This document shows, one piece after another, positions 1-64,000 of a stretch of DNA of 64,000 nucleotides. Under the pieces are notes generated by a model. That model was not told the origin of the DNA. It worked only from the letters and a program-made list of their open reading frames with translations, and did not search any database. Positions within the stretch are counted from its first letter, which is position 1. Every line of letters starts with the position of its first letter. The DNA is taken from the NCBI GenBank assembly GCA_045627865.1, contig JAZQOK010000004.1:6663-70662 (forward strand), given 5' to 3'. The translations under genes and the position numbers were made by a program. Source of the stretch: Bacteroidales bacterium (GTDB lineage Bacteria > Bacteroidota > Bacteroidia > Bacteroidales > UBA3663).

Positions 1-1419
1 GTGCAAAGAGTCATACAGGGCAATGCCGCCCTCGTCGCTCTTGTTGTCACGATGCCAACCGACCCACAGGCGATGTTGACTGTCAAGCATCATGGCTCGC
101 GCACCCATGCCACTCTGTCGACCGCCCATTTCGCTGATAAAATCAAATTCCTTGTTGCTGAAGGCAAAATAGCAGAAACCTACTTCGTCGATATTGCCCC
201 ATAGGTTGTGCTGCTTGTCGATAGCGCCACTGCGGATGTAGAACGAGAGACGTCTACGTCGTCCGTTCTCGTAGGTGTAAGCCTGTTCCAGCCGGTCGTT
301 GCTGTCATCGTAGAAGGACAAAGGAAGGCTGCCTCCAGGTTGTATCCAAACGGTGCCATAATCATCTTCGAATGCAAATTGGAAAGCTGCCGTCGTCGCC
401 TCGACTGGTTGTCCGTGGTAGGGAATGGTTCGAAGTTTGTCCTCCTCGATCAGATATACCTGATCTTCGTTGCCCAACAGCCAGAGACGATGGTGAGAGT
501 CTTCGAAGGTGTAGCGTAAGATCGCTGCGCTGAAGGGGTAGGTTTGTGACTCACTCCGGCCCTCTCCGCTCAGAGAGGGAGAGAATATTGAGACATGTCC
601 ACGTTGGGAGAGGAGGATGCGTCCGTCGGACAGTAGTTGCATATCCTCAATCTCTGCCGGAAGGTGAATCTGCTGGTCAATGAGCTCCTGTGTTGCATAG
701 TCATATCGATAGAGGCGTTCACGAGTGGCAAGATAGGTTTGATTCCCCTGGCTGACCATGAAACGATAAACTTCCTCTCCGACGCTTTGCCCAAGATTGT
801 GGATATAGGCTCCGACATTCGTTAATATCCATTCATTGCCCAGACTATCCTCCTTGATGTTGTAGACCTTTTCGAAACAGAAAGGTAGTGTGGTCTTCGA
901 AACTTCCCATTGGCTATGTCCCTTTTCTGTGATGCGGTTGAAGGTGCTGTCTCCGTCGAAGGTCCAGATAGCACCATTGTTTAAGGTGTATAGCTGAAGA
1001 GCGATGTTCCCATGTTCAGTAAGAGGATTGCAGAAACAGTTGCGTTCGGTGTCGAAAACATAGCAATGACGGCCGTAGGTCGAGACCCAGATATTGCCCT
1101 GCTTCGAGAGCAGCAGTCGCATCACGCGGTGGTTCTCGATGTGGACACTGTCTCCTGGATAGGTCTTGTAGAGCCTTGTCTGTCGTCCATCGAAACGCAC
1201 CAATCCATCCCATGTCCCGAACCAGATGTAACCATTGCCATCTTGCACGAAATGGGATATTTTGGATTGCGAGATCTTGTCCTGGGTAGGGTAAAGCTTG
1301 ACATTCAATGCCGAACAGACTCCATTGTCAGCACTCGCTTGTGTGGCGAATGTAGCCGAAATGAGCAGACACAATATGTGCTGTCCGCATTTTTTTGCAA
1401 TCGTAAAAATCTTCTTCAA
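1..1419 (-). CDS. Hybrid two-component sensor-like protein, N-terminal periplasmic beta-propeller part (3' end lies beyond the window edge)
   Basis: The frame is open from position 1 up to a TAG at 1444-1446. It is missing from the ORF track only because no stop lies inside the window. Hand translation gives a signal-like start, LKKIFTIAKKCGQHILCLLISATFATQASA. It continues ...SHFVQDGNGYIWFGTWDGLVRFDG...GNIWVSTYG...HRLWLLG...HRLWVGW, which are repeated aromatic/Gly propeller motifs typical of Bacteroidota HTCS sensors. The only plausible in-frame start is TTG at 1419. Kinase and receiver domains are not visible. Confidence 0.55.
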   Translation of the reverse strand, partial: MKKIFTIAKKCGQHILCLLISATFATQASADNGVCSALNVKLYPTQDKISQSKISHFVQDGNGYIWFGTWDGLVRFDGRQTRLYKTYPGDSVHIENHRVMRLLLSKQGNIWVSTYGRHCYVFDTERNCFCNPLTEHGNIALQLYTLNNGAIWTFDGDSTFNRITEKGHSQWEVSKTTLPFCFEKVYNIKEDSLGNEWILTNVGAYIHNLGQSVGEEVYRFMVSQGNQTYLATRERLYRYDYATQELIDQQIHLPAEIEDMQLLSDGRILLSQRGHVSIFSPSLSGEGRSESQTYPFSAAILRYTFEDSHHRLWLLGNEDQVYLIEEDKLRTIPYHGQPVEATTAAFQFAFEDDYGTVWIQPGGSLPLSFYDDSNDRLEQAYTYENGRRRRLSFYIRSGAIDKQHNLWGNIDEVGFCYFAFSNKEFDFISEMGGRQSGMGARAMMLDSQHRLWVGWHRDNKSDEGGIALYDSLH

Positions 1420-1484
1420 TTTATTAGCGCTTTTTAGTATAGTCTAAAGAATGTTTTTGTTAGCGGGAACAAGGTTCCAGAAAC

Positions 1485-3485
1485 TTATTTCTTGGATTTG
1501 TTCTTCTCTTCCTTCAACTTCTTGACATAGGCTTTGTACATTTCGTGCCAATTGCGACCATGGGTGTTGAAGTAGAGTTCGCATTTGTCTTTGGCCATAC
1601 CGAAGATTTCTGAAATCTCCTTCATGGTCTTATAATCGATGGCCATCTCGCGTGCCTCGCAAAGGTAGGCATTGCAGACACTGTCTTCGAGAGCGGTCAT
1701 GTTAGGAACGATGTTGTGATAACCCTTGAGGGTGAAAGCCACCTTGCCGATGGTGTATTGGTCGAGGATGCAGATGACCTGTTCCTCGGTCAATTCCTGA
1801 CGAAGACCATTCATCAATGTCTCGTGGATGGAACGAGGCTGGGCGCCGTCGGCAATGATCTGGAGATCAACAGGACGGAGACGTTCGCCTGTGCGAGGAT
1901 TGATGCCTTTCGGACAGTCATTGACATGGGCATTGTGCCACTCGGTAACCGCCTTCAGGTGGTTGTGGATCAGTTTGCGGACACGTGCTGTTTTTTCTGC
2001 ATCGTCGAGGTGCAGGCTATCTGCCCACTTCTGTGCTTTTTCCTGCAAGCCAGCTGCCCATCGGAGGTCGAAGTAGGTTTGACGAGCCTCTTTGTCGAGG
2101 TTTTCTTCGATGAGGGCTTTGATATTGGAGTGTGCTCCGGTAGGGAACTTCTCGATGCTGCCGAAGCTTTGGAGGGCAGCTTCGGTCTCTATGGTTACCT
2201 TGCTTTCGTCCTGCATCTGTTTGGGCAAGTTCCAAATTGAAGCAAAGAAATCGTAAACTGGCTGACGTTTGCTGAGCTTGAAGTCGTGACGCTCGCCTGG
2301 GAGGAAAACGTTCTGAAGCTGGTCTTCGGCTCCATAGAACCCATAGATACGCTTCAGGAATGGAACTTCGAGCGTTGGATGTGTGTGTGTCCAATCTCCT
2401 TCGTCGCCTACCATCATGACTGGTTTTGGTGCGAATGTGCCTAACAGCTCGGTCGCGCAGGTTCCGCCCCGGCTGTACATAATAGGCATACCGCTTTCGC
2501 AAGGACATCCGCCATCGAAATGACTGCAGATGGATACGACTGGGCAGCAGGCTGTGATGCGATCGTCAATCACAGCCATCAGTACGGCATGTGTGCCACC
2601 GCCTGAACCGCCATTGGTGCCTACTCGGGTCGAATCAACGTCTTTGCGGGTGAGGGCATAATCTAACAGACGGACGGCACAAAGGGCTTGCCATACATGA
2701 GCAAGACTAGATTGGTGAGCCGCTTTGCTGACCTGCATTTCTGATTCTCCCCAACCGAAGGTGTCGAAGCTGATGCAGATGGCTCCCATACGGGCCAATG
2801 TGCCGAAACGTGTCTGCAGGGCATCATTGTATCGTCCGTTGGCCCAATGTCCATTCGGGCAGATGATGACTGGATATTTACCCTGACGAGCTACCTGTTT
2901 CTTGGCGGTAGCGTTGTTTGGAATATAGATGGAACCGCAAGTGTAATAACCAGGAGTTAGTTCGAGCGCTATGTTCTGAACCGTGTAGCCATTCATTTTG
3001 CGGGCTTTGCCTAAGATAGGCTTGAGCTCAACGCATTTGGCGAGCAGGGAGTCGATACCGAGTCGTTCGCGTACCTCTCTGCGCAGACCTTCACGACGAG
3101 GTTCCCACTCCTCTTTGTTGCTATACAGCGATGAGAGATAGTTCAGTTTGGCTTCACCATCGGAGTCAAAGTGCCGCATGTACTCGTAAGGCTTGATCTT
3201 CCAGGTGTTCTTGCCCTGATTCCATGCCACGAAGTCGAAGATGCTAAGTACGTTTTTGAGCGATTCTTCCAGGCTCCACGGACGGATGCGGCTCTGTGCG
3301 TAGGGTACAACCAGACCGGTTGTGTCGACGTTGTACTTGAACTTGCACCCGAACTGTTCGCTCAGATCGTTCATAACGTCACTCAATGGTCGCTCCATCT
3401 TATTGTCTGATACAGGTTTGGTTTCGGCCAAGAGAGGAGCCGAAGCCAGCATCAAACTTATAATTCCAAAAACTATCTTTTTCAT
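1485..3485 (-). CDS. Secreted alpha/beta-hydrolase (acetylxylan-esterase-like) fused to a C-terminal DUF3826-like helical domain
   Basis: 666-aa ORF with an N-terminal signal peptide (MKKIVFGIISLMLASAPLLA). It carries a GGSGGG nucleophile-elbow-like motif in a hydrolase-like core. The C-terminal ~200 aa (KAQKWADSLHLDDAEKTARVRKLIHNHLKAVTEWH...) resemble DUF3826, which is found in pectin/RG-II loci. Confidence 0.6.
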   Translation of the reverse strand: MKKIVFGIISLMLASAPLLAETKPVSDNKMERPLSDVMNDLSEQFGCKFKYNVDTTGLVVPYAQSRIRPWSLEESLKNVLSIFDFVAWNQGKNTWKIKPYEYMRHFDSDGEAKLNYLSSLYSNKEEWEPRREGLRREVRERLGIDSLLAKCVELKPILGKARKMNGYTVQNIALELTPGYYTCGSIYIPNNATAKKQVARQGKYPVIICPNGHWANGRYNDALQTRFGTLARMGAICISFDTFGWGESEMQVSKAAHQSSLAHVWQALCAVRLLDYALTRKDVDSTRVGTNGGSGGGTHAVLMAVIDDRITACCPVVSICSHFDGGCPCESGMPIMYSRGGTCATELLGTFAPKPVMMVGDEGDWTHTHPTLEVPFLKRIYGFYGAEDQLQNVFLPGERHDFKLSKRQPVYDFFASIWNLPKQMQDESKVTIETEAALQSFGSIEKFPTGAHSNIKALIEENLDKEARQTYFDLRWAAGLQEKAQKWADSLHLDDAEKTARVRKLIHNHLKAVTEWHNAHVNDCPKGINPRTGERLRPVDLQIIADGAQPRSIHETLMNGLRQELTEEQVICILDQYTIGKVAFTLKGYHNIVPNMTALEDSVCNAYLCEAREMAIDYKTMKEISEIFGMAKDKCELYFNTHGRNWHEMYKAYVKKLKEEKNKSKK

Positions 3486-3569
3486 TCGTTCTTTGATTGA
3501 CTATATATAATTATGGCGCAAAGATATGAATTATGTGCGAGATTTCCAAAGAACATACCCACATAATCG

Positions 3570-4178
3570 TTATTTTTGCTCTTTTACTGCCTGTTGTGGT
3601 TCATTTCCTTGCTTTGTTGCCAAGGAGTGTGCCCATTTCCAGAAAATCTGGCCGAAGGCATAGACCTGAGAATCTTCGACGAATCCCAGTTTGCGGTAGA
3701 TACGCTGTGCCTCCTCATTGTCAGGATCGACCAGCAGGGTCGCCTTGTGGAAGCCTAATGCCTTGGCTCGTTCCAGCTGGGCCTGCATCAGTCGGAAGCC
3801 AATGCCCCTTTTGCGCCACTGTGGCATGACCGCCAATGAATCCATATAGTATTCGCCGGCGACGGCTTCATCCTCGGCATGCTCCAAATCCATCTCCTCG
3901 TGGCTCGGTTCGTGTCCCATCAAGGCTTCAAACAACGGGAAGGTTATCTGTCGCATCTCATGGTACTTGCCACCATCGTAGCAAAGGCAGAGACCAACTG
4001 GCGTATCACCTTCCCATGCAATCATGGCGTGACGATAGGAATACAATACGTCGGTGCGTTGACAGATCTTGGCGATGCCCTTCAGCATCGGCTCCTCTGG
4101 CATCATGTGGAGGGCCATGCAAATGCCACGAGCTACAAACTCGCAATCCTCAATTCTTGCATCACGTATTGTTTCCAT
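3570..4178 (-). CDS. GNAT family N-acetyltransferase
   Basis: 202 aa. It has the acetyl-CoA binding motif region QWRKRGIGFRLMQAQLERAKALGFHKATLLVDPDNEEAQRIYRKLGF. Confidence 0.8.
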   Translation of the reverse strand: METIRDARIEDCEFVARGICMALHMMPEEPMLKGIAKICQRTDVLYSYRHAMIAWEGDTPVGLCLCYDGGKYHEMRQITFPLFEALMGHEPSHEEMDLEHAEDEAVAGEYYMDSLAVMPQWRKRGIGFRLMQAQLERAKALGFHKATLLVDPDNEEAQRIYRKLGFVEDSQVYAFGQIFWKWAHSLATKQGNEPQQAVKEQK

Positions 4179-4206
4179 GGGTAGTTATGCTTTTGGAGAA
4201 GGAGGG

Positions 4207-7200
4207 TTAGCGGATAAACATAATCTCATTGGCAGAGGCCTTGATAGCGGCCTGACCATCGGCGGCAACCTTGAGGGAGCTGAGTTTCTGGAGCTCGCCA
4301 GACTTGCTTACCTTGTATAGCGTGTGCGAGCCAGGACGGAGCTTCAGGGTAGTCTCGCCCTCCTCGGTAAAATAGAGAAGAGAGGCGTTGTCATTGTTCA
4401 GCAGTTTGGCTACAGGAGCATCGGTAGGACGCATGGTGGCAAGTTCCTTGCGCAGAGAAGTATCCTGAATCTGGACATTACAGCCAGAACCGCCTGCCAT
4501 GAGGATGGCCCAGCCGAGGTCCGGATAGTTCTGCGCATAGAAGGTAACTGCTTTATCCGGATACTGAGAGGTGTACTCGTAAACGCTCTTATAAGCCTCG
4601 GCAAAACCAGTTTTCCCTACTGGTTGCTTTCGGATATGCTGTCGAGGAGCCATGTTGAGACCTCCTAACGGATCCCAGATCTCCTTGGGGTTACGTTTGT
4701 CGGGCTGACGGTAAAACCAGTATTGAATCTGGATGATGTCGATGGCTTTATTAAGCTTAGGATCGGCCAGAAGCGAATCCTGAACATCTTTGGTGCAGGC
4801 AAGGGCAACCTTGACGTCGTTACCGGTTTCAGCCTCCCATTCGGCAACGCATTCGAGCCAGAAACGGGTGAAGTGCAGAGGTCCGGTGTATTCGTTGCTG
4901 ATCAGATGAACGGCATTCGGACAATCGCGGAACTGTTCGAGGTTCTGACGAATGTATTGACGATGCAATTGTCGCATGGTAGGGTTCTGTTCGTCGTAGA
5001 ACCACTCTGCCACAAAGACTCGTTTATCGCCAGTGAAAGGAACCGGTTCGGGGAAGACGGTCTCATTGATGTTATTGACTGGACGCCAAGGCGAATCGAC
5101 CCAATGTGCTCCCGCTTCGAGGATGTTGTGCTGGAAGTAGTGCTCGTAGTAGAGCAGGCGGTCGGGCGCTTTTTGGCAGAACTCGCGCAGACGGTCATAG
5201 TACCATTGATTGGGTTGGGTGAGATCGTAGCGGGACAATCCCTCCCAGGCAGTTCCCTCGCCGCTGCGAGCCCAGGGCATTTCGTAAAATGGGGCCCAGC
5301 ATTCAGCATCACGGCGACGGATGCGTTCGTGGTCATCGCGACGACGGTCGTACCAAAGTCCGTAGCATTGATCGTAAGCCAGTATGCTCTTGTCCTGCAT
5401 ATAGGCGACTACGCTATCTACACGGTCTGTCAAGCCTAGGCCTTCACGATCAGGAACAAAGCGGGTTAAGGCAGGCTGTGCTTTCTTTTCGAGATAGTTT
5501 GGGCGAAGCTTGCCGTTCCACCAAGGGGCATCGTATTTGCCGCCCAGAGCCAATTGATCATTTAGGAGCATCTTTCCATGGGTAATCTCGAACGATGTTT
5601 TAAGATTATTGGCTGCTGAAGCTTTCGTCTTAGGGAACTTGGTCTTGGCAGATTCGTCCTTAGCGAAAAGTTCCTTCGTCTGAATGTCTTGAATCCACTT
5701 TTCAAGCGTCAGCCTTGGTATCTCGCGAGCCTCTTTGGCTGCAGCCATAGCAACCTCGACCGTTGGGCTGGAAGAGGCTTCTGTACTTCGGGGCAGGATA
5801 TAAGGGCTTGGGGCAACTATTGCCGAATTGTTCTCCTTCAATCTGGCTTCGAGTTGTCCGTAATACAAAGAACGTGGCGTTACATGGTTGTTGGTGGATT
5901 TCCAGATGCCGTTACCAACAAACTGACACCAGGTGCCATAGGCGCGGTTCACATTGACCGTGTCAGGACTTGAGCAGAGGATGCGGGCAGCTGTGCAGTT
6001 CCAGAAGATACCATTGGCAGCGGTCCAACCGGCACCATTATTATCCTGATTGATGTTTGCCATTACCAAATCGTGGCCATCAATATCAACAATATCCATC
6101 AGCAGCCCCGTGCTCCAGGCATCGACAGCACCACTATAGCTGAGGGCCTCACGTGCCTCACATTGAACGAAAGCGTTTGGCCCTGCAGCTCCCCAGCCAG
6201 TAGCAAAGGCATGCATGGCGTGGTCGGCCAGACAGCGTTGAACAAGCACTTGCTGTCCCATTACATAGAATGCATTGCGGCGATGGTTGGCCTCCTCGCT
6301 GACTGGGTTCTGGTAGAGGCAGTCCTGAATGGTAATACGTTGGGCGTCTGGCAAAACGATGACACCGCTACCAGCCAACTTCTGAAAGTTCACGTTACGT
6401 ACCCAGCAATCCTCGGCATGATCAATGCTAATGCCCGTCCAGAGGTGCAATTCGTCTTTGGGGTTGCTGCTTTGAATCTCTGCCTCGATGGTAAGTCCCT
6501 CGATGCCTACATGGTGAATGCGTCCATTATGGGCTACCGTTAGAGCATAAGCGTCGTCTGTTCCCCAGAACACTGGAATCGGAGCATCCAGTCCCTTGTC
6601 TGTGACTTTGCGACGGATGCAGACATCAACGTCTCCTGGTTTCCAACCCAAAGCACTGATGCCACCACCATAGATGTCGCATCCCAAATCTTTGATCCAT
6701 TCTTTGGTGCTTGGGTGAACAATCATCACCTCGCTGCCCGCTTTCAGTCCCTCGAAATTTTGGCCTGTAGTCTTGAGCGTATCGGTAGCAAAAGTGGTTT
6801 CCTGACCCTCGATGCAGATGGCTGGTTGGCGATTATTTCCTTGCATGACGAGCCGTGTCTTGTTGGTACCAGCGCCACGTAGTACAACGCCCTCGGCAGC
6901 AATTCGCAAACGGCCCGCGAGTATATAGTCGCCCGCTTCGAGTTGGATCGCACCACGTAATCCATTCTTTAGAGGCAGGGATGCAACCTGATTGATGGCA
7001 TTCTGCAGACGAAGTGTCTGGTCACCTTCTGTAAGTGCAAGATGCAGAACTGTAGGGACGCTTGGAAGTGAGTCTTCCGAAGCCATATATCCACAATAAG
7101 AATAATCAAAAGAAATCTCATCCAGCAAAGAGGCAGCCGAGGCATTGAGAGAGAATAATGCCAACGGGATGAGTGCTAAGTATCTCCACGTATGGTTCAT
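4207..7200 (-). CDS. Large secreted protein with an N-terminal right-handed beta-helix (pectate-lyase-fold-like) region and a C-terminal glycosidase-like domain of unknown family
   Basis: Long ORF. The start is placed at ATG 7200 (MNHTWRYLALIPLALFSLNASAA, a signal peptide) because a TACCTTTG -7 box on the minus strand (7224-7231) lies inside the longer ORF-track version. Function is inferred only from composition and context. Confidence 0.5.
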   Translation of the reverse strand: MNHTWRYLALIPLALFSLNASAASLLDEISFDYSYCGYMASEDSLPSVPTVLHLALTEGDQTLRLQNAINQVASLPLKNGLRGAIQLEAGDYILAGRLRIAAEGVVLRGAGTNKTRLVMQGNNRQPAICIEGQETTFATDTLKTTGQNFEGLKAGSEVMIVHPSTKEWIKDLGCDIYGGGISALGWKPGDVDVCIRRKVTDKGLDAPIPVFWGTDDAYALTVAHNGRIHHVGIEGLTIEAEIQSSNPKDELHLWTGISIDHAEDCWVRNVNFQKLAGSGVIVLPDAQRITIQDCLYQNPVSEEANHRRNAFYVMGQQVLVQRCLADHAMHAFATGWGAAGPNAFVQCEAREALSYSGAVDAWSTGLLMDIVDIDGHDLVMANINQDNNGAGWTAANGIFWNCTAARILCSSPDTVNVNRAYGTWCQFVGNGIWKSTNNHVTPRSLYYGQLEARLKENNSAIVAPSPYILPRSTEASSSPTVEVAMAAAKEAREIPRLTLEKWIQDIQTKELFAKDESAKTKFPKTKASAANNLKTSFEITHGKMLLNDQLALGGKYDAPWWNGKLRPNYLEKKAQPALTRFVPDREGLGLTDRVDSVVAYMQDKSILAYDQCYGLWYDRRRDDHERIRRRDAECWAPFYEMPWARSGEGTAWEGLSRYDLTQPNQWYYDRLREFCQKAPDRLLYYEHYFQHNILEAGAHWVDSPWRPVNNINETVFPEPVPFTGDKRVFVAEWFYDEQNPTMRQLHRQYIRQNLEQFRDCPNAVHLISNEYTGPLHFTRFWLECVAEWEAETGNDVKVALACTKDVQDSLLADPKLNKAIDIIQIQYWFYRQPDKRNPKEIWDPLGGLNMAPRQHIRKQPVGKTGFAEAYKSVYEYTSQYPDKAVTFYAQNYPDLGWAILMAGGSGCNVQIQDTSLRKELATMRPTDAPVAKLLNNDNASLLYFTEEGETTLKLRPGSHTLYKVSKSGELQKLSSLKVAADGQAAIKASANEIMFIR

Positions 7201-7223
7201 AAGATTTATATTATTATTTGCCG

Positions 7224-7231
7224 CAAAGGTA
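7224..7231 (-). promoter_or_regulatory. Bacteroidota -7 promoter box (TAnnTTTG)
   Basis: The reverse complement reads TACCTTTG, 24 nt upstream of ATG 7200. Confidence 0.5.
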
Positions 7232-7326
7232 GATAATTTTTGTAATCCTGCCAAATGTTTTGCCCTTTTTTTGATAAGGAGAGTCAAATATAGAAACGAA
7301 AATTTGGAGAATTGCAGGAAAAGCAG

Positions 7327-7334
7327 TACATTTG
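7327..7334 (+). promoter_or_regulatory. Bacteroidota -7 promoter box (TAnnTTTG) upstream of metY
   Basis: TACATTTG lies about 80 nt upstream of ATG 7415. Confidence 0.45.
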
Positions 7335-7414
7335 CGCCCGGAAAATTCGTGCGATATCGATACGTTTCGCTACGATAATAAAACCCGAAACCAAAACGAA
7401 ATCGATATAAAAAT

Positions 7415-8689
7415 ATGAAACAGAGCGTAGAGACCCTCTGCCTCCATGGCGGATGGAAGCCAGCAAAAGGCGAGGCACAGCAGTTGCCTATCTATCAGAG
7501 TACAACATTCCGTTACACTACCAGCGACGAGATGGCCCGTCTGTTCGACTTGAAGGATGAAGGCTATTTCTATACCCGTCTGGCCAATCCAACCAATGAC
7601 GCAGTTGCCAAGAAGATTGCAGCTATGGAGGGTGGTATCGGTGCAATGTTGACCTCTTCCGGTCAGGCTGCAAACCTCTATGCCGTATTCAATATCTGTG
7701 AGTGTGGCGGTCATGTGATTGCCAGCAATGCCATCTATGGCGGCACATTCAACCTCCTCGGTACGACCCTCAAGAAGATGGGCATCGAATGTACCTTCAT
7801 TGATACCGATTGGAGCGATGAACAGATCGAGGCTTGTTTCAAGGAGAATACCAAGTGTTTCTTCGGCGAGACCATCTCGAACCCTGGCGGTAATGTCTTC
7901 GATATTGAGCGTTTCGCCAAGATGGCTCACAAGCATGGTGTACCGCTGATTGTTGATAATACCTTTGCAACTCCAGTGAACTGCCGTCCATTTGAGTGGG
8001 GCGCTGATATCGTTACCCATTCTACCACCAAGTACATGGATGGTCATGGCTCGCAGGTTGGTGGTTGCGTGGTCGATAGCGGAAACTTCGATTGGGAGGC
8101 CAATGCGCCTAAGTTCCCAGGTTTGACAACTCCAGACGAGAGCTATCATGGCATTATCTATACCAAGCAGTTTGGCAAGATGGCTTATCTGACCAAGATG
8201 ACCAGCCAGCTGATGCGTGATATGGGCTCCATCCCTTCTCCACAGAACAGCTACCTCCTGAACCTCGGCCTTGAGAGCCTGGCTTGCCGCATGAAGCAGC
8301 ATTGTGCCAATGCCCGTGCTGTAGCAGAGTGGTTGAGCAAGAACCCAAAGGTAGGTTGGGTGAACTATTCTGATCTGCCAGGCAGCAAGTACCACGCTCT
8401 CCAGCAGAAGTATATGCCAAACGGTACCTGTGGCGTTATTGCCTTTGGTTTGAAGGGCACTCGTGAGGATGCCATCCGTTTTATGGATAACTTGCAGTTC
8501 ATTAGTATCGTTACCCATGTGGCCGATGCCCGCACCTGTGTGCTCCATCCAGCCAGCCATACACATCGTCAGATGTCGGACGAACAGCTCCGTGAAGCTG
8601 GTGTAGCCCCAGATCTGGTACGTCTCTCTGTCGGTATCGAAAATGTCGAGGATATCATCGCCGATCTTGAGCAGGCTATGAATAAGTAA
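7415..8689 (+). CDS. metY: O-acetylhomoserine aminocarboxypropyltransferase / sulfhydrylase (PLP-dependent Cys/Met metabolism family)
   Basis: 424 aa. Start ETLCLHGGWKP...PIYQSTTFRY, with the PLP-lysine motif HSTTKYMDGHG. Confidence 0.85.
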   Translation: MKQSVETLCLHGGWKPAKGEAQQLPIYQSTTFRYTTSDEMARLFDLKDEGYFYTRLANPTNDAVAKKIAAMEGGIGAMLTSSGQAANLYAVFNICECGGHVIASNAIYGGTFNLLGTTLKKMGIECTFIDTDWSDEQIEACFKENTKCFFGETISNPGGNVFDIERFAKMAHKHGVPLIVDNTFATPVNCRPFEWGADIVTHSTTKYMDGHGSQVGGCVVDSGNFDWEANAPKFPGLTTPDESYHGIIYTKQFGKMAYLTKMTSQLMRDMGSIPSPQNSYLLNLGLESLACRMKQHCANARAVAEWLSKNPKVGWVNYSDLPGSKYHALQQKYMPNGTCGVIAFGLKGTREDAIRFMDNLQFISIVTHVADARTCVLHPASHTHRQMSDEQLREAGVAPDLVRLSVGIENVEDIIADLEQAMNK

Positions 8690-8757
8690 CACTTGCAAGC
8701 CATTTGCAAAGTTCGCCAAATCAACTATTAATATTTTGATGTTTCGTAAAGTTTCAT

Positions 8758-8765
8758 TATCTTTG
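8758..8765 (+). promoter_or_regulatory. Bacteroidota -7 promoter box (TAnnTTTG) for the RND efflux operon
   Basis: TATCTTTG lies 21 nt upstream of ATG 8786. Confidence 0.5.
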
Positions 8766-8785
8766 CACCCGTAATTAATGCAAAG

Positions 8786-9988
8786 ATGATGAATATGAAA
8801 AGAAACACATACAATATCCGGAAGCAGGTAGAGCAAATCTCCCTGCTTCTGTTCGTATCTGCCTCGACGCTGTTGGCTGGTTGCCACGGACACGAGCATC
8901 ATGATGATCACGATCATGACCATGAGCACGAAGAACATGAGCATCACAGTGCCAATGGCGTAGAGTTCTCGCACGAGATGAGCGAATCCATTGATTTCGC
9001 AGTCGCTCCTGTAGAGATGCGCCAGATGGGCAACGTAATCCGTAGTGTAGCTAAGGTAATGCCTGCTCAGGGCGATGAAATGATTCTGACCGCCAAGGTG
9101 GATGGTATCGTGCGGTTGAGCAAAAGCGGATTGGCTTTGGGAACCGACCTTCGGGCGGGAGAGGCTATCTGCAGCATCAATGCTTCGGCTACGGCCGATA
9201 ATAATCTCGAGGCACAGCAAGAGCAGGCTAGGGCAGAGTGGCAACGTGCCAAGAGTGAATTGGAACGAATGGAGTCACTTCGTGCCGATCAGTTGGTGCT
9301 TGAAAGTGAATTACAGCGTGCCCGTGCCGACTATGCACAGGCTGAGGCTCAGTACAAGGCACTGCAGAAAGGCTTTGGTCTGGGGTTGCAGAGTGTCGCA
9401 GCTTCGCGTGCCGGGTTTCTGAAGGAGTTGCGTGTGCAGGAGGGTCAGTTTGTTCAGACGGGTGATGTTGTGGCGGTTGTAGCCCAGAACCAGCGTCTGC
9501 AGCTACAGGCGGAAGTTCCTGCTCGTCGTGCCTCGGATCTAAGGAAGACGATAGGTGCAACCCTCCGTCCAATGAATAGTTCCGATATACTCTCTCTTGA
9601 AGATCTGAATGGAAAATTGCTGGCTTATGGACGTCAGTCGGTGGGCAGTAGTTCCTTCCTGACGGTTTCGTTCGAAGTAGATGCCATCGACGACTTGGTG
9701 GTTGGTTCGATGGTAGATCTCTATATACATACGCAGGGCGAAAAAGAGTCGCTTTGTGTGCCAGCTTCCTCTGTGCTCGAGGAGATGGGCAACTATTTCG
9801 TCTATGTACAGGTGGAGCCTGAGTTCTACGAGAAACGTCAGGTGCGTATAGGTGCGACCGATGGTCTTTATACCGAGATCCTCTCTGGACTGGAGATTAA
9901 CCAGAAGGTGGTCAGTCGAGGCGCTGTCCTGGTAAAGTTGCAGCAGGCATCGGGTGGCATTGATCCACATAGCGGACATAATCATTAG
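8786..9988 (+). CDS. Efflux RND periplasmic adaptor (membrane-fusion) lipoprotein with a His/Asp-rich N-terminal metal-binding tract
   Basis: 400 aa with a lipobox LLAGC, followed by HGHEHHDDHDHDHEHEEHEHH. It has coiled-coil and beta-barrel MFP-like architecture and lies directly upstream of the RND pump gene. Confidence 0.8.
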   Translation: MMNMKRNTYNIRKQVEQISLLLFVSASTLLAGCHGHEHHDDHDHDHEHEEHEHHSANGVEFSHEMSESIDFAVAPVEMRQMGNVIRSVAKVMPAQGDEMILTAKVDGIVRLSKSGLALGTDLRAGEAICSINASATADNNLEAQQEQARAEWQRAKSELERMESLRADQLVLESELQRARADYAQAEAQYKALQKGFGLGLQSVAASRAGFLKELRVQEGQFVQTGDVVAVVAQNQRLQLQAEVPARRASDLRKTIGATLRPMNSSDILSLEDLNGKLLAYGRQSVGSSSFLTVSFEVDAIDDLVVGSMVDLYIHTQGEKESLCVPASSVLEEMGNYFVYVQVEPEFYEKRQVRIGATDGLYTEILSGLEINQKVVSRGAVLVKLQQASGGIDPHSGHNH

Positions 9989-10032
9989 ACCCTCTCCGCC
10001 CCTCAAGGGGCACCTCCCCCATAATGGGGAGG
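9988..10032 (+). repeat. GC-rich palindromic element, subtype 1, overlapping the TAG stop of the RND adaptor gene
   Basis: (TA)GACCCTCTCCGCCCCTCAAGGGGCACCTCCCCC-ATAA-TGGGGAGG. Confidence 0.9.
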
Positions 10033-10099
10033 AAAGTTACAACTGGAGGTCAATGGGTATTGATAAATAGAATAAGTACTTTTAATTCTCCTTGCATTC

Positions 10100-13000
10100 G
10101 TGATAGATAGAATAATATATTTTTCGTTGCACAATAGGGTAGCGGTGCTTGTAGGCGCCCTGCTCGTCATTCTGGGTGGCTTGTTTGCAGTCCAGAAGAT
10201 GGATATTGATGTCTTCCCGGACTTGACGGCACCCACAGTGGTGGTTATGACCGATTGCCGTGGTATGGCATCGGAGGAGGTGGAGCGTCTCGTGACCTTC
10301 CCGATCGAGACCGCTTTGAATGGTGCAACCAATGTGCGTCGCGTCAGAAGTGCCTCGAACTTCGGTAACTCTTTCGTTTGGGCAGAATTCGACTGGGGTA
10401 TGGATGTGTTCCGTGCCCGTCAGATCGTGAGTGAGAAGATGGTCACATTGGCTGAATCCTTGCCCGAAGGAATCACTCCGCAGCTAGCCCCACAGTCGAG
10501 TGTGATGGGAGAGATTCTTTTTGTCGGATTGCGCCTTTCAACCGGTAATGATACGCTTCGCAATGATAACCACGGAACCTCGATGATGGATCTTCGTTCT
10601 TTGGCCGACTGGGTCATTAAACCAGCTATCCTTTCAACGGGCGGAGTGAGTCAGGTGACCGTAATAGGTGGTGATTACAAACAATATCAGGTATTGGCAG
10701 ATCCGTTGCGAATGAAGGCCTACGGCGTTACGATGGATGTGCTGGAACAGGTTGTCCGAACCATGAGCCAGAATTGCGAAGGTGGCGTGATCCGCGACTT
10801 CGGCAATGAATATGCCCTGCGAGGCATTGGCCGTACCAACGATTTGGAGGAACTCCGAAACACTCCGATAGTAAACCTTAACCCTAACGATAACCCTAAC
10901 CTTAACAAATCGGTGTCCATTGTGCTATCGGATATTGCCGATGTGGTAATAGCTCCTGCTGTCAAGATGGGAACTGCCTCGATGGATGGTCAGCCAGCGG
11001 TTATCCTCTCTGTCAGCAAACAGCCGAACATCAACACGTTGGAGGTGACCCGTAAGATTGAGGAGAATCTGAACGAGATTCGTAAGTCGTTGCCAGAGGA
11101 TGTCGAACTCAATACACATGTATTCCGTCAGGCAGACTTTATCGAGGCTTCGGTTAATAACGTCGGACATTCACTCATCGAGGGTGCTATTCTTTGCATT
11201 ATTATATTGTTCCTTTTCTTGGGTTCTATCCGTACTACAATCATTTCGGTGCTTGCTATTCCGCTTTCATTGCTGGCAACTCTGATTGTGCTCTGGGCTT
11301 TGGATATGGAAATTAACACCATGACTCTGGGCGGTATGTGTATTGCCATTGGAAGTTTGGTAGATGATGCAATCATTGATGTCGAGAATGTCTATAAGCG
11401 GCTCCATAACGGCGGTTATTCGCATAACGAAAGCTACGTTGATGTCATCTTTAACGCCTCGAAAGAGATCCGTTCCAGCATCATGAATGCTACCCTGATT
11501 GTTATTGTCGCCTTTACTCCGATGTTCTTCCTGTCGGGCATGGAGGGCAGAATGCTCAAACCTCTGGGCATTACCTATATCATTGCTCTGGCGATGTCGC
11601 TCATTGTAGCGATGACGATTACTCCATTGCTTTGCCGACAGTTGTTGGTAAACAAGCGAGGTGAAGACGAAAATAACAGCTATGGTGAAAGGGTATTTGT
11701 CCATCGCATGAAGTCAGTTTACGAGCAATCGCTTCGTTGGGTATTGGATCATCCTCGTGGTGTATTGGGATCTACCATTGCGATGTTTGTCGTTTCAATC
11801 TTTGTTCTCTGTACGTTTGGCAGCAGCTTCCTGCCAGCCTTCAATGAAGGAGCATTGACAATCTCAGCTGTCTGCAAACCGGGTGTTTCGCTCGAAGAAA
11901 GTGATCATATCGGTCGATTGCTCGAGCAACGAATCCACGAGGTGGCGGAGGTGACCAGTACAAGCCGACGAACCGGCCGTGGCGAATTGGACGAGCACTC
12001 CCAAACTACCAATTCGTGCGAGATTGATGTTACTTTCGATGGTTCAGAAACCGGCCGTTCGGCAGAGGAGATTACACAGGATATCCGTCACGAGATGTCG
12101 CACGTTCCAGGTGTGGCTACTATCGTGGGTCAACCTTTGGGACATCGCATCGACCACATGATCAGTGGTACACGCGCATCGATTGCCATCAAACTGTTCG
12201 GTACAGACTTGAACGAGATGTATGCAACAGGTATGAAGATTAAACAGGCAATTGGAGAGATCGACGGATTGGTAGATGTGAATGTCGATCAGCAGGTTGA
12301 GACCCCACAATTGCACCTCCGTCCAAACCGTTTGGCTATGGCCCGTTATGGCATCTCTATGGAGAGTTTCAATCAGCTGGTGATTATGGGCTTCAGTGGC
12401 GAGAAGATTGGCGATATCTACGAAGGCCAGCGCTGTTATGATCTGGTGCTGCGTCTTGCCCCACAATACACAGGTAGTATCGAGGGTGTGCGCCAGGCGT
12501 TGATTGATACGGGCGATGGAGAGAAGGTTCCTCTGCAGGAGGTATGCGAGATTGTCTCGACCTCTGGCCCAAACAATATCTCGCGAGAGAATGTACAACG
12601 CAAACTTGTTATTGCGGCCAATGTGAGTGGACGAGATGTGGTCAGCGTGGTCGAAGATATTCAGCGTACCATCGATGCCGAGATTCATCTGCCCGAAGGT
12701 TATCGTTTGGAATATGGCGGACAGTTTGAAAGTTCTCGTAGTGCCACTCGTACATTGATTGTGGCTACGTTGCTGGCCCTCTGTATCATCTATCTGTTGC
12801 TTTATGCCGAGTTCAAGAGTTTTGCCCTCTCTGGCATCGTGATGTTAGGTTTGCCTTTGGCCCTGATTGGTGGTGTGCTGGCAATTGCTCTCTCTTCGTG
12901 GGTAATGAGTATTCCGAGCATCATTGGATTTATCACTCTGTTTGGCATTGCTACACGTAATGGAATCCTGCTCATCAGCCGTTATCGCCAAGGAGACATC

Positions 13001-13231
13001 ATAGCCGGTAGTATCGATCGTCTCAATCCTATTCTGATGACTGCTTTGACCTCTGCCCTGGCGCTGATTCCAATGATACTGGCCAGCGACAAGGCCGGCA
13101 ATGAGATCCAGTCGCCTATGGCTGTGGTCGTGCTGGGTGGTTTGATCTCTTCTACATTGTTGAATCTTTATGTAATGCCGATTATCTATGAAATATATCG
13201 CAAGCATACTACTCCTGCTGTTGCTGACTAA
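10100..13231 (+). CDS. CzcA/CusA-family heavy-metal efflux RND transporter
   Basis: 1043 aa with a GTG start. The N-terminus is typical (MIDRIIYFSLHNRVAVLVGALLVILGG), the protein has a 12-TM architecture, and it contains the GSLVDDAIIDVEN motif. Confidence 0.9.
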   Translation: MIDRIIYFSLHNRVAVLVGALLVILGGLFAVQKMDIDVFPDLTAPTVVVMTDCRGMASEEVERLVTFPIETALNGATNVRRVRSASNFGNSFVWAEFDWGMDVFRARQIVSEKMVTLAESLPEGITPQLAPQSSVMGEILFVGLRLSTGNDTLRNDNHGTSMMDLRSLADWVIKPAILSTGGVSQVTVIGGDYKQYQVLADPLRMKAYGVTMDVLEQVVRTMSQNCEGGVIRDFGNEYALRGIGRTNDLEELRNTPIVNLNPNDNPNLNKSVSIVLSDIADVVIAPAVKMGTASMDGQPAVILSVSKQPNINTLEVTRKIEENLNEIRKSLPEDVELNTHVFRQADFIEASVNNVGHSLIEGAILCIIILFLFLGSIRTTIISVLAIPLSLLATLIVLWALDMEINTMTLGGMCIAIGSLVDDAIIDVENVYKRLHNGGYSHNESYVDVIFNASKEIRSSIMNATLIVIVAFTPMFFLSGMEGRMLKPLGITYIIALAMSLIVAMTITPLLCRQLLVNKRGEDENNSYGERVFVHRMKSVYEQSLRWVLDHPRGVLGSTIAMFVVSIFVLCTFGSSFLPAFNEGALTISAVCKPGVSLEESDHIGRLLEQRIHEVAEVTSTSRRTGRGELDEHSQTTNSCEIDVTFDGSETGRSAEEITQDIRHEMSHVPGVATIVGQPLGHRIDHMISGTRASIAIKLFGTDLNEMYATGMKIKQAIGEIDGLVDVNVDQQVETPQLHLRPNRLAMARYGISMESFNQLVIMGFSGEKIGDIYEGQRCYDLVLRLAPQYTGSIEGVRQALIDTGDGEKVPLQEVCEIVSTSGPNNISRENVQRKLVIAANVSGRDVVSVVEDIQRTIDAEIHLPEGYRLEYGGQFESSRSATRTLIVATLLALCIIYLLLYAEFKSFALSGIVMLGLPLALIGGVLAIALSSWVMSIPSIIGFITLFGIATRNGILLISRYRQGDIIAGSIDRLNPILMTALTSALALIPMILASDKAGNEIQSPMAVVVLGGLISSTLLNLYVMPIIYEIYRKHTTPAVAD

Positions 13232-14351
13232 CGGCACACAGGCACAGGATTTCTCTGCTATCCTGCAAAGCATCGAGGCGAAGAGTACCCGCCTTGAGGT
13301 GGCTCGTGTCGAAGCCGAGGCACAGAAAACCGAGAGCCGGGAAATTTCTGCTCTGGCCGATCCGGAAGTGGGCTTTAACTACCTCTTCGGTCGGGATGGT
13401 ATAGGCAATCGCTGGGACCTGAATGTATCGCAGTCTATCGACTTCCCTTCTGTTATAGCTCATAAGCGTAAGTTGGTTCGCGAACTGCAGCGTGTTAGTG
13501 ATCTGCAGTACCTCTCAACCCGACAGCAGATTCTTCTGGCTGCGCGTAAACTCTGTATCGAGGTGGTCTATTGCAATGCTATGATGGAACACCTGAACGA
13601 AGATCTTGAGGAGACTCAGGCTATGTCGGAGGCTTACGAAAAACTTTTCGAGAAGGGTGAGGCTACTATCATTGATCGAAATAAGGCCCACCAGGCAGTC
13701 CTGCTCTTTCATGCCGAGTACAATGAGTTTCTGGCGATGAAGGAGAACCTGTTGTCGGAACTGAAGTGTCTGAATGGCGGAGAAGTTGTGCAGATTGATG
13801 ACTCTGTTTTTGTACATAATCCATTGTCTCCTGATTTCGATCAGTGGCTATCGGAGCATCTCGAACAGCATCCGGATATGATGTTGGCTCAAGGCGAAAA
13901 GGAGGCAAGTGAACAGAGTTTGAAGATGGAACGTAGCAAGTGGGCCCCAGCTTTGCGCGTCGGATACATGGGCGAGTTTGCACGTGACGAGAAGTATCAG
14001 GGTCCATCGGTGGGTATCTCGTTACCTTTGTGGCGCAATAGCCGTAGCGTAAAGGCGGCCCGTTTGCATCTGTCGGCCGCCGAGACGGCTGTAGCAGATA
14101 CCCGAATGCATCTTGAGACACAACTTCAGAATGTTTATAGGGAAGCCCTCCATTTGCAGGAAACCTATCAGCAATTCCACAAACATCTGACGCATTGCGA
14201 TAATACCGCACTTTTGCAGAAAAGCCTTGAGGCTGGGCAGATTACATTGTTAACCTACCTGCAGGAACTCCAGTATGTGCATGAGATGCATGAGAAGCTG
14301 ATGGAGACAGAAAGGGATCTTGAGCTCCGCAAGGCAGAACTGATGTTCTGA
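13188..14351 (+). CDS. TolC-family outer-membrane efflux protein
   Basis: 387 aa with a signal peptide (MKYIASILLLLLLTNGTQA) and an alpha-helical repeat composition. It overlaps the 3' end of the pump gene by 44 nt. Confidence 0.75.
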   Translation: MKYIASILLLLLLTNGTQAQDFSAILQSIEAKSTRLEVARVEAEAQKTESREISALADPEVGFNYLFGRDGIGNRWDLNVSQSIDFPSVIAHKRKLVRELQRVSDLQYLSTRQQILLAARKLCIEVVYCNAMMEHLNEDLEETQAMSEAYEKLFEKGEATIIDRNKAHQAVLLFHAEYNEFLAMKENLLSELKCLNGGEVVQIDDSVFVHNPLSPDFDQWLSEHLEQHPDMMLAQGEKEASEQSLKMERSKWAPALRVGYMGEFARDEKYQGPSVGISLPLWRNSRSVKAARLHLSAAETAVADTRMHLETQLQNVYREALHLQETYQQFHKHLTHCDNTALLQKSLEAGQITLLTYLQELQYVHEMHEKLMETERDLELRKAELMF

Positions 14352-14500
14352 TGCATTTCTGATCCTGAAAATGTGCAAAAACGTGTTGGAAATCGTTGAA
14401 ATAGAGCAATATTTTGACGAATAACGTTTAAATGTAAACGAAAACTATTGTTTTTTGCATTTTTTTAGGAAAAAAATTTGGAAATGTTATCAAAACCTTA

Positions 14501-14508
14501 TATCTTTG
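14501..14508 (+). promoter_or_regulatory. Bacteroidota -7 promoter box (TAnnTTTG)
   Basis: TATCTTTG lies about 50 nt upstream of the micro-ORF ATG at 14560. Confidence 0.45.
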
Positions 14509-14559
14509 CGGCGGAAAAACAAACAATTTTACCACTGCTATTATAAACCAAATTATTCT

Positions 14560-14640
14560 ATGAAAGAACATTTGATTCTATGGGCCGCTTTTTTGGTAAC
14601 CTTACCAATCATGGCTATTACCATGGTACTTAAAGGTTAA
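14560..14640 (+). CDS. Candidate 26-aa hydrophobic micro-protein
   Basis: Sequence MKEHLILWAAFLVTLPIMAITMVLKG, with one predicted TM helix. It has its own -7 box upstream and a hairpin terminator downstream. No homology can be judged. Confidence 0.3.
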   Translation: MKEHLILWAAFLVTLPIMAITMVLKG

Positions 14641-14699
14641 CCAACCAAAAACACTCTTTGTTCGATTTGAACAATCTTTTGGGATTAGAAAAAAGCTAG

Positions 14700-14739
14700 C
14701 AAATCCGTCTTTCCAGGTGAAAGGCGGATTTGTCTTTTT
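14700..14739. terminator. Bidirectional intrinsic terminator
   Basis: 14-bp stem CAAATCCGTCTTTC / GAAAGGCGGATTTG with one G-U pair and a 5-nt loop. It is followed by TCTTTTT on the plus strand and by a T-run (revcomp of GAAAAAAGCTAG) on the minus strand. It sits between the convergent micro-ORF and GH43 genes. Confidence 0.7.
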
Positions 14740-14758
14740 GTTGGCTAATGGCTAGTGG

Positions 14759-15754
14759 CTATAGGCTATTGGCCGATGGTCCGTGTGCTGGAACTGTGTT
14801 GTTTTTGACTTTTGTGCTGTCGATGGTTGGAATAACCTTGCGGATTGAGCCATCAGGATTGTAGAAGAGAGAATCAACACAGACGTTGCGACGTACTCCG
14901 CAGTGGAAGTTCGGAGCTTTGTAGCGACTGATGTCGGCAGTGTGGTAGAAGAGATAATCCTGTCCCTTATAATTGACGATGGAATGGTGGTTCGTGCCAC
15001 TATTGACTGGATCTAGAATGACACCCTGGTAGGTGTAAGGACCCAGTGGCGAGTTCGAAGTGCAGTAGGAGATTCGAGGCTCATGGCCAAAGAAAGGTCC
15101 GTCGGAGTAAGACATATAGTAGGTGTCGCTGCGTTTGTGTACCCAGATGGCCTCGAAAAACTCTTTGACACCCTCGATGATGTAGACACCATGATTTCCA
15201 CCCGAATGGTCGTATGAGATCATGTCATCGTTCAACTTGACAGCACAGACGGTGTTTTGCCCCATGAATAGATAGGCTTGTCCATCGGTGTCGATGAAGA
15301 CGCAAGGATCGATGAAGTCTCGGTCACAGATCACACCTGGGGTGTCGATGCTGATCAGCGGATGTCCCAATGGGTCCTGGAAGGGACCATGAGGCGTATC
15401 GCTGACAGCTACACCAATGTGTTTCTTGTCGGTGGGGTAGTAGAGATAGTATTTCCCGTTGTGTTTGATGCAATCAGGCGCCCAAGCCTCTTTCTTGGCC
15501 CAGGTGGTCTGTGTCGTTGGATTGAAGATGACTCCCCAATCCTTCCACTCTTTCATATCGGTGGTTGAATAGACGTGGTAATCCTCCATCGAGAACTTGG
15601 CAGCATCGTCCTTGTCGTGGCTCGGATAGACCCACAACGTATCACCGAATACGTGTGCCGAAGGATCGGCCGAATACATGTGCGTGATGATGGGATTCTG
15701 TGCGGCAAGCGTGTTGGCAAGGAATGCCATTGTGAGTAATACTATTTGTTTCAT
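14759..15754 (-). CDS. Glycoside hydrolase family 43 (beta-xylosidase/alpha-L-arabinofuranosidase type)
   Basis: Start placed at ATG 15754 (MKQIVLLTMAFLANTLAAQNP, a signal peptide). GH43-like N-terminus NPIITHMYSADPSAHVFGDTLWVYPSHD. Confidence 0.8.
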   Translation of the reverse strand: MKQIVLLTMAFLANTLAAQNPIITHMYSADPSAHVFGDTLWVYPSHDKDDAAKFSMEDYHVYSTTDMKEWKDWGVIFNPTTQTTWAKKEAWAPDCIKHNGKYYLYYPTDKKHIGVAVSDTPHGPFQDPLGHPLISIDTPGVICDRDFIDPCVFIDTDGQAYLFMGQNTVCAVKLNDDMISYDHSGGNHGVYIIEGVKEFFEAIWVHKRSDTYYMSYSDGPFFGHEPRISYCTSNSPLGPYTYQGVILDPVNSGTNHHSIVNYKGQDYLFYHTADISRYKAPNFHCGVRRNVCVDSLFYNPDGSIRKVIPTIDSTKVKNNTVPAHGPSANSL

Positions 15755-15784
15755 GTTCTGTGCAAATGTGATTTGAATCGGATG

Positions 15785-15792
15785 CAAAGATA
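15785..15792 (-). promoter_or_regulatory. Bacteroidota -7 promoter box (TAnnTTTG) for GH43
   Basis: The reverse complement reads TATCTTTG, about 30 nt upstream of ATG 15754. Confidence 0.5.
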
Positions 15793-15834
15793 AAGTTTTT
15801 TTGCGAGATATTTGGTTATTCAATCGAAAAAATG

Positions 15835-15842
15835 TACCTTTG
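15835..15842 (+). promoter_or_regulatory. Bacteroidota -7 promoter box (TAnnTTTG)
   Basis: TACCTTTG. It lies inside the ORF-track version of the next ORF, which argues for a downstream start. Confidence 0.4.
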
Positions 15843-15874
15843 CAGAAAATAAATCATTTCAAAACCTGTTTTCA

Positions 15875-16123
15875 TTGGCAATTACGAAAGAATCGATCGA
15901 GACAGCCTACTGTTTCCTGCATCAGAAAGAGCGTGTCTTTCGCTACTCCACTATGGATTGGCAGAAAGAGGACATTGAGTATGCTATTGCACAATATGTG
16001 GACAGCATGCCTCCCGAACTGTATGCACAGCTTGCTGCCGACCGTAAGGATTATCTGCTGGATCATGCCCGATTCTTCGACGACATGAACGATGCCCTCG
16101 AGCAGTTGGAACAGATGCTATAA
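15875..16123 (+). CDS. Small conserved hypothetical protein
   Basis: The ORF-track ORF is 15812-16123. The promoter box at 15835 suggests a TTG start at 15875 (LAITKESIETAYCFLHQKER...). There is no recognisable domain. Confidence 0.4.
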   Translation: MAITKESIETAYCFLHQKERVFRYSTMDWQKEDIEYAIAQYVDSMPPELYAQLAADRKDYLLDHARFFDDMNDALEQLEQML

Positions 16124-16130
16124 AACAAAA

Positions 16131-16161
16131 AGTTGCTCCCAATCGGAAGCAACTTTTTTTT
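16131..16161. terminator. Bidirectional intrinsic terminator
   Basis: Hairpin AGTTGCTCC-CAATC-GGAAGCAACT followed by T8. An A-run lies upstream, giving a T-run on the other strand. It sits between convergent genes. Confidence 0.65.
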
Positions 16162-17821
16162 ATTTCTTGTTGTCGTTCTCGCGAATCTCTACACGGCGAA
16201 TCTTGCCGGAGATGGTCTTGGGGAGTTCATCGACGAATTCGATGACGCGAGGATACTTGTAGGGAGCAGTTTCGCGCTTGACGTGATCCTGCAGCTCCTT
16301 GATGAGATCTTCGCCAGCCTTAGCCTTCCACTCAGCACCCAAGACGATGGTTGCCTTGACTACCTGTCCGCGAATTTCGTCAGGTACGCCGGTGATGGCA
16401 CACTCAACAACTGCAGGGTGACTCATGAGGGCAGACTCGACCTCGAATGGACCGATGCGGTAGCCCGATGACTTGATGACATCGTCGGCACGGCTGACGA
16501 ACCAGAAGTAACCCTGCTCGTCGTAGTTAACAACGTCGCCAGTATAATAGATGCCGTTGTTGTGAGCCTTCTGGGTAAGTTCAGGATTGCGGTAGTATTC
16601 CTTGAAGAGGCCCAATGGCTTGCCGTTAGGGGTGCGGATGATCAGCTGGCCGTTCTCGCCTGGAGCAACGCGGTTGCCCTCTGCATCCACAACATCGATG
16701 TCGAACTGAGGATTGCGAACACCCATGGAACCTGGATGTGGCTCTACCCAAGGATAGGTGCCAACCACGAGGGTGGTTTCGGTTTGTCCGAAGGATTCGT
16801 AGATCATGATGCCTGTCTTTTCTTTCCACTCAAGGAAGACGTTCGGGTTCAATGCCTCGCCTGCTGTGGTGCAGTACTCCAAGGCCGAAAGATCGTACTT
16901 GGAGAGATCTTCACGAATCATGAAACGATAGACGGTAGGTGGCGCACAGAACGAAGTGACCTTGAAGTCTGCCATAACCTGCAACATGTTCTCTGGGATG
17001 AAACGTCCCTCGAAGTCATAGACAAAGACGGTGGCTCCGGCAATCATCTGACCATAGAACTTGCCCCAAACGGCCTTGCCCCAACCGGTGTCGGCTACAG
17101 TGAGATGCAAACTGCCTTCGTGTACGTTGTGCCAGTATTTGCCGGTCAGGATGTGAGCGAGCGGATAGGTGTAATCGTGCATCACCATCTTGGGTTCGCC
17201 CGAGGTTCCCGAGGTGAAATACATCAGGAAGTTGTCGGTGGTTTCGTTCTGACCCTTCTGGCTGACGAAATCTGGAGCCATCATGGCACCCTGCCAATAG
17301 TTCTCCCAACCCTGCAGGACAACAGGACCGATTGAGATACAATGCTGCAACGAAGGACAGAAGGCACGGGCTGCGGTGATGTTGCGAAGTATCTGGTCAT
17401 CGCCTACGGCAACGATGGCCTTGATTTCGGCTTCGTGGCAGCGGTAGATGATATCTTTGTCGGTCAACAGGTGTGTGGCAGGAATGGCAACTGCGCCAAT
17501 CTTGTGGAGGGCAACCATGGTAATCCACCATTCCAGACGACGCTTCAAGATGAGCATGACGCAATCGCCGCGCTTGATGCCTAATGTCAGGAAATAGCTG
17601 GCAACCTGGTCGGAATAACGCTTGTAATCTGCATAATTGAGATGCTTGACCTCTCCCTGGTCATTGGTCCAAAGTATGGCCTCTTTGGTCGGATCGGATT
17701 CAGCATAGGAATCGACCACGTCGTAGCCAAAGTTGAAGTGCTCGGGAATAATGACTTGGTAATTCTTCATAAAGTCCTCGTAGTCGGAGAACTGTGTTTG
17801 TTTAAGGAAACGTTCAAGCAT
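16160..17821 (-). CDS. AMP-forming acyl-CoA synthetase (AMP-binding enzyme family)
   Basis: Start placed at ATG 17821 (MLERFLKQTQF...). AMP-binding motifs are present: YFTSGTSGEPK, YGQTE, GDVVNYDEQGYFWFVSRADDVIKSSGYRIGPFEVE and PKTISGKIRR. Confidence 0.85.
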   Translation of the reverse strand: MLERFLKQTQFSDYEDFMKNYQVIIPEHFNFGYDVVDSYAESDPTKEAILWTNDQGEVKHLNYADYKRYSDQVASYFLTLGIKRGDCVMLILKRRLEWWITMVALHKIGAVAIPATHLLTDKDIIYRCHEAEIKAIVAVGDDQILRNITAARAFCPSLQHCISIGPVVLQGWENYWQGAMMAPDFVSQKGQNETTDNFLMYFTSGTSGEPKMVMHDYTYPLAHILTGKYWHNVHEGSLHLTVADTGWGKAVWGKFYGQMIAGATVFVYDFEGRFIPENMLQVMADFKVTSFCAPPTVYRFMIREDLSKYDLSALEYCTTAGEALNPNVFLEWKEKTGIMIYESFGQTETTLVVGTYPWVEPHPGSMGVRNPQFDIDVVDAEGNRVAPGENGQLIIRTPNGKPLGLFKEYYRNPELTQKAHNNGIYYTGDVVNYDEQGYFWFVSRADDVIKSSGYRIGPFEVESALMSHPAVVECAITGVPDEIRGQVVKATIVLGAEWKAKAGEDLIKELQDHVKRETAPYKYPRVIEFVDELPKTISGKIRRVEIRENDNKK

Positions 17822-17865
17822 TGTCGTAATTGTATTAATTGTCCAACCTTTGTGGTTTGACGATG

Positions 17866-17873
17866 CAAATATA
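17866..17873 (-). promoter_or_regulatory. Bacteroidota -7 promoter box (TAnnTTTG) for the acyl-CoA synthetase
   Basis: The reverse complement reads TATATTTG, 45 nt upstream of ATG 17821. Confidence 0.45.
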
Positions 17874-18100
17874 CACATTATTATTATATATGCAAACACT
17901 CTATATTATGAACGGCTCCTTTTTATTTTTCTTTTTGATTTTTGGGAATGTGTTTTGAAGTACGATTCTAAGATTTTAACAAAAAATAAGATTTCGGCTC
18001 TTTTGAGATGCCTTTCTGTCTCTTTTTTCTGGTAAAAATGGCAAAAAGTATTAAAAGGATTAACAATTGTTGTCGTAGTTCCCTTTGGTTTTGTCGTTTT

Positions 18101-18278
18101 GTTGCTCCCGAAGTTTTCGGAACGAGCAAAATTTGCGTCGCGTTGCTCCCGAAGTTTTCGGAACGAACAAAACTCGCGTCGCGTTGCTCCCGAAGTTTTC
18201 GGAACGAGCAAAACTCGCGTCGCGTTGCTCCCGAAGTTTTCGGAACGAGCAAAACTCGTGTCGCGTTGCTCCCGAAGT
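18101..18278. repeat. 41-bp tandem repeat, 4 full copies plus a 14-nt partial copy; each unit contains a bulged hairpin
   Basis: The unit is GTTGCTCCCGAAGTTTTCGGAACGAGCAAAACTCGCGTCGC, with copies starting at 18101, 18142, 18183, 18224 and 18265 (partial). Copies differ by only 1-4 substitutions. Within each unit TTGCTC pairs with GAGCAA and CCGAA pairs with TTCGG. Confidence 0.95.
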
Positions 18279-18396
18279 GTGTGGAAGTGTAAGGTGTTTC
18301 TCGTCTTAATAATAAAAGTAAGTTATCAAATCCTCTATATTCGGGAATAATCAGTGCCTGCTTGGTGCCTCAGTTTTCTTATCTCCAAACTCAGTT

Positions 18397-19290
18397 TTAT
18401 AGGGAGAACCATATCATGCATTTGGCTATGAAGATCAAGACTAGCTGGTGTGTTAGGAAAATTTCAAAGGTATAATTGCCCAGAGAAACCATATAGGGAT
18501 GACAGAGGAGACGATTGATGAAAGGTGAGAAGGAATGATGATTGGCGATGACTAAACAGATAAAAGGCCAAAAGACCAATGCGTTGCATAACTGTGATGG
18601 CAAGTAGGGATAGGCACATAGAGAAGCTATGATGCCCAATAATCCAAGATAAGCAAGAAGAGTGGCGTGGAGTGGCTTAGACGATGATGGGTGTTGTTCC
18701 TGCTGCGGCCTGCTCCACAGAAAAAGGGCCATACCGAGAGCAAAATCGACAAGCCGGATTGGCGGGAAGACATAGAGCCAGGCGTTGACCTTGCCGGCAG
18801 GGACGACGGAAGCGACCCAAAGATAACAGGCCAGAAGCAAGAAAATACCGTATCGCGCTTTGACCAACCTATAAAGCCATGGCAAGGTCAGCCACGCCAG
18901 AAATAGCGCGGAGAGAAACCAGCCCACGGCATTTCCGCCGAAATAGAACTGCGGATCGGGAATCCAGCTTTGCACAAGAAACAGAGACGGCACAGCATGG
19001 AACAAATGATCAAGATTATGCATCAGCAACTCTGCAATAATCCAGGTTATGAAATAAAGAGGATAGGTGCGTTTGAGATTGTTAAGTAGGTAATCCCGAT
19101 GGCTGAAAGTAGCGTCCTCTAACTGCGAGTGCCGGCTCCTCATGGTGACATATCCACTTAACAAGAAGAAAAAAGCCACGCCACAATCTCCACCGGCATC
19201 GAATGAAGGGAAACCGATCACCGATAGGTGAGAGGCGACAATCAGTAGCATAAACAGCAATCGGAGAGACTGTATCTGAGGGATTTTCAT
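18397..19290 (-). CDS. Acyltransferase family 3 membrane protein (O-acyltransferase)
   Basis: 297 aa, polytopic. The N-terminus is typical: MKIPQIQSLRLLFMLLIVASHL...GVAFFFLLSGY. Confidence 0.75.
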   Translation of the reverse strand: MKIPQIQSLRLLFMLLIVASHLSVIGFPSFDAGGDCGVAFFFLLSGYVTMRSRHSQLEDATFSHRDYLLNNLKRTYPLYFITWIIAELLMHNLDHLFHAVPSLFLVQSWIPDPQFYFGGNAVGWFLSALFLAWLTLPWLYRLVKARYGIFLLLACYLWVASVVPAGKVNAWLYVFPPIRLVDFALGMALFLWSRPQQEQHPSSSKPLHATLLAYLGLLGIIASLCAYPYLPSQLCNALVFWPFICLVIANHHSFSPFINRLLCHPYMVSLGNYTFEIFLTHQLVLIFIAKCMIWFSL

Positions 19291-19318
19291 TAATAATTCG
19301 TTTGAATTTCAAACAATA

Positions 19319-19343
19319 CCCCAGAAACGCTTTGCTTCTGGGG
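19319..19343 (-). terminator. Hairpin terminator downstream of the antiporter gene
   Basis: CCCCAGAA-9 nt-TTCTGGGG is a perfect 8-bp stem. Flanking CAAACAATA/TATTGTTTG sequences extend it, and T-rich sequence follows on the minus strand. Confidence 0.5.
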
Positions 19344-19374
19344 TAGTTTGTATTGTTTGTTGTTTAGCCGGAGC

Positions 19375-20670
19375 TTAGAAGAAGATCAACTGAACGATGA
19401 TGTAGATTGGCAGGAAGATGATCAACGAATACTTGGCCATGTAGCCGAAGAATGAAGGCATCTTTATGCCGCTCTGCTCAGCAATCGACTTGACCATGAA
19501 GTTAGGACCATTGCCGATGTAGGTCAATGCGCCGAAGAATACAGCACCCACGGAGATAGCGCCGAGGAAGGCCTCACTGGCAAGACCAGGAATGCTTGCG
19601 TTCTCAGGAGCCATGGAATTGAAGACCATGGCAGTTGGTGCATTGTCAAGGAAGGCAGAGAGAATACCTGTGCAATAGAGGTACTGCCAAGGCTGTGAAA
19701 GAACCTCCTGAATCTGAGTCTTCATTTCGCCGAGGAACATCAGGGCTGGGGTCATGGTAGCGAAGATGCCGACGAATACACAAGCCACTTCGAGGATTGG
19801 TGTCCAAGAGAAGTTATTGTCCAGACGTGTCTGCTTCTTGGTGGTCAACATACTTGCAACGATGATGGCAATGAATACCCACTCACGGAGTAACTTGATG
19901 TAGAAAGGAGCGTGATGGTCAGCCATGCACTCGATGTACTTGCCATTGATGAACATAGTAGAGGCGATGACGCAAAGCAACCAGAAGATATTAATCAAAC
20001 CACCGAAAGAGATGGCTGTAGTTTGCGAATTGTCTGCCTCGAGGTTCTCCTTGGGTTCCTTCTTATAATAATATGTATCCATGCAGAAATAGGTAGCCAG
20101 CAACAGGATGCCAGTAACAGCCCACTCAGGGGTAAGGCTGAAGAACCAGGTGAAGTCAGCGCCCTTTTGGAAAAGAAGGAACAACGGCGGGTCACCTAGT
20201 GGAGTCAAAAGTCCACCGCAGTTGGCTACGACTGCAATAAAGAACATGATGGTGTGTACCTTGTACTTGCGCTCGGAGATGGTCTGAATCAGCAGACGGA
20301 TCAAGAGCATGGCAGCACCGGTAGTGCCCATGAAAGATGCCAACACCCAACCGATAGCCAGGATGATAGTGTTGGTGATTGGCTTGGCCTTGAGGTCTCC
20401 CTTGATGCGGATACCGCCGGTGGTAACGAACAATGCCATGAGCAAAAGGATGAACGGCACGTAGTCGTAAATCATCTGATGCTCCAACTCGTGGCTCATG
20501 CCGTTGGCGCAGAGCCAAATTGCTACAGGTACGCCCAGAATGAGCGAAACGTAGAGCTTGTGCAGATTGTGTTCCCACCACTCCTCCAACTTGGTGAGTG
20601 GCAATATGGCGATGCAAAGGAGCATGACCACAAAGGGAATCAACATCCACGCAGGAATTAAGTGTTCCAT
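19375..20670 (-). CDS. NhaD/ArsB/CitMHS-superfamily ion transporter (sodium:proton antiporter-like)
   Basis: 431 aa with about 11-12 TM helices. N-terminus MEHLIPAWMLIPFVVMLLCIAILPL...EWWEHNLHKLY. Confidence 0.65.
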   Translation of the reverse strand: MEHLIPAWMLIPFVVMLLCIAILPLTKLEEWWEHNLHKLYVSLILGVPVAIWLCANGMSHELEHQMIYDYVPFILLLMALFVTTGGIRIKGDLKAKPITNTIILAIGWVLASFMGTTGAAMLLIRLLIQTISERKYKVHTIMFFIAVVANCGGLLTPLGDPPLFLLFQKGADFTWFFSLTPEWAVTGILLLATYFCMDTYYYKKEPKENLEADNSQTTAISFGGLINIFWLLCVIASTMFINGKYIECMADHHAPFYIKLLREWVFIAIIVASMLTTKKQTRLDNNFSWTPILEVACVFVGIFATMTPALMFLGEMKTQIQEVLSQPWQYLYCTGILSAFLDNAPTAMVFNSMAPENASIPGLASEAFLGAISVGAVFFGALTYIGNGPNFMVKSIAEQSGIKMPSFFGYMAKYSLIIFLPIYIIVQLIFF

Positions 20671-20671
20671 A

Positions 20672-20717
20672 GGACCCTTCCCCGGCCCCTCCCATTTCGC
20701 TTCGCTAGGGAGGGGAG
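20672..20717 (+). repeat. GC-rich palindromic element, long subtype; G-rich arm abuts the antiporter start codon
   Basis: GGACCCTTCCCCGGCCCCTCCC-ATTTCGCTTCGCTA-GGGAGGGGAG. Together with the adjacent AT-rich/GGTAAC segment (to about 20770) it is homologous to 54000-54094 and 56375-56461. Confidence 0.8.
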
Positions 20718-20817
20718 TAGTTACCTTCTACTTACGGGGATTAATTTTGGTAATTATTAATAATTGTTGTTTGTTTTGTTTTATTGAGAATTTCGACCCA
20801 TGTCTTGTCGCAATACA

Positions 20818-20852
20818 CTCCCTCCCTTCTCAAGGGAGGGTTGGGGTGGGTC
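20818..20852 (-). repeat. GC-rich palindromic element, subtype 2, 4 nt after the lepA stop
   Basis: CTCCCTCCC-TTCTCAA-GGGAGGG-TTGGGGTGGGTC. The reverse complement begins GACCCACCCCAACCCTCCC. Confidence 0.85.
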
Positions 20853-20856
20853 TTTC

Positions 20857-22698
20857 TTAGTCGAGTTTCAAAACTGCAAGGAATGCTGTCTGAGGTACTT
20901 CGACTTTGCCAATCTGCTTCATGCGCTTCTTGCCTCGTTTCTGAGCCTCGAGCAGTTTGCGCTTACGGCTGACGTCACCACCATAACACTTGGCGGTTAC
21001 ATCCTTGCGCACCTGCTTGATGGTTTCGCGGGCAATGATCTTGGCACCGATGGCAGCCTGTACTGCTACATCAAACTGCTGACGAGGGATGAGTTCTTTC
21101 AGCTTCTCGCACATGCGACGACCGAAACGCTCTGCATTGTCAACGTGAGTCAGGGTGCTGAGTGCATCGACCTGTTCGCCGTTGAGAAGGATATCGAGCT
21201 TGATCAGCTTCGATGGACGGAAGTCGTGGATGTAGTAATCGAACGAAGCATAACCCTTCGAGATGGATTTGAGCTTGTCGTAGAAATCGATGACGATTTC
21301 GCCCAAAGGCAGGTCGAAGTAGATCTCGACGCGGTTGCCCGAGATGTACTTCTGTTCCACCAGTACGCCACGTTTGTCGAGGCAGAGCTTCATGATGCCA
21401 CCGATGAACTCTGTTTGTGTAATGATGGTGGCACGGATAAATGGCTCCTCGATATGCTCGATGGCCATGATGTCCGGCATGCCCGATGGGTTGTGGATTT
21501 CGGATTCAACGCCATGTTTGTCGAAAATCTTATAGGATACGTTCGGCACCGTAGTGATGACATCCATATTGAACTCACGACCCAGACGTTCCTGGACAAT
21601 CTCCATGTGGAGCAAACCGAGGAAGCCGCAACGGAAACCGAAACCGAGGGCCAACGAAGACTCCGGTACAAACGAGAGCGAGGCATCGTTAAGCTGCAGC
21701 TTCTCGAGCGAAGCACGCAGGTCTTCGTAATCTTCTGGGTCGATAGGATAGACACCGGCGAAGACCATAGGTTTGACCTCCTCGAATCCGGCAATCGCCT
21801 TGTCGCAAGGACGTGCCTGATGGGTAATGGTGTCACCCACCTTCACTTCGGTCGATGTCTTGATACCCGAGCAGATGTAACCTACGTCACCGCACTTGAC
21901 CTCGGCACGAGGTTCCATGTCCATACGGAGGATACCAACCTCGTCTGCATCATATTCGCTGCCGGTATTGACGAACTTGACCTTGTCGCCCTTCTTCATC
22001 GAACCATTCACGATCTTGAAGTAACCGATCACACCCTTATAGCTGTTGAATACTGAATCAAAGATCAAAGCCTGCAATGGAGCCTCCGGGTCGCCCGAAG
22101 GAGCAGGAACTCGTTCGACGATAGCCTCCAGGATCTCAGGAACACCGAGGCCAGTTTTGCCCGAAGCACGGAGAATCTCTTCGCGCTTACAGCCAAGCAG
22201 GTCGATGATTTCGTCCTCAACGAGTTCGGGCATGGCCGAATCCAAGTCGCACTTGTTGATGATTGGAATGATCTCGAGGTTATGGTCGATGGCCATGTAG
22301 AGGTTCGAGATGGTCTGTGCCTGAATGCCCTGCGTACCATCCACGATGAGCAGAGCGCCCTCGCAAGCGGCAATCGAACGTGAAACCTCGTACGAGAAAT
22401 CGACGTGGCCAGGGGTATCAATCAGGTTCAGAATATATTTGCCTGCCTCTTGTTGCTGGCCGATGTGCATGATCTGTTCCTCCTCGTTCAGTTGGCGAGG
22501 GGTGTAGTTGTAATCCATCTGGATGGCGTGGCTCTTGATGGTGATACCACGTTCGCGTTCCAGATCCATGTTGTCGAGTATCTGAGCTTGCATGTCGCGC
22601 TCGGCTACGGTCTTGGTACATTCCAGAAGGCGGTCGGCCAAAGTGGATTTACCGTGGTCAATGTGTGCGATGATGCAGAAGTTGCGGATATTCTTCAT
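20857..22698 (-). CDS. lepA: Translation elongation factor 4 (LepA)
   Basis: 613 aa. Start [25 protein letters not shown], followed by [11 protein letters not shown] and a LepA C-terminal domain. Confidence 0.95.
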
Positions 22699-22738
22699 AT
22701 TTTGTTTCGCGTTGTTTACGTTGTTATTGTTGTTTGCG

Positions 22739-23740
22739 TTATTTACGTTGCTGTTGTTCCCAGTCCAAGGCTGTTATGCCCTCAGGATGTTCGTGGTCGA
22801 AGAACTTCTCTGTCTGGAGAAAAGCTTCGTTACCCACACTGCGTTCGTAGTCGATGTGCCCCTGTCGGCTATGTTTCCATCGGTCATGCGACCAAAGCCA
22901 GTAACTTGGTTGCTCTTTGATGTTTGCCTCCAGTCGACGGCAATACTCTTCGGTGATCCAATGATCAGGCATGTGCTTCGAATCGTTGGTCATCAGCTGG
23001 AACTCGGCTACGTAACGACCACGGCGTTTGCGGCGTACGTGGATGTAGTAGCAATCCATATCCATCTTACGGGCGATGCGTTCAGCACCATCCAATACCG
23101 GAGTATCGATGCCGAAGAAAGGTAACCAGTAGTTGATGTTGTTCCATTTCGGTGCCTGATCGGCTATGAAGCCCACAACCACAGGAACACCCTCTTTCTG
23201 ATATTTGACGATGTGGCGGAGCGACTCCTGCATCTTGATGTTCGTCGAACCGGTTCGTTCGCGTACATAGCCCATCAGCCGGTCCATGGCCTTGTTCTTG
23301 AGCGGATGGTAGAGCTGCAGGCATTTGCCTACCTGTGGATCCACCCAAAGTGGCAGAGAAGAGATCCACTCCCAGTTGCAATAATGGCCCAGATAGCAGG
23401 CGCATGACTTGCCTTCGCGCAGCGACTGATGCAGTCGGTCCAATCCCTTAAACTCCATGCGATAGCGAAGTTCGGATTTCGAGATGGAGAAGAACTTGAT
23501 AGCTTCGACGATATAGTCGCAGAAGAAGAGATAGAATCGGCGTTCGATCTTGTTGCGGCGATGCTGGCTCGATTCCGGGAAGGCTCGTTTCAGATTCTCT
23601 CTAACGATGTTGCGTCGATAACGGATCACATAGCGCAAGAACAGATATAGGATGTTCGCTCCCAGGTAATGGAAGACCATCGGTAGCACCGAAAGGAGCC
23701 ACCAGAATCCGAACATGATATAATAGAGAATCTTGTGCAT
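22739..23740 (-). CDS. Lysophospholipid/lipid A late acyltransferase (LpxL/HtrB-like)
   Basis: 333 aa. N-terminal TM segment plus ...[17 protein letters not shown]..., typical of the lauroyl/myristoyl acyltransferase family. Confidence 0.7.
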
Positions 23741-23745
23741 AGAGA

Positions 23746-24936
23746 TCAGAAGATTGGTAGTTTAAGAACCTGCTCGATGACAGGTGCCATGTCGTAATAC
23801 TTGTATTGGGCAAGACGTCCGCCGAAGAGGATTGTGCCTTTCTGTCCCACCTGAATGGTGTTGGCGTCAATCTCCTCCGGGAACAGAATGCCCGATTGGT
23901 GTGCCAATGCACGGTACTGGGCAACAAGATCGTTGTTGCGGTTGTCGTTGACTGGATAGAACGGCTCCATGCCCGGTTCGTATTCGGTCGAATACTCCTC
24001 GCTGATTACCGTCTTCGGACAATCATAAACCTCCTGTCCGAACATCTCGAAATGTTTGTGTTCGATGACGCGGGTGTAAGGTTCGTTGTGGCTCGTGTAG
24101 TTGACCACGGCATTGCCCTGATAGTTTGGGGTGTCCTCCGTGCGTGTCTTGAAGGTGACGGTGCGCCAATCCAATCGTCCCAGTTGATAGTCGAAGAATT
24201 CGTCGATGGCGCCTGTATAAACCAGATTGTCGGCCACTTCCTGCCAATGGTCACGCAACGAGAAGAAATCTTTTCTGGTTTCGGTATCGATGCCATCCAG
24301 CAATTGTCCAATAAGGGCATTGTAGCCACCAATCGGGATGCCCTGAAAGCGGTCGTTGAAATAGTTGTTGTCGAAGATCAGACGAACCGGGAGACGCTTG
24401 ATGATAAAGGCAGGCAGCTCCTTGCAATCTCTGCCCCATTGCTTCTCGGTGTACTCCTTGATCAGTTTTTCGAAGATATCGCGTCCCACCAGACAGAGTG
24501 CCTGTTCCTCGAGGTTTCTTGGTTCCTCGATTCCCGCTTCCTGAAGTTTCGCCATAGCCTCCTTGCGCTGCTCCTCGATGCGGGCTTGGGCTTGCGCCGG
24601 AGTATGAACATCTGGCCACATACGGTTGAAGGTGTTCATGTTGAAGGGGAGGTTATAGAGCTCCCCCTTGTAGTTGGCAACCGGGCAGTTGGTGTAGCGG
24701 TTGAATTCCACAAGCGAGTTCACGAAATCCCAAACCTCTTTGTTGTTGGTATGGAAGATGTGTGCGCCGTATTTGTGCACGTTGATGTTCTCGACCTTAT
24801 CGCAATAGACATTGCCACCCAGCTGCGGACGTTTGTCGATGACAAGGCATCTCTTGCCCGCCCTCTTCGCCCGATAGGCAAAGGTGGCACCAAACAAACC
24901 AGATCCTACAATCAGATAATCGTATTTTGGTTTCAT
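23746..24936 (-). CDS. glf: UDP-galactopyranose mutase
   Basis: Start placed at ATG 24936 (MKPKYDYLIVGSGLFGATFA, the FAD-binding GxGxxG motif). Also ...GGNVYC...NVHKYGAHIFHT. Confidence 0.9.
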   Translation of the reverse strand: MKPKYDYLIVGSGLFGATFAYRAKRAGKRCLVIDKRPQLGGNVYCDKVENINVHKYGAHIFHTNNKEVWDFVNSLVEFNRYTNCPVANYKGELYNLPFNMNTFNRMWPDVHTPAQAQARIEEQRKEAMAKLQEAGIEEPRNLEEQALCLVGRDIFEKLIKEYTEKQWGRDCKELPAFIIKRLPVRLIFDNNYFNDRFQGIPIGGYNALIGQLLDGIDTETRKDFFSLRDHWQEVADNLVYTGAIDEFFDYQLGRLDWRTVTFKTRTEDTPNYQGNAVVNYTSHNEPYTRVIEHKHFEMFGQEVYDCPKTVISEEYSTEYEPGMEPFYPVNDNRNNDLVAQYRALAHQSGILFPEEIDANTIQVGQKGTILFGGRLAQYKYYDMAPVIEQVLKLPIF

Positions 24937-25041
24937 TACAGTAGAGATGCTTTTTCGTTTCGAAACTTTATAAATCCGCGCGCAAAGGTACAAAATTATA
25001 AGCAGAAATCAAAACAAATTGCGGAGAAAAGTGTTTCTCGC

Positions 25042-25965
25042 TTATATTTTCTTGTATTTCGGTTTCGCCAAACCTAATGTCCAAAGCAATTTATTGATAT
25101 GCTTTTCGAACCAGTCGCCCCATTTGCGGACAGGTTTATAGTGGGCGAAAGGAGTTGCTGCCAGATACTCTGCGTACAACTTGGCCAGTGGATGGTAGCA
25201 CTTGTAATCCCAAGGTTTGTGTCCGCCGGTGTAGTGTAGGATGGCTGGCGTCCTAAGGTTTGCGTCCACCTCGGGGATGAGATGCTGTGGGAGGAATTTG
25301 CGGCGACGACGATAGAATCCGTCTTGCATGTTGTACCGGACAGGCAACCATATCTTGCGATTGTAAAAAATGCCGTTCAGGATGTCCTGATCGTTGTATT
25401 TGAGTACCTCCTTGTATTGACGGATAAAATCCAGCGAGAGCTGCGAAACGTTCATCTCCCGCCAACGATCCATGTTGATGAGAAGTACACCGGCGTTGAA
25501 GTAAGAATAGCTGGCCGGATAGCCCAATCTTTCATCCTTGATGCCGTTCAATGCCCACATATCTTCGACCACACCGACCACAGCATCGCCCATGTCGAAA
25601 CGCCAGAGTTCGTCCAAGTTGTCTGTAACGAGCAAGTCGCAGTCGATGTAGAGTGCCCGATGGATTTCGGCCGGAAGGACATCGCTCATGAAGCAGCGGT
25701 AGAAGGTGGCTGTCGAGATGTGTCCCGTCAGTTGTGGCAGATTGCTTTCGACCCAGTTTCTGTCTAAGGTGTAGAAGGAAACCGGTAGGTCCAGCGACGA
25801 TGAATAACTGGTGATTGCCTTTTCGGTGTCGGATTTCAGTCCTGCGGAAAGTATATGTATATGGAACGGTGTTTCGGGGTTGTTCTTTCGCAGCGAACAT
25901 ACCGTTGTCATATAAGGCATCACATAGTTATCGTCAATATTGCAAATGATATGAATAGTGTCCAT
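25042..25965 (-). CDS. Glycosyltransferase family 8 (LPS alpha-1,3-glycosyltransferase-like)
   Basis: 307 aa. MDTIHIICNIDDNYVMPYMTTVCSL..., a DxD motif (YIDCDLLV) and HYTGGHKPW. Confidence 0.8.
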   Translation of the reverse strand: MDTIHIICNIDDNYVMPYMTTVCSLRKNNPETPFHIHILSAGLKSDTEKAITSYSSSLDLPVSFYTLDRNWVESNLPQLTGHISTATFYRCFMSDVLPAEIHRALYIDCDLLVTDNLDELWRFDMGDAVVGVVEDMWALNGIKDERLGYPASYSYFNAGVLLINMDRWREMNVSQLSLDFIRQYKEVLKYNDQDILNGIFYNRKIWLPVRYNMQDGFYRRRRKFLPQHLIPEVDANLRTPAILHYTGGHKPWDYKCYHPLAKLYAEYLAATPFAHYKPVRKWGDWFEKHINKLLWTLGLAKPKYKKI

Positions 25966-26128
25966 ACACGCTTGTATTTTTGTGCAAAGATAGATATTTT
26001 ATAGGTGAAATCAAAACAAAAGGGCTGAAAAACATCGTGAAGGAGTGAAATTCATGTACATTTGTTGCAAATGCAGATTTTTTTGCATAACTTTGCCGCA
26101 ATAATCAATTGAATACGCGTACAATTCT

Positions 26129-27145
26129 ATGAATCTGTTCCTCAAAATACAGTTCAATAACAAGGCCAAGAATGACATCGATGTTCTGATGGGCCAAAGC
26201 GGTTTCCGTAATGTCGCCGTAGGCTCCGAATGGCATGGTAAAGTGGCCCGTTTCTTCGCTAAATTATTATCGGTCTTCCTGCTCGTCTTCCGGGTTCATC
26301 GCGGCGATGTGCTTCTCGTTCAATATCCCTTCAAGAAGTATTATCCAACCCTCTGCCGCATTGCCCACATGCGTGGCGCTAAGGTTGTAACCCTGATTCA
26401 TGATCTGGGATGTTTTCGTCGTAAGAAGCTGACTGTCACCGACGAGGTTAAGAAACTCAGCATGACCGATGTGCTTATTGTTCACAATGAGTCGATGCAG
26501 CAGTTCCTGTCAGATCATGGTTATCAGCGTCCGATGCTCACCTTGGATATTTTCGATTACCTGGCTCCTGAAGAGCCGGTAGCAACTCCGGTACATGCCG
26601 AGGGTTCCCCATGGTCCGTTGTCTATGCCGGAAGCCTTGCCGAACGCAAGAATAAGTTCCTCTATCTGCTCGACGAAGCCTTGCCTGCCGATTGTGCCTG
26701 GAAGCTCTATATTCATGGCAAGGGCTTGGACGAAGAGAAAGCCGCCCATTGGCAGCATATCGAGGCACGAGGTTTCATCAAATCCGACGATTTCGTGCGC
26801 GATTCCATCGGCCATTTCGGTTTGGTGTGGGATGGTTCTTCGATCGAGGAGTGTGCCGGTGACTGGGGTGTTTACCTCAAGGTCAACAATCCGCACAAGA
26901 CCTCTTTCTACCTGCGCAGTGGCAAACCTGTCATCATGTGGCGTGAGGCTGCTCTTTCGGCCTTCGTCGAACGTGAGGGCGTAGGTATCGTGGTCGGTTC
27001 GTTGACCGAATTGAACGAGCGTCTGCAGCAGCTCTCAGCCGCCGAATACGAGGCGATGGTCAACCGTGTACAGCGAGTCCGCAAGCAGTTGGCTGCGGGG
27101 TATTATTTCAACGAGGCATATCTCCAAGCGCTCAAATTGCTGTAA
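26129..27145 (+). CDS. WbbI-like beta-galactofuranosyltransferase
   Basis: 338 aa. The segment FGLVWDGSSIEECAGDWGVYLKVNNPHKTSFYLRSGKPVIMWREAALSAFVEREGVGIVVGSL matches my recollection of the E. coli WbbI family signature (FGLIWDG...NNPHKTS). The gene lies next to glf. Confidence 0.65.
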   Translation: MNLFLKIQFNNKAKNDIDVLMGQSGFRNVAVGSEWHGKVARFFAKLLSVFLLVFRVHRGDVLLVQYPFKKYYPTLCRIAHMRGAKVVTLIHDLGCFRRKKLTVTDEVKKLSMTDVLIVHNESMQQFLSDHGYQRPMLTLDIFDYLAPEEPVATPVHAEGSPWSVVYAGSLAERKNKFLYLLDEALPADCAWKLYIHGKGLDEEKAAHWQHIEARGFIKSDDFVRDSIGHFGLVWDGSSIEECAGDWGVYLKVNNPHKTSFYLRSGKPVIMWREAALSAFVEREGVGIVVGSLTELNERLQQLSAAEYEAMVNRVQRVRKQLAAGYYFNEAYLQALKLL

Positions 27146-27148
27146 GGT

Positions 27149-28213
27149 ATGAAGGTTATTGTTGTCGAATTCGGTAACTGGCACGATGAATGCCTGTATT
27201 CCCCTTGCCTCATGTTCTCGAAAATGGGCTATGAGGTGGTTTTGGCGGCCAATAGCAAGTTGCGTGGACGAATTGAGCAGGAACTGCAGCCGGTAACTGT
27301 CGAGCAGCATTATTTCGACTTCGGAACCCGTCTTGTGGATTTGAAGGTGCTTTGGCAATTCCGTAAGTTTGTGATTGAGAGTGGCGCCGATGCCCTCCAC
27401 ATCAATACTGCCCAGGGAACCCTGGCGTGGAAGTTCTTTCTCCTGCCATTGCCACGCCGCATCAAGGTGAGTGGTGTGATGCACAATGTCGCCAAACTGC
27501 GTAGCAGCTCCGGACAGAAGTTCATTACCCGTCGCATTGACCGATACATGTTGCTCAGCGACTTGCTGATTCCCGCCTACAAGGCCTCGGGCTGTACCGT
27601 GCCATACGTGGTTAACTATGCCATCTTCCGTGCCCAAAATGGGGCGTTGGATGCCCACGTACAGAAGCCTGCCGACGAACTTTGGCTGGTTGTGCCAGGT
27701 GCGGTCAATTACCATCGTCGTGACTACGAGGCATTGCTGCACCTTGACCTGCCCTCGTCGGTGAAGATCATCATTCTGGGAAATATCAATAAGGAGGATG
27801 GATTGGTATTCAAGGCTCAATTAGAGGCAATGCCTGCGGATTATCAGTCGCATTTCGTGCTGTTTGATAAGTTTGTGCCCAACGAGACTTTCGATGCCTA
27901 CATGTCGCAGTGTGATTTCCTGTTGCCGCTGGTTCATACCAGTCGTGGCGGATTGGGCAAATACCTTACTGACAAGATTTCTGGAACCTACAACCTGGCG
28001 GTCATTCACCGCAAACCGATGTTGTGTCCGCAGACGCTCAACGGCCATGGCGATATGCACGATGTTGCTTTGTTCTATGCGTCGGAGGAGCCCGAGGCCC
28101 TCTCTGCCTTGCTGCGGTTAGAGAAGTTCGATACCCGTGGTTTATTCCAGTCGGAGAAGTGGAGCGAGCGTTATCAGCTCCAGCAGATGCGAGCTGCTTT
28201 TAGTGGTCGATAA
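27149..28213 (+). CDS. Putative GT-B-fold glycosyltransferase (divergent GT1/GT4-like)
   Basis: 354 aa. It is co-directional with, and 3 nt downstream of, the WbbI-like gene inside the LPS-core cluster. No canonical motif is recognised with certainty. Confidence 0.4.
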   Translation: MKVIVVEFGNWHDECLYSPCLMFSKMGYEVVLAANSKLRGRIEQELQPVTVEQHYFDFGTRLVDLKVLWQFRKFVIESGADALHINTAQGTLAWKFFLLPLPRRIKVSGVMHNVAKLRSSSGQKFITRRIDRYMLLSDLLIPAYKASGCTVPYVVNYAIFRAQNGALDAHVQKPADELWLVVPGAVNYHRRDYEALLHLDLPSSVKIIILGNINKEDGLVFKAQLEAMPADYQSHFVLFDKFVPNETFDAYMSQCDFLLPLVHTSRGGLGKYLTDKISGTYNLAVIHRKPMLCPQTLNGHGDMHDVALFYASEEPEALSALLRLEKFDTRGLFQSEKWSERYQLQQMRAAFSGR

Positions 28214-28216
28214 AGA

Positions 28217-28972
28217 TTAGTGGCGTTTCTTGAATCGTCTCAGGAACGCCTTCTTTTGTTCAAAACGGTTAACTGCATCGTTAACCTCTTTCAATGCCTG
28301 ATTTTCGTCCCATTGGCGAAGTCGGGCATAATTTCGTATGATCAGTTCCATGACCTGACGGTTGTGCGTCAGACGGAACAGGTTGTCGAGCGACTCCTTG
28401 CGGTTTGCCGGACGACCCAGGAACTTCGAGCGGTTCACATCGATTACCGCGAAGTGGTAGTTGCCATCGCCCTCCTGGTGCCATAGGAAGTTCGAGAGAT
28501 TGGTGTCGCCATGCAGGAAGCCCTTTTCGTGCAGCGTGACCAGATATTGCGCCAATGCCTCGGTGAGCGGCTCTTTACCTTCGAAGTCAGGTTCCAGCAG
28601 TACCCAGCAAGAACGGTCATTGTTCTCGGTGCTTGCAAAGTAATATTGACGTACCCAACCGAAGGCATTACGCAGGGTCAATGCGCCCAGCGGACGAGGG
28701 GTATCGATGCCCATAGCCAGCAGTTGTTCGGCGAAGAGGTAAGCCTTCTCTGCCTTGTTGTGCCAGAAGGTGCTGTAACTGAGGCCCTGGAAGAAGTTCG
28801 GACGTTTGTAGCGTTTCACGATGATCGATGCCGGCAATCCCTCCGACGTTTGCGAGAAACGGCGGATCTGGTTTCTTTTGTCGTAGAGAATCTCACCCTT
28901 GCCATCGGCAAAGTTCTTGGGGAGGCTCTCCATGAAGGAGTGCATCTTATCGTCGCAACTCAAACAATACAT
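28217..28972 (-). CDS. Lipopolysaccharide kinase family protein (Kdo/WaaP-type)
   Basis: 251 aa. Kinase catalytic-loop-like GFLHGDTNLSNFLW, plus VIDVNRSKF. Confidence 0.75.
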   Translation of the reverse strand: MYCLSCDDKMHSFMESLPKNFADGKGEILYDKRNQIRRFSQTSEGLPASIIVKRYKRPNFFQGLSYSTFWHNKAEKAYLFAEQLLAMGIDTPRPLGALTLRNAFGWVRQYYFASTENNDRSCWVLLEPDFEGKEPLTEALAQYLVTLHEKGFLHGDTNLSNFLWHQEGDGNYHFAVIDVNRSKFLGRPANRKESLDNLFRLTHNRQVMELIIRNYARLRQWDENQALKEVNDAVNRFEQKKAFLRRFKKRH

Positions 28973-28993
28973 TGGCTTTTACTTTACAGCGGG

Positions 28994-29800
28994 TTAGAGA
29001 TGTTGGATGCCGTTTGGGGTCTTGATGACGTGTGCCTCGCGGGTGTGCTTGCGAATAGCACGGTTTGTGGCCATGGTTTCAGGCGTCTTGTACGGACGCT
29101 TGTGGTCCAGGTGCATGACGATGGCTGAATATCTGATCTGGATTGATTTGATGCCGAGGTTCCAGAGTCGTTCGCCAAACTCGCGATCCTGTCCGCCGTA
29201 GTGCATATCCTGGTTGTAGCCATTGATTTCGAGCATATCCTTGCGCCAGCCGGAGGCGTTGCAGCCGTTCCAGGAAGCGGCAGCTGGGGTGATGTGATTC
29301 ATGAACCAGGCATAGCCTCTGCTGCGGAACAGCTTGGTGAGTTTGAACGAGAGGGGTTGTCCCTTGCTGCGCAGCCAGCTGATGTTGAATACCTCCTTCG
29401 AGAGGATCTCCTTCTCGGTTACCTGTTGGGTGACAGGCATCGTCATCTTGAAGTAACCACCCGAAAGGAAATACCCCGGACGGGCATACTGCTCGTGTAC
29501 CGCAACGAAGTCTTCGCGTGGGATGCAATCCTGGTCGGTGAAAATCAGATAGTCAGCTTCGGCGGCTACCAGTGCCTTGTTCAGGATTTCGCTCTTCTGG
29601 AAACCACGGTCCTCGTGCCATACGTGCTTGATGGGCAGACGGTCGCGATAGCTGTCAATCAGCTGTCTGGTTTCCTCTTTCGAACCATCGTCGGCAATGA
29701 CTACTTCGTCCACCTTGCGTGTCTGATGACAATAGCCCTCGAGTGTCAGTTTGAGATACTCGGGCTTGTTGTAGGTCGAGATTACTACTCCGATTTTCAT
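28994..29800 (-). CDS. Glycosyltransferase family 2
   Basis: 268 aa. MKIGVVISTYNKPEYLKLTLEGYCHQT...VVIADDGS...FTDQDCIP. Confidence 0.85.
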   Translation of the reverse strand: MKIGVVISTYNKPEYLKLTLEGYCHQTRKVDEVVIADDGSKEETRQLIDSYRDRLPIKHVWHEDRGFQKSEILNKALVAAEADYLIFTDQDCIPREDFVAVHEQYARPGYFLSGGYFKMTMPVTQQVTEKEILSKEVFNISWLRSKGQPLSFKLTKLFRSRGYAWFMNHITPAAASWNGCNASGWRKDMLEINGYNQDMHYGGQDREFGERLWNLGIKSIQIRYSAIVMHLDHKRPYKTPETMATNRAIRKHTREAHVIKTPNGIQHL

Positions 29801-29832
29801 AGCGGTAGGGGGATATGGTTTATGGTTTGGTG

Positions 29833-30732
29833 TTACTTGATTTTGTCAAACCCTTCGCCGAAGACACCGTGGCAGAAGCTTTGTGAAACCATGGCGTTCG
29901 GGTCGATGGCCTTGATGAGGTTGAAGAGGTACTGGCTCTCGTATTTGCGGCAGAGGACCATCACCACCTTGACTGGTTGTTTGCTGTACCAGCCCTGTCC
30001 GTCGAGGATGGTCACACCGCGGTTCATCTGTTGGTTGATGGCATCAGCCATCACTTCGTAGCGCTTTGAGATGATCAGGAACTGAACCGTCTGGCGGTTA
30101 CCATTCACGACATAATCCAGCATGATGCTTGCCGACACGGTGAAGGCTACGCCATACACAATCAGCTCGGCCGATTGGAACAGGATGTAGCTGGAGCAGA
30201 TGATCGTGATGTCGAGGAACTGCATGATTCGGCCCATGCTCATGCGGCTGTATTTATTGACGAGTGCCACGATGATGTCGGTGCCGCCGGTCGAACCATT
30301 GTGGGCGAAGACGATGCCCAAACCGCCGCCACCCATCAGGGCTCCGATCAATACATGCATGAAACGGTCTTCGCCCGGTGTGATGAGCGGGAAGGCTTCG
30401 AAGACGTTCTGCAGGATACCAACCATGGCCGAGAGTATCGTTACGCCTACGATGGTGCGGATAACGAATTGCCGGCTGAGTGCCTTGAACGAAATCAGGA
30501 GGAGCACTACGTTGATTGCCCAGATGGTGATAGCTGGGGAGATGGAGAAGGCATAGTAAAGCAGCGACGATATACCAGTCACTCCTCCCTGTACCAATTT
30601 TTCGGGCAATAAGAAAGCCGTAAAGCCGACGGCATAAAGACTGATGCCCAGAAAGATGAAGATGTAATCTTTGATGTATTGGGCACGAGTGCGTCTGTTG
30701 ACTAATTCCAGTAGATTTGCCATATTATTCAA
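29833..30732 (-). CDS. YitT-family membrane protein (DUF2179 C-terminal domain)
   Basis: 299 aa. ...FLGISLYAVGFTAFLLPEKLVQGGVTGISSLLYY..., typical of the YitT family. Confidence 0.75.
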   Translation of the reverse strand: MNNMANLLELVNRRTRAQYIKDYIFIFLGISLYAVGFTAFLLPEKLVQGGVTGISSLLYYAFSISPAITIWAINVVLLLISFKALSRQFVIRTIVGVTILSAMVGILQNVFEAFPLITPGEDRFMHVLIGALMGGGGLGIVFAHNGSTGGTDIIVALVNKYSRMSMGRIMQFLDITIICSSYILFQSAELIVYGVAFTVSASIMLDYVVNGNRQTVQFLIISKRYEVMADAINQQMNRGVTILDGQGWYSKQPVKVVMVLCRKYESQYLFNLIKAIDPNAMVSQSFCHGVFGEGFDKIK

Positions 30733-30779
30733 TTATTGCGTGCAAATATACTGAATAATTTTTCAGCCGCCAAAAAATG

Positions 30780-31481
30780 TCAGAAGAATTTATATTGAAT
30801 ACCAATCCCTAAGCACAATATGTCACTCAAAGTTATCTTTTCGTTGGGGATAGCAGAGATTACGGCGAGGTCGTAGGTTGAGAGAAGCCCATAGAGCGAA
30901 ACTTTGTCGTAGTGCGAGCGTTTGTCTTTGGGAACATTGAACGACAGGCGGCTGCCGATGCCGAAATGTACTCTCACTTTCGACGAGAAACGGTAATAGT
31001 CGCCGCCATTGTATTTGTTGGGTTCGTGCACCCAAAATTCATCGTCGAAGATTGAGTTGATGAAAACTGAGCAGTAGAAGGGTTCGATCGAGGCAAAGGC
31101 ACGGCGGTTCCATTGGAGTTTCTCGCCCAGGGTGCCGATGCCCTCGGTATCTGCCCAGCTGCGAGGGCCCAGGCCGATGCTCCAGGGGATATAGTTCTCG
31201 CGCAGGGTGAAGGTGAGATCCCACTTCTGGGTATCGTATTTCGGCAGGAATCCCACATGGATGGTGGTTTCCCACTGGTCGCGTTTGCCATAATCCCAGC
31301 CGAAGCCTGCCGATATCAATCCGATGTCGCCGGCATACTGTACGCATCCGATGTTTGGAATCAGCTTCATCCAACGCCTTTGGATGTGATCGACGCGCAG
31401 TTCGTGGCTTGTCATCTCAGCGCACAATGGAGTGATGCCAAGCCATAGCAACAGGTTAAAAATCAGTAGTCTCGATCTCAT
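30780..31481 (-). CDS. Hypothetical outer-membrane beta-barrel protein
   Basis: Start placed at ATG 31481 (MRSRLLIFNLLLWLGITPLCA, a signal peptide). The C-terminus is ...GIGIQYKFF, an aromatic OMP signature. It overlaps the upstream gene by 26 nt. Confidence 0.5.
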   Translation of the reverse strand: MRSRLLIFNLLLWLGITPLCAEMTSHELRVDHIQRRWMKLIPNIGCVQYAGDIGLISAGFGWDYGKRDQWETTIHVGFLPKYDTQKWDLTFTLRENYIPWSIGLGPRSWADTEGIGTLGEKLQWNRRAFASIEPFYCSVFINSIFDDEFWVHEPNKYNGGDYYRFSSKVRVHFGIGSRLSFNVPKDKRSHYDKVSLYGLLSTYDLAVISAIPNEKITLSDILCLGIGIQYKFF

Positions 31482-32295
31482 AGTTGTTGTCTTTGATAGT
31501 AATTGAATAGTATTGTCGCTTGGCGATGTCGCCGATGCCGTAGAAGAGGATGCCATCGTCGAAGAGCTCCAACGTTTGCGTGTGGTGATTGTGCCCATTC
31601 AGCACAAATGGGTTCGGGAACATGCGCAGATAGCGGTCGAAGGGGAGGTTCACGTTGTTGTTGAACTGTTCATCGCCCGGACGGGAGTGCATCACGACGA
31701 TGGTGCGGGTGATGCTGTCGGGGTACTGCCGGTTGAGCTCGGTTATGTACGAAATCTCCCGTTCGAGGAAGTCAAAGTCGGGAATCGGTGTGGTGTAATC
31801 CAGCTCGAGGGCGACGGTGTTGAGCATCTCGAAGCGTGCGTGTCCGACGGTGAAGGAGTAGTTCAGCTCGCCGAACATCTCGCGGTAGATACTCTCTCCG
31901 TGGCCCAGATAGTCGTGGTTGCCGATGATGGTCAGCCAGGGCATGCGGAGGTTCTTGAGGCAATCTCTCATCCATTCGAACTCGCGGGTCAGTCCGAAGT
32001 CGGTCATGTCACCACCATGCAGCACGAAGTCGATGTCGCTGCATCGGTTGATGGCGGCCACTGCTTCGTCGGTTTCATCGTATCTGCGCTGGGTATCGCT
32101 GATGAAAGCGAACTTGAATTCATTGCCGAGGTGCTGGCTCTCCAATCTGTAGAGATTCTTCTGGGTCAGATGCGTCTCTCCCTTGATCTTGCCCTCATAC
32201 GGATGGCTTTCCAGCAGGTCACAACCTGTTAGCAAAGCGAGGCTCCATAGCCAAAAAAATATGTACATTTGCGGTTTCATGCCGCAAATGTACAT
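31456..32295 (-). CDS. Calcineurin-like metallophosphoesterase lipoprotein
   Basis: 279 aa with lipobox LLTGC. Motifs: FAFISDTQ, HGGDMTDFG, GNHD and GHNHH. An alternative start lies at 32280. Confidence 0.8.
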   Translation of the reverse strand: MYICGMKPQMYIFFWLWSLALLTGCDLLESHPYEGKIKGETHLTQKNLYRLESQHLGNEFKFAFISDTQRRYDETDEAVAAINRCSDIDFVLHGGDMTDFGLTREFEWMRDCLKNLRMPWLTIIGNHDYLGHGESIYREMFGELNYSFTVGHARFEMLNTVALELDYTTPIPDFDFLEREISYITELNRQYPDSITRTIVVMHSRPGDEQFNNNVNLPFDRYLRMFPNPFVLNGHNHHTQTLELFDDGILFYGIGDIAKRQYYSITIKDNNYEIETTDF

Positions 32296-32357
32296 ACATT
32301 AATTGTTATTAGCAAGAGAAATTAACCAAATTTGGCAATTTCTTCACTGAATTTCGT

Positions 32358-32389
32358 CCCCTCCCTTTACGGGAGGGTTAGGGTGGGTC
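32358..32389 (-). repeat. GC-rich palindromic element, subtype 2, overlapping the leuS TAG stop
   Basis: CCCCTCCC-TTTAC-GGGAGGG-TTAGGGTGGGTC. On the leuS strand it reads TAGACCCACCCTAACCCTCCC..., with the G of the TAG stop being the first base of the element. Confidence 0.85.
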
Positions 32390-35256
32390 TATTTGGTCAC
32401 AATATTAACGATCTTCTTCGGAACGAAGATGAACTTCAAGATTTCCTTGCCATCAATCCAGCGTTGAGCCTCCTCGGTAGCCAGAACAGCCGCCTTGACC
32501 GCCTCGGCATCAGCATCAGCAGGGAGGTCGATGGTGAAGCGCATCTTACCACCAATCTGTACTGGGTACTTGACGGTGCTCTCGATGAGGTACTTCTCCT
32601 CGCATACAGGCCACTTGGCATCACAAACCGATGTGGTGTTGCCCAACTGGTGCCAGAGTTCCTCGGCAATGTGTGGAGCAAATGGAGCGATCAGCACGAC
32701 GAGTTGTTCGAGGATTGCCTTGCTGCTGCACTTCTGCTGGGTCAGCTCATTGACTGCCACCATGAAGGCTGAGATAGCGGTATTGTACGAGAACTGCTCG
32801 ATGTCGCCAGTAACCTTCTTGATCAGCTTATGGAGCGACTTGAGGTTCTCGGCCGATGGCTCTGCGTCGGTTACCTTGCTGCAGTTAGCGTCAACGTCAG
32901 CGTCGCCGTTAGCGTTGAAGAGGTTCCAGAACTTCTTCAGGAAACGGAAGGCACCATCGATGCCTGCTGTATCCCAAGGCTTAGACTGCTCGATAGGACC
33001 GAGGAACATCTCGTAGATACGAAGGGTATCGGCACCATACTTCTCGCAGATATCGTCTGGGTTAACCACATTGTACTTCGACTTCGACATCTTCTCAACA
33101 GCAGCGGTGGTCAGGAACTTGCCATCCTTGTTGCAGATTACCTCAGCGTCGTTGAACTCAGGACGCCAAGCCTTGAATGCCTCAACGTCCATGTCGAGGT
33201 TATTCACGAAGTTCACATCAACGTGGATTGGATCACATTGGCCATACTCAGCAGCGATGTCGGCGCTCACGAACTTGTTGGTGCCACTCACACGCATAGC
33301 GAAACGGCTTGAACCCTGAATCATACCCTGGTTGATGAGCTTCTTGAATGGCTCCTCGCTCTTCACCACGTTGATGTCCTTCAGGAACTTGTTCCAGAAA
33401 CGAGAGTAGATCAAGTGGCCGGTAGCATGCTCTGAACCGCCCAGATAGAGATCTACATTATCCCAGTACTGGTTAGCCTCCTCGCTCACGAGGGCCTCGT
33501 TGTTCTGAGGATCGGTATAGCGGGTGTAGTAGGCCGATGAACCAGCGAAGCCTGGCATAGTGCAGAGTTCCAATGGGAAGATGCTCTTGTTGTCGATCAA
33601 AGACTTGCTGACCACCTTCTTGTTCGTTTCGTCCCAAGCCCAAAGATCGGCATTGCCCAATGGTGGTTCGCCGTTCTTGTTTGGCTTGAAGTCCGAAACC
33701 TCAGGCAACTCCAATGGCAGGCACTCGGTTGGCAAGGTGTAAGGCATACCCTCTTTGTAATAAACAGGGAATGGCTCACCCCAGTAACGCTGACGGCTGA
33801 AGATAGCGTCGCGCAGACGGTAGTTGACCTTCACGCGGCCGATCTTCTTCTCGGTCACATATTTCTTCATGGCAGCGATGCTCTCCTTGACCTGCAGGCC
33901 ATTGAGGTTGATCTCTGCGTTGGCGGAATTCTTCATCACGCCCTCCTTGGCATCGAAGCTGCCCTCGTTGAGGTCGTAGTCACCCTCGATGAGCGGAATG
34001 ATAGGGAGGTTAAAGTGCTTGGCGAAAGCCCAGTCACGAGAGTCGTGAGCAGGAACAGCCATGATGGCACCTGTACCATAGCCGGCCAATACATATTCAG
34101 AAACCCAGATAGGGATATTCTCTCCTGTGATTGGGTTGATGGCGTATGCGCCGGTGAAGACACCAGTCACCTCGTGAGCTGCCTGACGGTCACGCTCGGT
34201 CTTGCGCTTGCAAGCCTCGAGGTAGGCCTCAACCTCGGCCTTCTTGTCCGAGGTAACCACCTGCTGCACATACTTGCTCTCTGGAGCGAGTACCATGAAG
34301 GTAACACCAAACATCGTATCGGCACGGGTTGTGAAGATGGTGAACTCCAGGCCATCCTGAGTGGCAGGATTGTCGTTCTTGACCACCTTGAACTGAGCCT
34401 CAGTACCCTCGCTACGGCCAATCCAGTTCTTCTGGGTCTCCTTGATGGAATCACTCCAGTCGATGGTCTCCAATCCATCCAACAGACGCTGTGCATAAGC
34501 AGAAACGCGCAAGCACCACTGGCGCATTACCTTCTGTTTAACAGGGAAACCTCCACGTTCTGAGACGCCGTTTACAACCTCGTCGTTGGCCAAAACGGTA
34601 CCTAATTCCGGACACCAGTTGACCATGGTCTCGCCCAAGTAGGCGATACGGTAGTTCATCAGGGTCTGCTGTTTCTCGACCTCGCTCATAGCCTTCCACT
34701 CGTCGGCGGTAAAGCTGAGTTCCTTGGTGCAAGCCATGTCTAATCCCTCGGTACCCTTCTGTTCGAAGCGCTTTACGAGTTCGCTGATTGGTTTGGCGCA
34801 CTGACACTTGTTGCAATAGCAGCTGTTGAACATCTGAGCGAAAGCCCATTGGGTCCACTTGTAGTAACCAGGCTCGCAAGTGCGGACCTCACGGTTCCAG
34901 TCGAAGCAGAAGCCGATACGGTCCAACTGCTCGCGATAGCGGGCGATGTTCTTCTCGGTGGTGATGGCAGGATGCTGACCTGTTTGGATAGCATACTGTT
35001 CTGCTGGCAGACCATAGGCATCGTAGCCCATTGGGTGCAGTACATTGAAGCCACAGAGACGCTTGTAGCGAGAGAAGATATCGCTGGCAATGTAGCCAAG
35101 AGGGTGACCTACGTGAAGGCCTGCTCCCGAAGGATATGGGAACATGTCGAGCACATAGAACTTTGGACGGCTTGGGTCGATTTCAACCTTGTAGGTCTTC
35201 TGCTCTCTCCAACGCTGTTGCCAGGTTTGTTCGATTTCTTTGAAATTGTATTCCAT
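32389..35256 (-). CDS. leuS: Leucine--tRNA ligase
   Basis: 955 aa. Class I signatures are present: HVGHPLGY (HIGH-type) and KMSKSK. Length and architecture are typical of LeuS. Confidence 0.95.
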
Positions 35257-35379
35257 ATATGATGTTGTTTTGTTCTTTTGTTGTTTTGCTATATAACAGA
35301 GAACGTGAACGTTAAAAAGCGCGCAAATATATATATTTAAAACGAAAAAGGCAAAGATTTTCGCAAAAAAGTGAAAAAC

Positions 35380-36351
35380 TTAGCCTTTTCTTTTTAATAA
35401 TACATATAGAATGACCGGTATGCCGAACAGCGGAGTGAGTGCATTGATCGGTAACGACTGACCTTGATCTGGCCAACTGCTGATCCACAGACAGAGCAGA
35501 CAACAGAGTGATCCCAGCAGCATCGAGGCGGGTAGGAGGGTGCGATGGTTGTCGGTCTTGAATAGCAAACGGGCCATGTGTGGGATGCTGAGTCCGACAA
35601 AGGCGATGGGGCCGCACCAAGCAGTCGTTGTGGCGCAAAGGAGGCCGGTAACCAGCAGAATGCCCCAACGGACATGCGAGATCGAAACACCCAAGTTGAG
35701 TGCATATAGTTCGCCCATCATCCAACCATTTAAGGGTCGTATTAAGCTAATTGCACCCACAAGACCAATCGTAATGAGTCCGCCATAGATGGCCAGAGAG
35801 CCCATGCCCACTTGTTGGAAGGTACCCATGCCCCACAGAAGCAAGGCTTGTACACCATCGGCCGAAGCCTGATAGTTCAATAAGGTCAATATGGCACTGG
35901 TCAAATAACTCAATAGAATGCCCACAATCAACAGGGTGACCGTCTGTCGGACCAGTTTGCTGATAGCAAGCAATAACAATAGCACAAAGAACGCCCCAGC
36001 AAATGAGGCTCCTACCAATCCGAATCCTACCTGAACTCCAGTCAACAGAATGACGATGGCTACAGCGAGGTTGGCACCACTCGTGATTCCAAGGATTGAG
36101 GGACCCGCCAACGGATTACGGAAATAGCTTTGCAGCAAAAGTCCTGCAACGCCCAATCCGGCACCGGTCAAGAGAGCGGTTACCATGGCAGGAAAACGCA
36201 TCTCCCAGATGATGTATTGCCAACTGCTTTGCGATCCCTTGTTGCCTATCAATATGGAGAATACCTCCTCTGCCGGAATCGAAACCGATCCCGTAAAGAG
36301 ACAGGCAAATGCTGCCACAATGATTGCAAACGAGATGATGCTATATTTCAA
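35380..36351 (-). CDS. FecCD-family ABC transporter permease (iron-chelate/heme/B12 type)
   Basis: 323 aa with about 9-10 TM helices. FecCD-type motifs are present (...LLGASFAGAFFVLLL..., PIAFVGLSIPHMARLL). Confidence 0.8.
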   Translation of the reverse strand: MKYSIISFAIIVAAFACLFTGSVSIPAEEVFSILIGNKGSQSSWQYIIWEMRFPAMVTALLTGAGLGVAGLLLQSYFRNPLAGPSILGITSGANLAVAIVILLTGVQVGFGLVGASFAGAFFVLLLLLAISKLVRQTVTLLIVGILLSYLTSAILTLLNYQASADGVQALLLWGMGTFQQVGMGSLAIYGGLITIGLVGAISLIRPLNGWMMGELYALNLGVSISHVRWGILLVTGLLCATTTAWCGPIAFVGLSIPHMARLLFKTDNHRTLLPASMLLGSLCCLLCLWISSWPDQGQSLPINALTPLFGIPVILYVLLKRKG

Positions 36352-36353
36352 AA

Positions 36354-36632
36354 TTAGAACTCGAACTTCTCGATCTTCATGTTTCCGGCTTCCTTAATAA
36401 TGGCAACGCATTCCTTGAATTCGCGAGTTTCTGAGTGTTTGGCAAGTGATTCCTCATCCTTCCATGTTTCACAGATCAAGAAAACCTGACAACGGGTTTC
36501 GCTCGAGAAAACGTCATAGGCAATGCAGCCTTCATGTTTTTGTGACTTCATAGTTAGAGTAGTGGCTGCATCCATGGCTTTGTCATAGGATGCAGCATTG
36601 TTCGCTTCGAAGAAACAATTCAATCGAATCAT
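36354..36632 (-). CDS. Antibiotic-biosynthesis-monooxygenase (ABM) domain protein
   Basis: 92 aa. The ferredoxin-like ABM pattern is present (IRLNCFFEA...EGCIAYDVF...ETWKDEESLAKH). Its stop lies 3 nt upstream of the permease start. Confidence 0.7.
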   Translation of the reverse strand: MIRLNCFFEANNAASYDKAMDAATTLTMKSQKHEGCIAYDVFSSETRCQVFLICETWKDEESLAKHSETREFKECVAIIKEAGNMKIEKFEF

Positions 36633-36768
36633 GATGATATTTGTTTAGTTTAGAATTGGCTATTCCTGCACTTTGTTTTTGGGGCGGCAAAGATAATGAC
36701 ATTTTTCAAGATTCCAAAGGATTTCCTGAAATTTAACATGGTTTCTATATTTTTGGCCCACAAAAAGC

Positions 36769-37206
36769 TTATTGATTGAAAGTTTCGATGAATTTGTCCA
36801 ATAAAGGAACCAGTTCTTGTAGCTCGTCGATCGACATACCACAGTTGACCACTTGTTGGGCCAAACAATTAGGCACCTCTTTGATCTGCTCCTCCAGTTG
36901 CTTTCCGGTCCGAGTCAGCGAGACGATTCGCTGACGACTGTCAGCCATACTCTTTTGTCGGATAATCAGCCCCTGCTTCTCCATGCGCTGGAGGAGCGGT
37001 GTGACCGTATTGGTCTCCAGATGCAGACGTTCGGTTATCTCTGAGATGACGAGATTGTCCTTCTCCCACAAGACCATCAGGACGAGGTATTGTGGATAGG
37101 TGATTCCGAACTTCTGGAAGTAGGGGGTGTAGGATGAGGTGACCAGACGTGCTGCTGTATAGAGTCGGAAGCAAAGCTGGTTGTCTAATTTGAGCTGCGG
37201 GTACAT
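36769..37206 (-). CDS. MarR-family transcriptional regulator, OhrR-like
   Basis: 145 aa. A conserved N-terminal Cys lies in LDNQLCFRLY. The winged-helix region is ITYPQYLVLMVLWEKDNLVISEITERLHLETNTVTPLLQRMEKQGLI. Confidence 0.8.
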   Translation of the reverse strand: MYPQLKLDNQLCFRLYTAARLVTSSYTPYFQKFGITYPQYLVLMVLWEKDNLVISEITERLHLETNTVTPLLQRMEKQGLIIRQKSMADSRQRIVSLTRTGKQLEEQIKEVPNCLAQQVVNCGMSIDELQELVPLLDKFIETFNQ

Positions 37207-37210
37207 GGAC

Positions 37211-37405
37211 TTATTTGTTGCACTTGAACTGATACTTGTCGCAGATTGATTGACGCTCCTCTTCGCTCAATGAAGCGAGATAGCCCTTCCAACCTGGACA
37301 GAAGTTAATGTGCCAACGCCAGAAACGGCCTAAGAGGGATTTTGGGTTGTTGTCATACTTTGCACGGAATTTGCAGTTTGCACAAGGTTTTTCGTTTGTT
37401 GCCAT
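37211..37405 (-). CDS. Small Cys-rich protein of unknown function (64 aa, 5 Cys including an N-terminal CxxC)
   Basis: MATNEKPCANCKFRAKYDNNPKSLLGRFWRWHINFCPGWKGYLASLSEEERQSICDKYQFKCNK. It is tightly packed between the MarR gene and the membrane-protein gene, with 2-4 nt spacers. Confidence 0.5.
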   Translation of the reverse strand: MATNEKPCANCKFRAKYDNNPKSLLGRFWRWHINFCPGWKGYLASLSEEERQSICDKYQFKCNK

Positions 37406-37407
37406 AA

Positions 37408-37659
37408 TTAATTTGTTTTATTGTTCCACCAATTTTTCAATCGCTTGACTCCCTCGACTCCAATAATGGTCAGACCTGTGTATTGGAAGGTCTTGGCTAA
37501 GCCAAAGAAGAGGACCCAAAGTCCCGCTTTCGCTTCTGCGCTAATCGGCAAAGCCATCTGTGCGAACGAGATGATATAACATGGTACGCAAAGCAGCAGA
37601 ATGATTACGCCTGTGCGAAACGAGAAGCGACGGAGGAAGGATTGAATTTTCTCTTTCAT
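37408..37659 (-). CDS. Small two-TM membrane protein (transporter-suffix-domain-like)
   Basis: 83 aa with two hydrophobic helices. It lies 3 nt downstream of the gpx stop. Confidence 0.5.
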   Translation of the reverse strand: MKEKIQSFLRRFSFRTGVIILLLCVPCYIISFAQMALPISAEAKAGLWVLFFGLAKTFQYTGLTIIGVEGVKRLKNWWNNKTN

Positions 37660-37662
37660 TAC

Positions 37663-38214
37663 TTAAAGCCATTTCTGGATTTCTGCCTCGATCTGTTTTG
37701 GGGTGACAGTAGGAGCAAAGCGCTTTACTACATTGCCATTGCGATCCACCAGGAACTTCTCGAAGTTCCACTTGATGTCCTCCTTCTTCGTACTCTTGCC
37801 ATTGATGCGAGAGGTGAGGGATATCAACGCACTCATCAGCCAGCTGCCACTACCTTCTCGATTGCTTTTGGCTTTCTTGAGGTAGGTGTAGAGTGGAGAC
37901 TCGTTCTCGCCATTCACATCGATCTTCTTGAAACGAGGGAAGGTGGTGTCGTATTTGGCCGAACAGAAGGAGTTGATCTCCTCGTCATTGCCCTTGGCTT
38001 GCTCCATAAACTGGTTGCAAGGGAAGTCTAAGATCACGAAACCATCCTCTTTGTGATTTCTATAAAGCTGCTCGAGAGCCTCATATTGAGGGGTCAGTCC
38101 GCAAGCGGTAGCGGTGTTGACAATAAGCAGAACCTGGTTCTTGTACTCATTGAGCGAAACCTCGATGTCTTGACGGTTTTCGCGCTTCATTACTTTGATG
38201 TCGTAAATACTCAT
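37663..38214 (-). CDS. Glutathione peroxidase family protein
   Basis: 183 aa. VLLIVNTATACGLTPQYEALEQLY...GFVILDFPCNQF... and WNFEKFLVDRNG are GPx signatures with a Cys active site. Confidence 0.9.
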   Translation of the reverse strand: MSIYDIKVMKRENRQDIEVSLNEYKNQVLLIVNTATACGLTPQYEALEQLYRNHKEDGFVILDFPCNQFMEQAKGNDEEINSFCSAKYDTTFPRFKKIDVNGENESPLYTYLKKAKSNREGSGSWLMSALISLTSRINGKSTKKEDIKWNFEKFLVDRNGNVVKRFAPTVTPKQIEAEIQKWL

Positions 38215-38220
38215 TGTTGT

Positions 38221-38236
38221 AATATCGTTTACGATT
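38221..38236. promoter_or_regulatory. Candidate operator half-palindrome (weaker copy)
   Basis: AATATCGTTTACGATT lies between the -7 box and the gpx ATG. It is related to the perfect inverted repeat at 38310-38325. Confidence 0.3.
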
Positions 38237-38288
38237 AATTGTTGATATTCTCCTGTCTGATTTATTCCAAAATCATTAATTGACGCTG

Positions 38289-38296
38289 CAAAGATA
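38289..38296 (-). promoter_or_regulatory. Bacteroidota -7 promoter box (TAnnTTTG) for the gpx operon
   Basis: The reverse complement reads TATCTTTG, about 75 nt upstream of ATG 38214. Confidence 0.5.
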
Positions 38297-38309
38297 AGGA
38301 TGAATATTT

Positions 38310-38325
38310 ATATCGCAAACGATAT
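38310..38325. promoter_or_regulatory. Candidate MarR/OhrR operator (inverted repeat ATATCG-N4-CGATAT)
   Basis: A perfect 6-bp inverted repeat separated by 4 nt, 14-30 nt upstream of the -7 box of the operon that ends with the MarR gene. Confidence 0.35.
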
Positions 38326-38391
38326 TTGGTAAATTTTGTAATTGTTTTATGTATAGTATTTGTTTTGTTCGTTAGTTGATATCTGCAGCTC

Positions 38392-39471
38392 TCAAATCTT
38401 TCCTTTTAGAGATTCGATTACTGCATGTTGCAAGTTTTGTTTGGCCACATCCGGCCTCATCAGTTCAGCCAATGGACGATGATCATTGGCATTGATGCTA
38501 GCTGCCAGATGGAAGGCTTGGGCCAATTGACCATGCGGATCCTCGATGGCGCCCGATAGTAGGATAATGGGGACATCTGCTTTTTGACAACGTTTCAGCA
38601 GGCCATGTGGCACTTTCCCCATTAGAGTCTGTTCGTCCGATTTCCCTTCGCCGGTCAATACCCAATCCGTCTCGTTTAGCTGCTGATCGAAACCGACAAT
38701 GTCCAACAGAATATCGATGCCCGACTTCAATTCGGCATGCAGATAGGCCATCAGTCCGAACCCCAAGCCTCCAGCGGCTCCTGCTCCTGGGTGTTCCATC
38801 ATCTCACGGGTAGCAATACCCTTGGCCACAGCCTCTTCTGCGAAAGTTCTTAGACGTGATTCGAGCATGGGTATCATCTCTGGGGTAGCCCCTTTTTGGG
38901 GAGCAAAGATGGCTGAGGCACCCATGGGACCACAAAGTGGGTTGGTTACATCGCAGGCCACTGTGATGGGCGGAAGTTCGTTGTTCTTCACTCCTTGATC
39001 ACGAATTGCCTGTAGCATCCCCATGCCTCCATCGTTGGTTGCACTACCACCAATACCCATGATGATCTGCTTGGCTCCTCGACGGAACGCATCCACGAGC
39101 ATTTCACCTACGCCATAGGTGGTGGTCAGCATCGGGTTACGTCGGTCGATGGGCACCAGCGGCAAGCCGCAGGTCGAAGCCATCTCCATGTAGGCCGTTC
39201 TGCCGTCGGCCGAGATGATGTATTCGGCCGTGACAGGTTCCATGAGCGGTCCGTGGGCGCGGAGGCAGATGCTCTGCAGCTGTACGTCGTGAACAGCCGA
39301 CATGTAGCCCTTCACGGCATGGACCAACCCCTCGCCGCCATCGCTCATCGGAATCTCGATGACCTGCGTCGAGGGGTGTGAGGAACGGATGGCCTCGGCC
39401 GCCGTCTGGCAAGCCACTTCGGCACTGAGGCATCCCTTGAACGAATCGAAAGCAACTACAATCTTTGGCAT
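38392..39471 (-). CDS. Glycerate kinase
   Basis: 359 aa. KIVVAFDSFKGCLSA...MSDGGEG are glycerate kinase family signatures. Its ATG overlaps the GH20 stop (TAATG). Confidence 0.85.
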   Translation of the reverse strand: MPKIVVAFDSFKGCLSAEVACQTAAEAIRSSHPSTQVIEIPMSDGGEGLVHAVKGYMSAVHDVQLQSICLRAHGPLMEPVTAEYIISADGRTAYMEMASTCGLPLVPIDRRNPMLTTTYGVGEMLVDAFRRGAKQIIMGIGGSATNDGGMGMLQAIRDQGVKNNELPPITVACDVTNPLCGPMGASAIFAPQKGATPEMIPMLESRLRTFAEEAVAKGIATREMMEHPGAGAAGGLGFGLMAYLHAELKSGIDILLDIVGFDQQLNETDWVLTGEGKSDEQTLMGKVPHGLLKRCQKADVPIILLSGAIEDPHGQLAQAFHLAASINANDHRPLAELMRPDVAKQNLQHAVIESLKGKI

Positions 39472-41009
39472 TACTCCTTCTTGGTGCTATACTTGTATCC
39501 CAGCTTCTTGTAGTGCTGTTTCAGCCAGGGGAGTCGCTCCATGAACTGATCGTAGTTGCGCTGCTCCTTCGGCATCCACTGTGCCTCGCAGAGAGCCGCC
39601 AGTCGGGGCAGAAGCATCCACTCGGCCTGCTGCGGATAGGCAATGTACTCTGACCACAGATTGGCCTGACAGCCCTTGATGTGTTTGGCCTGTTCGGGGG
39701 TCAATGACTCCGGTACCACAGGGATATTGTAGGCACGGCTGAGCGGTACATAGGCATCGAAGCTGAATGGCTCGTACTCATGGTTCTTGCTCTGATAGAA
39801 GTTCAGATAGCAGTAGTCGATCGGGGTCATGACGACATCGTGGCCTGTCTGGGCGGCAGCAATACCACCGTCCAAACCGCGCCAGGACATGATGGCCGCA
39901 GTCTGGCTGGCACCACCCTCCAGCACCTCGTCCCAGCCGATCATGGAACGGCCGTGCTCCTTGAGGAACTTCTCGGCTTCGCCCATCAGCCAGCATTGTA
40001 GCTGATTCTCGGCTGTGAGACCATCGTGAGTCTTGATGCCCAATGCCTGGATCTTGGCCTGGCACTTCGGGCATTGTTCCCAACGCAGCTTCGGACATTC
40101 ATCGCCACCAAGGTGTATGAGTTCCGATGGGAAGACGTCGATCAGCTCCTGCAGGACATCGCAGATGAAGGTCAGCACCTTCGGATTGCCGGCACAGAGC
40201 ACATCGTCGGCCACGCCCCAGATGCTCCAGACCTCGTAAGGACCACCGGTGCAACCCAGTTCAGGATAGCTGGCCAATGCAGCCACCATGTGGCCCGGCA
40301 GATCGACCTCAGGAACGATTGTGATGTGACGCTCGGCGGCATAACGGACCAGTTCGCGGCACTCCTCCTGGGTGTAGAATCCGGCATGGGGGGTGTCGTC
40401 GTAGATCGGCAGATTGTGTCCAATCACGGTATGCTTACGCACCGAACCCACTTCGGTCAGACGTGGATACTTCTTGACCTCGAAACGCCAGCCCTGGTCG
40501 TCGGTAATGTGCCAATGCAAGCGGTTGCAACCATGCAACGCTGCTATGTCAACATACTTCTTGAGCCACTCGAGCGGGAAATAATGACGGGAGCAGTCGA
40601 TGTGTATGCCGCGATATGGGAACTCCGGTGCATCCTGGATCCTGACATAAGGTAATTGGTAACTCTCGGTCAGCTCCGACAGTGAAGCCTGTTCCAGCTG
40701 CAGGGACTTGCGCAGTGTCTGCTGTGCGTAAAACAGGCCAGCCTCGGTCTTGGCCGTGATGCTGACGCCTTTCTTGTCGACTACGATTTCGTAAGCCTCG
40801 TCCGGATTCGGATACGAAGCCCAGTGCTTCTCTTTCTCGTTGATGCGCATTCGGATGGCCGATGCGGCATTCTCGGGCGATAAGACGAAATTCCCCTCTC
40901 GCAGCTCGATGCTGCGAGGCAGAGGAATCGTCTGATAATTAGCTACCGTCTGGGCCGAGGCCAGCGCCATGGCACCAAACGATAGCAATAGGATAGATAA
41001 TCTCTTCAT
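39471..41009 (-). CDS. Beta-N-acetylhexosaminidase (GH20)
   Basis: 512 aa with a signal peptide. It contains YRGIHIDCSRHYF, HWHITDDQGWR and the DLPGH..GGDE region. Confidence 0.9.
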   Translation of the reverse strand: MKRLSILLLSFGAMALASAQTVANYQTIPLPRSIELREGNFVLSPENAASAIRMRINEKEKHWASYPNPDEAYEIVVDKKGVSITAKTEAGLFYAQQTLRKSLQLEQASLSELTESYQLPYVRIQDAPEFPYRGIHIDCSRHYFPLEWLKKYVDIAALHGCNRLHWHITDDQGWRFEVKKYPRLTEVGSVRKHTVIGHNLPIYDDTPHAGFYTQEECRELVRYAAERHITIVPEVDLPGHMVAALASYPELGCTGGPYEVWSIWGVADDVLCAGNPKVLTFICDVLQELIDVFPSELIHLGGDECPKLRWEQCPKCQAKIQALGIKTHDGLTAENQLQCWLMGEAEKFLKEHGRSMIGWDEVLEGGASQTAAIMSWRGLDGGIAAAQTGHDVVMTPIDYCYLNFYQSKNHEYEPFSFDAYVPLSRAYNIPVVPESLTPEQAKHIKGCQANLWSEYIAYPQQAEWMLLPRLAALCEAQWMPKEQRNYDQFMERLPWLKQHYKKLGYKYSTKKE

Positions 41010-41212
41010 TACTTTACGAGGATCTTAGTGCACTTGCCATTCTCGGCATAGTCGGAGGCTTTGCCCGATGCGGTGTAGGAACCGATGTTCTCGAAGGTTA
41101 CATTCAATCGGCCGTACGATTGGGCCCTGAAGTAATCATTGACCGAGCCGTTCTCGCCCATGTGGTTGGAGGTGTTTAATCGTTCGCATATTACAAAAAG
41201 ACATATAACCAC
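41009..41212 (-). pseudogene. Possible remnant of an M6-like (immune-inhibitor-A type) metalloprotease gene
   Basis: A 67-aa ORF contains NGSVNDYFRAQSYGRLNVTFENIGSYT, which resembles the N-terminal conserved block of M6-family peptidases that are about 10 times longer. Its stop overlaps the GH20 ATG (TAATG). Confidence 0.3.
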
Positions 41213-41380
41213 TATTTTTCGCGCAAAAATAGCAAAATATATTCATTGTTTTCTGCTTTTAATAAAAAAGACGTATATTTGCATTGATTTTATACTATTG
41301 TATCTACTTTTGATACCTCATCGAGTCAAATTTACTCTCTATTAATTCTCTGCAAAAAGAACATCCGTACAGCATGAGTA

Positions 41381-41416
41381 CAAAACAAACGAGGCACCTC
41401 GTAATGAGATGCCTCG
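41381..41416 (-). terminator. Intrinsic terminator downstream of the large surface-protein gene
   Basis: 11-bp stem CGAGGCACCTC / GAGATGCCTCG with one mismatch and a 5-nt loop. On the minus strand it is followed by TTTGTTTTG. A second hairpin, CGGTAACA-N7-TGTTACCG, lies at 41434-41456. Confidence 0.6.
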
Positions 41417-41474
41417 ATTTTATTTATGGATTCCGGTAACATAGTAACTGTTACCGAAATGAGAGACTGTCAGG

Positions 41475-44400
41475 TTACTTGATCATCTGACCAGCAGCGT
41501 TGAAGGTGCGGCCATTTTTAACGATGATGAATTTGCCATTGATCATGTACTTGCCGTCCTTGACTGAAGCTGCAGCGTTGATGTTAGAGAGAGCAACGAG
41601 ATCGGTGAAGGTTACGGTAGCCTTGCAAGCCTGATAGAGTGCATTGATCTTGATGTAGATGGTCTGCTCTACCTGACCCTCGTTGTCGTAAATGCCAGTG
41701 TAACCAGTGCCCTGATACTCGATCTGAGACTCGGTCTCGCCAACGATCATGTAAGCTGATGGATAACCATCGAATGCAATGGTCATCTTCTTGCCAGCAG
41801 GAACTACGATGCTGTAGTAGTTAGCCAAACCACCATTGGCAATGCCTGCGATCTCGTTTTCGCCCTCTACGAGAACCTTAGCGGTAGCCATGGTCTCGCC
41901 CTCAGCATAGTCGCGGATTGAGAGGGTGAAGGTCTTGCCGGTAGCATCTTCCTGAGCAGTCAACTTGATGTTGAGAACATCGCCCTCCTTAACTTCGATC
42001 GATGAACCATAGCTGTATGACTTCTCACCAATGGTAACACCACCCATCACGTAACCGAGGTTAGAGAGGTCGAGCTTAACGACACCATCCTTGGTAGCGG
42101 TGTAAACATAGTAAGTATAGCTGTACTGGTAGGTTACAGGATCCATAACGCCCTGAGCAGGACCCTGAACTGGCTCGTCGGCGATGATGACGATTGGGTT
42201 CTCTTCTGTGCCAACTGGAGCAGGGATGTCAACTACGCAAGCATAAGCGCAGACGATAGCAGGAGCACCCCAGTTGTTCTCGGCCTTAACACCCTTCAGG
42301 TACTTGTAGTCAGCGATGTTGACTGAGTAGATGCCAGGAGCTGCGATGCCATAACGCTGGGTGAAGTCTGCTGTCTCGAATACTGAATCTGGGTGAGCAT
42401 AGAGGGTTACAACCTGATTCTTGACATCATCCCAGAACCAAACGCGGAGAGCAAGACCGTCGGTGGCAACGCTGCCGCCTGTGCTGCCCTCGGTGATAAC
42501 AAACGAGAGCTTCTCGTAGTCAGCGATGTTTACGTGGGTAGCCTCGTTGCTGCCGTCGCCGTCGCCGAATGACTCACCCTGAACTGCGAGAGTCTTTGGA
42601 TAAGTTACTGAGTTTGCCCAGTTGGTGTTGGTGCCGGTCAACTCCTTGAGGTCGATATTGCCCTCTGGGAGTTCTGCCATCATCTGGAGGAGAAGGTAAG
42701 CGGCCTCAGCATCGGTGAGCACCTTGAGCTGCTCGGCAGAGATGAGTGCCTTAGCGTCGTCGTTGAGTGTCTGGTAAGCTGCACGAGCCTCCTCGATGCG
42801 AGCCTTGCATTCGTCGGTGAACTCAACGGTACCGATAGCGTTGATCTTGTTGACTACGATAGCAGCAAGTACCTCGTTGAAGTCACCATCGAAGGTGTGG
42901 ATCTCGAGAGCGTAGAGACGTGTGCGGTTGTTGAGGGTGAGCTTGAGGTCACCCGTGCTCATGGCGATAGCGGTACGAGTCTGCTTTGAGGTCGAAGACT
43001 CGGTGATGCCCTCCATGAGGTCGCCAGTGATGACAGCTGCGTTGTCCTTGTTGTTCGAGCTCATCAGGAGCACGAGAGTATCACCTGCATTGATCTGTGG
43101 GATAGTCATATCGACAGTACCCTGCATCTGCATGTAGTACTCACCAGTTACACCGATCAGAATCTTGTCGGCTGCAGCCTTGAACTTAAGACCAGCGGTA
43201 AGACCGAGTGGTGATTCGCCGAGGAGGAGCTCCTCATTGTCGGTAGCAAGAGCATAAGAGTAGCGACCCTTTGAACTTGCGTTCCAGTGTGCTGCATCGT
43301 CGGCAATCTCTGGGTAGTTCTTGCCGTTAGAGAAGGTCCATGTACGTGGGCCAGCCTCCTTGACGGTCCAAGATGCTGAGAATTCAGTATTGAAATCACC
43401 GTTGGCATCCTTGAACATACCAGCAGGGATATTCAGGGTGTAGGTGCCAGGGGTATGGAGCATGTGATCCTCTGAGTCGAAGGTGAAACGAGCATAAACG
43501 GTTGTTGCGCCCTCCTCGCCCTCATAACCATATACATAGGCGTTGCCACCTACAGGCTGGTTGTTGGCATCGGTCAGGGTGATGTTACCCTCGTTGAGCG
43601 CGGTGATAGCGTTAGCTGCGGTGATTGAGAAGTTGTAAGCGAGTGCCTCAACCTCTGCGTCAGGAGCAACGTCTGCACCATTGACTACAGCGGTGATATC
43701 GAATGGCTGTGGAGTGCGAGTCTCCTTGATGGTCCAAGAGGCAGTGAACTCGGTGTTGAGTGCATTGTTGGCTGCCTTGAACATGCCAGCAGGAACGTGA
43801 ATGGTGTAGGTGCCAGGAGTGTGGAGGCAGTGATCCTCCGAATCGAAGGTGAAACGAGCATAAACGGTTGTTGCACCCTCCTCGCCCTCGTATCCAAATA
43901 CATAGGCGTTGCCACCTACAGGCTGGTTGTTGGCATCGGTCAGGGTGATGTTGCCCTCGTTGAGACCAGTGATAGCGCTGGCTGCAGTGATTGAGAAGTT
44001 GTAGTTGAGTGCCTCAACCTCCGAACCTGACTCAACTTCATAACCGTTAACAACTGAGGTGATAGCGAATGGTTCTACTGTCTCGCTCTCGATGATTACC
44101 CACTTTACAACGGCTGCTGCATTAGGGGCGCCATTCTCATCAACGAAAGTACCCTCTGGGATGTTGAGTACATAGGTGCCTGGGGTGGTGAAGTAATACT
44201 GCTGGAGTGCCATGAAACGGATATAAGCAGATTCTGCACCGAATGCCAGTACGCTTGCAGCACCGAAGTCCTTGCTGCTGTCTTCGAACAGCGAAAGGGT
44301 TGGGGTAGCGGTGCCCTGTGAGAGCTGCTTGCCAGTGGCGGTGATTGTGAACTGGTAGGCAATGCCGTCGGCCGAAGCCTCGACACCCATGATTGAACCA

Positions 44401-44894
44401 GCTACGCCGTTGTTTTCAACCGATGTCAAAGTGAATGGCTCTGCAGAACCACCACCGATGTTGGCATTCAATTCGATGGTTGGGATGTAGGCTTCTGCGT
44501 CATCGACCATGAATGTGCCATAATCCTCGATGTAGAGCTTGGTTGTGCCGGCAGGAATAGCTGCAGTATAACCATCCAAAGCTATGAATCCATCCAGGGT
44601 AATCTTGTTGCCCTCGATGGTGCAGGTTGAGCCATAGGCAATACTCCACACACCATACATCGCAGAGCCATCTTTGTTACCCAAGACCAGATAGGCTGCA
44701 TCTTCTTCGCCAAGAGCGACAATAGAGGTTGCACCTGGAAGTGTGATCTGCAGGCCGTTGAGATCCTCAAGGCTTGTTACAACTTGGTCGTCCATCGAGG
44801 TGGTGACAGTTTCTCCGTCCCACGCTGTGGCTTTCGCGAAAATACTCGTAATAGCCATGATGGATACCATGAAAAGAGATAAAATTTTTTTCAT
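41475..44894 (-). CDS. Large secreted cell-surface protein with tandem ~122-aa repeats and a C-terminal beta-rich tail resembling a T9SS sorting domain
   Basis: Start placed at ATG 44894 (MKKILSLFMVSIMAITSIFA, a signal peptide), with a TATTTTTG -7 box on the minus strand at 44972-44979. Two near-identical repeats (...NEGNITLTDANNQPVGGNAYV.GYEGEEGATTVYARFTFDSEDH.LHTPGTYT...) are accompanied by a diverged third copy. The C-terminus is ...KDGKYMINGKFIIVKNGRTFNAAGQMIK. Confidence 0.7.
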   Translation of the reverse strand: MKKILSLFMVSIMAITSIFAKATAWDGETVTTSMDDQVVTSLEDLNGLQITLPGATSIVALGEEDAAYLVLGNKDGSAMYGVWSIAYGSTCTIEGNKITLDGFIALDGYTAAIPAGTTKLYIEDYGTFMVDDAEAYIPTIELNANIGGGSAEPFTLTSVENNGVAGSIMGVEASADGIAYQFTITATGKQLSQGTATPTLSLFEDSSKDFGAASVLAFGAESAYIRFMALQQYYFTTPGTYVLNIPEGTFVDENGAPNAAAVVKWVIIESETVEPFAITSVVNGYEVESGSEVEALNYNFSITAASAITGLNEGNITLTDANNQPVGGNAYVFGYEGEEGATTVYARFTFDSEDHCLHTPGTYTIHVPAGMFKAANNALNTEFTASWTIKETRTPQPFDITAVVNGADVAPDAEVEALAYNFSITAANAITALNEGNITLTDANNQPVGGNAYVYGYEGEEGATTVYARFTFDSEDHMLHTPGTYTLNIPAGMFKDANGDFNTEFSASWTVKEAGPRTWTFSNGKNYPEIADDAAHWNASSKGRYSYALATDNEELLLGESPLGLTAGLKFKAAADKILIGVTGEYYMQMQGTVDMTIPQINAGDTLVLLMSSNNKDNAAVITGDLMEGITESSTSKQTRTAIAMSTGDLKLTLNNRTRLYALEIHTFDGDFNEVLAAIVVNKINAIGTVEFTDECKARIEEARAAYQTLNDDAKALISAEQLKVLTDAEAAYLLLQMMAELPEGNIDLKELTGTNTNWANSVTYPKTLAVQGESFGDGDGSNEATHVNIADYEKLSFVITEGSTGGSVATDGLALRVWFWDDVKNQVVTLYAHPDSVFETADFTQRYGIAAPGIYSVNIADYKYLKGVKAENNWGAPAIVCAYACVVDIPAPVGTEENPIVIIADEPVQGPAQGVMDPVTYQYSYTYYVYTATKDGVVKLDLSNLGYVMGGVTIGEKSYSYGSSIEVKEGDVLNIKLTAQEDATGKTFTLSIRDYAEGETMATAKVLVEGENEIAGIANGGLANYYSIVVPAGKKMTIAFDGYPSAYMIVGETESQIEYQGTGYTGIYDNEGQVEQTIYIKINALYQACKATVTFTDLVALSNINAAASVKDGKYMINGKFIIVKNGRTFNAAGQMIK
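43390..44121. repeat. Intragenic tandem duplication, 2 x 366 bp
   Basis: GGTGCCAGG recurs at 43443 and 43809, a period of 366 bp. About 130 nt around GAAGGTGAAACGAGCATAAACGGTTGTTGC...GGTCAGGGTGATGTT is nearly identical between the copies. Confidence 0.85.
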
Positions 44895-45350
44895 TGTATC
44901 GAAAAAATTAATTAATGAATAATAGATATAGAGAATTATTATTGTTTGCGGCTTGTAATTAAAAAACGATGCAAAAATACAGAAAATATTCAAAAAGACC
45001 TAATATTTTGAAAAAAATCTTTATATTGTCGCATGTTTTTGTCTTTTATATTTGAGATTTGTCATGTTTGACTGTTCTATAATTCAAGAAAGAAAAAAGG
45101 AAAACCGTTGCCGATTTTCCTTTTCCTCGCTTGAATTAACAAACGGAGCGTTTTTCATTGTGGGTAAGATCTAAAGTAAAATACTAAAAACTAAAACTGA
45201 AAACACATTTGGGCTAAACATCATGGTTATTTTTTTAAGGTGGTGCAAAGATAGGGGGATTTTCTGAGCCCACCAAAAAAAAAGATATGCTCTACAACAC
45301 AACAACCGATTGTTCTGCTGTAGAACATATAAAAAAGATACTATTTTGAA

Positions 45351-46001
45351 TTATTTCTTTGGCTTTCCTACCGGATTGTTCATGATTGGGAGCTGCTTTT
45401 CGGTCAAACCGAGCAGTTTGCGAATGGCATCGGTGTCGTGGGTAGCACGAGGTACTGTGACCAGACCGACGGCCTGGCAATAGAGGTTAATGTTCTCGCT
45501 CACATTGCCTGCATCGACACATCCCATCATGAGTGCCTGCTGATCGTTGGAACCGAACTTGTCGAAGTCAATAACCATGAGCAGGGATACTGGAGCATCC
45601 ATTACAAAGTCTTGCTTGAAGCTACCCTGCTTGCCTGCAATCAGCGCACGATGATCGCCCTGAGCCTTCGGGGTTAGCGTGTTGGCAACGGCATCGTATT
45701 CGAATACGCCCTCTTTCTGAAAGAGGAAAAGACGTATCTCGCGTTTGTTGCGGGCTGTAGGAGCTGTGCGGTGCTCCTTGTCACGGCTCATGCCGCAAGC
45801 CGCCCAGCAGAGGTCGCTCAGCTCTTGCTGCGAGAGTGGAGTAGCAGCATATTCGCGTACGGAGTGACGCGTCTGCAATGCCTCGACTACGGACATCGAC
45901 TGAGCCTTCATGTTTGGTTTCGGCAGATTGATTATCTGTTGTGCAAAGGCACTTGTACCCATCAGCAACAGAGATAGCAGAAGAATGTTCTTCGTTTTCA
46001 T
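45351..46001 (-). CDS. Nitroreductase-family protein with signal peptide
   Basis: 216 aa. MKTKNILLLSLLLMGTSAFA is followed by ...TRHSVREYAATPLSQQELSDLCWAACG, a nitroreductase fold signature. Confidence 0.75.
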   Translation of the reverse strand: MKTKNILLLSLLLMGTSAFAQQIINLPKPNMKAQSMSVVEALQTRHSVREYAATPLSQQELSDLCWAACGMSRDKEHRTAPTARNKREIRLFLFQKEGVFEYDAVANTLTPKAQGDHRALIAGKQGSFKQDFVMDAPVSLLMVIDFDKFGSNDQQALMMGCVDAGNVSENINLYCQAVGLVTVPRATHDTDAIRKLLGLTEKQLPIMNNPVGKPKK

Positions 46002-46024
46002 AATGTAGTGTGTTTAAAGGATTA

Positions 46025-47200
46025 TTATTGTTCAACTTTCGGTAGTTGACGGAAGTAAATAAGCGAATCGGTTTCGCCCAAACGGATGTGTCGCATCTCG
46101 GTGAGGATACGTTCGGGGTGGAAGGGGGCGACTTCGAAATAATCGGAACGGGCGGTGTTACAACCATAGACCTGTCCCGTCTGTGCCGCCTTGAACTGGC
46201 CATACAGCGGATTCTGGGCAAGCAGTGAGGCAAGTGTCCAGCTGGCTTCTGTGTCAAAGTATTTGAATACCCACACGTCGGCATCGCTGGCTTGTGCATA
46301 GACCGCTTCGGCTGATAATGCCAACGACCCACCATGCGTATCGTCGGCCCAAGGATACTGGAATCCAGCATCCTGATAGATCCAACTGGCCGAGCTGCGT
46401 CCGCCCGGAACATACCAGGTGGCGCCGTAGGGGAGGTCTGAGAGGATGGACCCCCCGTCCCCCTTTAGGGGGAGATCTGAGCTGTCGTTTTGGGATGCTA
46501 TGTTGTTATATTTTGTTTCGATTTCATTGAATAGCTGGTCGGCTTCGGCCGCTTTGTTGACAAGGCGGCCATAGAAGCGCATCCATTCGGCTCGGCCCAG
46601 GGGAGAGGTCTCCTGATAGTCGGCACAATAGATGATGGGAATCTGGGGTAGGATGGCGGTGATCATGGCTTGCGAGCCGGCATCGTAGGGGGTGACCCAG
46701 ATTGCCTCGCTGTTGGCCGAAAGGATAATCTCTGGGTTAGGTGCCATGCTACCTCCCGCCTCGACAATACGACCCGATTCCAATTGGGCCAGAACCTGCG
46801 GATTGAGGATATACTCGGCATCGCACAATACACCGACACAGTCGAGGGCTTGCAGCTCGGCATAGAGCGAGGCATGGCACGAGGCGGTCAACGTCTGTTG
46901 CCGGAGCGGAGTGTGCAGGGTCTGGATCCGTCCGTATTGCGCTTCGATTTCGTCCAGTTCTTCGTCGCTGAGGGTATCGCCCGGGATGAGCAGATACTGC
47001 ATGGCGATACGTTCGGGTTGCCACGGATTGAGGATGCGGCACAGGGTCATGCCATTGTCCAAGTCCTGCATCTGCAGGAGCGAGGCGTAGCGGGTCGATG
47101 CGCCGGTTTGCTGGAGTGGCTCTTCGGGGGTGCGTTGGTGGCAAGCCGAATTCACTCCGACCACGCAAAGAAGTAACAATCGATAGGCGGTTTTTCTCAT
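46025..47200 (-). CDS. ABC-transporter periplasmic binding lipoprotein (BtuF/FhuD-like, Peripla_BP_2)
   Basis: Start placed at ATG 47200 (MRKTAYRLLLLCVVGVNSAC, a lipobox). The architecture is that of an iron-chelate/B12 binding protein. It contains an in-frame palindromic-element insertion at 46448-46474. Confidence 0.65.
   Translation of the reverse strand: MRKTAYRLLLLCVVGVNSACHQRTPEEPLQQTGASTRYASLLQMQDLDNGMTLCRILNPWQPERIAMQYLLIPGDTLSDEELDEIEAQYGRIQTLHTPLRQQTLTASCHASLYAELQALDCVGVLCDAEYILNPQVLAQLESGRIVEAGGSMAPNPEIILSANSEAIWVTPYDAGSQAMITAILPQIPIIYCADYQETSPLGRAEWMRFYGRLVNKAAEADQLFNEIETKYNNIASQNDSSDLPLKGDGGSILSDLPYGATWYVPGGRSSASWIYQDAGFQYPWADDTHGGSLALSAEAVYAQASDADVWVFKYFDTEASWTLASLLAQNPLYGQFKAAQTGQVYGCNTARSDYFEVAPFHPERILTEMRHIRLGETDSLIYFRQLPKVEQ
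46448..46474 (+). repeat. GC-rich palindromic element, short form, inside a coding sequence
   Basis: GGACCCCCCGTCCCCC-TTTA-GGGGGAG. It is flanked by direct repeats GGAGGTCTGAG (46432-46442) and GGAGATCTGAG (46471-46481), spaced 39 nt apart. Confidence 0.85.
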
Positions 47201-47363
47201 TGTTGTGCGTTGTTTGGGTGCAAAGTTGCTTATTTTTTGTGAGATGACCAAACAAAACGACGTTATTTTTAATTTTATCGTCGGTTTTTAAACCTTTCGA
47301 CGATGCCTTTGTCCTACTCATATTATTATATATAATGGTTATATTTAATTTCTGCTTATTGTA

Positions 47364-50198
47364 ATGAATTTTCGTTTCCTGTTGACCGTCATGTTGGCTG
47401 CGACAGCCATGTTGACTAATGCCCAATCCAAGTACACGATCAAGGGCTCTGTTATCGACAAAGAGACCAACGAGGCGCTGATGGGTGCAAACATCCAGGT
47501 GCTTGCTTTGCCTGACAGTACGCTTAAGACCGGCGCCATGGCCGACGATATGGGCGCCTTTACCATTCACAATTTGAACAAGGCTAAGTATGTGCTCAAG
47601 GTTTCGTTTATGGGTTACATTACCCGTACCATCCCGCTCAACCTGGCCGAGAAGAAATCGCACCAGGTGGATCTGGGTTATCTGACCCTGAACAGCGACA
47701 GCAAGATGCTACAGGAGGCTGTGGTGACGACAGCCGTGGCCAGGGTGCAGGTGTCGGGCGACTCCATCCAATTCAATGCTGCTGCCTACCGCACGCCCCA
47801 GGGTTCGACACTCGAGGCTTTGGTCAAGCAGTTGCCGGGTGCTGAGGTGGACGATGACGGCAACATCACCATCAATGGTAAGACCGTCAGCAAGATCTTG
47901 GTGGATGGCAAGGAGTTCTTCCTGAACGACAAGACCATCGCCATGAAGAATATCCCCGTCGATATCATCGATAAGATCAAGGCCTACGACAAGAAGAGCG
48001 ATATGGCCCGTATCACCGGTGTGGACGATGGTGAGGAGGAGACCGTACTCGACCTTTCGGTCAAGAAGGGCATGAAGAACGGTTGGTTCGGTAATGCTAC
48101 CGCTGGCGTTGGTACAGAGCATCGATACAATGCCCGTGGCTTAGTGAACCACTTCAACGATAATGCCAACGTCTCTGTTTTGGGCAATGGCCGTAATGTG
48201 CCGGATCGTCAGGGCTGGCGTCGTGCCAATGGCTTGAATAGCCACAAGGAGGGAGGCATGAACTTCGCTTCGAAGAATGTCAACATGGAAACCGGTGGCT
48301 CGGTAACCTATAAATACGACGGCTCGGATCTGTTGAGCGAATCGAACACGCAGGAGCTGAATGCCATCGAAGGCGCTTACAAGAAGAGCCGCAGCCAATC
48401 GTTTGGCAGCAACAACGGCCTCGATGCCCAGTTCAAGATGGAGTGGCGTCCGGATTCGATGACCACCATCCTGTTCCGTCCGAACTTCAGCTACAACCAG
48501 AAGAATAGCATGGCAGTCAGCCGCAACGGTTCCTACAACGAGGATGTTGCCAACATGGATCAGGAGGAGATCGAGGCTCTGGTCGAGGCTGTGCTGCAGA
48601 GCCGTCGCCGTTCGCAGTCGCATACCAATACGACCAATGCTTCGGGCGAATTGCAATGGACACGTAAGTTCCACAAGCCGGGACGAAATGTGACCTTACG
48701 CGTGAATGGAGACTACTCACATAGCGAGAGCAAGGACCTCTCGGCTGCCTATATGCTGGATAACGACAAGGCGGCTCCGGTGCTGAATAACCGCTATAAC
48801 CTCACACCATCCTACAATTATCATCTGACCGGTATGTTCGTGTATAGCGAGCCTATTGCCGACCGTCTCTATTTGAACTTCACCTATCGTTATACCTACG
48901 GCTACAGCAAGAGCGACCGTCAGGCATTCGTCTATGCCCCAGAGGCTTATACTGCTTTGGCTGACCAACTGTTGTCCAGCCGCTATGATGTGGAGGAGGT
49001 GCTGCGAGTGATGCGTGAGGCAGATTACAAGATGCGCGATTCGCTCGAGTTGAGCCGCTTCTCGGAGTACCGTAACTACAACCAGCGTATCGGTTTGCAG
49101 TTGCGTCAGGTGCGCGAGAAGTATAATGCTACCGTTGGTGTCAATGCCTTCCCTCAGCGCACTCAGCTTGACTATCGCTATATGGGTAAGGAGTTCCCTG
49201 AGGTGAGCCGTCAGGTGCTGAATTTTGCCCCTTACATGAACATGAAGGTGAACTTCAGCAAGACTACCAACCTGCAGATGCGTTACAATGGCCGCTCGCG
49301 TCAGCCTTCGATGACTGACCTGCTCGACATCTACGACGATTCGAACCCGGAACGCATTACTCGTGGTAATTCGGGCCTGAAACCTTCGTTCGAACACTCA
49401 TGGAACGCTAACTACAACGGCTACAAGCCCGAGACACAGCGTGGCCTCTGGAGCTGGTTCTATGGTAGCGCTACCCGCAACAGTTTCGCCAACAAGCAGA
49501 CCTATTGCAAGAGTGGTGTGACCATTACTGAACCTATCAACATCAACGGCAACTGGAACATGGGTGGCGGTTTGGGCGCCAACATCGGCTTGGGCAAGGA
49601 GAAGCATTGGTCCGTGGGCGGTAATGTGGGAGGCGGTTTTACGCAGAATGTGGGTATTTTCGCCAATATTGATTCTATCGGAGATCCTGGTATCGATACC
49701 AAGACCATTACCCGCACGTCTCGTTTTAATGTGCGTTCGAATGTGGCTTACCGCAACGAATTTGTGAGCGTGGAGGTGTTGGGTAACTTCAACGAGGAGT
49801 ATGCTCGCAACAATGTGAACAAGTCGGCCAACCGTAATGCCCAGAACTTCTGGTATGGTACCGATATGCGTTTTAATATGCCTTGGAACATGGAGATTGC
49901 CACCGATCTGCGTATGAACAGTCGTCGTGGCTATGTCCAAAAGGATATGAATACCGACGAACTGCTCTGGAATGCCTCCATCTCGCAATCGTTCCTCAAG
50001 GGAAATGCCTTGACCATCAAGGGCGAGATCTACGACATTCTGGGACAACAGACAGCCATCAGCCGTTCGGTTTCGGCCAATGCCATTAGCGACTCGCGCA
50101 CGAACAGTATTTATCAGTATGGATTGATCAGCGTAATCTACCGTTTCTCAGTCTTTGCTGGCAAGAATACAATGGGTACTGCGCAAGAGAGGAGGTAA
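47364..50198 (+). CDS. TonB-dependent-receptor-like outer-membrane beta-barrel protein with an N-terminal carboxypeptidase-regulatory-like domain
   Basis: 944 aa with a signal peptide. The N-terminus is KYTIKGSVIDKETNEALMGANIQVL.... A plug-like region (...GSTLEALVKQLPGAEVDDDGNITINGK) is followed by a long beta-rich C-terminus. Confidence 0.75.
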   Translation: MNFRFLLTVMLAATAMLTNAQSKYTIKGSVIDKETNEALMGANIQVLALPDSTLKTGAMADDMGAFTIHNLNKAKYVLKVSFMGYITRTIPLNLAEKKSHQVDLGYLTLNSDSKMLQEAVVTTAVARVQVSGDSIQFNAAAYRTPQGSTLEALVKQLPGAEVDDDGNITINGKTVSKILVDGKEFFLNDKTIAMKNIPVDIIDKIKAYDKKSDMARITGVDDGEEETVLDLSVKKGMKNGWFGNATAGVGTEHRYNARGLVNHFNDNANVSVLGNGRNVPDRQGWRRANGLNSHKEGGMNFASKNVNMETGGSVTYKYDGSDLLSESNTQELNAIEGAYKKSRSQSFGSNNGLDAQFKMEWRPDSMTTILFRPNFSYNQKNSMAVSRNGSYNEDVANMDQEEIEALVEAVLQSRRRSQSHTNTTNASGELQWTRKFHKPGRNVTLRVNGDYSHSESKDLSAAYMLDNDKAAPVLNNRYNLTPSYNYHLTGMFVYSEPIADRLYLNFTYRYTYGYSKSDRQAFVYAPEAYTALADQLLSSRYDVEEVLRVMREADYKMRDSLELSRFSEYRNYNQRIGLQLRQVREKYNATVGVNAFPQRTQLDYRYMGKEFPEVSRQVLNFAPYMNMKVNFSKTTNLQMRYNGRSRQPSMTDLLDIYDDSNPERITRGNSGLKPSFEHSWNANYNGYKPETQRGLWSWFYGSATRNSFANKQTYCKSGVTITEPININGNWNMGGGLGANIGLGKEKHWSVGGNVGGGFTQNVGIFANIDSIGDPGIDTKTITRTSRFNVRSNVAYRNEFVSVEVLGNFNEEYARNNVNKSANRNAQNFWYGTDMRFNMPWNMEIATDLRMNSRRGYVQKDMNTDELLWNASISQSFLKGNALTIKGEIYDILGQQTAISRSVSANAISDSRTNSIYQYGLISVIYRFSVFAGKNTMGTAQERR

Positions 50199-50286
50199 AA
50201 TTATCCTAAAATGGGCAAAAATGAAGAAAAATGCCCGAAATTTGAAAAAAACTTTGAATTTTTGTTGGAGATATGAAAATAATCCA

Positions 50287-50294
50287 TATCTTTG
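50287..50294 (+). promoter_or_regulatory. Bacteroidota -7 promoter box (TAnnTTTG) for the trp operon leader
   Basis: TATCTTTG lies 29 nt upstream of the leader-peptide ATG. Confidence 0.55.
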
Positions 50295-50322
50295 CACCCG
50301 AAAAATTAAAAATCAAAACAAA

Positions 50323-50364
50323 ATGACAATAGTAAGCGCATATTGGTGGTGGCGTTGCTCATAA
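50323..50364 (+). CDS. trp operon leader peptide (13 aa, three consecutive Trp codons)
   Basis: ATG ACA ATA GTA AGC GCA TAT TGG TGG TGG CGT TGC TCA TAA translates to MTIVSAYWWWRCS. It lies between the promoter box and an intrinsic terminator, 125 nt upstream of trpB. Confidence 0.75.
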   Translation: MTIVSAYWWWRCS

Positions 50365-50414
50365 CTTAATCGTTGTGGGTTGCAACCCTATGCACTTAAA
50401 GCAATATAGAAAAG

Positions 50415-50449
50415 GGCTTGCGAGACACAGCGTCTTGCGAGCCTTTTTT
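50415..50449 (+). terminator. Intrinsic (attenuator) terminator in the trp leader
   Basis: 12-bp stem GGCTTGCGAGAC / GTCTTGCGAGCC with two G-U pairs and the 5-nt loop ACAGC. It is followed by T6, 40 nt upstream of the trpB ATG. Confidence 0.75.
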
Positions 50450-50488
50450 GTTTAATTTTAATTCCGGACAATCCGGGTTAATAAGATT

Positions 50489-51682
50489 ATGAAAACTTAT
50501 AACGTTGATGAAAACGGCTACTATGGCCAGTTCGGTGGAGCCTACATTCCAGAGATTCTCTACAAGACCGTCGAGGATCTGAAGAAGGCTTATTTGCCAA
50601 TTATTGAGAGCAAGGAGTTCCAGGATGAATATCGTGCCCTTTTGAAGGACTATGTGGGCCGTCCGTCGCCACTCTATTTCGCTAAGCGAATGAGCGAGAA
50701 GTATGGTTGTCAGCTCTACCTGAAACGTGAGGACTTGAACCATACCGGAGCACACAAGATCAATAATGCCATCGGACAGATTCTGATTGCCAAGAAGATG
50801 GGCAAGAAGCGTATCGTGGCTGAGACCGGTGCCGGACAGCATGGTGTGGCTACCGCTACCGTATGTGCGCTGATGGATATTCCTTGTCGTGTCTATATGG
50901 GTGCCACGGATGTGGCTCGTCAGCGTCCGAATGTGGAGCGTATGCGTATGCTGGGTGCTGAGGTTTTCCCTGTCGAGAGCGGCAACAAGACCCTCAAGGA
51001 TGCGACCAATGAGGCTATTCGCGACTGGTGCTGCCATCCAGCCGATACATTCTATATTATTGGTTCGACCGTAGGCCCACACCCTTATCCTGACATGGTG
51101 GCTCGTCTGCAGGCAATCATCAGCGAGGAGATCAAGTGGCAACTCCAGGAGAAGATCGGTCGTGACTATCCGGATTACCTGATGGCTTGTGTGGGCGGTG
51201 GTTCGAATGCTGCCGGTACCATCTACCACTACATCGACGACGAACGTGTGAAACTCGTGCTCGGTGAAGCTGGCGGTATGGGTTATGAGACAGCCGAAAC
51301 AGCCGCTTCGATCACCATCGGTACAGTAGGTATCCTGCACGGTAGCCGCATCAAACTCATGCAAACCGAGGATGGTCAGATCATCGAACCTTATTCCATC
51401 TCTGCCGGTTTGGATTATCCAGGCACAGGTCCAATCCATTGTAATCTGGCTGATCAGGGTCGCGCCAAGGTATTGCCTATCAACGACGATGAGGCGCTTC
51501 GTGCAGCCTTCGAGTTGACCCGCATGGAGGGTATCATCCCAGCACTTGAATCCAGCCATGCTTTGGCCATGTTGCCTAAGATGAAGCATCTCTTCAAGCC
51601 TGAGGATGTAGTCGTACTGACTGTCTCTGGCCGTGGCGACAAGGACCTTGAAACCTACTTGAAGCACAAAGAGACCCTCTAA
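50489..51682 (+). CDS. trpB: Tryptophan synthase beta chain
   Basis: 397 aa. GQFGGAYIPE...LNHTGAHKINNA (PLP-Lys)...GGGSNA. Confidence 0.95.
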   Translation: MKTYNVDENGYYGQFGGAYIPEILYKTVEDLKKAYLPIIESKEFQDEYRALLKDYVGRPSPLYFAKRMSEKYGCQLYLKREDLNHTGAHKINNAIGQILIAKKMGKKRIVAETGAGQHGVATATVCALMDIPCRVYMGATDVARQRPNVERMRMLGAEVFPVESGNKTLKDATNEAIRDWCCHPADTFYIIGSTVGPHPYPDMVARLQAIISEEIKWQLQEKIGRDYPDYLMACVGGGSNAAGTIYHYIDDERVKLVLGEAGGMGYETAETAASITIGTVGILHGSRIKLMQTEDGQIIEPYSISAGLDYPGTGPIHCNLADQGRAKVLPINDDEALRAAFELTRMEGIIPALESSHALAMLPKMKHLFKPEDVVVLTVSGRGDKDLETYLKHKETL

Positions 51683-51700
51683 ATCTCCCTTTAGGGAGAC
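51673..51700 (+). repeat. Degenerate short-form palindromic element spanning the trpB stop
   Basis: GACCCTCTAAA-TCTCCC-TTT-AGGGAGA-C is followed by TTTTT. The GACCCTCT terminus is shared with the family. Confidence 0.5.
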
Positions 51701-51728
51701 TTTTTGGAAGTTACATAAGAACTAAGAA

Positions 51729-53174
51729 ATGACAATGTTCAAATATCATACAGCATCGAAAACGATACTTGGCGATCTTTGTACTCCGGTATCTGTATAT
51801 CTGAAGGTCCGCGATGCCTATCCGCAGTCGGCTCTGATGGAGTCGAGCGATTATCATGGGGGCGAAAATGCCAAGTCCTTCATCGGCTTGCATCCGATTG
51901 CCAGCGTTTCGATCGCACATGGCGTAGGTATTGCCAAGTTCCCCGATGGAACCGAGATCTCGCACCCAATCACCAAGGAATATGGTTCGGCTCAGGTGAT
52001 CAACGACTTCCTGGCTTCGTTCGAGGTATCGGGCGAAAAGAGCAACTACTGCGGTTTGTTCGGCTATACTTCGTTCAACGCAGTACGTTATTTCGAAAAC
52101 ATCAACGTGAAGGATGAGACCCAGTCGGAGAATGATGCACCTGATCTGCTCTATATATTATATAAAGATGTAGTGGTGTTCGACCATTTCCGCAACGAAA
52201 TGATCCTGATCGAGCTCTTGAGCGAGGGCGAGGAGGATGACCTGGATCAGTTGGAACGTGACTGCCAGAGCCGTGCTTATCAGACCTACGATTTCCATCC
52301 GGTGGGTGACTATTGGTCAACTTTGACCGACGACGAACATCGTGCCAACATCCGCAAGGGAATCCAGCATTGTCTGCGTGGTGATGTGTTCCAGATTGTT
52401 CTGTCGCGACGTTTCAAGCAGAAGTACGAGGGCGATGACTTCAAACTCTACCGTGCGTTGCGTAGCATCAACCCAAGTCCATATCTGTTCTACTTTGATT
52501 TCGGCGGCTTCCGTATCTTCGGCTCAAGTCCTGAGACCCATTGCCGTATAGAAAAGACCCCCCTGCCCCCTTTAGGGGGAGAAGGAACCTCCCAGACAAG
52601 ATATACCGCCTACATCGATCCGATTGCGGGTACAACCAAACGTACTGGTAATGCGGAGCAGGACCGACAGAATGCCCTCTATCTGAAGAATGATCCGAAG
52701 GAGAATGCCGAGCATGTGATGCTGGTGGATCTGGCTCGTAATGACCTGAGCCGTAACTGCCATGGTGTGCATGTGGACTTCTACAAGGATATGCAGTTCT
52801 ACAGTCATGTGATTCACTTGGTGAGTCGTGTGAGTGGCGAGTTGGACGAAGGTGCTGATCCAATCAAGGCCTTCATCGATACTTTCCCTGCAGGAACCCT
52901 GAGTGGCGCTCCTAAGGTTCGAGCCATGCAGCTCATTAGCGAATATGAACCACACAACCGTGGCGCTTATGGCGGCTGTATCGGATTCATCGGCTTCGAC
53001 AAGAGCCTCAATCAGGCCATCACGATCCGCACTTTCGTGTCTCGCAACAACGAACTCTGGTTCCAGGCGGGTGGCGGTATCGTTGCCAAGAGCGATGTAG
53101 AATATGAACTTCAGGAGGTGAACAATAAGTTGGGTGCCCTCCGTAAGGCAATCTTAATGGCAGAGAAGCTATAG
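51729..53174 (+). CDS. trpE: Anthranilate synthase component I
   Basis: 481 aa. LVDLARNDLSR, GTLSGAPKVRAMQLI and GGGIVAKSD are present. It contains an in-frame palindromic-element insertion at 52556-52581. Confidence 0.95.
   Translation: MTMFKYHTASKTILGDLCTPVSVYLKVRDAYPQSALMESSDYHGGENAKSFIGLHPIASVSIAHGVGIAKFPDGTEISHPITKEYGSAQVINDFLASFEVSGEKSNYCGLFGYTSFNAVRYFENINVKDETQSENDAPDLLYILYKDVVVFDHFRNEMILIELLSEGEEDDLDQLERDCQSRAYQTYDFHPVGDYWSTLTDDEHRANIRKGIQHCLRGDVFQIVLSRRFKQKYEGDDFKLYRALRSINPSPYLFYFDFGGFRIFGSSPETHCRIEKTPLPPLGGEGTSQTRYTAYIDPIAGTTKRTGNAEQDRQNALYLKNDPKENAEHVMLVDLARNDLSRNCHGVHVDFYKDMQFYSHVIHLVSRVSGELDEGADPIKAFIDTFPAGTLSGAPKVRAMQLISEYEPHNRGAYGGCIGFIGFDKSLNQAITIRTFVSRNNELWFQAGGGIVAKSDVEYELQEVNNKLGALRKAILMAEKL
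52556..52581 (+). repeat. GC-rich palindromic element, short form, inside the trpE coding sequence
   Basis: GACCCCCCTGCCCCC-TTTA-GGGGGAG is translated as (K)TPLPPLGGE. It is almost identical to the copy at 46448-46474. Confidence 0.85.
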
Positions 53175-53223
53175 ACCCTCTCCGCCCCACAAGGGGGCAC
53201 CTCCCCCTTAATGGGGAGGGGAG
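53174..53223 (+). repeat. GC-rich palindromic element, subtype 1, overlapping the trpE TAG stop
   Basis: (TA)GACCCTCTCCGCCCCACAAGGGGGCACCTCCCCC-TTAA-TGGGGAGGGGAG. It is about 90% identical to 9988-10032. Confidence 0.9.
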
Positions 53224-53273
53224 TATGGTTGATGCTGGCAAGAGGGAAATATAGTTGAATTATAAATAAAAAT

Positions 53274-53930
53274 TTGATGAATAATAACGACAATAAAATA
53301 CAAACTATTTCTCCCTCCCCATTAAGGGGGAGGGCTGGGGAGAGGGTCTCAGTCGTCATCATCGACAACTACGATTCGTTTACCTACAACCTCTCGCACC
53401 TGGTCAAGGAGCTTGGTGCCGAAGTGACTGTGTATCGTAACGATCAGTTCCAGATGGAGCAGTTGGAAGCTTTCGACAAGATCATCCTTTCTCCAGGCCC
53501 AGGCATTCCATGTGAGGCAGGATTGTTGCTCGACGTGATTAAGGCATACGCCGGCAAGAAACCAATTCTGGGCGTTTGTCTCGGACATCAGGCCATCGGC
53601 GAGAGCTTCGGCGGCACGTTGACCAACATCGGACAGGTCATGCATGGTGTGGCAACTCCATGTCACATCACTAAAGATGACTATCTCTTCGAGGGTTTGT
53701 CTAAGGATCTTGAGATTGGCCGTTACCACTCGTGGGTAGTTGATCAGCAGAACTTCCCGGATTGCCTGGAGGTAACCTCCGTGTCGGACGAGGGTTACAT
53801 CATGTCGCTCCGTCACAAGGAATACGACATCCGTGGCATCCAGTATCATCCTGAGTCTGTATTGACTCCTGATGGCAAGGCTATATTGAAGAATTGGCTA
53901 TATGGACCCTCCCCCGAACCCCTCCCATAA
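53274..53930 (+). CDS. trpG: Anthranilate synthase component II (glutamine amidotransferase)
   Basis: 218 aa. The core is VVIIDNYDSFTYNL...GVCLGHQAIG...IQYHPES. The first ~25 and last 8 codons are encoded by palindromic-element sequence. Confidence 0.9.
   Translation: MMNNNDNKIQTISPSPLRGRAGERVSVVIIDNYDSFTYNLSHLVKELGAEVTVYRNDQFQMEQLEAFDKIILSPGPGIPCEAGLLLDVIKAYAGKKPILGVCLGHQAIGESFGGTLTNIGQVMHGVATPCHITKDDYLFEGLSKDLEIGRYHSWVVDQQNFPDCLEVTSVSDEGYIMSLRHKEYDIRGIQYHPESVLTPDGKAILKNWLYGPSPEPLP
53311..53348 (-). repeat. GC-rich palindromic element, subtype 1, reverse orientation, inside the trpG 5' coding region
   Basis: CTCCCTCCCC-ATTAA-GGGGGAGGG-CTGGGGAGAGGGTC. It is the inverted partner of 53174-53223. 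Confidence 0.9.
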
Positions 53931-53950
53931 TGGAGGGGAGAGGTTTGAAA
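53905..53950 (+). repeat. GC-rich palindromic element, subtype 2, containing the trpG stop codon
   Basis: GACCCTCCCCCGAACCCCTCCC-ATAATG-GAGGGGAGAGGTTTGAAA. The TAA stop (53928-53930) lies in the hairpin loop. The GAGAGGTTTGAAA tail is shared with 56278-56321. Confidence 0.9.
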
Positions 53951-54022
53951 CGTGTGGTCGAATTCCTAATGGAGCAATCCAATACCTAAATAATTAACAA
54001 TTGACAATTAATAATTAACAAT

Positions 54023-54094
54023 GTTACCAATCCCCCGATAGCAATAGGTAACTGCTCCCTCCCCCTAAAGGGGGTCGGGGGTCCGGGGTGGGTC
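54023..54094 (-). repeat. GC-rich palindromic element, long subtype, ending 3 nt before ATG 54098
   Basis: GTTACCAATCCCCCGATAGCAATAGGTAAC-TGCTCCCTCCCCC-TAAA-GGGGG-TCGGGGGTCCGGGGTGGGTC. It is about 90% identical to 56388-56461. Confidence 0.95.
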
Positions 54095-54097
54095 TTT

Positions 54098-54292
54098 ATG
54101 AAACAATTTTTCTGCAATTTGCTAGCTACAGTAGTTTGCTTTTCTGTTGGCTTTGTGATCATTCACTATTTGTTCGTTTGGTTCGGTTGGAGTCAGTCAG
54201 AACCACTCCTCAATACTTTGGCTTATGGTGCAGGAATGGGTGTGTTATACCAGATTACCATTAGTCTATATTATTTAATCAAGAAAAAATGA
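54098..54292 (+). CDS. Small two-TM membrane protein of unknown function embedded in the trp operon
   Basis: 64 aa: MKQFFCNLLATVVCFSVGFVIIHYLFVWFGWSQSEPLLNTLAYGAGMGVLYQITISLYYLIKKK. Its stop overlaps the trpD start (ATGA at 54289-54292). Confidence 0.5.
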   Translation: MKQFFCNLLATVVCFSVGFVIIHYLFVWFGWSQSEPLLNTLAYGAGMGVLYQITISLYYLIKKK

Positions 54293-55284
54293 AACAATAC
54301 CTTTTGAAACTCATCGCTGGTGAAACCCTCTCACAGGAGGAGACCCACCAGATCATGCTCAACATCGTTCAGGAGCAATACAACGTACAACAGATTGCAG
54401 CTTTGCTGATGGCTCTGCAAACCCGTGGAGCAACCGTCGATGAATTGCTTGGCTTCCGTCAGGGTCTTCTCGAAACGGGTAAATATATTAATGTAGAGGA
54501 TTATAATACACTCGATATTGTCGGTACCGGTGGCGATGGTAAGAATACCTTCAACATCTCGACCTGTTCGGCTTTCGTCATAGCTGGTGCTGGCTACAAA
54601 GTCTCGAAGCATGGCAACGGAGGAGCCACTTCTGTATCGGGTGCATCGAATGTACTGGAGGGTCATGGCGTGAAGTTCACCGACGACGAAAGCAAGTTGC
54701 GTCGTTCGTTGGAGGAGGCTGGTATCTGCTATTTCCATGCTCCTTTGTTCGCCTATGGCATGAAGTTCGTGGGCCCTACCCGTAAGGCTTTGGCTGTGCC
54801 TACTTGCTTCAATCTGCTGGGCCCATTGGTAAACCCTTGTCATCCGAAGAATTCGTTGCACGGTACTGCCAATCAGAGCCAGTTGCGTCTCTATACCAAT
54901 ATTCACCAGAAGATCGGCGATAACTATGGTGTAGTTACCTCTTACGATGGCTACGACGAAATCTCCCTCACCTCGGGCTTCAAGATCTGCACCAATAATT
55001 TCGAAAAGGTGCTCACTCCTGTCGATCTGGGCTTGAAGTATGTCAAGCAGGAGGAGATCTTTGGTGGCAATACTGCAGCCGATGCCATGAAGATCTTCGA
55101 TGCTGTGCTGGATGGTTCAGCTACCGAGGCTCAGAAGAACGTGGTGATTGCTAATGCTGCCTGCGGTATCAGCGTGATGAACATGAACCTCTCGATGGAG
55201 GATTCGGTTGCTGCTGCCCGCGAATCGTTGGAGAGTGGCAAGGCTCTTCAGGTATTCAAGAAGTTCGTTGAGATTAACAGTTAA
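54289..55284 (+). CDS. trpD: Anthranilate phosphoribosyltransferase
   Basis: 331 aa. DIVGTGGDGKNTFNIST...KHGNGGATS. Confidence 0.95.
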   Translation: MKQYLLKLIAGETLSQEETHQIMLNIVQEQYNVQQIAALLMALQTRGATVDELLGFRQGLLETGKYINVEDYNTLDIVGTGGDGKNTFNISTCSAFVIAGAGYKVSKHGNGGATSVSGASNVLEGHGVKFTDDESKLRRSLEEAGICYFHAPLFAYGMKFVGPTRKALAVPTCFNLLGPLVNPCHPKNSLHGTANQSQLRLYTNIHQKIGDNYGVVTSYDGYDEISLTSGFKICTNNFEKVLTPVDLGLKYVKQEEIFGGNTAADAMKIFDAVLDGSATEAQKNVVIANAACGISVMNMNLSMEDSVAAARESLESGKALQVFKKFVEINS

Positions 55285-55295
55285 AAGCCCCACAC

Positions 55296-55324
55296 GACCC
55301 CCTCCCAGCCTCCCCGTGGGGAGG
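55296..55324 (+). repeat. GC-rich palindromic element, subtype 3, 11 nt after the trpD stop
   Basis: GACCCCCTCCCAGCCTCCCC-GT-GGGGAGG. It is identical to the reverse complement of 57144-57172. Confidence 0.9.
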
Positions 55325-55384
55325 AGTGGGTAGATAGAATGGGTGTTCGGTTATTTATATAATAGTTAAACGATAAATCACTTA

Positions 55385-55436
55385 CCCTCCAGTGGTGTCA
55401 AAAAACTCCTCCCCTCGGGGAGGTCGGGAGGGGGTC
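55385..55436 (-). repeat. GC-rich palindromic element, subtype 3, ending 2 nt before the trpC ATG
   Basis: CCCTCCAGTGGTGTCAAAAAACTCCTCCCC-TC-GGGGAGGTCGGGAGGGGGTC. It is about 85% identical to 57121-57172. Confidence 0.9.
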
Positions 55437-55438
55437 CT

Positions 55439-56278
55439 ATGAAAGATATTCTCGAAGAAATAGTAGCCAACAAACGTGAGGAGCTGGCTGTAGCGATCAG
55501 CGATCTGCCGTTGGAGACGTTGAAGAAGTTCACCGAGCAGAAGATCGCTCGCGATGGCGCTCTGAAACTCCGTTCCATGCGACAGAGTCTGGCTCAGTCG
55601 CAGAGCGGTATAATCGCCGAGTTCAAACGCAAGAGCCCAAGCAAGGGCTGGATTCATGCCGATGTTGAACCCGAAGATGTAGTGCCTAAGTATGCCGAAG
55701 GTGGTGCTTCGGCCAGCAGCATCCTGACCGACGAGAAATACTTCGGCGGTAAACTGGAGTTCATTCAGCGAGTACGAGATCTGGCTCCAAATCTGCCTCT
55801 GCTTCGCAAGGAATTTATCATCGACGAATATCAGCTCTACGAGGCTCGTCTGGTTGGTGCTGATGCTGTGCTGCTTATTGCGGCCGATCTGCATCCTGCT
55901 CAATATGGAGAACTCTTGCAAGTGGCACATAGTTTGGGCTTGGAGGTTCTGCTCGAGGTGCATGACTCTGCCGAACTGGAGTATCTGAAGGCTGGTGTGC
56001 CAGACATGTTGGGTGTCAACAACCGTTCGTTGGGTACTTTCCATACCGATGTGCAGCACAGTTTCGATATTGCGATCGAGATGCAACGTGCGGTCAAGGA
56101 GTTGTGTTTGTCGGACGAAGAGGCTCCGCTGTTGGTCAGCGAATCGGGTATCGGCAATCCTTCGGTTGTCAAACTGTTGCGTGAGAAGGGCTTCCGTGGC
56201 TTCCTGATCGGAGAGTGCTTCATGAAGGAGGCTGATCCAGGTCTTGCTCTGAAAGAGTTTATCCAGCAGACCTTATAG
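55439..56278 (+). CDS. trpC: Indole-3-glycerol-phosphate synthase
   Basis: 279 aa. IIAEFKRKSPSKG...LRKEFIIDEYQLYEAR...LLEVH. Confidence 0.95.
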   Translation: MKDILEEIVANKREELAVAISDLPLETLKKFTEQKIARDGALKLRSMRQSLAQSQSGIIAEFKRKSPSKGWIHADVEPEDVVPKYAEGGASASSILTDEKYFGGKLEFIQRVRDLAPNLPLLRKEFIIDEYQLYEARLVGADAVLLIAADLHPAQYGELLQVAHSLGLEVLLEVHDSAELEYLKAGVPDMLGVNNRSLGTFHTDVQHSFDIAIEMQRAVKELCLSDEEAPLLVSESGIGNPSVVKLLREKGFRGFLIGECFMKEADPGLALKEFIQQTL

Positions 56279-56321
56279 ACCCACCCCTAACCCTCCCTCG
56301 TTGGGAGGGAGAGGTTTGAAA
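56278..56321 (+). repeat. GC-rich palindromic element, subtype 2, overlapping the trpC TAG stop
   Basis: (TA)GACCCACCCCTAACCCTCCC-TCGTT-GGGAGGGAGAGGTTTGAAA. Confidence 0.9.
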
Positions 56322-56350
56322 TAATGGGTCAAAATTATTCTCTATACCTT

Positions 56351-56366
56351 GTGGGTGGAGAGGGTC
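56351..56366 (-). repeat. Truncated subtype-1 terminus in reverse orientation
   Basis: GTGGGTGGAGAGGGTC followed by TA. The reverse complement, TAGACCCTCTCCACCCAC, matches the start of the 53174 copy. Confidence 0.7.
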
Positions 56367-56387
56367 TATTTTAGTAAATAATAACTT

Positions 56388-56461
56388 GTTACCAATCCCT
56401 CGATAGCAATAGGTAACTGCTCCCTCCCCCTAAAGGGGGGCGGGGGGTCCGGGGGTGAGTC
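56388..56461 (-). repeat. GC-rich palindromic element, long subtype, ending 2 nt before the trpF ATG
   Basis: GTTACCAATCCCTCGATAGCAATAGGTAAC-TGCTCCCTCCCCC-TAAA-GGGGGG-CGGGGGGTCCGGGGGTGAGTC. Confidence 0.95.
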
Positions 56462-56463
56462 TT

Positions 56464-57105
56464 ATGATTGTAAAAGTTTGCGGCATGACAAGTGCCGATA
56501 ATATAAAAGCTGTGGAGGCTGTATTGGCCGATACACAAGCAACTGAGAAGTGGATGGGTTTCATCTTCTGGGAGCCATCGAAACGTAATTGTGCCACCAA
56601 GCCCGATTATCTGCCCGTGGATTGCAAACGCGTAGGCGTGTTTGTGAATGCAGAGGTCGAGGAGGTTGTGAAACGTGCGGTGGAGTTCGGTTTGACCCAC
56701 ATCCAGTTGCATGGCGACGAGAACCGCCAGTACATCATGGCTTTGCGTCAGGCTCTGGCTGCTGCCAACAACAAATGCGTCATCATCAAGGCGTTGAGTC
56801 TGAAGGTAGCCAACGATGTTGAAAAGTGCGAACCCTACGTCGGCTTTGTCGATTACTTCCTGTTCGATACGCCAACCACAGGCCGTGGCGGTAGCGGTAA
56901 CAGCTTCGACTGGAAACTGCTGGAGGGTTACCGCATGATGACTCCTTTCATTCTGAGCGGTGGCATCGGATTGGATAGTGTCGAATCTCTCAAACAGTTC
57001 AGTCATCCCTGTTGGGAGGGCATCGACCTCAACTCTAAGTTTGAGTCGGCTCCAGGCATCAAGGATGCAAAGAAACTTCGTGAATTTATAGTAAATATCA
57101 ATTAA
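56464..57105 (+). CDS. trpF: Phosphoribosylanthranilate isomerase
   Basis: Start placed at ATG 56464 (MIVKVCGMTS...) rather than the GTG at 56455, which lies inside the repeat. Also ...HIQLHGDE.... Confidence 0.9.
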   Translation: MIVKVCGMTSADNIKAVEAVLADTQATEKWMGFIFWEPSKRNCATKPDYLPVDCKRVGVFVNAEVEEVVKRAVEFGLTHIQLHGDENRQYIMALRQALAAANNKCVIIKALSLKVANDVEKCEPYVGFVDYFLFDTPTTGRGGSGNSFDWKLLEGYRMMTPFILSGGIGLDSVESLKQFSHPCWEGIDLNSKFESAPGIKDAKKLREFIVNIN

Positions 57106-57120
57106 ATATAAAACCATTTG

Positions 57121-57172
57121 CCCTCCAGTGGTGTCATTAAACACCTCCCCACGGGGAGGCTGGGAGGGGGTC
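57121..57172 (-). repeat. GC-rich palindromic element, subtype 3, ending 3 nt before the trpA ATG
   Basis: CCCTCCAGTGGTGTCATTAAACACCTCCCC-AC-GGGGAGGCTGGGAGGGGGTC. Confidence 0.9.
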
Positions 57173-57175
57173 TTT

Positions 57176-57952
57176 ATGAATAGAATCAATCAACTTTTTG
57201 CCAATAAACCACAGAATCTTTTGAGTCTGTATTTCTGTGCCGGAGCTCCTACGCTCGATGGTACAGCCGATGTGATCCGTACGCTCGAGAAGAACGGAAT
57301 CTCGATGATCGAGGTGGGTGTGCCATTCTCAGATCCTATGGCCGATGGTCCTGTGATCCAGGAGGCAGCTACCAAGGCTTTGCGCAACGGTATGTCGTTG
57401 CGTCTGCTGTTCGACCAACTGAAGGATATTCGTCAGGATGTCACCATTCCTCTGATCCTGATGGGTTATCTGAACCCAGTCATGCAGTATGGCTTCGATA
57501 ACTTCTGCAAGAAGTGTAATGAAGTGGGCATCGATGGCGTGATCATTCCAGATCTGCCATTCAAGGACTATATGGAGGAGTATAAGCCTATTGCCGACAA
57601 GTACGATATTCGTATTATCATGCTCATTACTCCAGAGACCAGCGAAGAAAGAATCCGCTTCATCGACCAGAATACCGATGGTTTCATCTACATGGTCTCT
57701 TCTGCCGCCATTACGGGTGCGCAGAAGGAGTTCAACGATGCCAAGCAGGCCTACTTCAACAAGGTACATGCCATGAACCTCCAGCATCCAACCATGATCG
57801 GTTTCGGTATCTCCAACAAACAGACCCTTGAGTCGGCTCAGGCTAATGCCAATGGTGCCATCATCGGTTCGAAGTTCGTGCAGTTGCTGGATGCTGCCAA
57901 TGGCGATGCACAAGTCGCTATCGACCAGCTTTATGATGCATTAAAGCAATAA
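57176..57952 (+). CDS. trpA: Tryptophan synthase alpha chain
   Basis: Start placed at ATG 57176 (MNRINQLFANK...) rather than the GTG at 57128, which lies inside the repeat. Also EVGVPFSDPMADGPVIQ. Confidence 0.95.
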   Translation: MNRINQLFANKPQNLLSLYFCAGAPTLDGTADVIRTLEKNGISMIEVGVPFSDPMADGPVIQEAATKALRNGMSLRLLFDQLKDIRQDVTIPLILMGYLNPVMQYGFDNFCKKCNEVGIDGVIIPDLPFKDYMEEYKPIADKYDIRIIMLITPETSEERIRFIDQNTDGFIYMVSSAAITGAQKEFNDAKQAYFNKVHAMNLQHPTMIGFGISNKQTLESAQANANGAIIGSKFVQLLDAANGDAQVAIDQLYDALKQ

Positions 57953-58041
57953 AAAACGTCAATTTTTTTTCAAAATTAACAAATTTATCAGCATTATTGT
58001 CTTTTTTTAAGTTTTTTTGCATTGTTAATGGAAAAAATGCC

Positions 58042-58049
58042 TATCTTTG
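58042..58049 (+). promoter_or_regulatory. Bacteroidota -7 promoter box (TAnnTTTG)
   Basis: TATCTTTG lies about 93 nt upstream of ATG 58142. Confidence 0.45.
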
Positions 58050-58141
58050 CGTCGTGAAGATTTAACATCTTGACGTCTTGACGTCTTGTACCAAATAATG
58101 CATATCCAATCACAATAATAATGTTTATAAATTCTAAGATT

Positions 58142-58891
58142 ATGAAAAAAGTTTTTTTCTCGCTGATGGCCCTTGCAGCTGTTAGTCTCGGTTTTGTTGC
58201 TTGTGATGCAGATGACGCAATCATGGGAAAACTCATTGAACTTGTTGCTCCTAAGTATTCTAATCAAGCAGGTGTGTATGAGTCAGAGGATGGTTTTACC
58301 ATTGAGTTGACCGAAAGTGGTAATTATATCTATACAGGCGCATCTAATTCTGAAGCTGCTGCTGTTCGTGGTGCAGGTGTTCAGATTTACACGGGTACCT
58401 TTACCGTAACTGCGGATGATGAGATCATCCTTGAAGGTGATATTAAGGGTAACGTCAAGAATGGAAAGGTTGAAATCACTGAGGTTGGTGGTGACGCTGC
58501 CAAGATTTCTTTGCACAAGAAGGATAATGTCACTATGGACGATTCTGAGGAGGCAATGAAGCTCTGCCGTACTTGGAATGTAGAGGAGAAGGCAGAAGTT
58601 GATGGCAAGCGTGTCACAATCTCTGATGCTGCTTATGCAAAGTACTTCGGTTCTTATGGCTATCCAAAGCAGCTTATCATCTCTCGTGCTGGTACTTTCT
58701 GCGTTGTATGCGCTAATACCACCTACGCTGGTACCTGGAAGCTGAATGGCAAAGGTAAGATGATTGTTGAGGGTACTCCATTGGAGAAGGGTATTCCTTA
58801 CAACATCGGTGAGAAGGTTACAATTGACTTCGCCATGGTTGATGGTGGTACAAAGCATGTCGTTAAGGCAACTCTCAACGAGGTTAAGTAA
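58142..58891 (+). CDS. Hypothetical lipoprotein
   Basis: Start placed at ATG 58142 (MKKVFFSLMALAAVSLGFVAC, a lipobox). The mature part is beta-rich and no domain is recognised. Confidence 0.55.
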   Translation: MKKVFFSLMALAAVSLGFVACDADDAIMGKLIELVAPKYSNQAGVYESEDGFTIELTESGNYIYTGASNSEAAAVRGAGVQIYTGTFTVTADDEIILEGDIKGNVKNGKVEITEVGGDAAKISLHKKDNVTMDDSEEAMKLCRTWNVEEKAEVDGKRVTISDAAYAKYFGSYGYPKQLIISRAGTFCVVCANTTYAGTWKLNGKGKMIVEGTPLEKGIPYNIGEKVTIDFAMVDGGTKHVVKATLNEVK

Positions 58892-58908
58892 TAAGATTTG
58901 AAATATTG

Positions 58909-58951
58909 TTCTGGGGAATGCTCCATTTTGAGTAGTCCCCAGAATCTTTTT
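58909..58951 (+). terminator. Intrinsic terminator
   Basis: TTCTGGGGA-18 nt-TCCCCAGAA forms a 9-bp stem, followed by TCTTTTT. Confidence 0.6.
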
Positions 58952-59030
58952 ATAAACCACTAATTGATGATTTTAAATGATTTATTACATATTGTCATTT
59001 AGCCATCATCATAATAATTGAAGATATAAT

Positions 59031-59930
59031 ATGATCAAGAAATTATTCTTTCTGTCGTTGGCAGCCTCTATCGCGATGACCGGTTTTTCGCAGAATGAGA
59101 ATATGGAGGCGTTCAAGCATCTGGGCATTGGCGCTGAGATAGGCTTGATGGGTGCTGGTATTCAGGTTTCTATGCCAGTTGTGAGCAATCACCTCGTTGC
59201 AGTTGTTGGCTTCAATAGCTATAGACTTTATGGCCTGGATAAGATTGATTATGATTTTGACCTCTCTTCTGGCCGTATCAACGATGGTATCCTAAAGTTG
59301 AACAAGGAGATCGACGACCACAATGCAAAGAATGGTACCTCTATCAGAAGGGTCTCTCATTCTTTGCCTGACGAATTCACCATTTCGCTGAATGCCAAGA
59401 TTAATCCAAACGTCAAGGTTCTTGTAGAATGGTATCCTTCGGAAAATCATACCTTCCATCTGACAGGTGGTTTGATGTTCGGTTCAAAGTCTTTCCTGTC
59501 AATCTCTGGTGAGGCCGATGAAAATGTTCAGCGTCTTTATACAGATGCCGTTCAAGTTCAGAAAGATGCATGGGATGCAGGAGCCATTGCTAAAAGCGAT
59601 AACTTCATTTTCGACAAACTTAGTTACTCAGTCGATCACAAAACCTATGCCATCAAAGAGCGCGTAAAGGTGGCTTGTGATTTGCAAACCAATGCTGTCA
59701 AACCATACTTCGGTATTGGTTTTGGCCGTTCAATCCCGAACCATCGCGTTGGTGTGCAGTTCGAGATGGGAGCTTGGTATCATGGCAAATTCTCGATCGA
59801 TAGCCCTAATGAAGTCCCTTTTGATGAGTATGCTGATTTGAACGAAGATGTTGACGACATCATCAAAGTCGTCAAGGGAATTGCTTTCTGGCCACAGATG
59901 ACACTTCGTCTGACAGGTCGTATTTTCTAA
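59031..59930 (+). CDS. Hypothetical outer-membrane beta-barrel protein
   Basis: 299 aa with signal peptide MIKKLFFLSLAASIAMTGFS and a C-terminal ...LRLTGRIF aromatic signature. Confidence 0.5.
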   Translation: MIKKLFFLSLAASIAMTGFSQNENMEAFKHLGIGAEIGLMGAGIQVSMPVVSNHLVAVVGFNSYRLYGLDKIDYDFDLSSGRINDGILKLNKEIDDHNAKNGTSIRRVSHSLPDEFTISLNAKINPNVKVLVEWYPSENHTFHLTGGLMFGSKSFLSISGEADENVQRLYTDAVQVQKDAWDAGAIAKSDNFIFDKLSYSVDHKTYAIKERVKVACDLQTNAVKPYFGIGFGRSIPNHRVGVQFEMGAWYHGKFSIDSPNEVPFDEYADLNEDVDDIIKVVKGIAFWPQMTLRLTGRIF

Positions 59931-59945
59931 CATTCAAAACAACGA

Positions 59946-61373
59946 ATGACTCAAGCAGAATTGAATGCCCAGGTGGCATCTCAATATAACGATGAACGCA
60001 GCAAGCAGTTGGCTACCCAACCGGTAGGCCGACTGCTTCTGCAGTTTGCTACCCCCAGCATTATTGCTATGGCAGCCAGTAGCATCTACAACTTGTGCGA
60101 TAGTATTTTCATTGGACAAGGTTGTGGAAAGTTGGCAATTGCAGGTTTAGCCTTGACTTTTCCACTCATGAACATTAGTGCCGCCTTCGGTGCTATGGCA
60201 GGTGTGGGTGGCGCAGCTCAGACCTCAATCCGTATGGGTGAGGGCAATCAACGTCAGGCGTTGATGATTTTCGGTAATGTGATTCGTTTGGATCTTACCA
60301 TTGGCATCATCCTGACTACTTTGGGTCTTTTGTTCATTGATCCGATCCTCCGTCTTTTTGGAGCCAGCGATGCCACTCTTCCTTATGCTCGCGATTACAT
60401 GCAGATTATTCTGATCGGTAATATCATCACCCATACGTTTTTGGGTATGAACGACCAGTTGCGAGCTATCGGTAATCCTCGGCAGGCGATGATTGCCCAG
60501 TTGATTGCCGTATTCAGTAACATTGTGCTCGACGCCCTGTTTATCTTCGGATTCGGATGGGGCATGCGTGGTGCCGCTTTGGCAACCATTCTCGGACAAT
60601 TGCTGGCTTGGATCTATAATTTCCGGTTCTTTTTGGACAAGAGCCGATTTGTGCACTTCAGCAAGGAGGGTCTGATCTTCCGTTGGGACATCATCAAGGA
60701 GATCCTGTCCATTGGTTTGAGCCCATTCTCGTTGAATCTTTGTGCCTGTATTGTCGTCATCCTGATTAACCGGACCTTGGTGGCTCAGGGTGGGGCCGAT
60801 GGCGATGCCTATGTGGGTGTCTATGGAATCGTGAATCGTGTAGCCATGTTGTTGGTCATGTGCATTATGGGCTTTGGTCAGGGCATGCAGCCAATTGTCG
60901 GATTCAATATGGGTGCCAGACTCTTCCATCGTGTGGTCGGTACCTTGAAGTTCGCTTATATGCTGGCTACTTTCATCATGACGGCTGGCTATGTGCTGAT
61001 TGCAGTTTTTGCCCGTCAGATGGCTGGCTTCTTTACCACCGATCCCGAGATGATTGCCCTTTGTGTGCCTGCCATCCGCATAGTGCTCTGCATGTTCCCA
61101 TTAGTGGGTGGGCAGATGATTTCCAATACCTTCTTCCAATCTATTCGTCAGGCAAAGAAGAGCATCTTCCTTTCGACCACACGACAGATGGTCTTCCTTG
61201 TCCCTCTGCTTCTTTTCTTGCCCGATGTCTTTGTCGATAAGGGATGGAATGGAGTGTATGCTGTCTGGTGTGCCATGCCTATTTCGGATTTGATTTCAGC
61301 TGTCCTGGCAGGAACCCTGCTTTACTTCCAGCTCAGGAAGTTCAACCGACTCATCGCTTTGTCGTTAAAATAA
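59946..61373 (+). CDS. MATE-family efflux transporter
   Basis: 475 aa with 12 predicted TM helices. The N-terminal MatE pattern is present (LLLQFATPSIIAMAASSIYNLCDSIFIGQG). Confidence 0.85.
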   Translation: MTQAELNAQVASQYNDERSKQLATQPVGRLLLQFATPSIIAMAASSIYNLCDSIFIGQGCGKLAIAGLALTFPLMNISAAFGAMAGVGGAAQTSIRMGEGNQRQALMIFGNVIRLDLTIGIILTTLGLLFIDPILRLFGASDATLPYARDYMQIILIGNIITHTFLGMNDQLRAIGNPRQAMIAQLIAVFSNIVLDALFIFGFGWGMRGAALATILGQLLAWIYNFRFFLDKSRFVHFSKEGLIFRWDIIKEILSIGLSPFSLNLCACIVVILINRTLVAQGGADGDAYVGVYGIVNRVAMLLVMCIMGFGQGMQPIVGFNMGARLFHRVVGTLKFAYMLATFIMTAGYVLIAVFARQMAGFFTTDPEMIALCVPAIRIVLCMFPLVGGQMISNTFFQSIRQAKKSIFLSTTRQMVFLVPLLLFLPDVFVDKGWNGVYAVWCAMPISDLISAVLAGTLLYFQLRKFNRLIALSLK

Positions 61374-61388
61374 TAAACTTATAATCTC

Positions 61389-62288
61389 ATGAAAAAGAAA
61401 TTTTGTGGTGTGGTAGTGCCGATGGTTACTCCCGTTACTCCACAGGGAAACCTCGATGTTGAGGCTGTTGTTAGAATTATCTCTCTGTTCGTCAAGAATC
61501 AAGTCAATCCATTGCTGATGGGAACCACCGGCGAGGGTAACTCTGTGAGCCAGGCTGATGCCCGTCTGATGGTCGAAACTGCCGTCAAGGCCGCTCAAGG
61601 CAAGATTACCGTCTATGCAGGTCTGACCGGTTGCTGCATCAGCGAACAGATGAAGCAGGTCGATGCCTTCACCCAAGCTGGAGCCGATGTGATTGTGGCT
61701 ACTTTGCCTTCGTACTATGCGCTCACCCCCGAACAGATGTACACCTACTATAAGAATCTGGCTGACTACAGTTCGAAGCCGGTCATGCTCTATAATATCC
61801 TGGCGACTACCCACATGACCATTCCTGTCGATGTGGTCAAGCAGCTGGCTGATCATCCGAACATCGTTGGTCTCAAGGATAGCGAACGTGATCTGGAACG
61901 TATGGCACAATGTATTGCCATCAGCAAGGATCGTGCCGACTTCAGTTACTTCTGCGGATGGGCTGCCCAGAGCCAGTACAGCTTGTCGTTGGGTGGCGAT
62001 GGTATCGTGCCCAGTACCGGTAACTTTACTCCTGGCATGTTCCGCGATTTGTACGAAGCAGCCGTTGCCGGCAACATGGACAAGGCGATTGAGCTCCAGA
62101 ACACAACCAACGAGATTGCCAAGATCTATCAGGCAGGTCGTACCTTAGGCCAGTCTTTGACCGCCCTCAAAGTGATGATGCAGACCGAGGGCCTCTGTAC
62201 TCCAGATATGCTGGCTCCATTGACCCGTCTGTCGGCCGAAGAGGAGGCTGAGATTGCTGCCAAAGCTAAGTCAACCGTTCATTATTAA
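61389..62288 (+). CDS. Dihydrodipicolinate synthase/N-acetylneuraminate lyase family aldolase
   Basis: 299 aa. GVVVPMVTPV...GTTGEG...IVGLKDS, containing the Schiff-base Lys. Confidence 0.8.
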   Translation: MKKKFCGVVVPMVTPVTPQGNLDVEAVVRIISLFVKNQVNPLLMGTTGEGNSVSQADARLMVETAVKAAQGKITVYAGLTGCCISEQMKQVDAFTQAGADVIVATLPSYYALTPEQMYTYYKNLADYSSKPVMLYNILATTHMTIPVDVVKQLADHPNIVGLKDSERDLERMAQCIAISKDRADFSYFCGWAAQSQYSLSLGGDGIVPSTGNFTPGMFRDLYEAAVAGNMDKAIELQNTTNEIAKIYQAGRTLGQSLTALKVMMQTEGLCTPDMLAPLTRLSAEEEAEIAAKAKSTVHY

Positions 62289-62316
62289 TTCTTAATACCA
62301 TCCTCCCCTATGAATT

Positions 62317-62340
62317 CCCCCTAAAGGGGGTTAGGGGGTC
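62317..62340 (-). repeat. GC-rich palindromic element, short form, ending 5 nt before the symporter ATG
   Basis: CCCCC-TAAA-GGGGG-TTAGGGGGTC. The reverse complement is GACCCCCTAACCCCCTTTAGGGGG. Confidence 0.85.
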
Positions 62341-62345
62341 TTACT

Positions 62346-63893
62346 ATGTTACACCTTATTGATTATATCATCGTTATTTTCAGTATCCTGCTGGCTATTG
62401 GTATGGGTGTCTATTTTGCCCATCGGCAGAAGGATACCTCTGCCTACTTCAAGGGTAGTGGCAAGGTTCCTGCCTGGGCAGTAGGCATCTCGATATTCGC
62501 GACCTTGATTTCGAGTGTGACCTTCCTCGCCTATCCAGGTGCTGCCTACAAGGGCAATTGGATCATGCTCGTACAGGGTCTGATGGTCCCTATTGTGCTA
62601 TTGGCCTTGATTGGGGTGCTTGTGCCCTTGTTCCGTAATCTGATACATTTGTCGACCTACGAGTATTTTGAACGTCGTTTTGGTGCTCCAGCTCGCTATT
62701 ATAGTTCTGTTGCTTTTGTGTTGACACACTTCACGAAGATGGGTTCTGTGTTCTATCTCGTAGCAATGGCCATTGCTGCCTTTATGAACATCGATATCTA
62801 TGTTGTGATTGGTGTATTGGGCGTCACTATTATCGTCTTGACTCTTCTGGGAGGCATGGAGGCTATTATCTGGATGGATGTTGTGCAGGGTGGCTTGCTC
62901 ATTGGTGGCGGCTTGCTCTGTCTGGGCCTGCTCCTGAGTGGCATCAATACCCCTTATGGTCCTGCAGAGATTATCGGCAAGGCATGGGAGAGTGGGAAGA
63001 TTGATGTCGGTCCCTATGACTTCAACTTTGTCGAAACCACCTTCTGGGTAATGGTACTTAATGGCATCTTCTATGCCCTGCAGAAATATGGTACCGATCA
63101 GACCATCGTGCAAAGATATCTGACCGCCAACAGCGATCATGAGGCCAAGAAAGCGGCCTATATCGGCGTTTTCCTGAGCGTTCCGGTTTGGACTATGTTC
63201 ATGCTGGTCGGATCGCTCCTGTGGGCCTATTATCAGTTCTCTCCCGATGCAGCTATCGAGGGCATGAAACCCGATGCGGTCTTCCCACATTTCATCTCAA
63301 CACAGTTGCCGGTTGGCGTAAGAGGTATTATTATTGCCGCAATTGCTGCCGCTGCGATCTCATCGTTGGATTCTGATCTGAACTGTCTTTCGGCCATTGC
63401 TGTCCAGGATTATCTGGTCAAGCTTCGTCCGAATATGACCGACAAACAGAAACTCGTGGCTGGACGTTGGGCGGTGGTCATTGCAGGCTTGGGAGCCATC
63501 GGTATTGCGATTGCCTACTATCAGACCAATGGAGGAGCTGTCTTGAATACCATCTTCGGCTTCTATGCCATCTTCTCGGCAGGCATTGTCGGCATCTTCC
63601 TGTTGGGTCTTTGTTCGAAACATGCCAACAGCAAGGGACTCTATGTCGGACTGGTAGCCTGTATCCTCTTTACGGCTTGGGGTACGTTGATCTATCCGAT
63701 CAACAAGTATATGATGGGTGTCTATAGTCACCTGATTGTGCTTGTAGTCGGTTATTTGGCCTCTTTGTGTTTCCGTCATACCGAGGCCCACGACGAACTG
63801 ACCATCTATGGATTCTTGGGCAAGGGTCATCGTGAAGTCTGGAAGAAAGCAACCAAGAAGGTTGCCCATTTGGAAAACCATAAAAACAAGTGA
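62346..63893 (+). CDS. Sodium:solute symporter (SSS) family transporter
   Basis: 515 aa with about 13 TM helices. The N-terminal pattern is typical of the SSS family (...GKVPAWAVGISIFATLISSVTFLAYPG). Confidence 0.85.
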   Translation: MLHLIDYIIVIFSILLAIGMGVYFAHRQKDTSAYFKGSGKVPAWAVGISIFATLISSVTFLAYPGAAYKGNWIMLVQGLMVPIVLLALIGVLVPLFRNLIHLSTYEYFERRFGAPARYYSSVAFVLTHFTKMGSVFYLVAMAIAAFMNIDIYVVIGVLGVTIIVLTLLGGMEAIIWMDVVQGGLLIGGGLLCLGLLLSGINTPYGPAEIIGKAWESGKIDVGPYDFNFVETTFWVMVLNGIFYALQKYGTDQTIVQRYLTANSDHEAKKAAYIGVFLSVPVWTMFMLVGSLLWAYYQFSPDAAIEGMKPDAVFPHFISTQLPVGVRGIIIAAIAAAAISSLDSDLNCLSAIAVQDYLVKLRPNMTDKQKLVAGRWAVVIAGLGAIGIAIAYYQTNGGAVLNTIFGFYAIFSAGIVGIFLLGLCSKHANSKGLYVGLVACILFTAWGTLIYPINKYMMGVYSHLIVLVVGYLASLCFRHTEAHDELTIYGFLGKGHREVWKKATKKVAHLENHKNK

Positions 63894-63902
63894 TTTTGAC
63901 TT

Positions 63903-64000
63903 ATGAATACAGTTACATTAAAACAACCTCAGCGCATGGTGTTCGGTACAGGATGCCTTTCACAGTTCGCTGATGAATATATCAAGTTTGGTTTTAAGCA
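63903..64000 (+). CDS. Probable iron-containing alcohol dehydrogenase family protein (5' fragment; continues past the window)
   Basis: MNTVTLKQPQRMVFGTGCLSQFADEYIKFGFK. Only 32 codons are visible, and the pattern resembles the N-terminus of Fe-ADH family proteins. Confidence 0.35.
   Translation, partial: MNTVTLKQPQRMVFGTGCLSQFADEYIKFGFK

Follow-up and report, generated by a model that had tools for sequence, protein, structure and literature searches.

The window analysed here, 64,000 nt of a Bacteroidales bacterium (GCA_045627865.1, contig JAZQOK010000004.1) described as a Prevotella-like gut or rumen bacterium, carries about 19 copies of a small GC-rich hairpin repeat. Eighteen had been listed in an earlier note on this DNA, and one more was found with a covariance model. 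We consider it probable, at roughly 0.7, that the elements are a non-autonomous mobile DNA palindrome of the same kind as REP/REPIN sequences, MITEs and Rickettsia palindromic elements. They have the look of selfish mobile DNA, since they are found at gene junctions and in frame inside genes and are missing at the same sites in close relatives. The pairing of units into doublets, their status as insertions, their in-frame translation and the start and stop codons that they donate to genes all go beyond the earlier note.

Anatomy of the repeat

Each unit runs from an (A)GACCC end through a C-rich tract and a 2–4 nt linker to a hairpin made of a C-arm, a loop and a G-arm, with the hairpin sitting 12–14 nt inside the element end. 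In the set of related copies, GACCC forms the terminus in more than 90%, with an A preceding it. The earlier note had claimed at least 18 related elements, and all 18 positions indeed carry the motif. Some of the starts need a shift of one base (GGACCC at 20672 and 46448). The 19th copy lies at 548–583 (Table 1). The pattern GACCCNYYYYN{1,6}CCYCCCN{2,9}GGGRGG matches the window seven times, against 0.00 expected from 100 dinucleotide-preserving shuffles. A covariance model built from related copies, with full-length matches counted at E<0.1, returns 17 full-length matches in the window and recovers those at 46445 and 51669 weakly. All C-arm/G-arm hairpins in the window with a stem of at least 5 bp fall within the listed elements or the 548–583 copy. 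Triplex-forming mirror repeats were dropped as a candidate, since only part of the copies have their two C-tracts as mirror repeats, the remainder having them as direct repeats, and since an A interrupts the commonest tract.

Per-copy stem analysis finds a perfect stem of at least 6 bp in 91 of 96 copies, with stems of 6–10 bp, and at least six versions of the arm, each paired with its own exact complement; the hairpin is maintained through compensatory change. This analysis replaced covariation counting on the model-made alignment, which yielded nothing useful, the low-complexity arms being out of register there.

The near-identity of certain copies, also pointed out in the earlier note, holds on measurement: 54023–54094 and 56388–56461 are 93% identical, 9988–10032 and 53174–53218 are 91% identical with one gap, and 55296–55324 is the exact reverse complement of 57144–57172. 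The long copies that had been called "type 4" and "type 3" have extra modules in common, GTTACC...GGTAAC and CCCTCCAGTGGTGTCA, and the non-low-complexity modules that window copies have in common are 89–93% identical. The four subtypes of that note are better seen as arm variants, which grade into each other and are paired in doublets, and the idea of separate families was dropped.

Table 1 Copies of the element in the window, with their positions relative to genes.
Position	Strand	Feature	Remarks
548..583	+	Diverged single unit, GACTCACTCC GG CCCTCTC-CGCTCA-GAGAGGG AGAG	Model match 544–586, 16 bits, E=0.011; absent from the earlier list
9988..10032	+	Single unit with two hairpins	Its first G is the last base of the TAG stop in an HlyD-like gene (8786–9988); model match
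20673..20852	.	Inverted doublet; left 20673–20717 (+), right 20818–20852 (-)	Model matches; fills the whole spacer from citrate-transporter start (CAT 20668–20670) to lepA stop (20857–20859); G-quadruplex-type motifs on both arms
32358..32389	-	Single unit	GGGTC end abuts leuS stop at distance 0 (ORF 32389–35256, minus); pattern and model match; G-quadruplex-type motif GGGAGGGTTAGGGTGGG
46449..46474	+	Intragenic copy in periplasmic binding protein gene (46025–47251)	Weak model match; minus-strand in-frame reading DLPLKGDGGS
51673..51699	+	Short unit at trpB 3' end	trpB stop TAA (51680–51682) inside unit; hairpin followed by CTTTTT, terminator-like
52556..52581	+	Intragenic copy in trpE, in frame within TPLPPLGGEG, loop	9 nt at the site in relative L002, 54 nt in the window
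53174..53348	.	trpE–trpG inverted doublet; left 53174–53223 (+), right 53311–53348 (-)	Gives last base of trpE TAG stop and replaces trpG start codon; trpG ORF now passes through right arm, from ATG at 53277
53905..54094	.	Inverted doublet between trpG and a small ORF; left 53905–53943 (+), right 54023–54094 (-)	Right arm contains GTTACC...GGTAAC hairpin module; trpG C-terminus extends into left arm (YGPSPEPLP, then stop)
55296..55436	.	trpD–trpC inverted doublet; left 55296–55331 (+), right 55385–55436 (-)	One long hairpin, -81 kcal/mol, z = -8.0
56278..56366	.	Inverted doublet after trpC; left 56278–56314 (+), right 56351–56366 (-), truncated	Supplies trpC TAG stop
56388..56461	-	Long unit: GTTACC hairpin module and core 56420–56461	Model match; ends 2 nt ahead of ATG 56464, aligned with trpF start (MIVKVCGM); listed ORF from GTG 56455
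57121..57172	-	Single unit: CCCTCCAGTGGTGTCA module and core 57141–57172	Pattern match; ends 3 nt ahead of ATG 57176, aligned with relatives' trpA start; listed ORF from GTG 57128
62317..62340	-	Short single unit	Ends 5 nt ahead of sodium:solute symporter gene (62346); model match

Inverted doublets

Ten of the 19 units in the window form the two arms of five inverted doublets (GACCC...GGGTC, 89–190 bp), which occupy entire intergenic spacers; the trp operon has four of the five. Across the window and related loci we find 27 convergent pairs, with doublet sizes of 75–344 bp and terminal inverted repeats of 35–45 bp, and with z-scores between -3.6 and -15.5 for the pairs that were folded; the arms are fully complementary in doublets from three loci (L021, L079 and L019). 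Single arms are as common as doublets. One locus (L026) contains two doublets with identical arms and an unrelated central stretch of about 20 nt, a hint that the arms are subject to selection or gene conversion. The pattern is not what one would expect if whole doublets were simply copied, and it counts against a mobile origin.

Placement at gene boundaries and within genes

Nine single units have their GACCC end 0–6 nt from a gene boundary, and the hairpin end is never so placed. Stop codons cluster 2–11 nt before the GACCC end and ATG codons 3–7 nt beyond it. At junctions the GACCC end of the element provides a TAG or TAA stop codon, or else the element closely precedes or carries a start codon. 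Copies persist only where genes are not destroyed, that is, at gene junctions and in tolerant protein loops. The two intragenic copies of the window, in trpE and the binding-protein gene, leave the ORFs intact, and more generally the reading frames show that stop-free copies of the right length would be translated in protein loops as short Pro/Gly-rich inserts. Among the matches listed, 41 of 106 type-3 copies (about 39%) lie within long ORFs, where they mostly read TPSQPPRGEE, DPLPASPRGG or SSPRGGREGV. Homologues of TrpE are 464–512 aa long and have varied element-like inserts in one loop, the same loop that holds the window copy, and the insert at 46449–46474 falls in a linker of variable length among binding-protein homologues; comparison of this periplasmic binding protein with solved structures gave no match.

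Such placement has practical consequences. Gene callers will be misled, since ORFs are created or extended and start and stop codons are shifted; the repeats add short Pro/Gly-rich peptides to many proteins; and they break assemblies, the related contigs L122 and L123 starting or ending in elements.

Insertion polymorphism among relatives

The model has no matches in three relatives (L001, L002 and L124), whose element-free trp genes either overlap or lie almost end to end. Relatives with a TrpD 89–93% identical to that of the window are without any copy. Where the window has doublet 53174–53348, relatives' trpE and trpG overlap (TTATGA). Doublet 55296–55436 is present in L122 and L123 and absent from the three element-free relatives; L122, at 94% DNA identity, lacks doublet 53905–54094, and its trpG has an extra 24 nt that are element-derived. 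The independent assemblies L122 and L123 have the same copies at the same sites. By these alignments the copies are evidently insertions relative to close relatives. Filled and empty sites differ in that 12–22 nt of target are replaced and not simply interrupted, in comparisons that are all diverged (<99% identity). No target-site duplication is visible at the flanks, which are reverse-complementary, with an A-run on one side and a T-run on the other, and are not direct repeats.

Spread through rumen and gut genomes

The window, two short contigs of the same species and 36 related Bacteroidales loci together yield 96 model matches, over some 354 kb of related sequence. Metagenome contigs contain at least 124 occurrences of the 29-nt type-3 core, in at least 105 unrelated flanking contexts. 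Confinement of the motif to the window, which the earlier note named as a ground for refutation, does not apply. Dozens of Bacteroidales genomes from rumen and gut have it, as do more than 100 metagenome loci, and within a clade of Prevotella-like bacteria of these habitats the copies are dispersed across the genome.

Search for a mobilising enzyme and for known names

The earlier note had seen no transposase in the window, and our search agrees, as no Pfam transposase domain was found in its large ORFs. A tblastn search with approximate sequences of IS200 TnpA and E. coli RayT identified one RAYT gene, in locus L029, where it is flanked by ordinary GTAG REPs and not by the present elements; none other was found in the window or in about 2.8 Mb of further loci. 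Nor were element ends seen to enclose a transposase, the 2.6 kb between two copies in locus L057 consisting of housekeeping genes. The ORF families that recur beside elements are also housekeeping genes: apparently ABC-type ATPases, the commonest, dehydrogenases and Mur ligases. IS5-type ends (GAGACC) were rejected, the resemblance extending over only 5–6 bases.

The earlier note did not recognise the sequence as a named element, and no named family turned up here either. Rfam gave 0 matches at the gathering threshold, and only spurious microRNA-precursor matches at permissive E-values; literature searches by organism, repeat type and literal end sequences returned no description of the family.

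Origin of the elements

For a mobile palindrome, the enzyme that makes the copies would be encoded at another place in the genome and would recognise the GACCC terminus, the C-tract and the hairpin. Two inverted units give a doublet able to fold into one long hairpin. We favour a single-strand HUH/Y1-type mechanism, REP- or IS200/IS605-like, because of the absence of a visible target-site duplication, the hairpin lying inside the end and the fixed polarity of GACCC by the A/T-rich flank. Against mobility, the loci searched gave no mobilising enzyme, the one RAYT gene seen has ordinary REPs beside it, target nucleotides are replaced at the sites compared, and the crowding of 12 of the 19 copies into one operon could be read as a trp-linked function. 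The host might keep the elements as cis-acting structures that serve as mRNA stabilisers, processing sites, weak bidirectional terminators or insulators, or as hairpin/G-quadruplex switches that tune expression, here of trp. Besides the crowding, this is consistent with the exact placement at gene boundaries in fixed polarity, with an A-rich flank on one side and a T-rich flank opposite, the arrangement of bidirectional terminators, and with doublets whose arms are conserved as their centre drifts. Two sites, 51684–51699 and arm 55408–55423, pass a terminator scan, and all eight canonical G-quadruplex motifs of the window are inside elements, where 1.3 are expected. Yet those two sites are the only ones to pass, shuffled sequence gives at least as many terminator-like sites in total, and most copies lack a T-run following the hairpin; as a class, the elements do not qualify as intrinsic terminators, in which a T-run comes directly after a GC-rich hairpin. 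Four G-tracts are not kept in every arm variant, and an obligatory G-quadruplex was rejected on finding type-3 arms without four G3 tracts. Both orientations occur on the same transcript, where the side of the gene determines if the C-rich or the G-rich strand is in the mRNA, and this does not fit one RNA function. A large share of the type-3 copies listed are in coding sequence, presence and absence differ between 94%-identical strains, and the same operon in relatives is element-free with overlapping genes, which also led us to drop a trp-operon-specific regulator. Retention by the host as cis structures is therefore unlikely in our view, and the strong trp-mRNA hairpins and the tendency of the DNA towards G-quadruplexes are probably by-products and not what the elements exist for.

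Less probable again is local growth without transposition, in which slippage and template switching at C-tracts, then inverted duplication, would have produced the elements, and the repeats of other phyla would be convergent. The low-complexity arms lend themselves to such a process, as do the tandem arrays of 37–38 nt units in locus L053 and the nested or tandemly repeated ends that are also seen; it would account for our finding neither a target-site duplication nor a transposase, and for a layout that recurs in Rhizobium, Sphingomonadaceae, cyanobacteria, Planctomycetes and viral contigs. It does not sit well with a 29-nt core that is identical, or variable at only four positions, across at least 105 unrelated sites, with the non-low-complexity modules GTTACCAATCCC.CGATAGCAATAGGTAAC and CCCTCCAGTGGTGTCA that separate loci have in common, or with whole doublets that recur within one genome and combine the same two unlike arms each time. 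An origin in chance, in low-complexity sequence or in misassembly of metagenomes is very improbable. The window is probably from a metagenome-assembled genome and short contigs do break at repeats, but the shuffles gave 0 pattern matches against the seven observed, two independent assemblies agree on copies and sites, and ORFs are intact through the intragenic copies.

Relation to known repeat systems

REP/REPIN sequences are mobilised by RAYT tyrosine transposases and have been described mainly in Proteobacteria. The present elements are similar in being short GC-rich imperfect palindromes with a conserved tag at one end, non-coding and in many copies, with no visible target duplication, and in often forming inverted doublets, each of which folds into a single long hairpin. 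Both are mostly found between genes, yet a large share of the present elements is intragenic (the type-3 copies among the matches listed). In place of the REP tag GTAG (GT[AG]G) there is (A)GACCC with a C-tract, and neither GTAG nor CGTC occurs here; the arms are strand-asymmetric, with all C in one and all G in the other; and no RAYT gene was found beside any copy in the loci searched, the RAYT of L029 having its own GTAG REPs. The likeness to REP/BIME elements or MITEs drawn in the earlier note thus applies to the general kind, including the mosaic of units, and not to enterobacterial REP/BIME: with no GTAG tag, and no linked RAYT gene in the loci searched, these elements are not canonical REPs.

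The mobile GC clusters of yeast mitochondria are short GC-rich palindromes in AT-rich spacers, are sometimes intragenic and have no transposase of their own. Their setting is a eukaryotic organelle and their sequences are unrelated, so that they serve as an analogy only. Rickettsia palindromic elements are roughly 100–150 bp long and not made of C and G tracts. They resemble the present elements as palindromes that are inserted in frame in protein genes and translated, and differ in sequence, tag (CGTC; PMC3733652), GC content and host phylum. The CGTC-tagged repeats lack a known transposase of their own (Di Nocera et al. 2013, PMC3733652), and the present family adds, in the same way, another abundant palindromic repeat without a known mobilising enzyme. 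MITEs such as Correia of Neisseria and BrickBuilt and MITEPgRS of Porphyromonas gingivalis (PMC4596501) are comparable to the doublets in their terminal inverted repeats (35–45 bp), length (75–350 bp), non-coding nature and frequent location at gene ends, and the P. gingivalis MITEs have internal short tandem repeats, as do some present elements. In contrast to MITEs, no target-site duplication or parent insertion sequence with matching ends was found here, and single arms are as common as doublets. The TIRtron/TIRYT families are also moderately abundant inverted repeats, some doubly palindromic, that occur as singles, dimers and clusters (PMC3733652). Their motif GGGGWSAS (PMC3733652) fits the type-1 end GGGGAGAG(GGTC), a fit limited to some variants; no TIRYT gene is at hand, and the comparison is by description and not with published sequences.

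The elements are not a new kind of genetic system, and the family itself is apparently unnamed. With near-identical copies numbering in the hundreds, both at junctions and within genes, the enzyme should be a tractable target. Testable leads are the strand prone to form G-quadruplexes, the crowding into one operon and the look-alikes in other phyla.

Structure-prone strands and look-alike repeats

Strands such as GGGAGGGTTGGGGTGGG and its relatives may fold either as G-quadruplexes or as hairpins. FtsK-orienting KOPS sites (GGGNAGGG) were dropped as a candidate function, as only some arms fit and the motif would fall on both strands of the hairpin.

The look-alike repeats of other groups have two direct C-tracts and one inverted copy. 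In each group, from Rhizobium to the viral contigs, near-identical cores recur, and the Rhizobium doublets have the form AAAGACCCCTCCCCAACCCCTCCCC...GGGGTCTTT. It is a tentative and rather doubtful idea that the Prevotella elements are one branch of an unrecognised cross-phylum superfamily of C-tract palindromes, whose layout may be GA with a C-tract, a second C-tract and an inverted G-tract. Were it true, the spread would be due to a widely distributed enzyme or to a common copying process driven by DNA structure, and the rumen Prevotella elements would be a large-scale source of Pro/Gly-rich inserts of about 10 residues and of new start and stop codons.

The window and its trp operon

The window has a G+C content of ~50% and promoter boxes of the Bacteroidota type (TTTG / CAAAGATA). 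Its genes are ordinary housekeeping ones (an RND efflux system, lepA, leuS, LPS and glycosyltransferase genes, a BtuF-like binding protein and a TonB-dependent receptor), and a complete trp operon lies on the + strand, with the nearest named TrpD homologues found in Prevotellaceae/Bacteroidaceae metagenome-assembled genomes (86-87% identity). Searches of the window turned up neither a tRNA nor an Rfam family, and no transposase domain, in line with the earlier note's remark that no transposase is present.

The small membrane ORF between trpG and trpD, which overlaps the trpD start, encodes 64 hydrophobic residues and has a weak match to DUF6404, under the Pfam cut-off. Its position is kept in the trp-operon relative L001 and in L122, a relative at 94% DNA identity; two further relatives, L124 and L002, hold only ~45-55 nt there. 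A hairpin with an 18-bp stem (50409-50449), followed by TTTTTTGTTTAATTTT, sits ~40 nt upstream of trpB, where it probably serves as terminator to a trp leader or attenuator; an Rfam gathering-score scan over it returned nothing at threshold, the Bacteroid-trp leader included.

Coordinates of the trp genes and inverted doublets in the window
Feature	Coordinates	Strand	Length
trpB	50489-51682	+	
trpE	51729-53174	+	
trpG	53277-53930	+	
small membrane ORF	54098-54292	+	
trpD	54289-55284	+	
trpC	55439-56278	+	
trpF	56455-57105	+	
trpA	57128-57952	+	
doublet	20673-20852		180 bp
doublet	53174-53348		175 bp
doublet	53905-54094		190 bp
doublet	55296-55436		141 bp
doublet	56278-56366		89 bp

A palindromic repeat family

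The motif is present at all 18 positions where the earlier note had placed it, and the pairwise identities claimed there hold (93%, 91% and one exact reverse complement). Trained on 51 related copies, a covariance model yields 17 full-length matches in the window at E<0.1, recovers the two shortest listed copies weakly and adds a diverged copy at 544-586 (core 548-583); all C-arm/G-arm hairpins of the window lie within elements. Chance or an assembly artefact is excluded as the source of the repeats, as a degenerate core pattern matches the window 7 times against 0.00 expected from shuffles, and L122 also carries a doublet. The elements form a real, abundant palindromic repeat family of Prevotella-like bacteria which, as far as we found, has no published name.

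In its common orientation the unit opens with (A)GACCC, a 4-6 nt C/T tract and a 2-4 nt linker that is often AA, AG or GA; a C-rich arm, a loop of 2-14 nt (mostly 2-7) and a complementary G-rich arm follow. Among the 96 covariance-model matches in the window, two short same-species contigs and related Bacteroidales loci, 91 have a perfect Watson-Crick stem of at least 6 bp, and 66% have A at position -1, with -2 to -4 A-rich too. The hairpin has been kept through compensatory change, since at least six arm versions (CCCCTCCC, CCCTCCC(T), CCTCCCC, CCCTCCCC, CCCCTCC and CCCCC) each pair with an exact complement. The first C/T tract resembles the arm duplicated in tandem, so that the unit comprises two direct copies of a ~10-nt motif and then one inverted copy; GACCCACCCC-GACCCTCCC-loop-GGGAGGG is the reading of many copies, and that of 54055-54094, on its own strand, is GACCCACCCCG-GACCCCC-GACCCCC-TTTA-GGGGG. 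The G-rich strand of 8 copies holds a canonical G-quadruplex motif (e.g. GGGAGGGTTGGGGTGGG), and these are all such motifs of the 64 kb (1.3 expected); type-3 arms, one of four arm variants, are missing the four G3 tracts. The inner side of the hairpin in type-3 copies (loci L264, L267, L277, L281, L256, L271 and L278) often carries short tandem repeats with a period of 7-9 nt (GTAATGA, GTTGAAA, CTTTTCA, CTCTTCA, CCAAACGA).

Ten of the 19 window units are arms of five inverted doublets (GACCC...GGGTC), which is also the main form in related Bacteroidales loci: the 96 matches include 27 convergent pairs and no divergent ones. Single-strand folds of six doublets have z-scores of -3.6 to -15.5, with near-perfect stems of ~35-40 bp in four. 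The doublet centre is variable, as locus L026 has two doublets with identical arms and an unrelated central sequence of ~20 nt. A rumen Bacteroidales genome (L053, 6061-6255) has five 37-38 nt units head-to-tail and one inverted copy ~90 nt further on, a BIME-like cluster. Nested or repeated ends occur too: 18% of ends have a second GACC[CA] no more than 30 nt to their outer side, the background being 4.6%.

Insertion at and inside genes

Comparison with relatives shows that the elements are insertions. L001, L124 and L002 (TrpD 89-93% identical) have the same trp operon with zero elements and with genes that overlap or nearly touch (trpE/trpG, TTATGA; trpD/trpC, TGATG). L122 has the trpD/trpC doublet and lacks the trpG/small-ORF doublet, its junction reading ...AATTGGTTAAATCATTAAACACATTGCTATGAAA...; inside trpG, the counterpart in L122 of 12 nt of the window (LSKD) is 36 nt derived from an element (IGTPCEGKSERV). 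At the compared filled and empty sites, all in diverged relatives, the element takes the place of 12-22 nt of target and lacks flanking direct repeats.

A long-ORF boundary adjoins 71% of the 96 GACCC ends. Stop codons cluster 2-11 nt before this end, often as TAGACCC or TAAAAGACCC, and ATG codons cluster 3-7 nt past it (GGGTCTTTATG); in 9 single units a gene begins or ends 0-6 nt from the GACCC end, and in none does one do so at the hairpin end. Elements have remodelled several gene ends of the window: the TAG stops of trpE and trpC are completed by the element, and the trpB and trpG frames run into an element before stopping. The window trpG is without its ancestral ATG, its frame crossing the right arm of a doublet from an ATG 72 nt upstream, and in L122 trpG starts at an ATG in the hairpin loop (MREGRGRV...).

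Two window copies lie in frame inside genes. The binding-protein copy is read as DLPLKGDGGS in a linker of variable length, and the trpE copy, in a loop represented by 9 nt in L002, as TPLPPLGGEG. TrpE homologues (464-512 aa) have varied element-like inserts at this loop, as well as element-like N-terminal extensions, and inserts seem to have landed in the loop, or been tolerated by it, more than once. L001 has a different palindromic insert there (4633-4674, AAAGTCACTCACTCGGCTGAGGGTCAGAGTGATTTTTAC). The type-3 core is stop-free in every frame; 41 of 106 type-3 copies well inside contigs fall within long ORFs, against 64% of random positions, and are mostly read as TPSQPPRGEE, DPLPASPRGG or SSPRGGREGV. 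In Candidatus Prevotella equi (L057, 4370-4444), which belongs to a group where hisI and hisE are usually fused into a single gene, an element separates a hisI-like ORF from a hisE-like one and may have split hisIE.

Probable origin and mobility of the elements

The repeat family is of the REP/REPIN, MITE and RPE kind and not a new kind of system; notable about it are its frequent in-frame intragenic copies, the start and stop codons it donates to genes, its G-quadruplex-prone arms and its look-alikes in other phyla. It is conceivable that the elements are regulatory structures selected by the host, as their position at gene boundaries, A/T flanks, conserved arms and high density in the trp operon would suggest, but orthologous operons do without them, copies are polymorphic for presence, either strand is used on one mRNA, and some copies lie within genes. 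Slippage that formed the elements de novo at each site could account for the arrays and nested ends, yet it leaves unexplained both the identical cores at >100 unrelated sites and the shared modules of non-low-complexity sequence. Selfish, non-autonomous mobile DNA fits the evidence best, because the copies are dispersed, near-identical, strain-variable, in both orientations, and survive only where frames are spared.

Such copies would be moved by a trans-acting enzyme that recognises the end and the hairpin. REPs and IS200/IS605 use a single-strand HUH/Y1-type mechanism, and we lean towards the same here because target duplication is absent, the hairpin is set back 12-14 nt from the end, and the GACCC end always adjoins an A/T-rich flank. 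The one direct test, tblastn of ~2.8 Mb of fetched DNA with RayT and IS200 TnpA queries, was unsupportive: it found one RAYT gene only, in a Xanthobacteraceae genome (L029, 2860-3713; 49% identical to the E. coli RayT query), flanked by GTAG REPs (GTAGGGCGCGCAAAATCGCCC). A C-tract doublet lies 1.9 kb from this gene. According to Di Nocera et al. (PMC3733652), CGTC-tagged repeats, Rickettsia palindromic elements among them, are also without a transposase dedicated to them, and inverted-repeat families of another sort, bearing a GGGGWSAS motif, flank some of the RAYT-like genes. The type-1 end GGGGAGAG fits this motif, a lead only.

Distribution

A general pattern search of a species-representative genome collection found at least 119 loci, about a third of those listed being from rumen/gut Prevotella, Bacteroidaceae or Bacteroidales. 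The type-3 core (GACCCCCTCCCRRCCTCCCCNNGGGGAGG) has at least 124 copies with at least 105 distinct flanks in metagenome contigs, and no protein family beyond housekeeping ones, transposase or other, was found to recur beside copies.

The general pattern also finds repeat families in Rhizobium and allies (convergent doublets AAAGACCCCTCCCCAACCCCTCCCC...GGGGTTGGGGAGGGGTCTTT), Sphingomonadaceae (divergent doublets, with a perfect 48-nt palindrome in Novosphingobium), Cyanobacteria, Planctomycetes, Chloroflexi and viral contigs, one with six same-strand copies. As the pattern itself imposes GACCC and C-arms, and we estimate ~10^3 chance matches in 596 Gb, lone matches in GC-rich genomes mean little; identical variants recurring within genera and pairs <100 nt apart are not chance. 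The likeness may stem from common ancestry, from horizontal transfer or from low-complexity hairpins that converged. The six viral copies (L129 and L148; IMGVR_UViG_3300042731_011251, 41 kb, 63% G+C) read GACCCCCC-N5-CCCCCC-loop-GGGGGG at ~0.5-1.3 kb spacing, an arrangement consistent with a role between phage genes that depends on orientation.

Other repeats in the window

A 41-nt unit (GTTGCTCCCGAAGTTTTCGGAACGAGCAAAACTCGCGTCGC) with an internal palindrome is repeated in tandem at 18101-18278 (4.3 copies, 96% matching) between an AMP-binding enzyme gene and an acyltransferase gene; MITEPgRS elements of P. gingivalis are reported with 41-nt tandem repeats (PMC4596501). The minus-strand ORF 41475-44993 (1172 aa, without a Pfam match) contains a 366-nt unit twice at 83% identity (43356-44187), and its product looks like a repeat-domain surface protein.

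Follow-up and report, generated by a model that had tools for sequence, protein, structure and literature searches.

The repeats that crowd the trp operon in the 64-kb stretch of Bacteroidales DNA analyzed here (the window) are probably solo arms and ORF-less inverted pairs, similar to MITEs or REPINs, that belong to a lineage-specific family of palindromic, C-rich mobile elements in the Prevotellaceae of herbivore guts. The full form of the family is probably a cassette with a DUF559 gene, and the operon has apparently been colonized repeatedly, with local spread of copies. What is new is that DUF559 (Vsr-like nuclease) genes are bounded by the same arm family as the trp repeats.

The gene order of the operon, trpB-E-G-(orfX)-D-C-F-A, and the identities of its genes are confirmed with NCBIfam (Table 1). 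The leader upstream, a weak match to Bacteroid-trp (30.1 bits; gathering score, 49), is the attenuator context of the operon and lies outside the repeat family. The end of orfX is the ancestral ATGA overlap of the trpG stop and trpD start; orfX matches DUF6404 weakly (24 bits, under the cut-off) and has no homologue across 80 orthologous loci.

Table 1. Leader, genes and repeat copies in the window, with positions counted from its first letter.
Feature	Position	Strand	Details
trp leader	50323..50449	+	13-codon peptide MTIVSAYWWWRCS (50323-50364), then terminator hairpin (50409-50449)
trpB	50489-51682		NCBIfam
trpE	51729-53174		NCBIfam
trpG	53277-53930		NCBIfam
orfX	54098-54292	+	64-aa hydrophobic ORF, borne by the trpG–trpD insertion
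trpD	54289-55284		NCBIfam
trpC	55439-56278		NCBIfam
trpF	56464-57105		NCBIfam
trpA	57176-57952		NCBIfam
trpB–trpE copy	51673..51699	+	GACCCTC-TAA-ATCTCCCT-TT-AGGGAGA; CTTTTT directly 3′ of hairpin
in-trpE copy, in frame	52556..52581	+	GACCCCCCTGCCCCCTTTAGGGGGAG; codes part of insert KTPLPPLGGEGTSQTRY
trpE–trpG left arm, long two-hairpin form	53174..53224	+	GACCC overlapped by trpE stop TAG (53172-53174)
new trpG start and reversed right arm	53277..53348	+	ATG 53277 in AT-rich spacer; arm 53311-53348
trpG-end left module	53905..53950	+	trpG reads in (...NWLYGPSPEPLP, then stop), stop in hairpin loop; conserved tail AGAGGTTTGAAA
trpG–orfX right module, type b	54022..54094	-	GTTACC..GGTAAC hairpin, C-rich hairpin, G-rich arms ending GGGTC
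trpD–trpC left arm, type a	55296..55327	+	GACCCCCTCCCAGCCTCCCCGTGGGGAGGAGT (I1; I2, 97% complementary to 57141-57172)
trpD–trpC right module, type a	55378..55436	-	CACT..TACCCTCCAGTG hairpin, C-rich hairpin, then GGGAGGGGGTC
trpC-end left module	56278..56322	+	GACCC overlapped by trpC stop TAG (56276-56278)
arm-only copy	56353..56369	-	GGGTGGAGAGGGTCTAT (I11), 94% complementary to 53171-53187; absent in L001
trpC–trpF right module, type b	56387..56461	-	ends 2 nt 5′ of trpF ATG
trpF–trpA right module, type a	57113..57172	-	ends 3 nt 5′ of trpA ATG; without left partner
non-trp long-form copy	9988..10037	+	overlaps HlyD-family gene stop, precedes AcrB-family gene
non-trp copy	20815..20852	-	4 nt past lepA stop, minus strand
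non-trp copy	32355..32389	-	overlaps leuS stop, minus strand (TAGACCC)
copy in Peripla_BP_2 ORF (46025-47251, minus strand)	46448..46475	+	ORF stays open
non-trp reversed copy	62313..62340	-	5 nt 5′ of SSF symporter gene ATG

The repeat unit, (TA)GACCCnCCCC-nn-CCCTCCC-loop-GGGAGGG, is C-rich and hairpin-forming. The original prediction placed 12 copies in 5.5 kb of the operon against six in the other ~58 kb, and this count is borne out by a mechanical scan for perfect, C/T-pure hairpins (stem ≥6 bp, loop 2–7 nt). The scan found 17 in the whole window, of which 11 fall within 51673-57178 and the other six lie at 560, 10013, 20820, 32359, 46458, and 62317; the operon also holds one arm-only copy. 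The copy at 560 is doubtful; five non-trp sites are otherwise present in the window. In 40 dinucleotide-preserving simulations, the window held a mean of 0.45 such hairpins and a maximum of 2, compared with the 17 real ones. The rate outside, 0.10 per kb, predicts 0.56 copies for the operon versus 11 seen; the Poisson probability is 3e-11 for at least 11 copies and 2e-6 for at least seven independent events. The trp excess as a whole is an estimate based on the 64 kb plus ~20 kb of relatives' flanks, not on whole genomes. The occupied positions are likewise those first described (trpB–trpE; in frame within trpE; pairs at trpE–trpG, trpG–orfX, and trpD–trpC; a pair with an additional arm at trpC–trpF; and one copy at trpF–trpA), and orfX–trpD, an ATGA overlap, is the sole free junction.

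Copies are placed by orientation: forward copies adjoin stop codons and reversed copies lie 2–4 nt 5′ of ATGs, with right modules stopping that short of five different start codons. Inverted pairs fold to -81 to -87 kcal/mol (two giant hairpins to -87.1 and -81.3, z ~ -7.5), and paralogous modules inside the operon are 93–97% identical. The sense-strand structures have no U tract at four of five junctions; the trpB–trpE copy alone is terminator-like, with a T run. This copy, which contains the trpB stop codon (51680-51682), had been called degenerate, but it represents a genuine subfamily, the GACCCTCTAAATCTCCCT...AGGGAGAC unit being found also at trpD–trpC in L203 and L205. The same site is empty, with trpB and trpE overlapping, in L001, L006, L010, L014, L016, and L030. 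The TrpE insert is missing in L002, L013, L016, L021, and L044, and other lineages carry different inserts there.

At trpE–trpG, the left arm is 94% identical to window positions 9986-10032 and 100% identical to 6261-6321 of L001. The trpG start codon lies within the pair and the coding sequence reads through the right arm; TrpG gains a 24-residue extension, MNNNDNKIQTISPSPLRGRAGERVS, before its conserved VVIIDNY (the domain begins at residue 25-26), and the ancestral overlap, TTATGAAGGTAGTC, has lost its start codon. The same design of stop, restart ATG, and translated right arm is found in L001 and L010. Further along, the trpG-end left module (family D7) is 76% identical to 56284-56321, and the trpG–orfX right module, 3 nt 5′ of the orfX ATG, is 93% identical to 56387-56453 (D3); the 385-nt block 53898-54282 is missing in L001. 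The trpD–trpC right module ends 2 nt 5′ of the trpC ATG and folds with its left arm to -81.3 kcal/mol (z -7.6), and that at trpF–trpA is 79% identical to 55356-55436 over 81 nt (D2). The trpC–trpF right module is identical at 81 of 82 positions between the window and L001, compared with 66% at four-fold degenerate, effectively neutral sites and ~88% for flanking coding sequence. Where some modules stay this similar in diverged genomes, function and not selfish maintenance could be the cause.

The family is widely dispersed. The copy at 62313..62340 is identical (26/26) to the repeat at the left end of the L211 and L219 DUF559 cassettes, and a single subfamily is present in at least 120 metagenome stretches from herbivore guts, none of them within a trp operon. 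Of the metagenome copies, 36 of 113 (32%; random expectation, 1.9%) have a stop codon next to their GACCC side and none have one next to the hairpin side (36:0), and copies within genes are depleted (19% vs 59%). In-frame gene insertions are seen in the TrpE loop, the Peripla_BP_2 ORF, and an HtpG-like ORF in L122. Most copies have no ORF and occur as solo arms, pairs, or tandem arrays (e.g., L139).

The starting view that the family is mobile or repetitive is supported by these dispersed copies together with empty sites and polymorphic occupancy in relatives. Junctions of relatives are compact (≤10 nt in 37% of 461 orthologous junctions from 80 species), and their empty sites are ATGA overlaps, found in close relatives at trpE–trpG, trpG–trpD, trpD–trpC, and trpC–trpF. 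Spacers are not identical among orthologous operons: no junction is constant within the closest clade, the states being empty, filled, or filled with another subfamily. For instance, trpB–trpE and trpG–trpD are empty in L001, which carries non-homologous members at trpD–trpC, trpF–trpA, and the left side of trpC–trpF; trpE–trpG, the right side of trpC–trpF, and the in-trpE copy are common to both. The trpF–trpA junction is filled in all five clade members, with type b and not type a in L001 and L201, and further empty and filled states come from L201, L202, and L203. Type-a right modules are confined to trp operons within the 1.92 Mb of sequence compared, and the family is missing altogether from most Prevotellaceae. 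Setting empty sites against filled ones yielded neither a target-site duplication nor a clean insertion footprint.

DUF559 genes (PF04480, 102.8 bits) were chosen by protein similarity alone, and inverted copies of trp-type arms lie on both sides of each of the six clusters examined, at five different operon junctions: leuA–leuC, nhaC–rsmG, argG–argC, ddl–acyltransferase, and korA–korB. Both arms lie at fixed short distances, homology of the 3′ trailers and of the restart codons extends over these unrelated junctions, and the arm sequence co-varies with the DUF559 protein lineage. The cassette gives the upstream gene a stop, plus a restart ATG whose reading frame runs along the right arm and on into the gene downstream; the start of that gene is called 1–6 nt past, or overlapping, the DUF559 stop. 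The trpE–trpG pair shares this stop/restart design exactly. The arm type common to cassettes and some trp copies is the TTTA-loop only; no matched nuclease for the other trp subfamilies is found among the cassettes seen. No DUF559 gene occurs in the window or any trp locus, so mobilization, if any, would be in trans from elsewhere in the genome, and the trp spacers show no detectable remnant of DUF559 sequence. Among solved structures, the closest are 3hrl (E 6e-16) and 3r3p (E 0.004), a "mobile intron protein" of the I-Bth0305I type, and the literature searched contains no demonstrated transposase or homing activity for DUF559.

We infer that DUF559 is the mobilizing enzyme and that the trp pairs derive from DUF559 cassettes. 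In the full-length form, of ~0.5 kb, the left arm supplies a stop for the upstream gene, the core encodes a DUF559 (Vsr-like PD-(D/E)xK) endonuclease of ~125 aa, and a restart ATG at the DUF559 stop puts the right arm in frame with the downstream host gene, to which it adds a Pro/Gly-rich linker. Since it carries its own stop and restart, such a cassette could occupy tight or overlapping junctions at low cost, and this tiny selfish element appears designed to lodge between genes while leaving them active. The ancestral trp operon would have been a run of such junctions, open to colonization, and this clade probably underwent repeated colonization, with copies spreading or being exchanged locally within the operon and most losing their ORF or never having had one. 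In the transcript, pairs are predicted to form very stable intercistronic hairpins, bringing the upstream stop and the downstream start to the foot of a single stem. The trp excess would then reflect colonization-prone junctions and local spread. A local hotspot, as had been proposed, finds indirect support in the non-homologous members held by the same junctions in the window, L001, L201, and L203, in the nearest relatives of trp copies being other trp copies, and in the lack of copies in the flanks of three related genomes. Tolerance of the insertions is also indirectly supported, but not on the suggested ground of upstream attenuation: the element itself, with its left-arm stop and its restart ATG read through the right arm, appears built to preserve expression of both neighbors.

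Selection for regulation is an unlikely alternative, in which intercistronic hairpins are retained since they tune trp expression. They may protect upstream mRNA from 3′ exonucleases, provide processing sites, terminate transcription partially past trpB, or determine how fast trpC, trpF, and trpA are translated; the last could be achieved by a G-rich, SD-like arm just 5′ of the ATG or by a stem joining stop and start codons. The gene-relative orientation bias and stop-codon placement, the right modules close ahead of ATGs, the trp-only type-a modules, the invariably filled trpF–trpA junction, and the terminator-like trpB–trpE copy all fit this explanation, as does the near identity of the trpC–trpF right module. 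However, close relatives function with empty ATGA junctions, sister genomes fill the same junction with different subfamilies, most Prevotellaceae do without the family, and U tracts are mostly missing. Moreover, gene conversion among copies or a recombination tract can produce conservation, and the trpE–trpG left arm lies within a tract of ~95% identity.

It is rather improbable that the repeats are mobile with DUF559 as a mere passenger, being moved by another enzyme (e.g., RAYT-like or a DDE transposase) encoded elsewhere or by recombination or template switching at hairpins, while DUF559 genes are independent selfish genes landing in the AT-rich spacers of existing pairs. The predominance of ORF-less copies, the absence of DUF559 near trp, and its resemblance to nucleases instead of known transposases are in keeping with such a passenger. 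In contrast, the fixed architecture of all six clusters and the shift of arm sequence with protein lineage tie the gene to its arms, and no IS200/RAYT-like match was found in the 1.8 Mb searched, a weak test with an approximate query sequence. Operon-specific conserved spacers or ordinary intrinsic terminators have almost no likelihood, for although some spacers are common to the window and L001, they are refuted by empty junctions in relatives and by copies dispersed over non-trp window sites and unrelated metagenome stretches, and a T run accompanies one sense-strand copy only.

Among known systems, the palindromic elements of Rickettsia (RPEs) reportedly described by Ogata et al. in 2000 (cited in PMC3184786) likewise lie in frame in protein-coding genes at tolerated surface sites, as in the TrpE loop here, but differ in sequence, size, and phylum and, to our knowledge, are not concentrated at operon junctions. 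I-Bth0305I (PDB 3r3p) represents free-standing homing endonucleases of the Vsr-like/EDxHD type, and its genes are also small, selfish nuclease genes that have the same fold and lie between conserved genes, although the sequence similarity to DUF559 is weak. As with homing genes, one junction (leuA–leuC) is occupied by DUF559 cassettes in several species; as far as we know, hairpin inverted repeats do not normally border homing genes, nor do such genes leave ORF-less repeat copies by the hundred.

PINSR, a 188-bp repeat of Prevotella intermedia and P. nigrescens, is similarly lineage-restricted, intergenic, and of high copy number, but it differs in size and sequence, lacks terminal inverted repeats, and has no reported placement at operon junctions or stop codons (PMC4755523). 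The Correia elements of Neisseria are MITEs (PMC3184786) and resemble the 140–190 nt pairs in terminal inverted repeats, AT-rich interiors, location near gene starts or ends, and long RNA hairpins. The present family differs in that no TA or other target duplication and no DDE-transposase parent are seen, and the arms are themselves hairpins that also occur alone. Mycobacterial interspersed repetitive units (MIRUs), direct repeats of 40–100 bp, share the intercistronic position within polycistronic operons, the filled and empty sites between relatives, and ORFs that overlap or couple to neighboring stop and start codons with little effect on expression; they are unrelated in sequence, lack the C-rich hairpin-plus-arm structure, and have no known nuclease gene (PMC12548453, PMC3184786). 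REP/REPIN elements are partnered by a RAYT transposase (PMC3116915, PMC3337134, PMC3733652), a Y1/HUH enzyme and not a Vsr-like PD-(D/E)xK nuclease. The trp-type arms end in (TA)GACCC and bear neither a GTAG nor a CGTC tag; the cassette occupies sites within operons and has its own stop and restart codons; 19% of copies are located in frame within genes; and the host phylum is Bacteroidota. Nevertheless, both families consist of short, GC-rich, imperfect palindromes, mainly extragenic and at gene ends, that occur as singletons, long-hairpin inverted doublets, and clusters, and in both a single small protein gene lies between two inverted repeats whose sequence co-varies with the protein lineage.

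The repeats of the trp operon share a unit, read from the sequence, in which (TA)GACCCnCCCC is followed by 2–3 nt and then by a C-rich/G-rich hairpin, e.g., CCCTCCC-loop-GGGAGGG. A covariance model was abandoned because aligning 14 short copies with MAFFT gave a poor result, and the copies were instead located by regular expressions and a mechanical scan for hairpins. The scan detects 17 perfect C/T-pure hairpins in the 64-kb window, compared to 0.45 per window in simulated dinucleotide-preserving windows. Eleven of these are in the repeat-rich stretch of the operon, where the rate observed outside would yield 0.56 copies (P ~3e-11, or P = 2e-6 if the operon copies are counted as just seven independent events). 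Together with one arm-only copy, they account for the 12 operon copies of the original prediction, and its near-complete junction occupancy is borne out by copies at six of the seven operon junctions. Elsewhere in the window, copies occupy ~4 of 30 co-directional junctions, and at least 11 tight junctions have no copy. Across 660 kb of metagenome loci, the densest 5.5-kb stretch holds ≤6 hairpins versus 11 in the window's operon, and none of the dense repeat clusters in four such loci (L133, L089, L122, and L170) is a biosynthetic operon.

Orientation of the copies tracks the gene and not the chromosome strand. Forward copies (left arms) lie after genes: the TAG stops of trpE, trpC, an HlyD-family gene, and leuS overlap GACCC, the TrpG frame runs into a forward arm and has its stop codon in the arm's loop, and the trpB stop codon is inside the trpB/trpE copy. 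Reversed copies (right arms) place their GGGTC end 2–5 nt upstream of the ATG of trpC, trpF, trpA, an SSF symporter gene, and orfX, a small ORF between trpG and trpD. The copies after minus-strand lepA and leuS are reversed, while the cumulative GC skew shows a monotonic rise over the whole window. Inverted pairs of 143–190 nt with AT-rich spacers are found at four operon junctions; tandem arrays and inverted pairs are also frequent and numerous in metagenome loci. The right module occurs in two forms, type a (trpD/trpC and trpF/trpA) and type b (trpG/orfX and trpC/trpF). RNA folding joins the pairs arm to arm, with −87.1 kcal/mol at trpE/trpG and −81.3 kcal/mol at trpD/trpC (z ~−7.5), and the two type-b pairs show a weaker folding excess (z −2.5 to −2.8). 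A gathering-score Rfam scan of the window gave 0 matches for the repeats, and an E-value-threshold scan gave spurious microRNA-hairpin matches only. Coordinates of the operon features, together with those of in-frame copies and head-to-tail arrays seen elsewhere, are listed in the table.

Coordinates of the repeats and associated features in the window and in compared loci (L numbers).
Feature	Locus	Position	Remark
Copy within Peripla_BP_2 ORF	window	46448-46475	in frame
Mosaic stretch of the operon	window	50200-58200	nucleotide identity to L001 varies stepwise from gene to gene (83–94%), shifting near junctions
trp attenuator	window	50287-50449	
Leader peptide	window	50323-50364	13 codons
Leader terminator	window	50409-50449	
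Repeat-rich stretch of the trp operon	window	51673-57178	
Hairpin of trpB/trpE copy	window	51684-51699	terminator-like on + strand, then CTTTTT
TrpE loop holding the in-frame copy	window	52546-52611	
New ATG of TrpG	window	53277	in spacer of trpE/trpG pair
orfX	window	54098-54292	
Right arm before trpC	window	55426-55441	GGAGG ahead of ATG
Arm-only copy	window	56353-56369	
Right arm before trpA	window	57162-57178	GGAGG ahead of ATG
Copy matching cassette left arms	window	62313-62340	
AGACCCC(C)G at trpD/trpC	L201	3092-3101	
AGACCCC(C)G at trpD/trpC	L202	270-280	
trpG/trpD gap with small ORF	L010	6772-7009	60 aa, hydrophobic
HtpG-like ORF	L122	3814-5907	four hairpins inside
Head-to-tail array of 24-nt core	L139	6303-6454	four copies, period ~42 nt
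Head-to-tail arrays of 24-nt core	L084, L088, L090, L113		

Such arrays often adjoin AT-rich 7–8-mer repeats such as CATTTACCATTTACC.

Five of the window copies belong to a subfamily, CCCCCTAAAGGGGG-N2-3-GGGGGTC, for which metagenome contigs were scanned. At least 120 stretches carry it; among the matches listed, every one comes from a rumen or hindgut sample, and trp operons are not represented. Placement was assessed for 113 distinct copies with adequate flanks, among the matches listed, with random positions in the same loci as a control. The GACCC end lies ≤15 nt after the stop (mostly −2 to +2) of an ORF of ≥80 aa in 36 copies (32%, versus 1.9% of random positions), while a stop codon is on the hairpin side in 0 copies (random, 1.7%). 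Only 19% of copies are inside a gene, compared to 59% of random positions.

Judged by its TrpD relatives, the window belongs to an uncultured Prevotellaceae lineage of the horse and ruminant gut, and NCBIfam assignments confirm the gene order trpB, trpE, trpG, trpD, trpC, trpF, trpA. Exact-protein look-ups with the window's TrpD, orfX product, and TrpA found no contig; the closest relatives compared stand at ~85–94% nucleotide identity. The closest GTDB representative, L001 (MAG JAZRXX01), shares 99% amino-acid identity in TrpD and 83–94% nucleotide identity gene by gene. A TrpC/F/A tree divides the clade into the window plus L001, L203-208, and L201 plus L202, and every trp junction is polymorphic within it. 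For instance, trpB/trpE is filled in the window and empty in L001, trpC/trpF is filled in the window and empty in L202, and trpE/trpG is filled in the window, L001, and L010 and empty in L201 and L203. At trpG/trpD, the window has a 385-nt block with orfX, L201 has a single type-a right module, and L001 and L203 are empty. The trpD/trpC junction, filled in the window, holds non-homologous members in L001 and L203, and trpF/trpA carries type a in the window, L202, and L203 and type b in L001 and L201. The trp repeats are thus not fixed operon spacers, and the mobile or repetitive family originally suspected survives the comparison. In L201 and L202, AGACCCC(C)G alone separates the TAA stop of trpD from the ATG of trpC; this motif resembles a piece of an arm and might represent either a seed or the footprint of an excision.

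Among 461 trp junctions across 80 species, 37% are ≤10 nt and 20% are >60 nt. Empty sites are typically ATGA-type overlaps (TTATGA at trpE/trpG, AAATGA at trpG/trpD, and TCATGA at trpD/trpC). The C-rich family is nearly limited to the window's clade among these species; in others, the same junctions hold unrelated palindromes, often tandem 7–8-mers that copy the local gene end, a pattern more suggestive of local duplication or template switching than of transposition. Junctions of this kind are seen in L016/L012/L015, L028, L006, L010, L021, and L046, with, e.g., AACTCCTAA giving rise to CTCCTAACTCCTCA repeats, or AATTCAT repeats. The copy within trpE sits in a TrpE loop, between HCRIEG and xxAYIDPIAGT, where at least eight other lineages have differing palindromic or tandem in-frame inserts and many more have none. 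Across Prevotellaceae (L010, L014, L022, L027, L030, and L006), in-frame insertions at this loop are hypervariable.

Seven filled/empty comparisons revealed no consistent direct repeat indicative of target-site duplication, the flanks having diverged since insertion. Nor was a consistent target motif found at filled versus empty sites; TATAG or TA precedes GACCC often, not always. The operon is also a mosaic relative to L001, and L010 is near the window in trpB-trpD (89–90% amino-acid identity) and far in trpC (72%) and trpF (49%). Recombination may use the repeats as joints.

The attenuator upstream of the operon comprises a Bacteroidetes-type TATCTTTG promoter box, a leader peptide (MTIVSAYWWWRCS) with three consecutive Trp codons, and a strong terminator. 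It is 177/180 identical to the L001 region and matches Rfam Bacteroid-trp at 30.1 bits, below the gathering score of 49. The 64-aa hydrophobic orfX received no NCBIfam assignment, has a weak DUF6404 match below cut-off, and has a homologue in no other locus compared. Its first 10 nt, shared with trpD (ATGAAACAAT), and its end, located on the ancestral overlap of the trpG stop and trpD start, suggest that ~190 nt were inserted or duplicated in a second event. In several species, trpG/trpD gaps of 160–577 nt contain an unrelated small hydrophobic ORF, such as that of L010.

A probable full-length form of the element is found outside trp operons. In three loci selected by the element, a 126-aa ORF lies between forward and reversed copies and encodes a DUF559 protein (PF04480, 102.8 bits). 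Among solved structures, this protein is closest to an "endonuclease-like protein" (3hrl, E 6e-16) and, at weak similarity, to a Vsr-like homing endonuclease domain (3r3p, E 0.004). To remove the ascertainment bias of element-selected loci, further cassettes were sought by protein similarity alone, yielding contigs of five more clusters at 55–80% identity. Inverted C-rich hairpin arms bound the DUF559 gene in 6/6 clusters, and the arms vary with the protein lineage: GACCCCC-TAA-CCCCCTTTAGGGGG in the group at ≥70% identity, GCCTAACCCC-GA-CCCTTCCCAAAGGGAAGGG in the 57% cluster, and GCCCCCTCC-TAA-CCTCCCCCAAGGGGGAGG in the 55% cluster. The left cassette arm in L211 and L219 is identical at 26/26 positions to a window copy. 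Cassettes occupy five unrelated co-directional junctions (leuA/leuC, nhaC/rsmG, argG/argC, ddl/acyltransferase, and korA/korB), with leuA/leuC occupied in at least four lineages at 70–100% protein identity. DUF559 homologues are mostly on ~1 kb contigs, consistent with assemblies breaking at repeated flanks.

In all cassettes, the upstream gene terminates at the left arm or barely past it, the called start of the downstream gene is an ATG 1–6 nt past the DUF559 stop or overlapping it, and the downstream frame continues through the right arm. The resulting read-through is MSESKCNNKFSSKEVLPLKGAGGS-LFDKIWD in LeuC, ...NLPLKGDGGS-VITKYF in RsmG, ...STPIPLGGVGGR-LRVGILGA in ArgC, and ...NPSPLGGSRWGA-ADFKKGQPRWCPGCGD in KorB. 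Called starts are element-borne in TrpG, LeuC, RsmG, ArgC, KorB, and an acyltransferase. This stop-plus-restart design would allow the cassette to survive in tightly coupled operon junctions.

The trpE/trpG pair follows the same design without the ORF. A TAG stop is at the left arm, the ancestral ATG is gone, and TrpG starts from a new ATG in the pair's spacer, which adds the extension MNNNDNKIQTISPSPLRGRAGERVS ahead of the conserved VVIIDNY. No DUF559 gene occurs in the window or any trp locus, and the trp spacers show no homology to cassette interiors apart from the arms and a common "ATG plus N/K-rich leader plus arm" design. We infer that a mobile family, with the DUF559 cassette as its full-length form, is represented in the trp operon by solo arms and ORF-less pairs. 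DUF559 is the putative mobilizing enzyme, as judged from its position and co-variation with the arms; no mobilizing role is described for it in the literature searched.

If so, the ancestral trp operon would have had six or seven adjacent overlap-type junctions on offer and would have been colonized repeatedly, as evidenced by sister genomes that hold non-homologous members at a single junction. Copies would also have spread or converted locally inside the operon, a step that is suggested by three observations: type-a right modules occur in trp operons only, in the 1.92 Mb examined; paralogous modules within an operon are 93–97% identical; and the flanks in L001, L201, and L202 (~21 kb) contain no copies. 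More tentatively, and with somewhat less than even confidence, the repeats may mark an undescribed class of Bacteroidota selfish element, i.e., a junction-specialized minimal DUF559 cassette with its own stop, restart codon, and translatable arms. In such a class, a Vsr-like DUF559 nuclease would reside between co-evolving C-rich hairpin arms with both neighbors still expressed, ORF-less derivatives could saturate a whole operon, and the giant hairpins may be recruited to link the stop and start codons of cistrons formerly ATGA-coupled.

It is unlikely, in our estimation, that the repeats hold a selected RNA-level function in the trp operon. This explanation is kept in play by the gene-relative orientation bias (36:0 among the matches listed), by a trpC/trpF right module that is 81/82 identical between the window and L001 although four-fold degenerate sites are 66% identical, and by right arms that set GGAGG 7–8 nt ahead of the trpC and trpA ATGs. 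Unlike that module, the trpE/trpG arm is within a recombination tract of ~95% identity. Initiation led by a Shine-Dalgarno sequence is rare in Bacteroidota. An essential role is opposed by the intact ATGA junctions of sister genomes and by the interchangeability of subfamilies at one junction. The pairs place the upstream stop and downstream start at the base of a single stem, a geometry that could, speculatively, preserve translational coupling. A hairpin loop just upstream of the Shine-Dalgarno-like arrangement at trpC and trpA carries ACCCUCC, which is anti-SD-like. Intrinsic (Rho-independent) termination was rejected except for the trpB/trpE copy, as a sense-strand T run follows the hairpin only there and in the leader terminator, and the other ten operon hairpins have none.

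Should the repeats derive from a DUF559 cassette, this very widespread domain of unknown function would gain a concrete role as a palindromic-repeat partner, in parallel to RAYT and REP and with a different nuclease fold. The element would also illustrate how translationally coupled operons can be invaded without polar damage when the invader supplies in-frame arms as well as stop and restart codons. Close relatives, with their filled and empty trp junctions, would then offer a natural series on how strong intercistronic hairpins affect mRNA stability and translation in Bacteroidota. The N- and C-terminal extensions and in-frame inserts made by the repeats will be misplaced in gene calling and MAG annotation.

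Literature searches on Prevotella/Bacteroidetes REP and MITE elements and on DUF559 returned PINSR and general surveys only. PINSR, the only Prevotella-specific repeat described in the literature searched (PMC4755523), is unrelated to the C-rich repeats. A DUF559 nuclease of related fold between conserved genes makes homing endonuclease genes (Vsr-like/EDxHD) a candidate likeness. The four operon pairs resemble MITEs in having terminal inverted repeats around a short non-coding element, and their ends recur on a longer form, which encodes DUF559 and not a known transposase. With no target duplication and no transposase-encoding parent found, they are probably not MITEs in the strict sense.

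In REP/REPIN-RAYT systems, hairpin repeats and inverted doublets flank one co-evolving enzyme gene (PMC3116915, PMC3337134). The trp family is alike in its short (20–40 nt) imperfect palindrome, its many dispersed copies, and its inverted doublets that form long hairpins. However, REPs bear a conserved GTAG or CGTC tetranucleotide at one end (PMC3733652), whereas the copies described here end in (T/A)(A/G)GACCC without either tag, and the gene between their arms is DUF559 rather than a Y1/HUH tyrosine transposase. A tblastn search of 1.8 Mb for IS200/RAYT with an approximate IS200 TnpA query, a weak test, gave no match. REP membership therefore fails on both the terminal tag and the enzyme. 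MIRUs insert at start codons and have an ORF coupled to the neighboring gene (PMC12548453, PMC3184786). The C-rich repeats likewise lie between operon cistrons with element frames joined to the stop and start codons of their neighbors, although mycobacterial MIRUs differ in phylum and structure, and the likeness is one of design. By such analogy, the repeats work most like MIRUs and REP/REPIN-RAYT.

What the first reader, a model, noticed from the sequence alone, without database searches (positions are those of the whole stretch)
52550..52590. In-frame insertion of a palindromic element inside trpE (anthranilate synthase I)
The short-form element GACCCCCCTGCCCCCTTTAGGGGGAG lies within the trpE reading frame. 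It is translated as ...CRIE-KTPLPPLGGE-GTSQTRYTAYIDPIAGT.... This is just upstream of the conserved PIAGT motif, in what I remember as a short variable loop in TrpE proteins.

Imperfect direct repeats AGAAAAGACC (52550-59) and AGAAGGAACC (52580-89) lie exactly 30 nt (10 codons) apart. That spacing is consistent with a 30-nt insertion.

In-frame invasion of essential genes by palindromic repeats is known for Rickettsia palindromic elements (RPEs). I am not aware of it being described for Bacteroidota.
Basis: partly seen in the sequence, partly recalled or inferred. Interest (0 to 1): 0.65.

Follow-up and report, generated by a model that had tools for sequence, protein, structure and literature searches.

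The report
Mobile palindromic repeat translated inside trpE
A 26-base hairpin repeat that litters this gut Prevotella-like genome has landed in frame inside the tryptophan-pathway gene trpE. It adds about nine flexible residues to a loop that varies freely among related species, and the same repeat sits inside many other housekeeping genes of related uncultured bacteria.

Summary
GACCCCCCTGCCCCCTTTAGGGGGAG lies at 52556-52581 inside an intact 481-aa trpE (51729-53174, +), within a trpB-E-G-D-C-F-A operon. It reads ...RIEK-TPLPPLGGE-GTSQTRYTAYIDPIAGT.

The 26-mer is one arm of a REP/REPIN-like repeat family. Near-identical arms lie at 46449, 54059, 56424 and 62316. Inverted arm pairs of about 150-180 nt fill the trp intergenic spacers.

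Fifty-three of 80 orthologues from other species have only a two-residue turn at this site (RIEGNKAYID). Long loops arose at least about 12 times. A ~95%-identical relative is 27 nt shorter here.

Conspecific contigs from at least five runs in three studies, and one metatranscriptome contig, carry the insert without gaps. AlphaFold2 places it as a low-confidence coil between two strands.

About a third of the arms lie in frame inside real genes, including ValRS, IleRS, HtpG, DapF and a binding protein in this window.

This is a new family of a known kind: intragenic REPs and Rickettsia RPEs. How it moves is unknown.

The parts
51729..53174 (+). trpE (anthranilate synthase component I), intact, 481 aa
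   Evidence: ORF. Pfam Chorismate_bind and Anth_synt_I_N. It is 82-91% identical to 120 orthologues.
52556..52581 (+). Inserted repeat arm: 26-nt core GACCCCC-CTG-CCCCC-TTTA-GGGGG-AG, translated as (K)TPLPPLGGE. The inserted span is probably 27 nt.
   Evidence: 27-nt gap in the ~95% relative; family core is 26 nt.
46449..46474 (+). Same-subfamily arm (24/26 identical). It lies in frame, read antisense as LPLKGDGGS, inside the binding-protein gene 46025-47251 (-).
   Evidence: Peripla_BP_2 spans residues 173-376, arm at about residue 271; orthologues such as P0127 lack it.
54059..54083 (-). Same-subfamily arm, the right arm of the repeat unit that fills the trpG-orf64 spacer. It ends about 14 nt before the ATG at 54098.
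   Evidence: (D8, D12).
56424..56449 (-). Same-subfamily arm (24/26 identical) just upstream of the trpF start.
   Evidence: (I7, I12).
62316..62340 (-). Same-subfamily arm just upstream of the symporter gene start at 62346.
   Evidence: (I13, D12).
53173..53349 (.). Inverted arm pair (~177 nt) filling the trpE-trpG spacer. Its left arm begins inside the trpE stop codon (TAGACCC). Its interior supplies the only available trpG start (ATG 53277). Its right arm is translated as SPSPLRGRAGERV.
   Evidence: D3, D17; GATase domain starts at residue 27.
53905..53945 (+). Arm overlapping the trpG 3' end. It gives TrpG the C-terminal tail GPSPEPLP in place of the usual ...NWLKH stop.
   Evidence: (D20).
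55291..55441 (.). Inverted arm pair between trpD and trpC: 37-nt arms, 86% complementary, 77 nt apart. This is the REPIN/MITE-like full unit.
   Evidence: I1; 55291-55438 folds at -81 kcal/mol, z = -7.2, 0/200 shuffles as stable.
56278..56460 (.). Inverted arm pair between trpC and trpF.
   Evidence: (D8, D20).
57141..57173 (-). Arm of a sister subfamily directly upstream of the trpA ATG (57176).
   Evidence: (I2, D6).

Best explanation
A single arm of a short, GC-rich, GACC-headed hairpin repeat became inserted into the codons for the tip of a beta-hairpin in trpE, immediately before the PIAGT strand. The family is REP-like as singlets and REPIN/MITE-like as inverted pairs.

The inserted length is a multiple of three, most likely 27 nt, and the reading frame used is one of the four stop-free frames of the arm. 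The gene therefore stays open, and the arm is translated as about nine Pro/Gly-rich residues (TPLPPLGGE) that extend a permissive loop.

The insert is best read as a tolerated passenger rather than an adaptation of the enzyme. The site recurs as a hot spot because selection lets length changes through there.

Shown:
- family membership
- absence from most orthologues
- an intact gene
- fixation in several strains
- presence in one contig assembled from an RNA library
- a predicted loop position

Inferred:
- the way the arm moved (transposition by an unidentified enzyme, or recombination or template switching from a nearby copy)
- that it has little effect on the enzyme
For: Family membership:
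- The insert is 24/26 identical to arms at 46449 and 56424, with 0/100 shuffles giving any match.
- Related arms lie after trpE in other species, for example L019 at 24/26.
- Flanks are not conserved beyond the 26-nt core, so it behaves as an independent unit.

Derived state:
- Fifty-three of 80 species have RIE-GN-KAYID-type two-residue turns.
- An NJ tree with Fitch parsimony puts the short loop at the root and needs at least 12 changes to long loops.
- A ~95%-identical contig in run X2 is 27 nt shorter exactly here.

Real, not an artefact:
- Gap-free contigs carrying the insert come from X3, X4, X7, X17 and X29, in three studies.
- A metatranscriptome contig from X25 also carries it without gaps.

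Gene functional:
- The ORF is full length, shares all invariant residues with orthologues, and sits in a complete trp operon.

Loop position:
- AlphaFold2 gives strands 271-277 and 291-304 with coil 278-290, and pLDDT below 50 at 285-287.
- Mycobacterial TrpE structures 7BVD and 5CWA have only K-DGR-A here.

Generality:
- Fifty-three of 138 arms lie in long ORFs, using only the four open frames.
- Nineteen of 20 such ORFs tested have Pfam domains, and 16-17 have domain evidence around the arm.
- Two examples checked against close orthologues, the window's binding protein and DapF, have relatives without the arm.
Against: - No empty-site allele within the species was found, so the exact boundaries and original sequence are unknown. 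The closest relatives (78-95% nt identity) each carry a different loop.
- No transposase, target duplication or other mark of transposition was seen.
- The solo hairpin is no more stable than shuffles of the same composition (z = -0.7).
- The RNA evidence is a single low-depth contig that could derive from DNA carry-over.
- Neutrality is inferred only from the variability of the loop. No enzyme or proteomic data exist.
- In DapF the arm-bearing loop is only 3 residues longer than the commonest form, so some 'insertions' may be replacements.
Confidence: 0.88

Rival explanations
1. The palindrome arose locally at this site by slippage, duplication or fold-back template switching on pre-existing G-rich codons. 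It was not imported as a copy of a mobile repeat.
For: The same loop has expanded by other local mechanisms elsewhere: GGTTCA repeats in L201, tandem CTCAAC- and CACTCAC-type repeats in L033 and L067, and a duplicated segment in L039/L040. In Xylanibacter ruminicola D31d (L060) the right stem of the 33-nt insert coincides with AGGGGA, which is already present in its sister strain L076.
Against: The insert is 24/26 identical over the full length to copies 6 kb and 4 kb away. It matches an exact pattern found in at least 120 unrelated metagenome contigs. The match includes the non-palindromic GACCCCCC head, which fold-back synthesis would not create.
Confidence: 0.06
2. The segment is an ancestral or convergently evolved loop, and its likeness to the repeat is coincidental.
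For: The loop is Pro/Gly rich in several lineages, so composition alone could create some similarity.
Against: Most orthologues lack any such segment. Nucleotide identity to the repeat is 24/26, with no match in 100 shuffles. The short loop is ancestral on the tree.
Confidence: 0.02
3. The insert is kept because it does something. It could act as an mRNA hairpin that pauses translation or protects or processes the polycistronic trp message. Alternatively, the peptide loop could alter TrpE regulation or its contact with TrpG.
For: The insert is retained without gaps in at least five runs. The trp operon is unusually dense in these elements: 7 of the 11 C-run/G-run hairpins in the 64-kb window lie within 52.5-56.5 kb, and arms abut almost every start and stop there.
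Against: The loop varies from 2 to more than 40 residues among species, with unrelated sequences. One conspecific strain (X10) has a further net +36 nt immediately after the arm. The insert region has low model confidence. The same arm is found in dozens of unrelated proteins.
Confidence: 0.1
4. The insert is an assembly artefact or chimera at a repeat.
For: Short GC-rich repeats can misjoin contigs.
Against: Independent assemblies from five DNA runs and one RNA run span both junctions without gaps. The frame stays open and both flanks are trpE.
Confidence: 0.01

Closest known systems
Intragenic REP elements (GTAG- and CGTC-tagged palindromic repeats; Di Nocera et al. 2013, PMC3733652) and REP doublets (REPINs)
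   Same: Both are 20-40-nt tagged stem-loops. Both occur as singlets and as inverted dimers that fold into long hairpins. Both lie mostly just after coding regions. A subset lies in frame inside known genes, adding roughly 10-30 residues.
   Different: The head here is (A)GACC, not GTAG or CGTC. The stems are pure C and G runs. No RAYT gene was seen or could be searched for. The intragenic share, about a third of exact-match copies, appears high. The hosts are gut and rumen Prevotellaceae, for which I found no report.
Rickettsia palindromic elements (RPE; Ogata et al. 2000 and 2002, as cited in PMC10969869)
   Same: Both are palindromic selfish repeats inserted in frame into unrelated housekeeping genes. 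Both are translated and sit where the fold tolerates them.
   Different: RPEs are about 100-150 bp and encode 30-50 residues; here the unit is 26-27 nt and about 9 residues, or about 20-30 for pairs. The sequences are unrelated. RPE hosts are obligate intracellular alphaproteobacteria with reduced genomes, whereas these hosts are free-living gut anaerobes.
Bacterial MITEs with open frames found intragenically (ERIC/RU-1-3, BOX, Correia; Delihas 2007, PMC2759123; review PMC10969869)
   Same: The inverted arm pairs (150-180 nt, 32-40-nt terminal inverted repeats, AT-rich interior) look like MITEs. They can create N- and C-terminal extensions or fusions.
   Different: No target-site duplication is detectable and no parent IS is known. 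The trpE copy is a solo arm far below MITE size.

Membership tests
REP / REPIN (repetitive extragenic palindromes) | Short (20-40 nt) imperfect palindrome present in many dispersed copies | tested here: met
   The core is 26 nt. There are 5 same-subfamily and about 16 wider-family copies in 64 kb, and at least 120 metagenome contigs carry the exact pattern.
REP / REPIN (repetitive extragenic palindromes) | Conserved terminal tetranucleotide tag GTAG or CGTC | tested here: not met
   The fixed head is GACC(CCC), preceded by A or G. Neither GTAG nor CGTC is present.
REP / REPIN (repetitive extragenic palindromes) | Frequent inverted dimers able to fold into a larger hairpin | tested here: met
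   Arms 55291-55327 and 55405-55441 are 86% complementary. The unit folds at -81 kcal/mol, z = -7.2. Similar pairs lie at 53173-53349 and 56278-56460.
REP / REPIN (repetitive extragenic palindromes) | Association with a RAYT (IS200/IS605-like tyrosine transposase) flanked by the repeats | not tested
   Only 21 ORFs of the window went through Pfam and none is a transposase. A whole-genome search is needed.
MITE | Terminal inverted repeats on a 50-500-nt non-coding unit | tested here: met
   This is met for the arm pairs. The trpE copy itself is only one arm.
MITE | Target-site duplication flanking each copy | tested here: not met
Rickettsia palindromic elements (RPE) | 100-150-bp palindromic element of one of the described RPE families | tested here: not met
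   The length is 26-27 nt. Rfam gave no match at gathering thresholds. The host is a Bacteroidales bacterium.
Rickettsia palindromic elements (RPE) | In-frame insertion into unrelated protein-coding genes that remain open | tested here: met
   Examples are trpE, the binding protein, and ValRS, IleRS, HtpG, DapF, ThiF-family, GH20, GH123, GH130 and others.
Anthranilate synthase component I (TrpE) | Chorismate-binding and N-terminal domains above Pfam thresholds, conserved PIAGT and GAPK motifs, trp operon context | tested here: met
   245 and 88 bits; neighbours are trpB, G, D, C, F, A; invariant columns shared; E = 7e-63 to 7BVD TrpE.

The most novel reading that the evidence does not exclude
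This 26-nt GACC-headed hairpin is a 'coding REP' family that has colonised hundreds of protein-coding genes across uncultured gut and rumen Prevotellaceae, at a frequency comparable to RPEs in Rickettsia.

About a third of its copies are translated in four tolerated frames. They lie in loops of aminoacyl-tRNA synthetases, HtpG, DapF, TrpE and glycoside hydrolases. The elements also rewrite gene starts and stops and fuse neighbouring genes.

If so, it is a general and ongoing source of loop-length and gene-boundary variation in free-living gut bacteria, a role not previously described for this phylum.
Probability: 0.55. Interest if true: 0.7.

Novelty: new member of a known kind. Interest (0 to 1): 0.5.

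Why it matters
In-frame colonisation of essential genes by palindromic repeats is usually presented as a curiosity of Rickettsia and a few other genomes. Here the same thing appears in abundant gut and rumen Prevotellaceae, with a very small unit (about 9 residues).

- **Annotation.** MAG annotation is affected: gene starts, stops and fusions created by the repeats, and odd Pro/Gly 'low-complexity' loops.
- **Strain typing.** The trpE loop is polymorphic even within the species.
- **Protein evolution.** The element marks naturally permissive insertion sites in well-studied enzymes.
- **Repeat biology.** This is a REP-like family without the canonical GTAG or CGTC tags and without a known mobilising enzyme.

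For trpE itself the insertion is most likely harmless.

Tried and rejected
- **Rfam.** At gathering thresholds over the whole window it gave nothing.
- **Exact-protein look-up of this TrpE.** No record was found, so the source assembly could not be identified.
- **Target-site duplication.** Rejected after profiling 131 unique copies and seeing a 27-nt, not 30-nt, gap in the nearest relative.
- **Closest orthologue DNA (L201, L202, L203).** I hoped for a clean empty site. Each has a different loop, so the boundaries stay uncertain.
- **X10 allele.** I tried to read the 60 extra letters by laying the run on truncated references. The tool does not print overhangs beyond the reference ends.
- **PDB alignments for DapF and HtpG.** They were too distant to define indels. 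Close homologues were used for DapF instead, and they showed a net +3 residues rather than +9.
- **Viral contigs.** Only 2 matches, so there is no sign of phage carriage.
- **Literature.** Searches for Prevotella or Bacteroidota intragenic repeats found nothing specific.

Full report
**1. What is at the site**

The window encodes a complete tryptophan operon: trpB 50489-51682, trpE 51729-53174, trpG 53277-53930, a 64-codon ORF at 54098-54292, trpD 54289-55284, trpC 55439-56278, trpF 56464-57105 and trpA 57176-57952. Each enzyme gene has the expected Pfam domain.

The string GACCCCCCTGCCCCCTTTAGGGGGAG lies at 52556-52581. It is in frame and reads ...SSPETHCRIEK-TPLPPLGGE-GTSQTRYTAYIDPIAGT.

With up to 3 mismatches the 26-mer occurs three times in the window and never in 100 dinucleotide-preserving shuffles.

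**2. The element belongs to a repeat family**

- Same-subfamily arms lie at 46449-46474 (+), 54059-54083 (-), 56424-56449 (-) and 62316-62340 (-).
- A wider family shares the plan (A)GACCC + C-run + spacer + C-stem / 4-nt loop / G-stem + AG. It occupies gene boundaries at 9986-10035, 20815-20853, 32355-32390, 53172-53225, 53311-53349, 53905-53945, 55291-55327, 55405-55441, 56276-56320 and 57141-57173.
- Orientation is regular. After a gene the C-rich strand follows the stop, often sharing it (TAGACCC). Before a gene the G-rich strand ends GGGTC 2-6 nt from the ATG.
- In the trp spacers two arms face each other across an AT-rich core. Arms 55291-55327 and 55405-55441 are 86% complementary over 37 nt.
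- That unit folds at -81 kcal/mol, z = -7.2.
- A solo arm is not more stable than shuffles of its own composition (z = -0.7).
- Rfam has no match.

The trpE copy is thus a solo arm of a REP/REPIN-like, or MITE-like, family.

**3. It is an insertion**

I aligned 120 protein homologues and fetched trpE loci from 80 species-level genomes, all Bacteroidales and mostly Prevotellaceae MAGs, with the best at 89% identity.

- Between HCRI and AYIDPIAGT, 53 of 80 have only a two-residue turn, for example RIEGNKAYID. Thirteen have 4-6 extra residues. Fourteen, plus the window, have 8-23 extra residues of unrelated sequence.
- On an NJ tree built without the loop, parsimony puts the short form at the root and needs at least 12 changes to long loops.
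- Several long loops are themselves hairpin-forming. Examples are L001 (the closest relative, with a degenerate version of the same arm), L039/L040, L009, and L060, the cultured Xylanibacter ruminicola D31d.
- D31d differs from its sister MAG L076 (EGNK) by +33 nt.
- Mycobacterial TrpE structures have K-DGR-A at this position.
- AlphaFold2 on a 34-sequence alignment (mean pLDDT 78) gives strands 271-277 and 291-304. The insert forms coil 278-290, with pLDDT below 50 at 285-287.

**4. Size and boundaries**

Contigs of public runs laid on the region show a ~95%-identical relative (X2) that is 27 nt shorter across 52556-52606. From the listed substitutions and gaps, its loop reconstructs to RITKAQNNATYVAY.

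Removing 27 nt from the window gives RIEKGTSQTRYTAY, which has the same length.

Across 131 unique copies from metagenomes, conservation stops at the 26-nt core. The flanks are merely A-rich, and position -1 is never C.

They are part of the element, not a target duplication. I could not find an empty-site allele within the species, and the nearest orthologues each carry a different loop. The exact junctions therefore remain uncertain.

**5. It is real, fixed in several strains and still changing**

- Gap-free contigs spanning both junctions occur in X3, X4, X7, X17 and X29, from three studies.
- A 155-nt contig from a metatranscriptomic library (X25) also spans them without gaps. Its depth is low, and DNA carry-over cannot be excluded.
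- In run X10 the sequence is identical through 52582, and then 60 nt replace 24 nt. That is a net in-frame gain of 36 nt next to the arm. I could not read its sequence.

**6. The gene looks functional**

The ORF is full length. It shares every invariant column with 33 orthologues, scores far above the Pfam thresholds and sits in an intact operon. The pseudogene refutation does not apply.

**7. The same family enters other genes**

Within the window:
- The arm at 46449 is read antisense as LPLKGDGGS inside a periplasmic binding-protein gene. Peripla_BP_2 spans residues 173-376 and the arm is at about residue 271. Orthologues such as P0127 lack these residues.
- TrpG has lost the usual MKIVIIDNYDSFT start. 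It can only begin at an ATG inside the repeat unit, giving a 26-residue extension that includes SPSPLRGRAGERV.
- The TrpG C-terminus runs into another arm, ending ...NWLYGPSPEPLP where orthologues end ...NWLKH.

In metagenomes:
- Of 138 arms, 53 lie in stop-free frames with at least 40 codons on each side.
- The arm has stops in two of its six frames. The other four are all used: TPQPPLGGE 19 times, LPLKGxGGS 23, DPPxPFRGS 5 and PPKGGxGV 6.
- Nineteen of 20 such ORFs tested have Pfam domains. In 16-17 the domain evidence surrounds the arm. These include ValRS, IleRS, the LeuRS anticodon domain, DapF, CCA-adding enzyme, HtpG, a ThiF-family protein, GH20, GH123, GH130, an ABC transporter, a RecD-like helicase and NanM.
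- In two cases (L192 MurA+RimM; L188 GT2+DUF4922+SpoIID) arms join neighbouring genes into one open frame.
- For DapF, close homologues include many without the arm (FLPRGEELPRGNF). The arm-bearing loop is only 3 residues longer, so replacement as well as pure insertion occurs.
- Only two viral contigs carry the pattern.

**8. Mechanism**

The best-supported account is a solo REP-like arm that landed in a purine-rich stretch coding a hairpin tip. It survived because its length and frame kept the gene open and because this loop tolerates almost anything.

How arms move is not shown. No transposase, tag or duplication was found. Recombination or template switching from the many nearby copies is a live alternative, and the trp operon alone holds about eleven arms.

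A function for the mRNA hairpin or the peptide cannot be excluded. It is disfavoured by the extreme variability of the loop between and within species.

**9. Comparison with what is known**

In-frame palindromic repeats are documented in several groups:
- Rickettsia RPEs.
- GTAG- and CGTC-tagged REPs in several phyla, notably Opitutus terrae and R. conorii. Many of these lie in replication and repair genes, and dimers encode 20-30 residues (PMC3733652).
- Enterobacterial and other MITEs (PMC2759123, PMC10969869).

The present family shares the architecture and behaviour of REPs but fails the tag criterion. It has no known RAYT. It is unrelated to RPEs in size and sequence. I found no description of such elements in Prevotella or Bacteroidota genes in the held library.

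**10. Verdict**

For trpE this is an ordinary, probably neutral, event of a known kind.

What raises interest is the family-level picture: a very small coding repeat that is widespread inside housekeeping genes of uncultured gut and rumen Prevotellaceae. That picture rests here on one capped metagenome scan and needs a whole-genome census.

Noticed in passing
window 46449-46474, inside gene 46025-47251 (-): There is a second in-frame intragenic copy of the same arm in this window. It is read antisense as LPLKGDGGS in the inter-lobe linker of a periplasmic binding protein (Peripla_BP_2). Orthologues at 75% identity lack it, and others carry different repeat-like inserts there.
   Followed up: yes
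window 53277-53930 (trpG) with arms at 53311-53349 and 53905-53945: TrpG has a 26-residue N-terminal extension and a 7-8-residue C-terminal tail, both encoded by repeat arms. The usual start (MKIVIIDNYDSFT) is gone, and the only in-frame start lies inside the repeat unit. Similar repeat-encoded TrpG ends occur in L004, L025, L026 and L036.
   Followed up: partly
window 54055-54097, 55405-55438, 56420-56463, 57141-57175, 62316-62345: The G-rich strand of the arms lies immediately upstream of start codons. It often carries three or four G-tracts (for example GGGGGTCGGGGGTCCGGGGTGGG), a possible G-quadruplex or structured 5' leader. Any effect on translation in an organism without classical Shine-Dalgarno use is unknown.
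   Followed up: no
window 54098-54292: A 64-codon hydrophobic ORF lies between trpG and trpD, bounded by a repeat arm. It has no Pfam hit and no tblastn match in the 80 related trp loci. It may be a by-product of the repeat unit rather than a gene.
   Followed up: partly
window 18060-18305: A tandem array of about five to six 41-nt units (GTTGCTCCCGAAGTTTTCGGAACGAGCAAAACTCGCGTCGC), each with an internal hairpin and no spacers. It is not a CRISPR layout and has no Rfam match.
   Followed up: no
window 43350-43649 and 43716-44015, inside ORF 41475-44993 (-): A 300-nt direct repeat at 85% identity lies within a 1172-aa ORF that has no Pfam match. This looks like an internal domain duplication in an uncharacterised large protein.
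   Followed up: no
L192:7749-9653 (-) and L188:3805-7833 (-): Repeat arm pairs between neighbouring genes contain no stop in the shared frame. As a result MurA and RimM (L192), and GT2, DUF4922 and SpoIID proteins (L188), read as single ORFs. These are possible repeat-mediated gene fusions or annotation traps.
   Followed up: partly
window 52583-52606, in run X10: A conspecific strain is identical through the arm and then has 60 nt in place of 24 nt, a net +36 nt in frame. The trpE loop is therefore polymorphic within the species. The sequence of the extra segment could not be retrieved.
   Followed up: partly
L039/L040:3820-3888, L033:3817-3852, L067:3832-3873, L201 trpE loop: The same TrpE hairpin tip has also grown by tandem duplication or slippage of unrelated short motifs in other species. 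The site is a general length-variation hot spot, not only a repeat target.
   Followed up: partly
window 32355-32391 and 20815-20859: Arms lie directly after the stop codons of leuS (32389-35256, -) and lepA (20857-22698, -). The leuS stop TAG is part of the element's TAGACCC head. This suggests either insertion preference at gene ends or recruitment of the arm as a stop or terminator.
   Followed up: no
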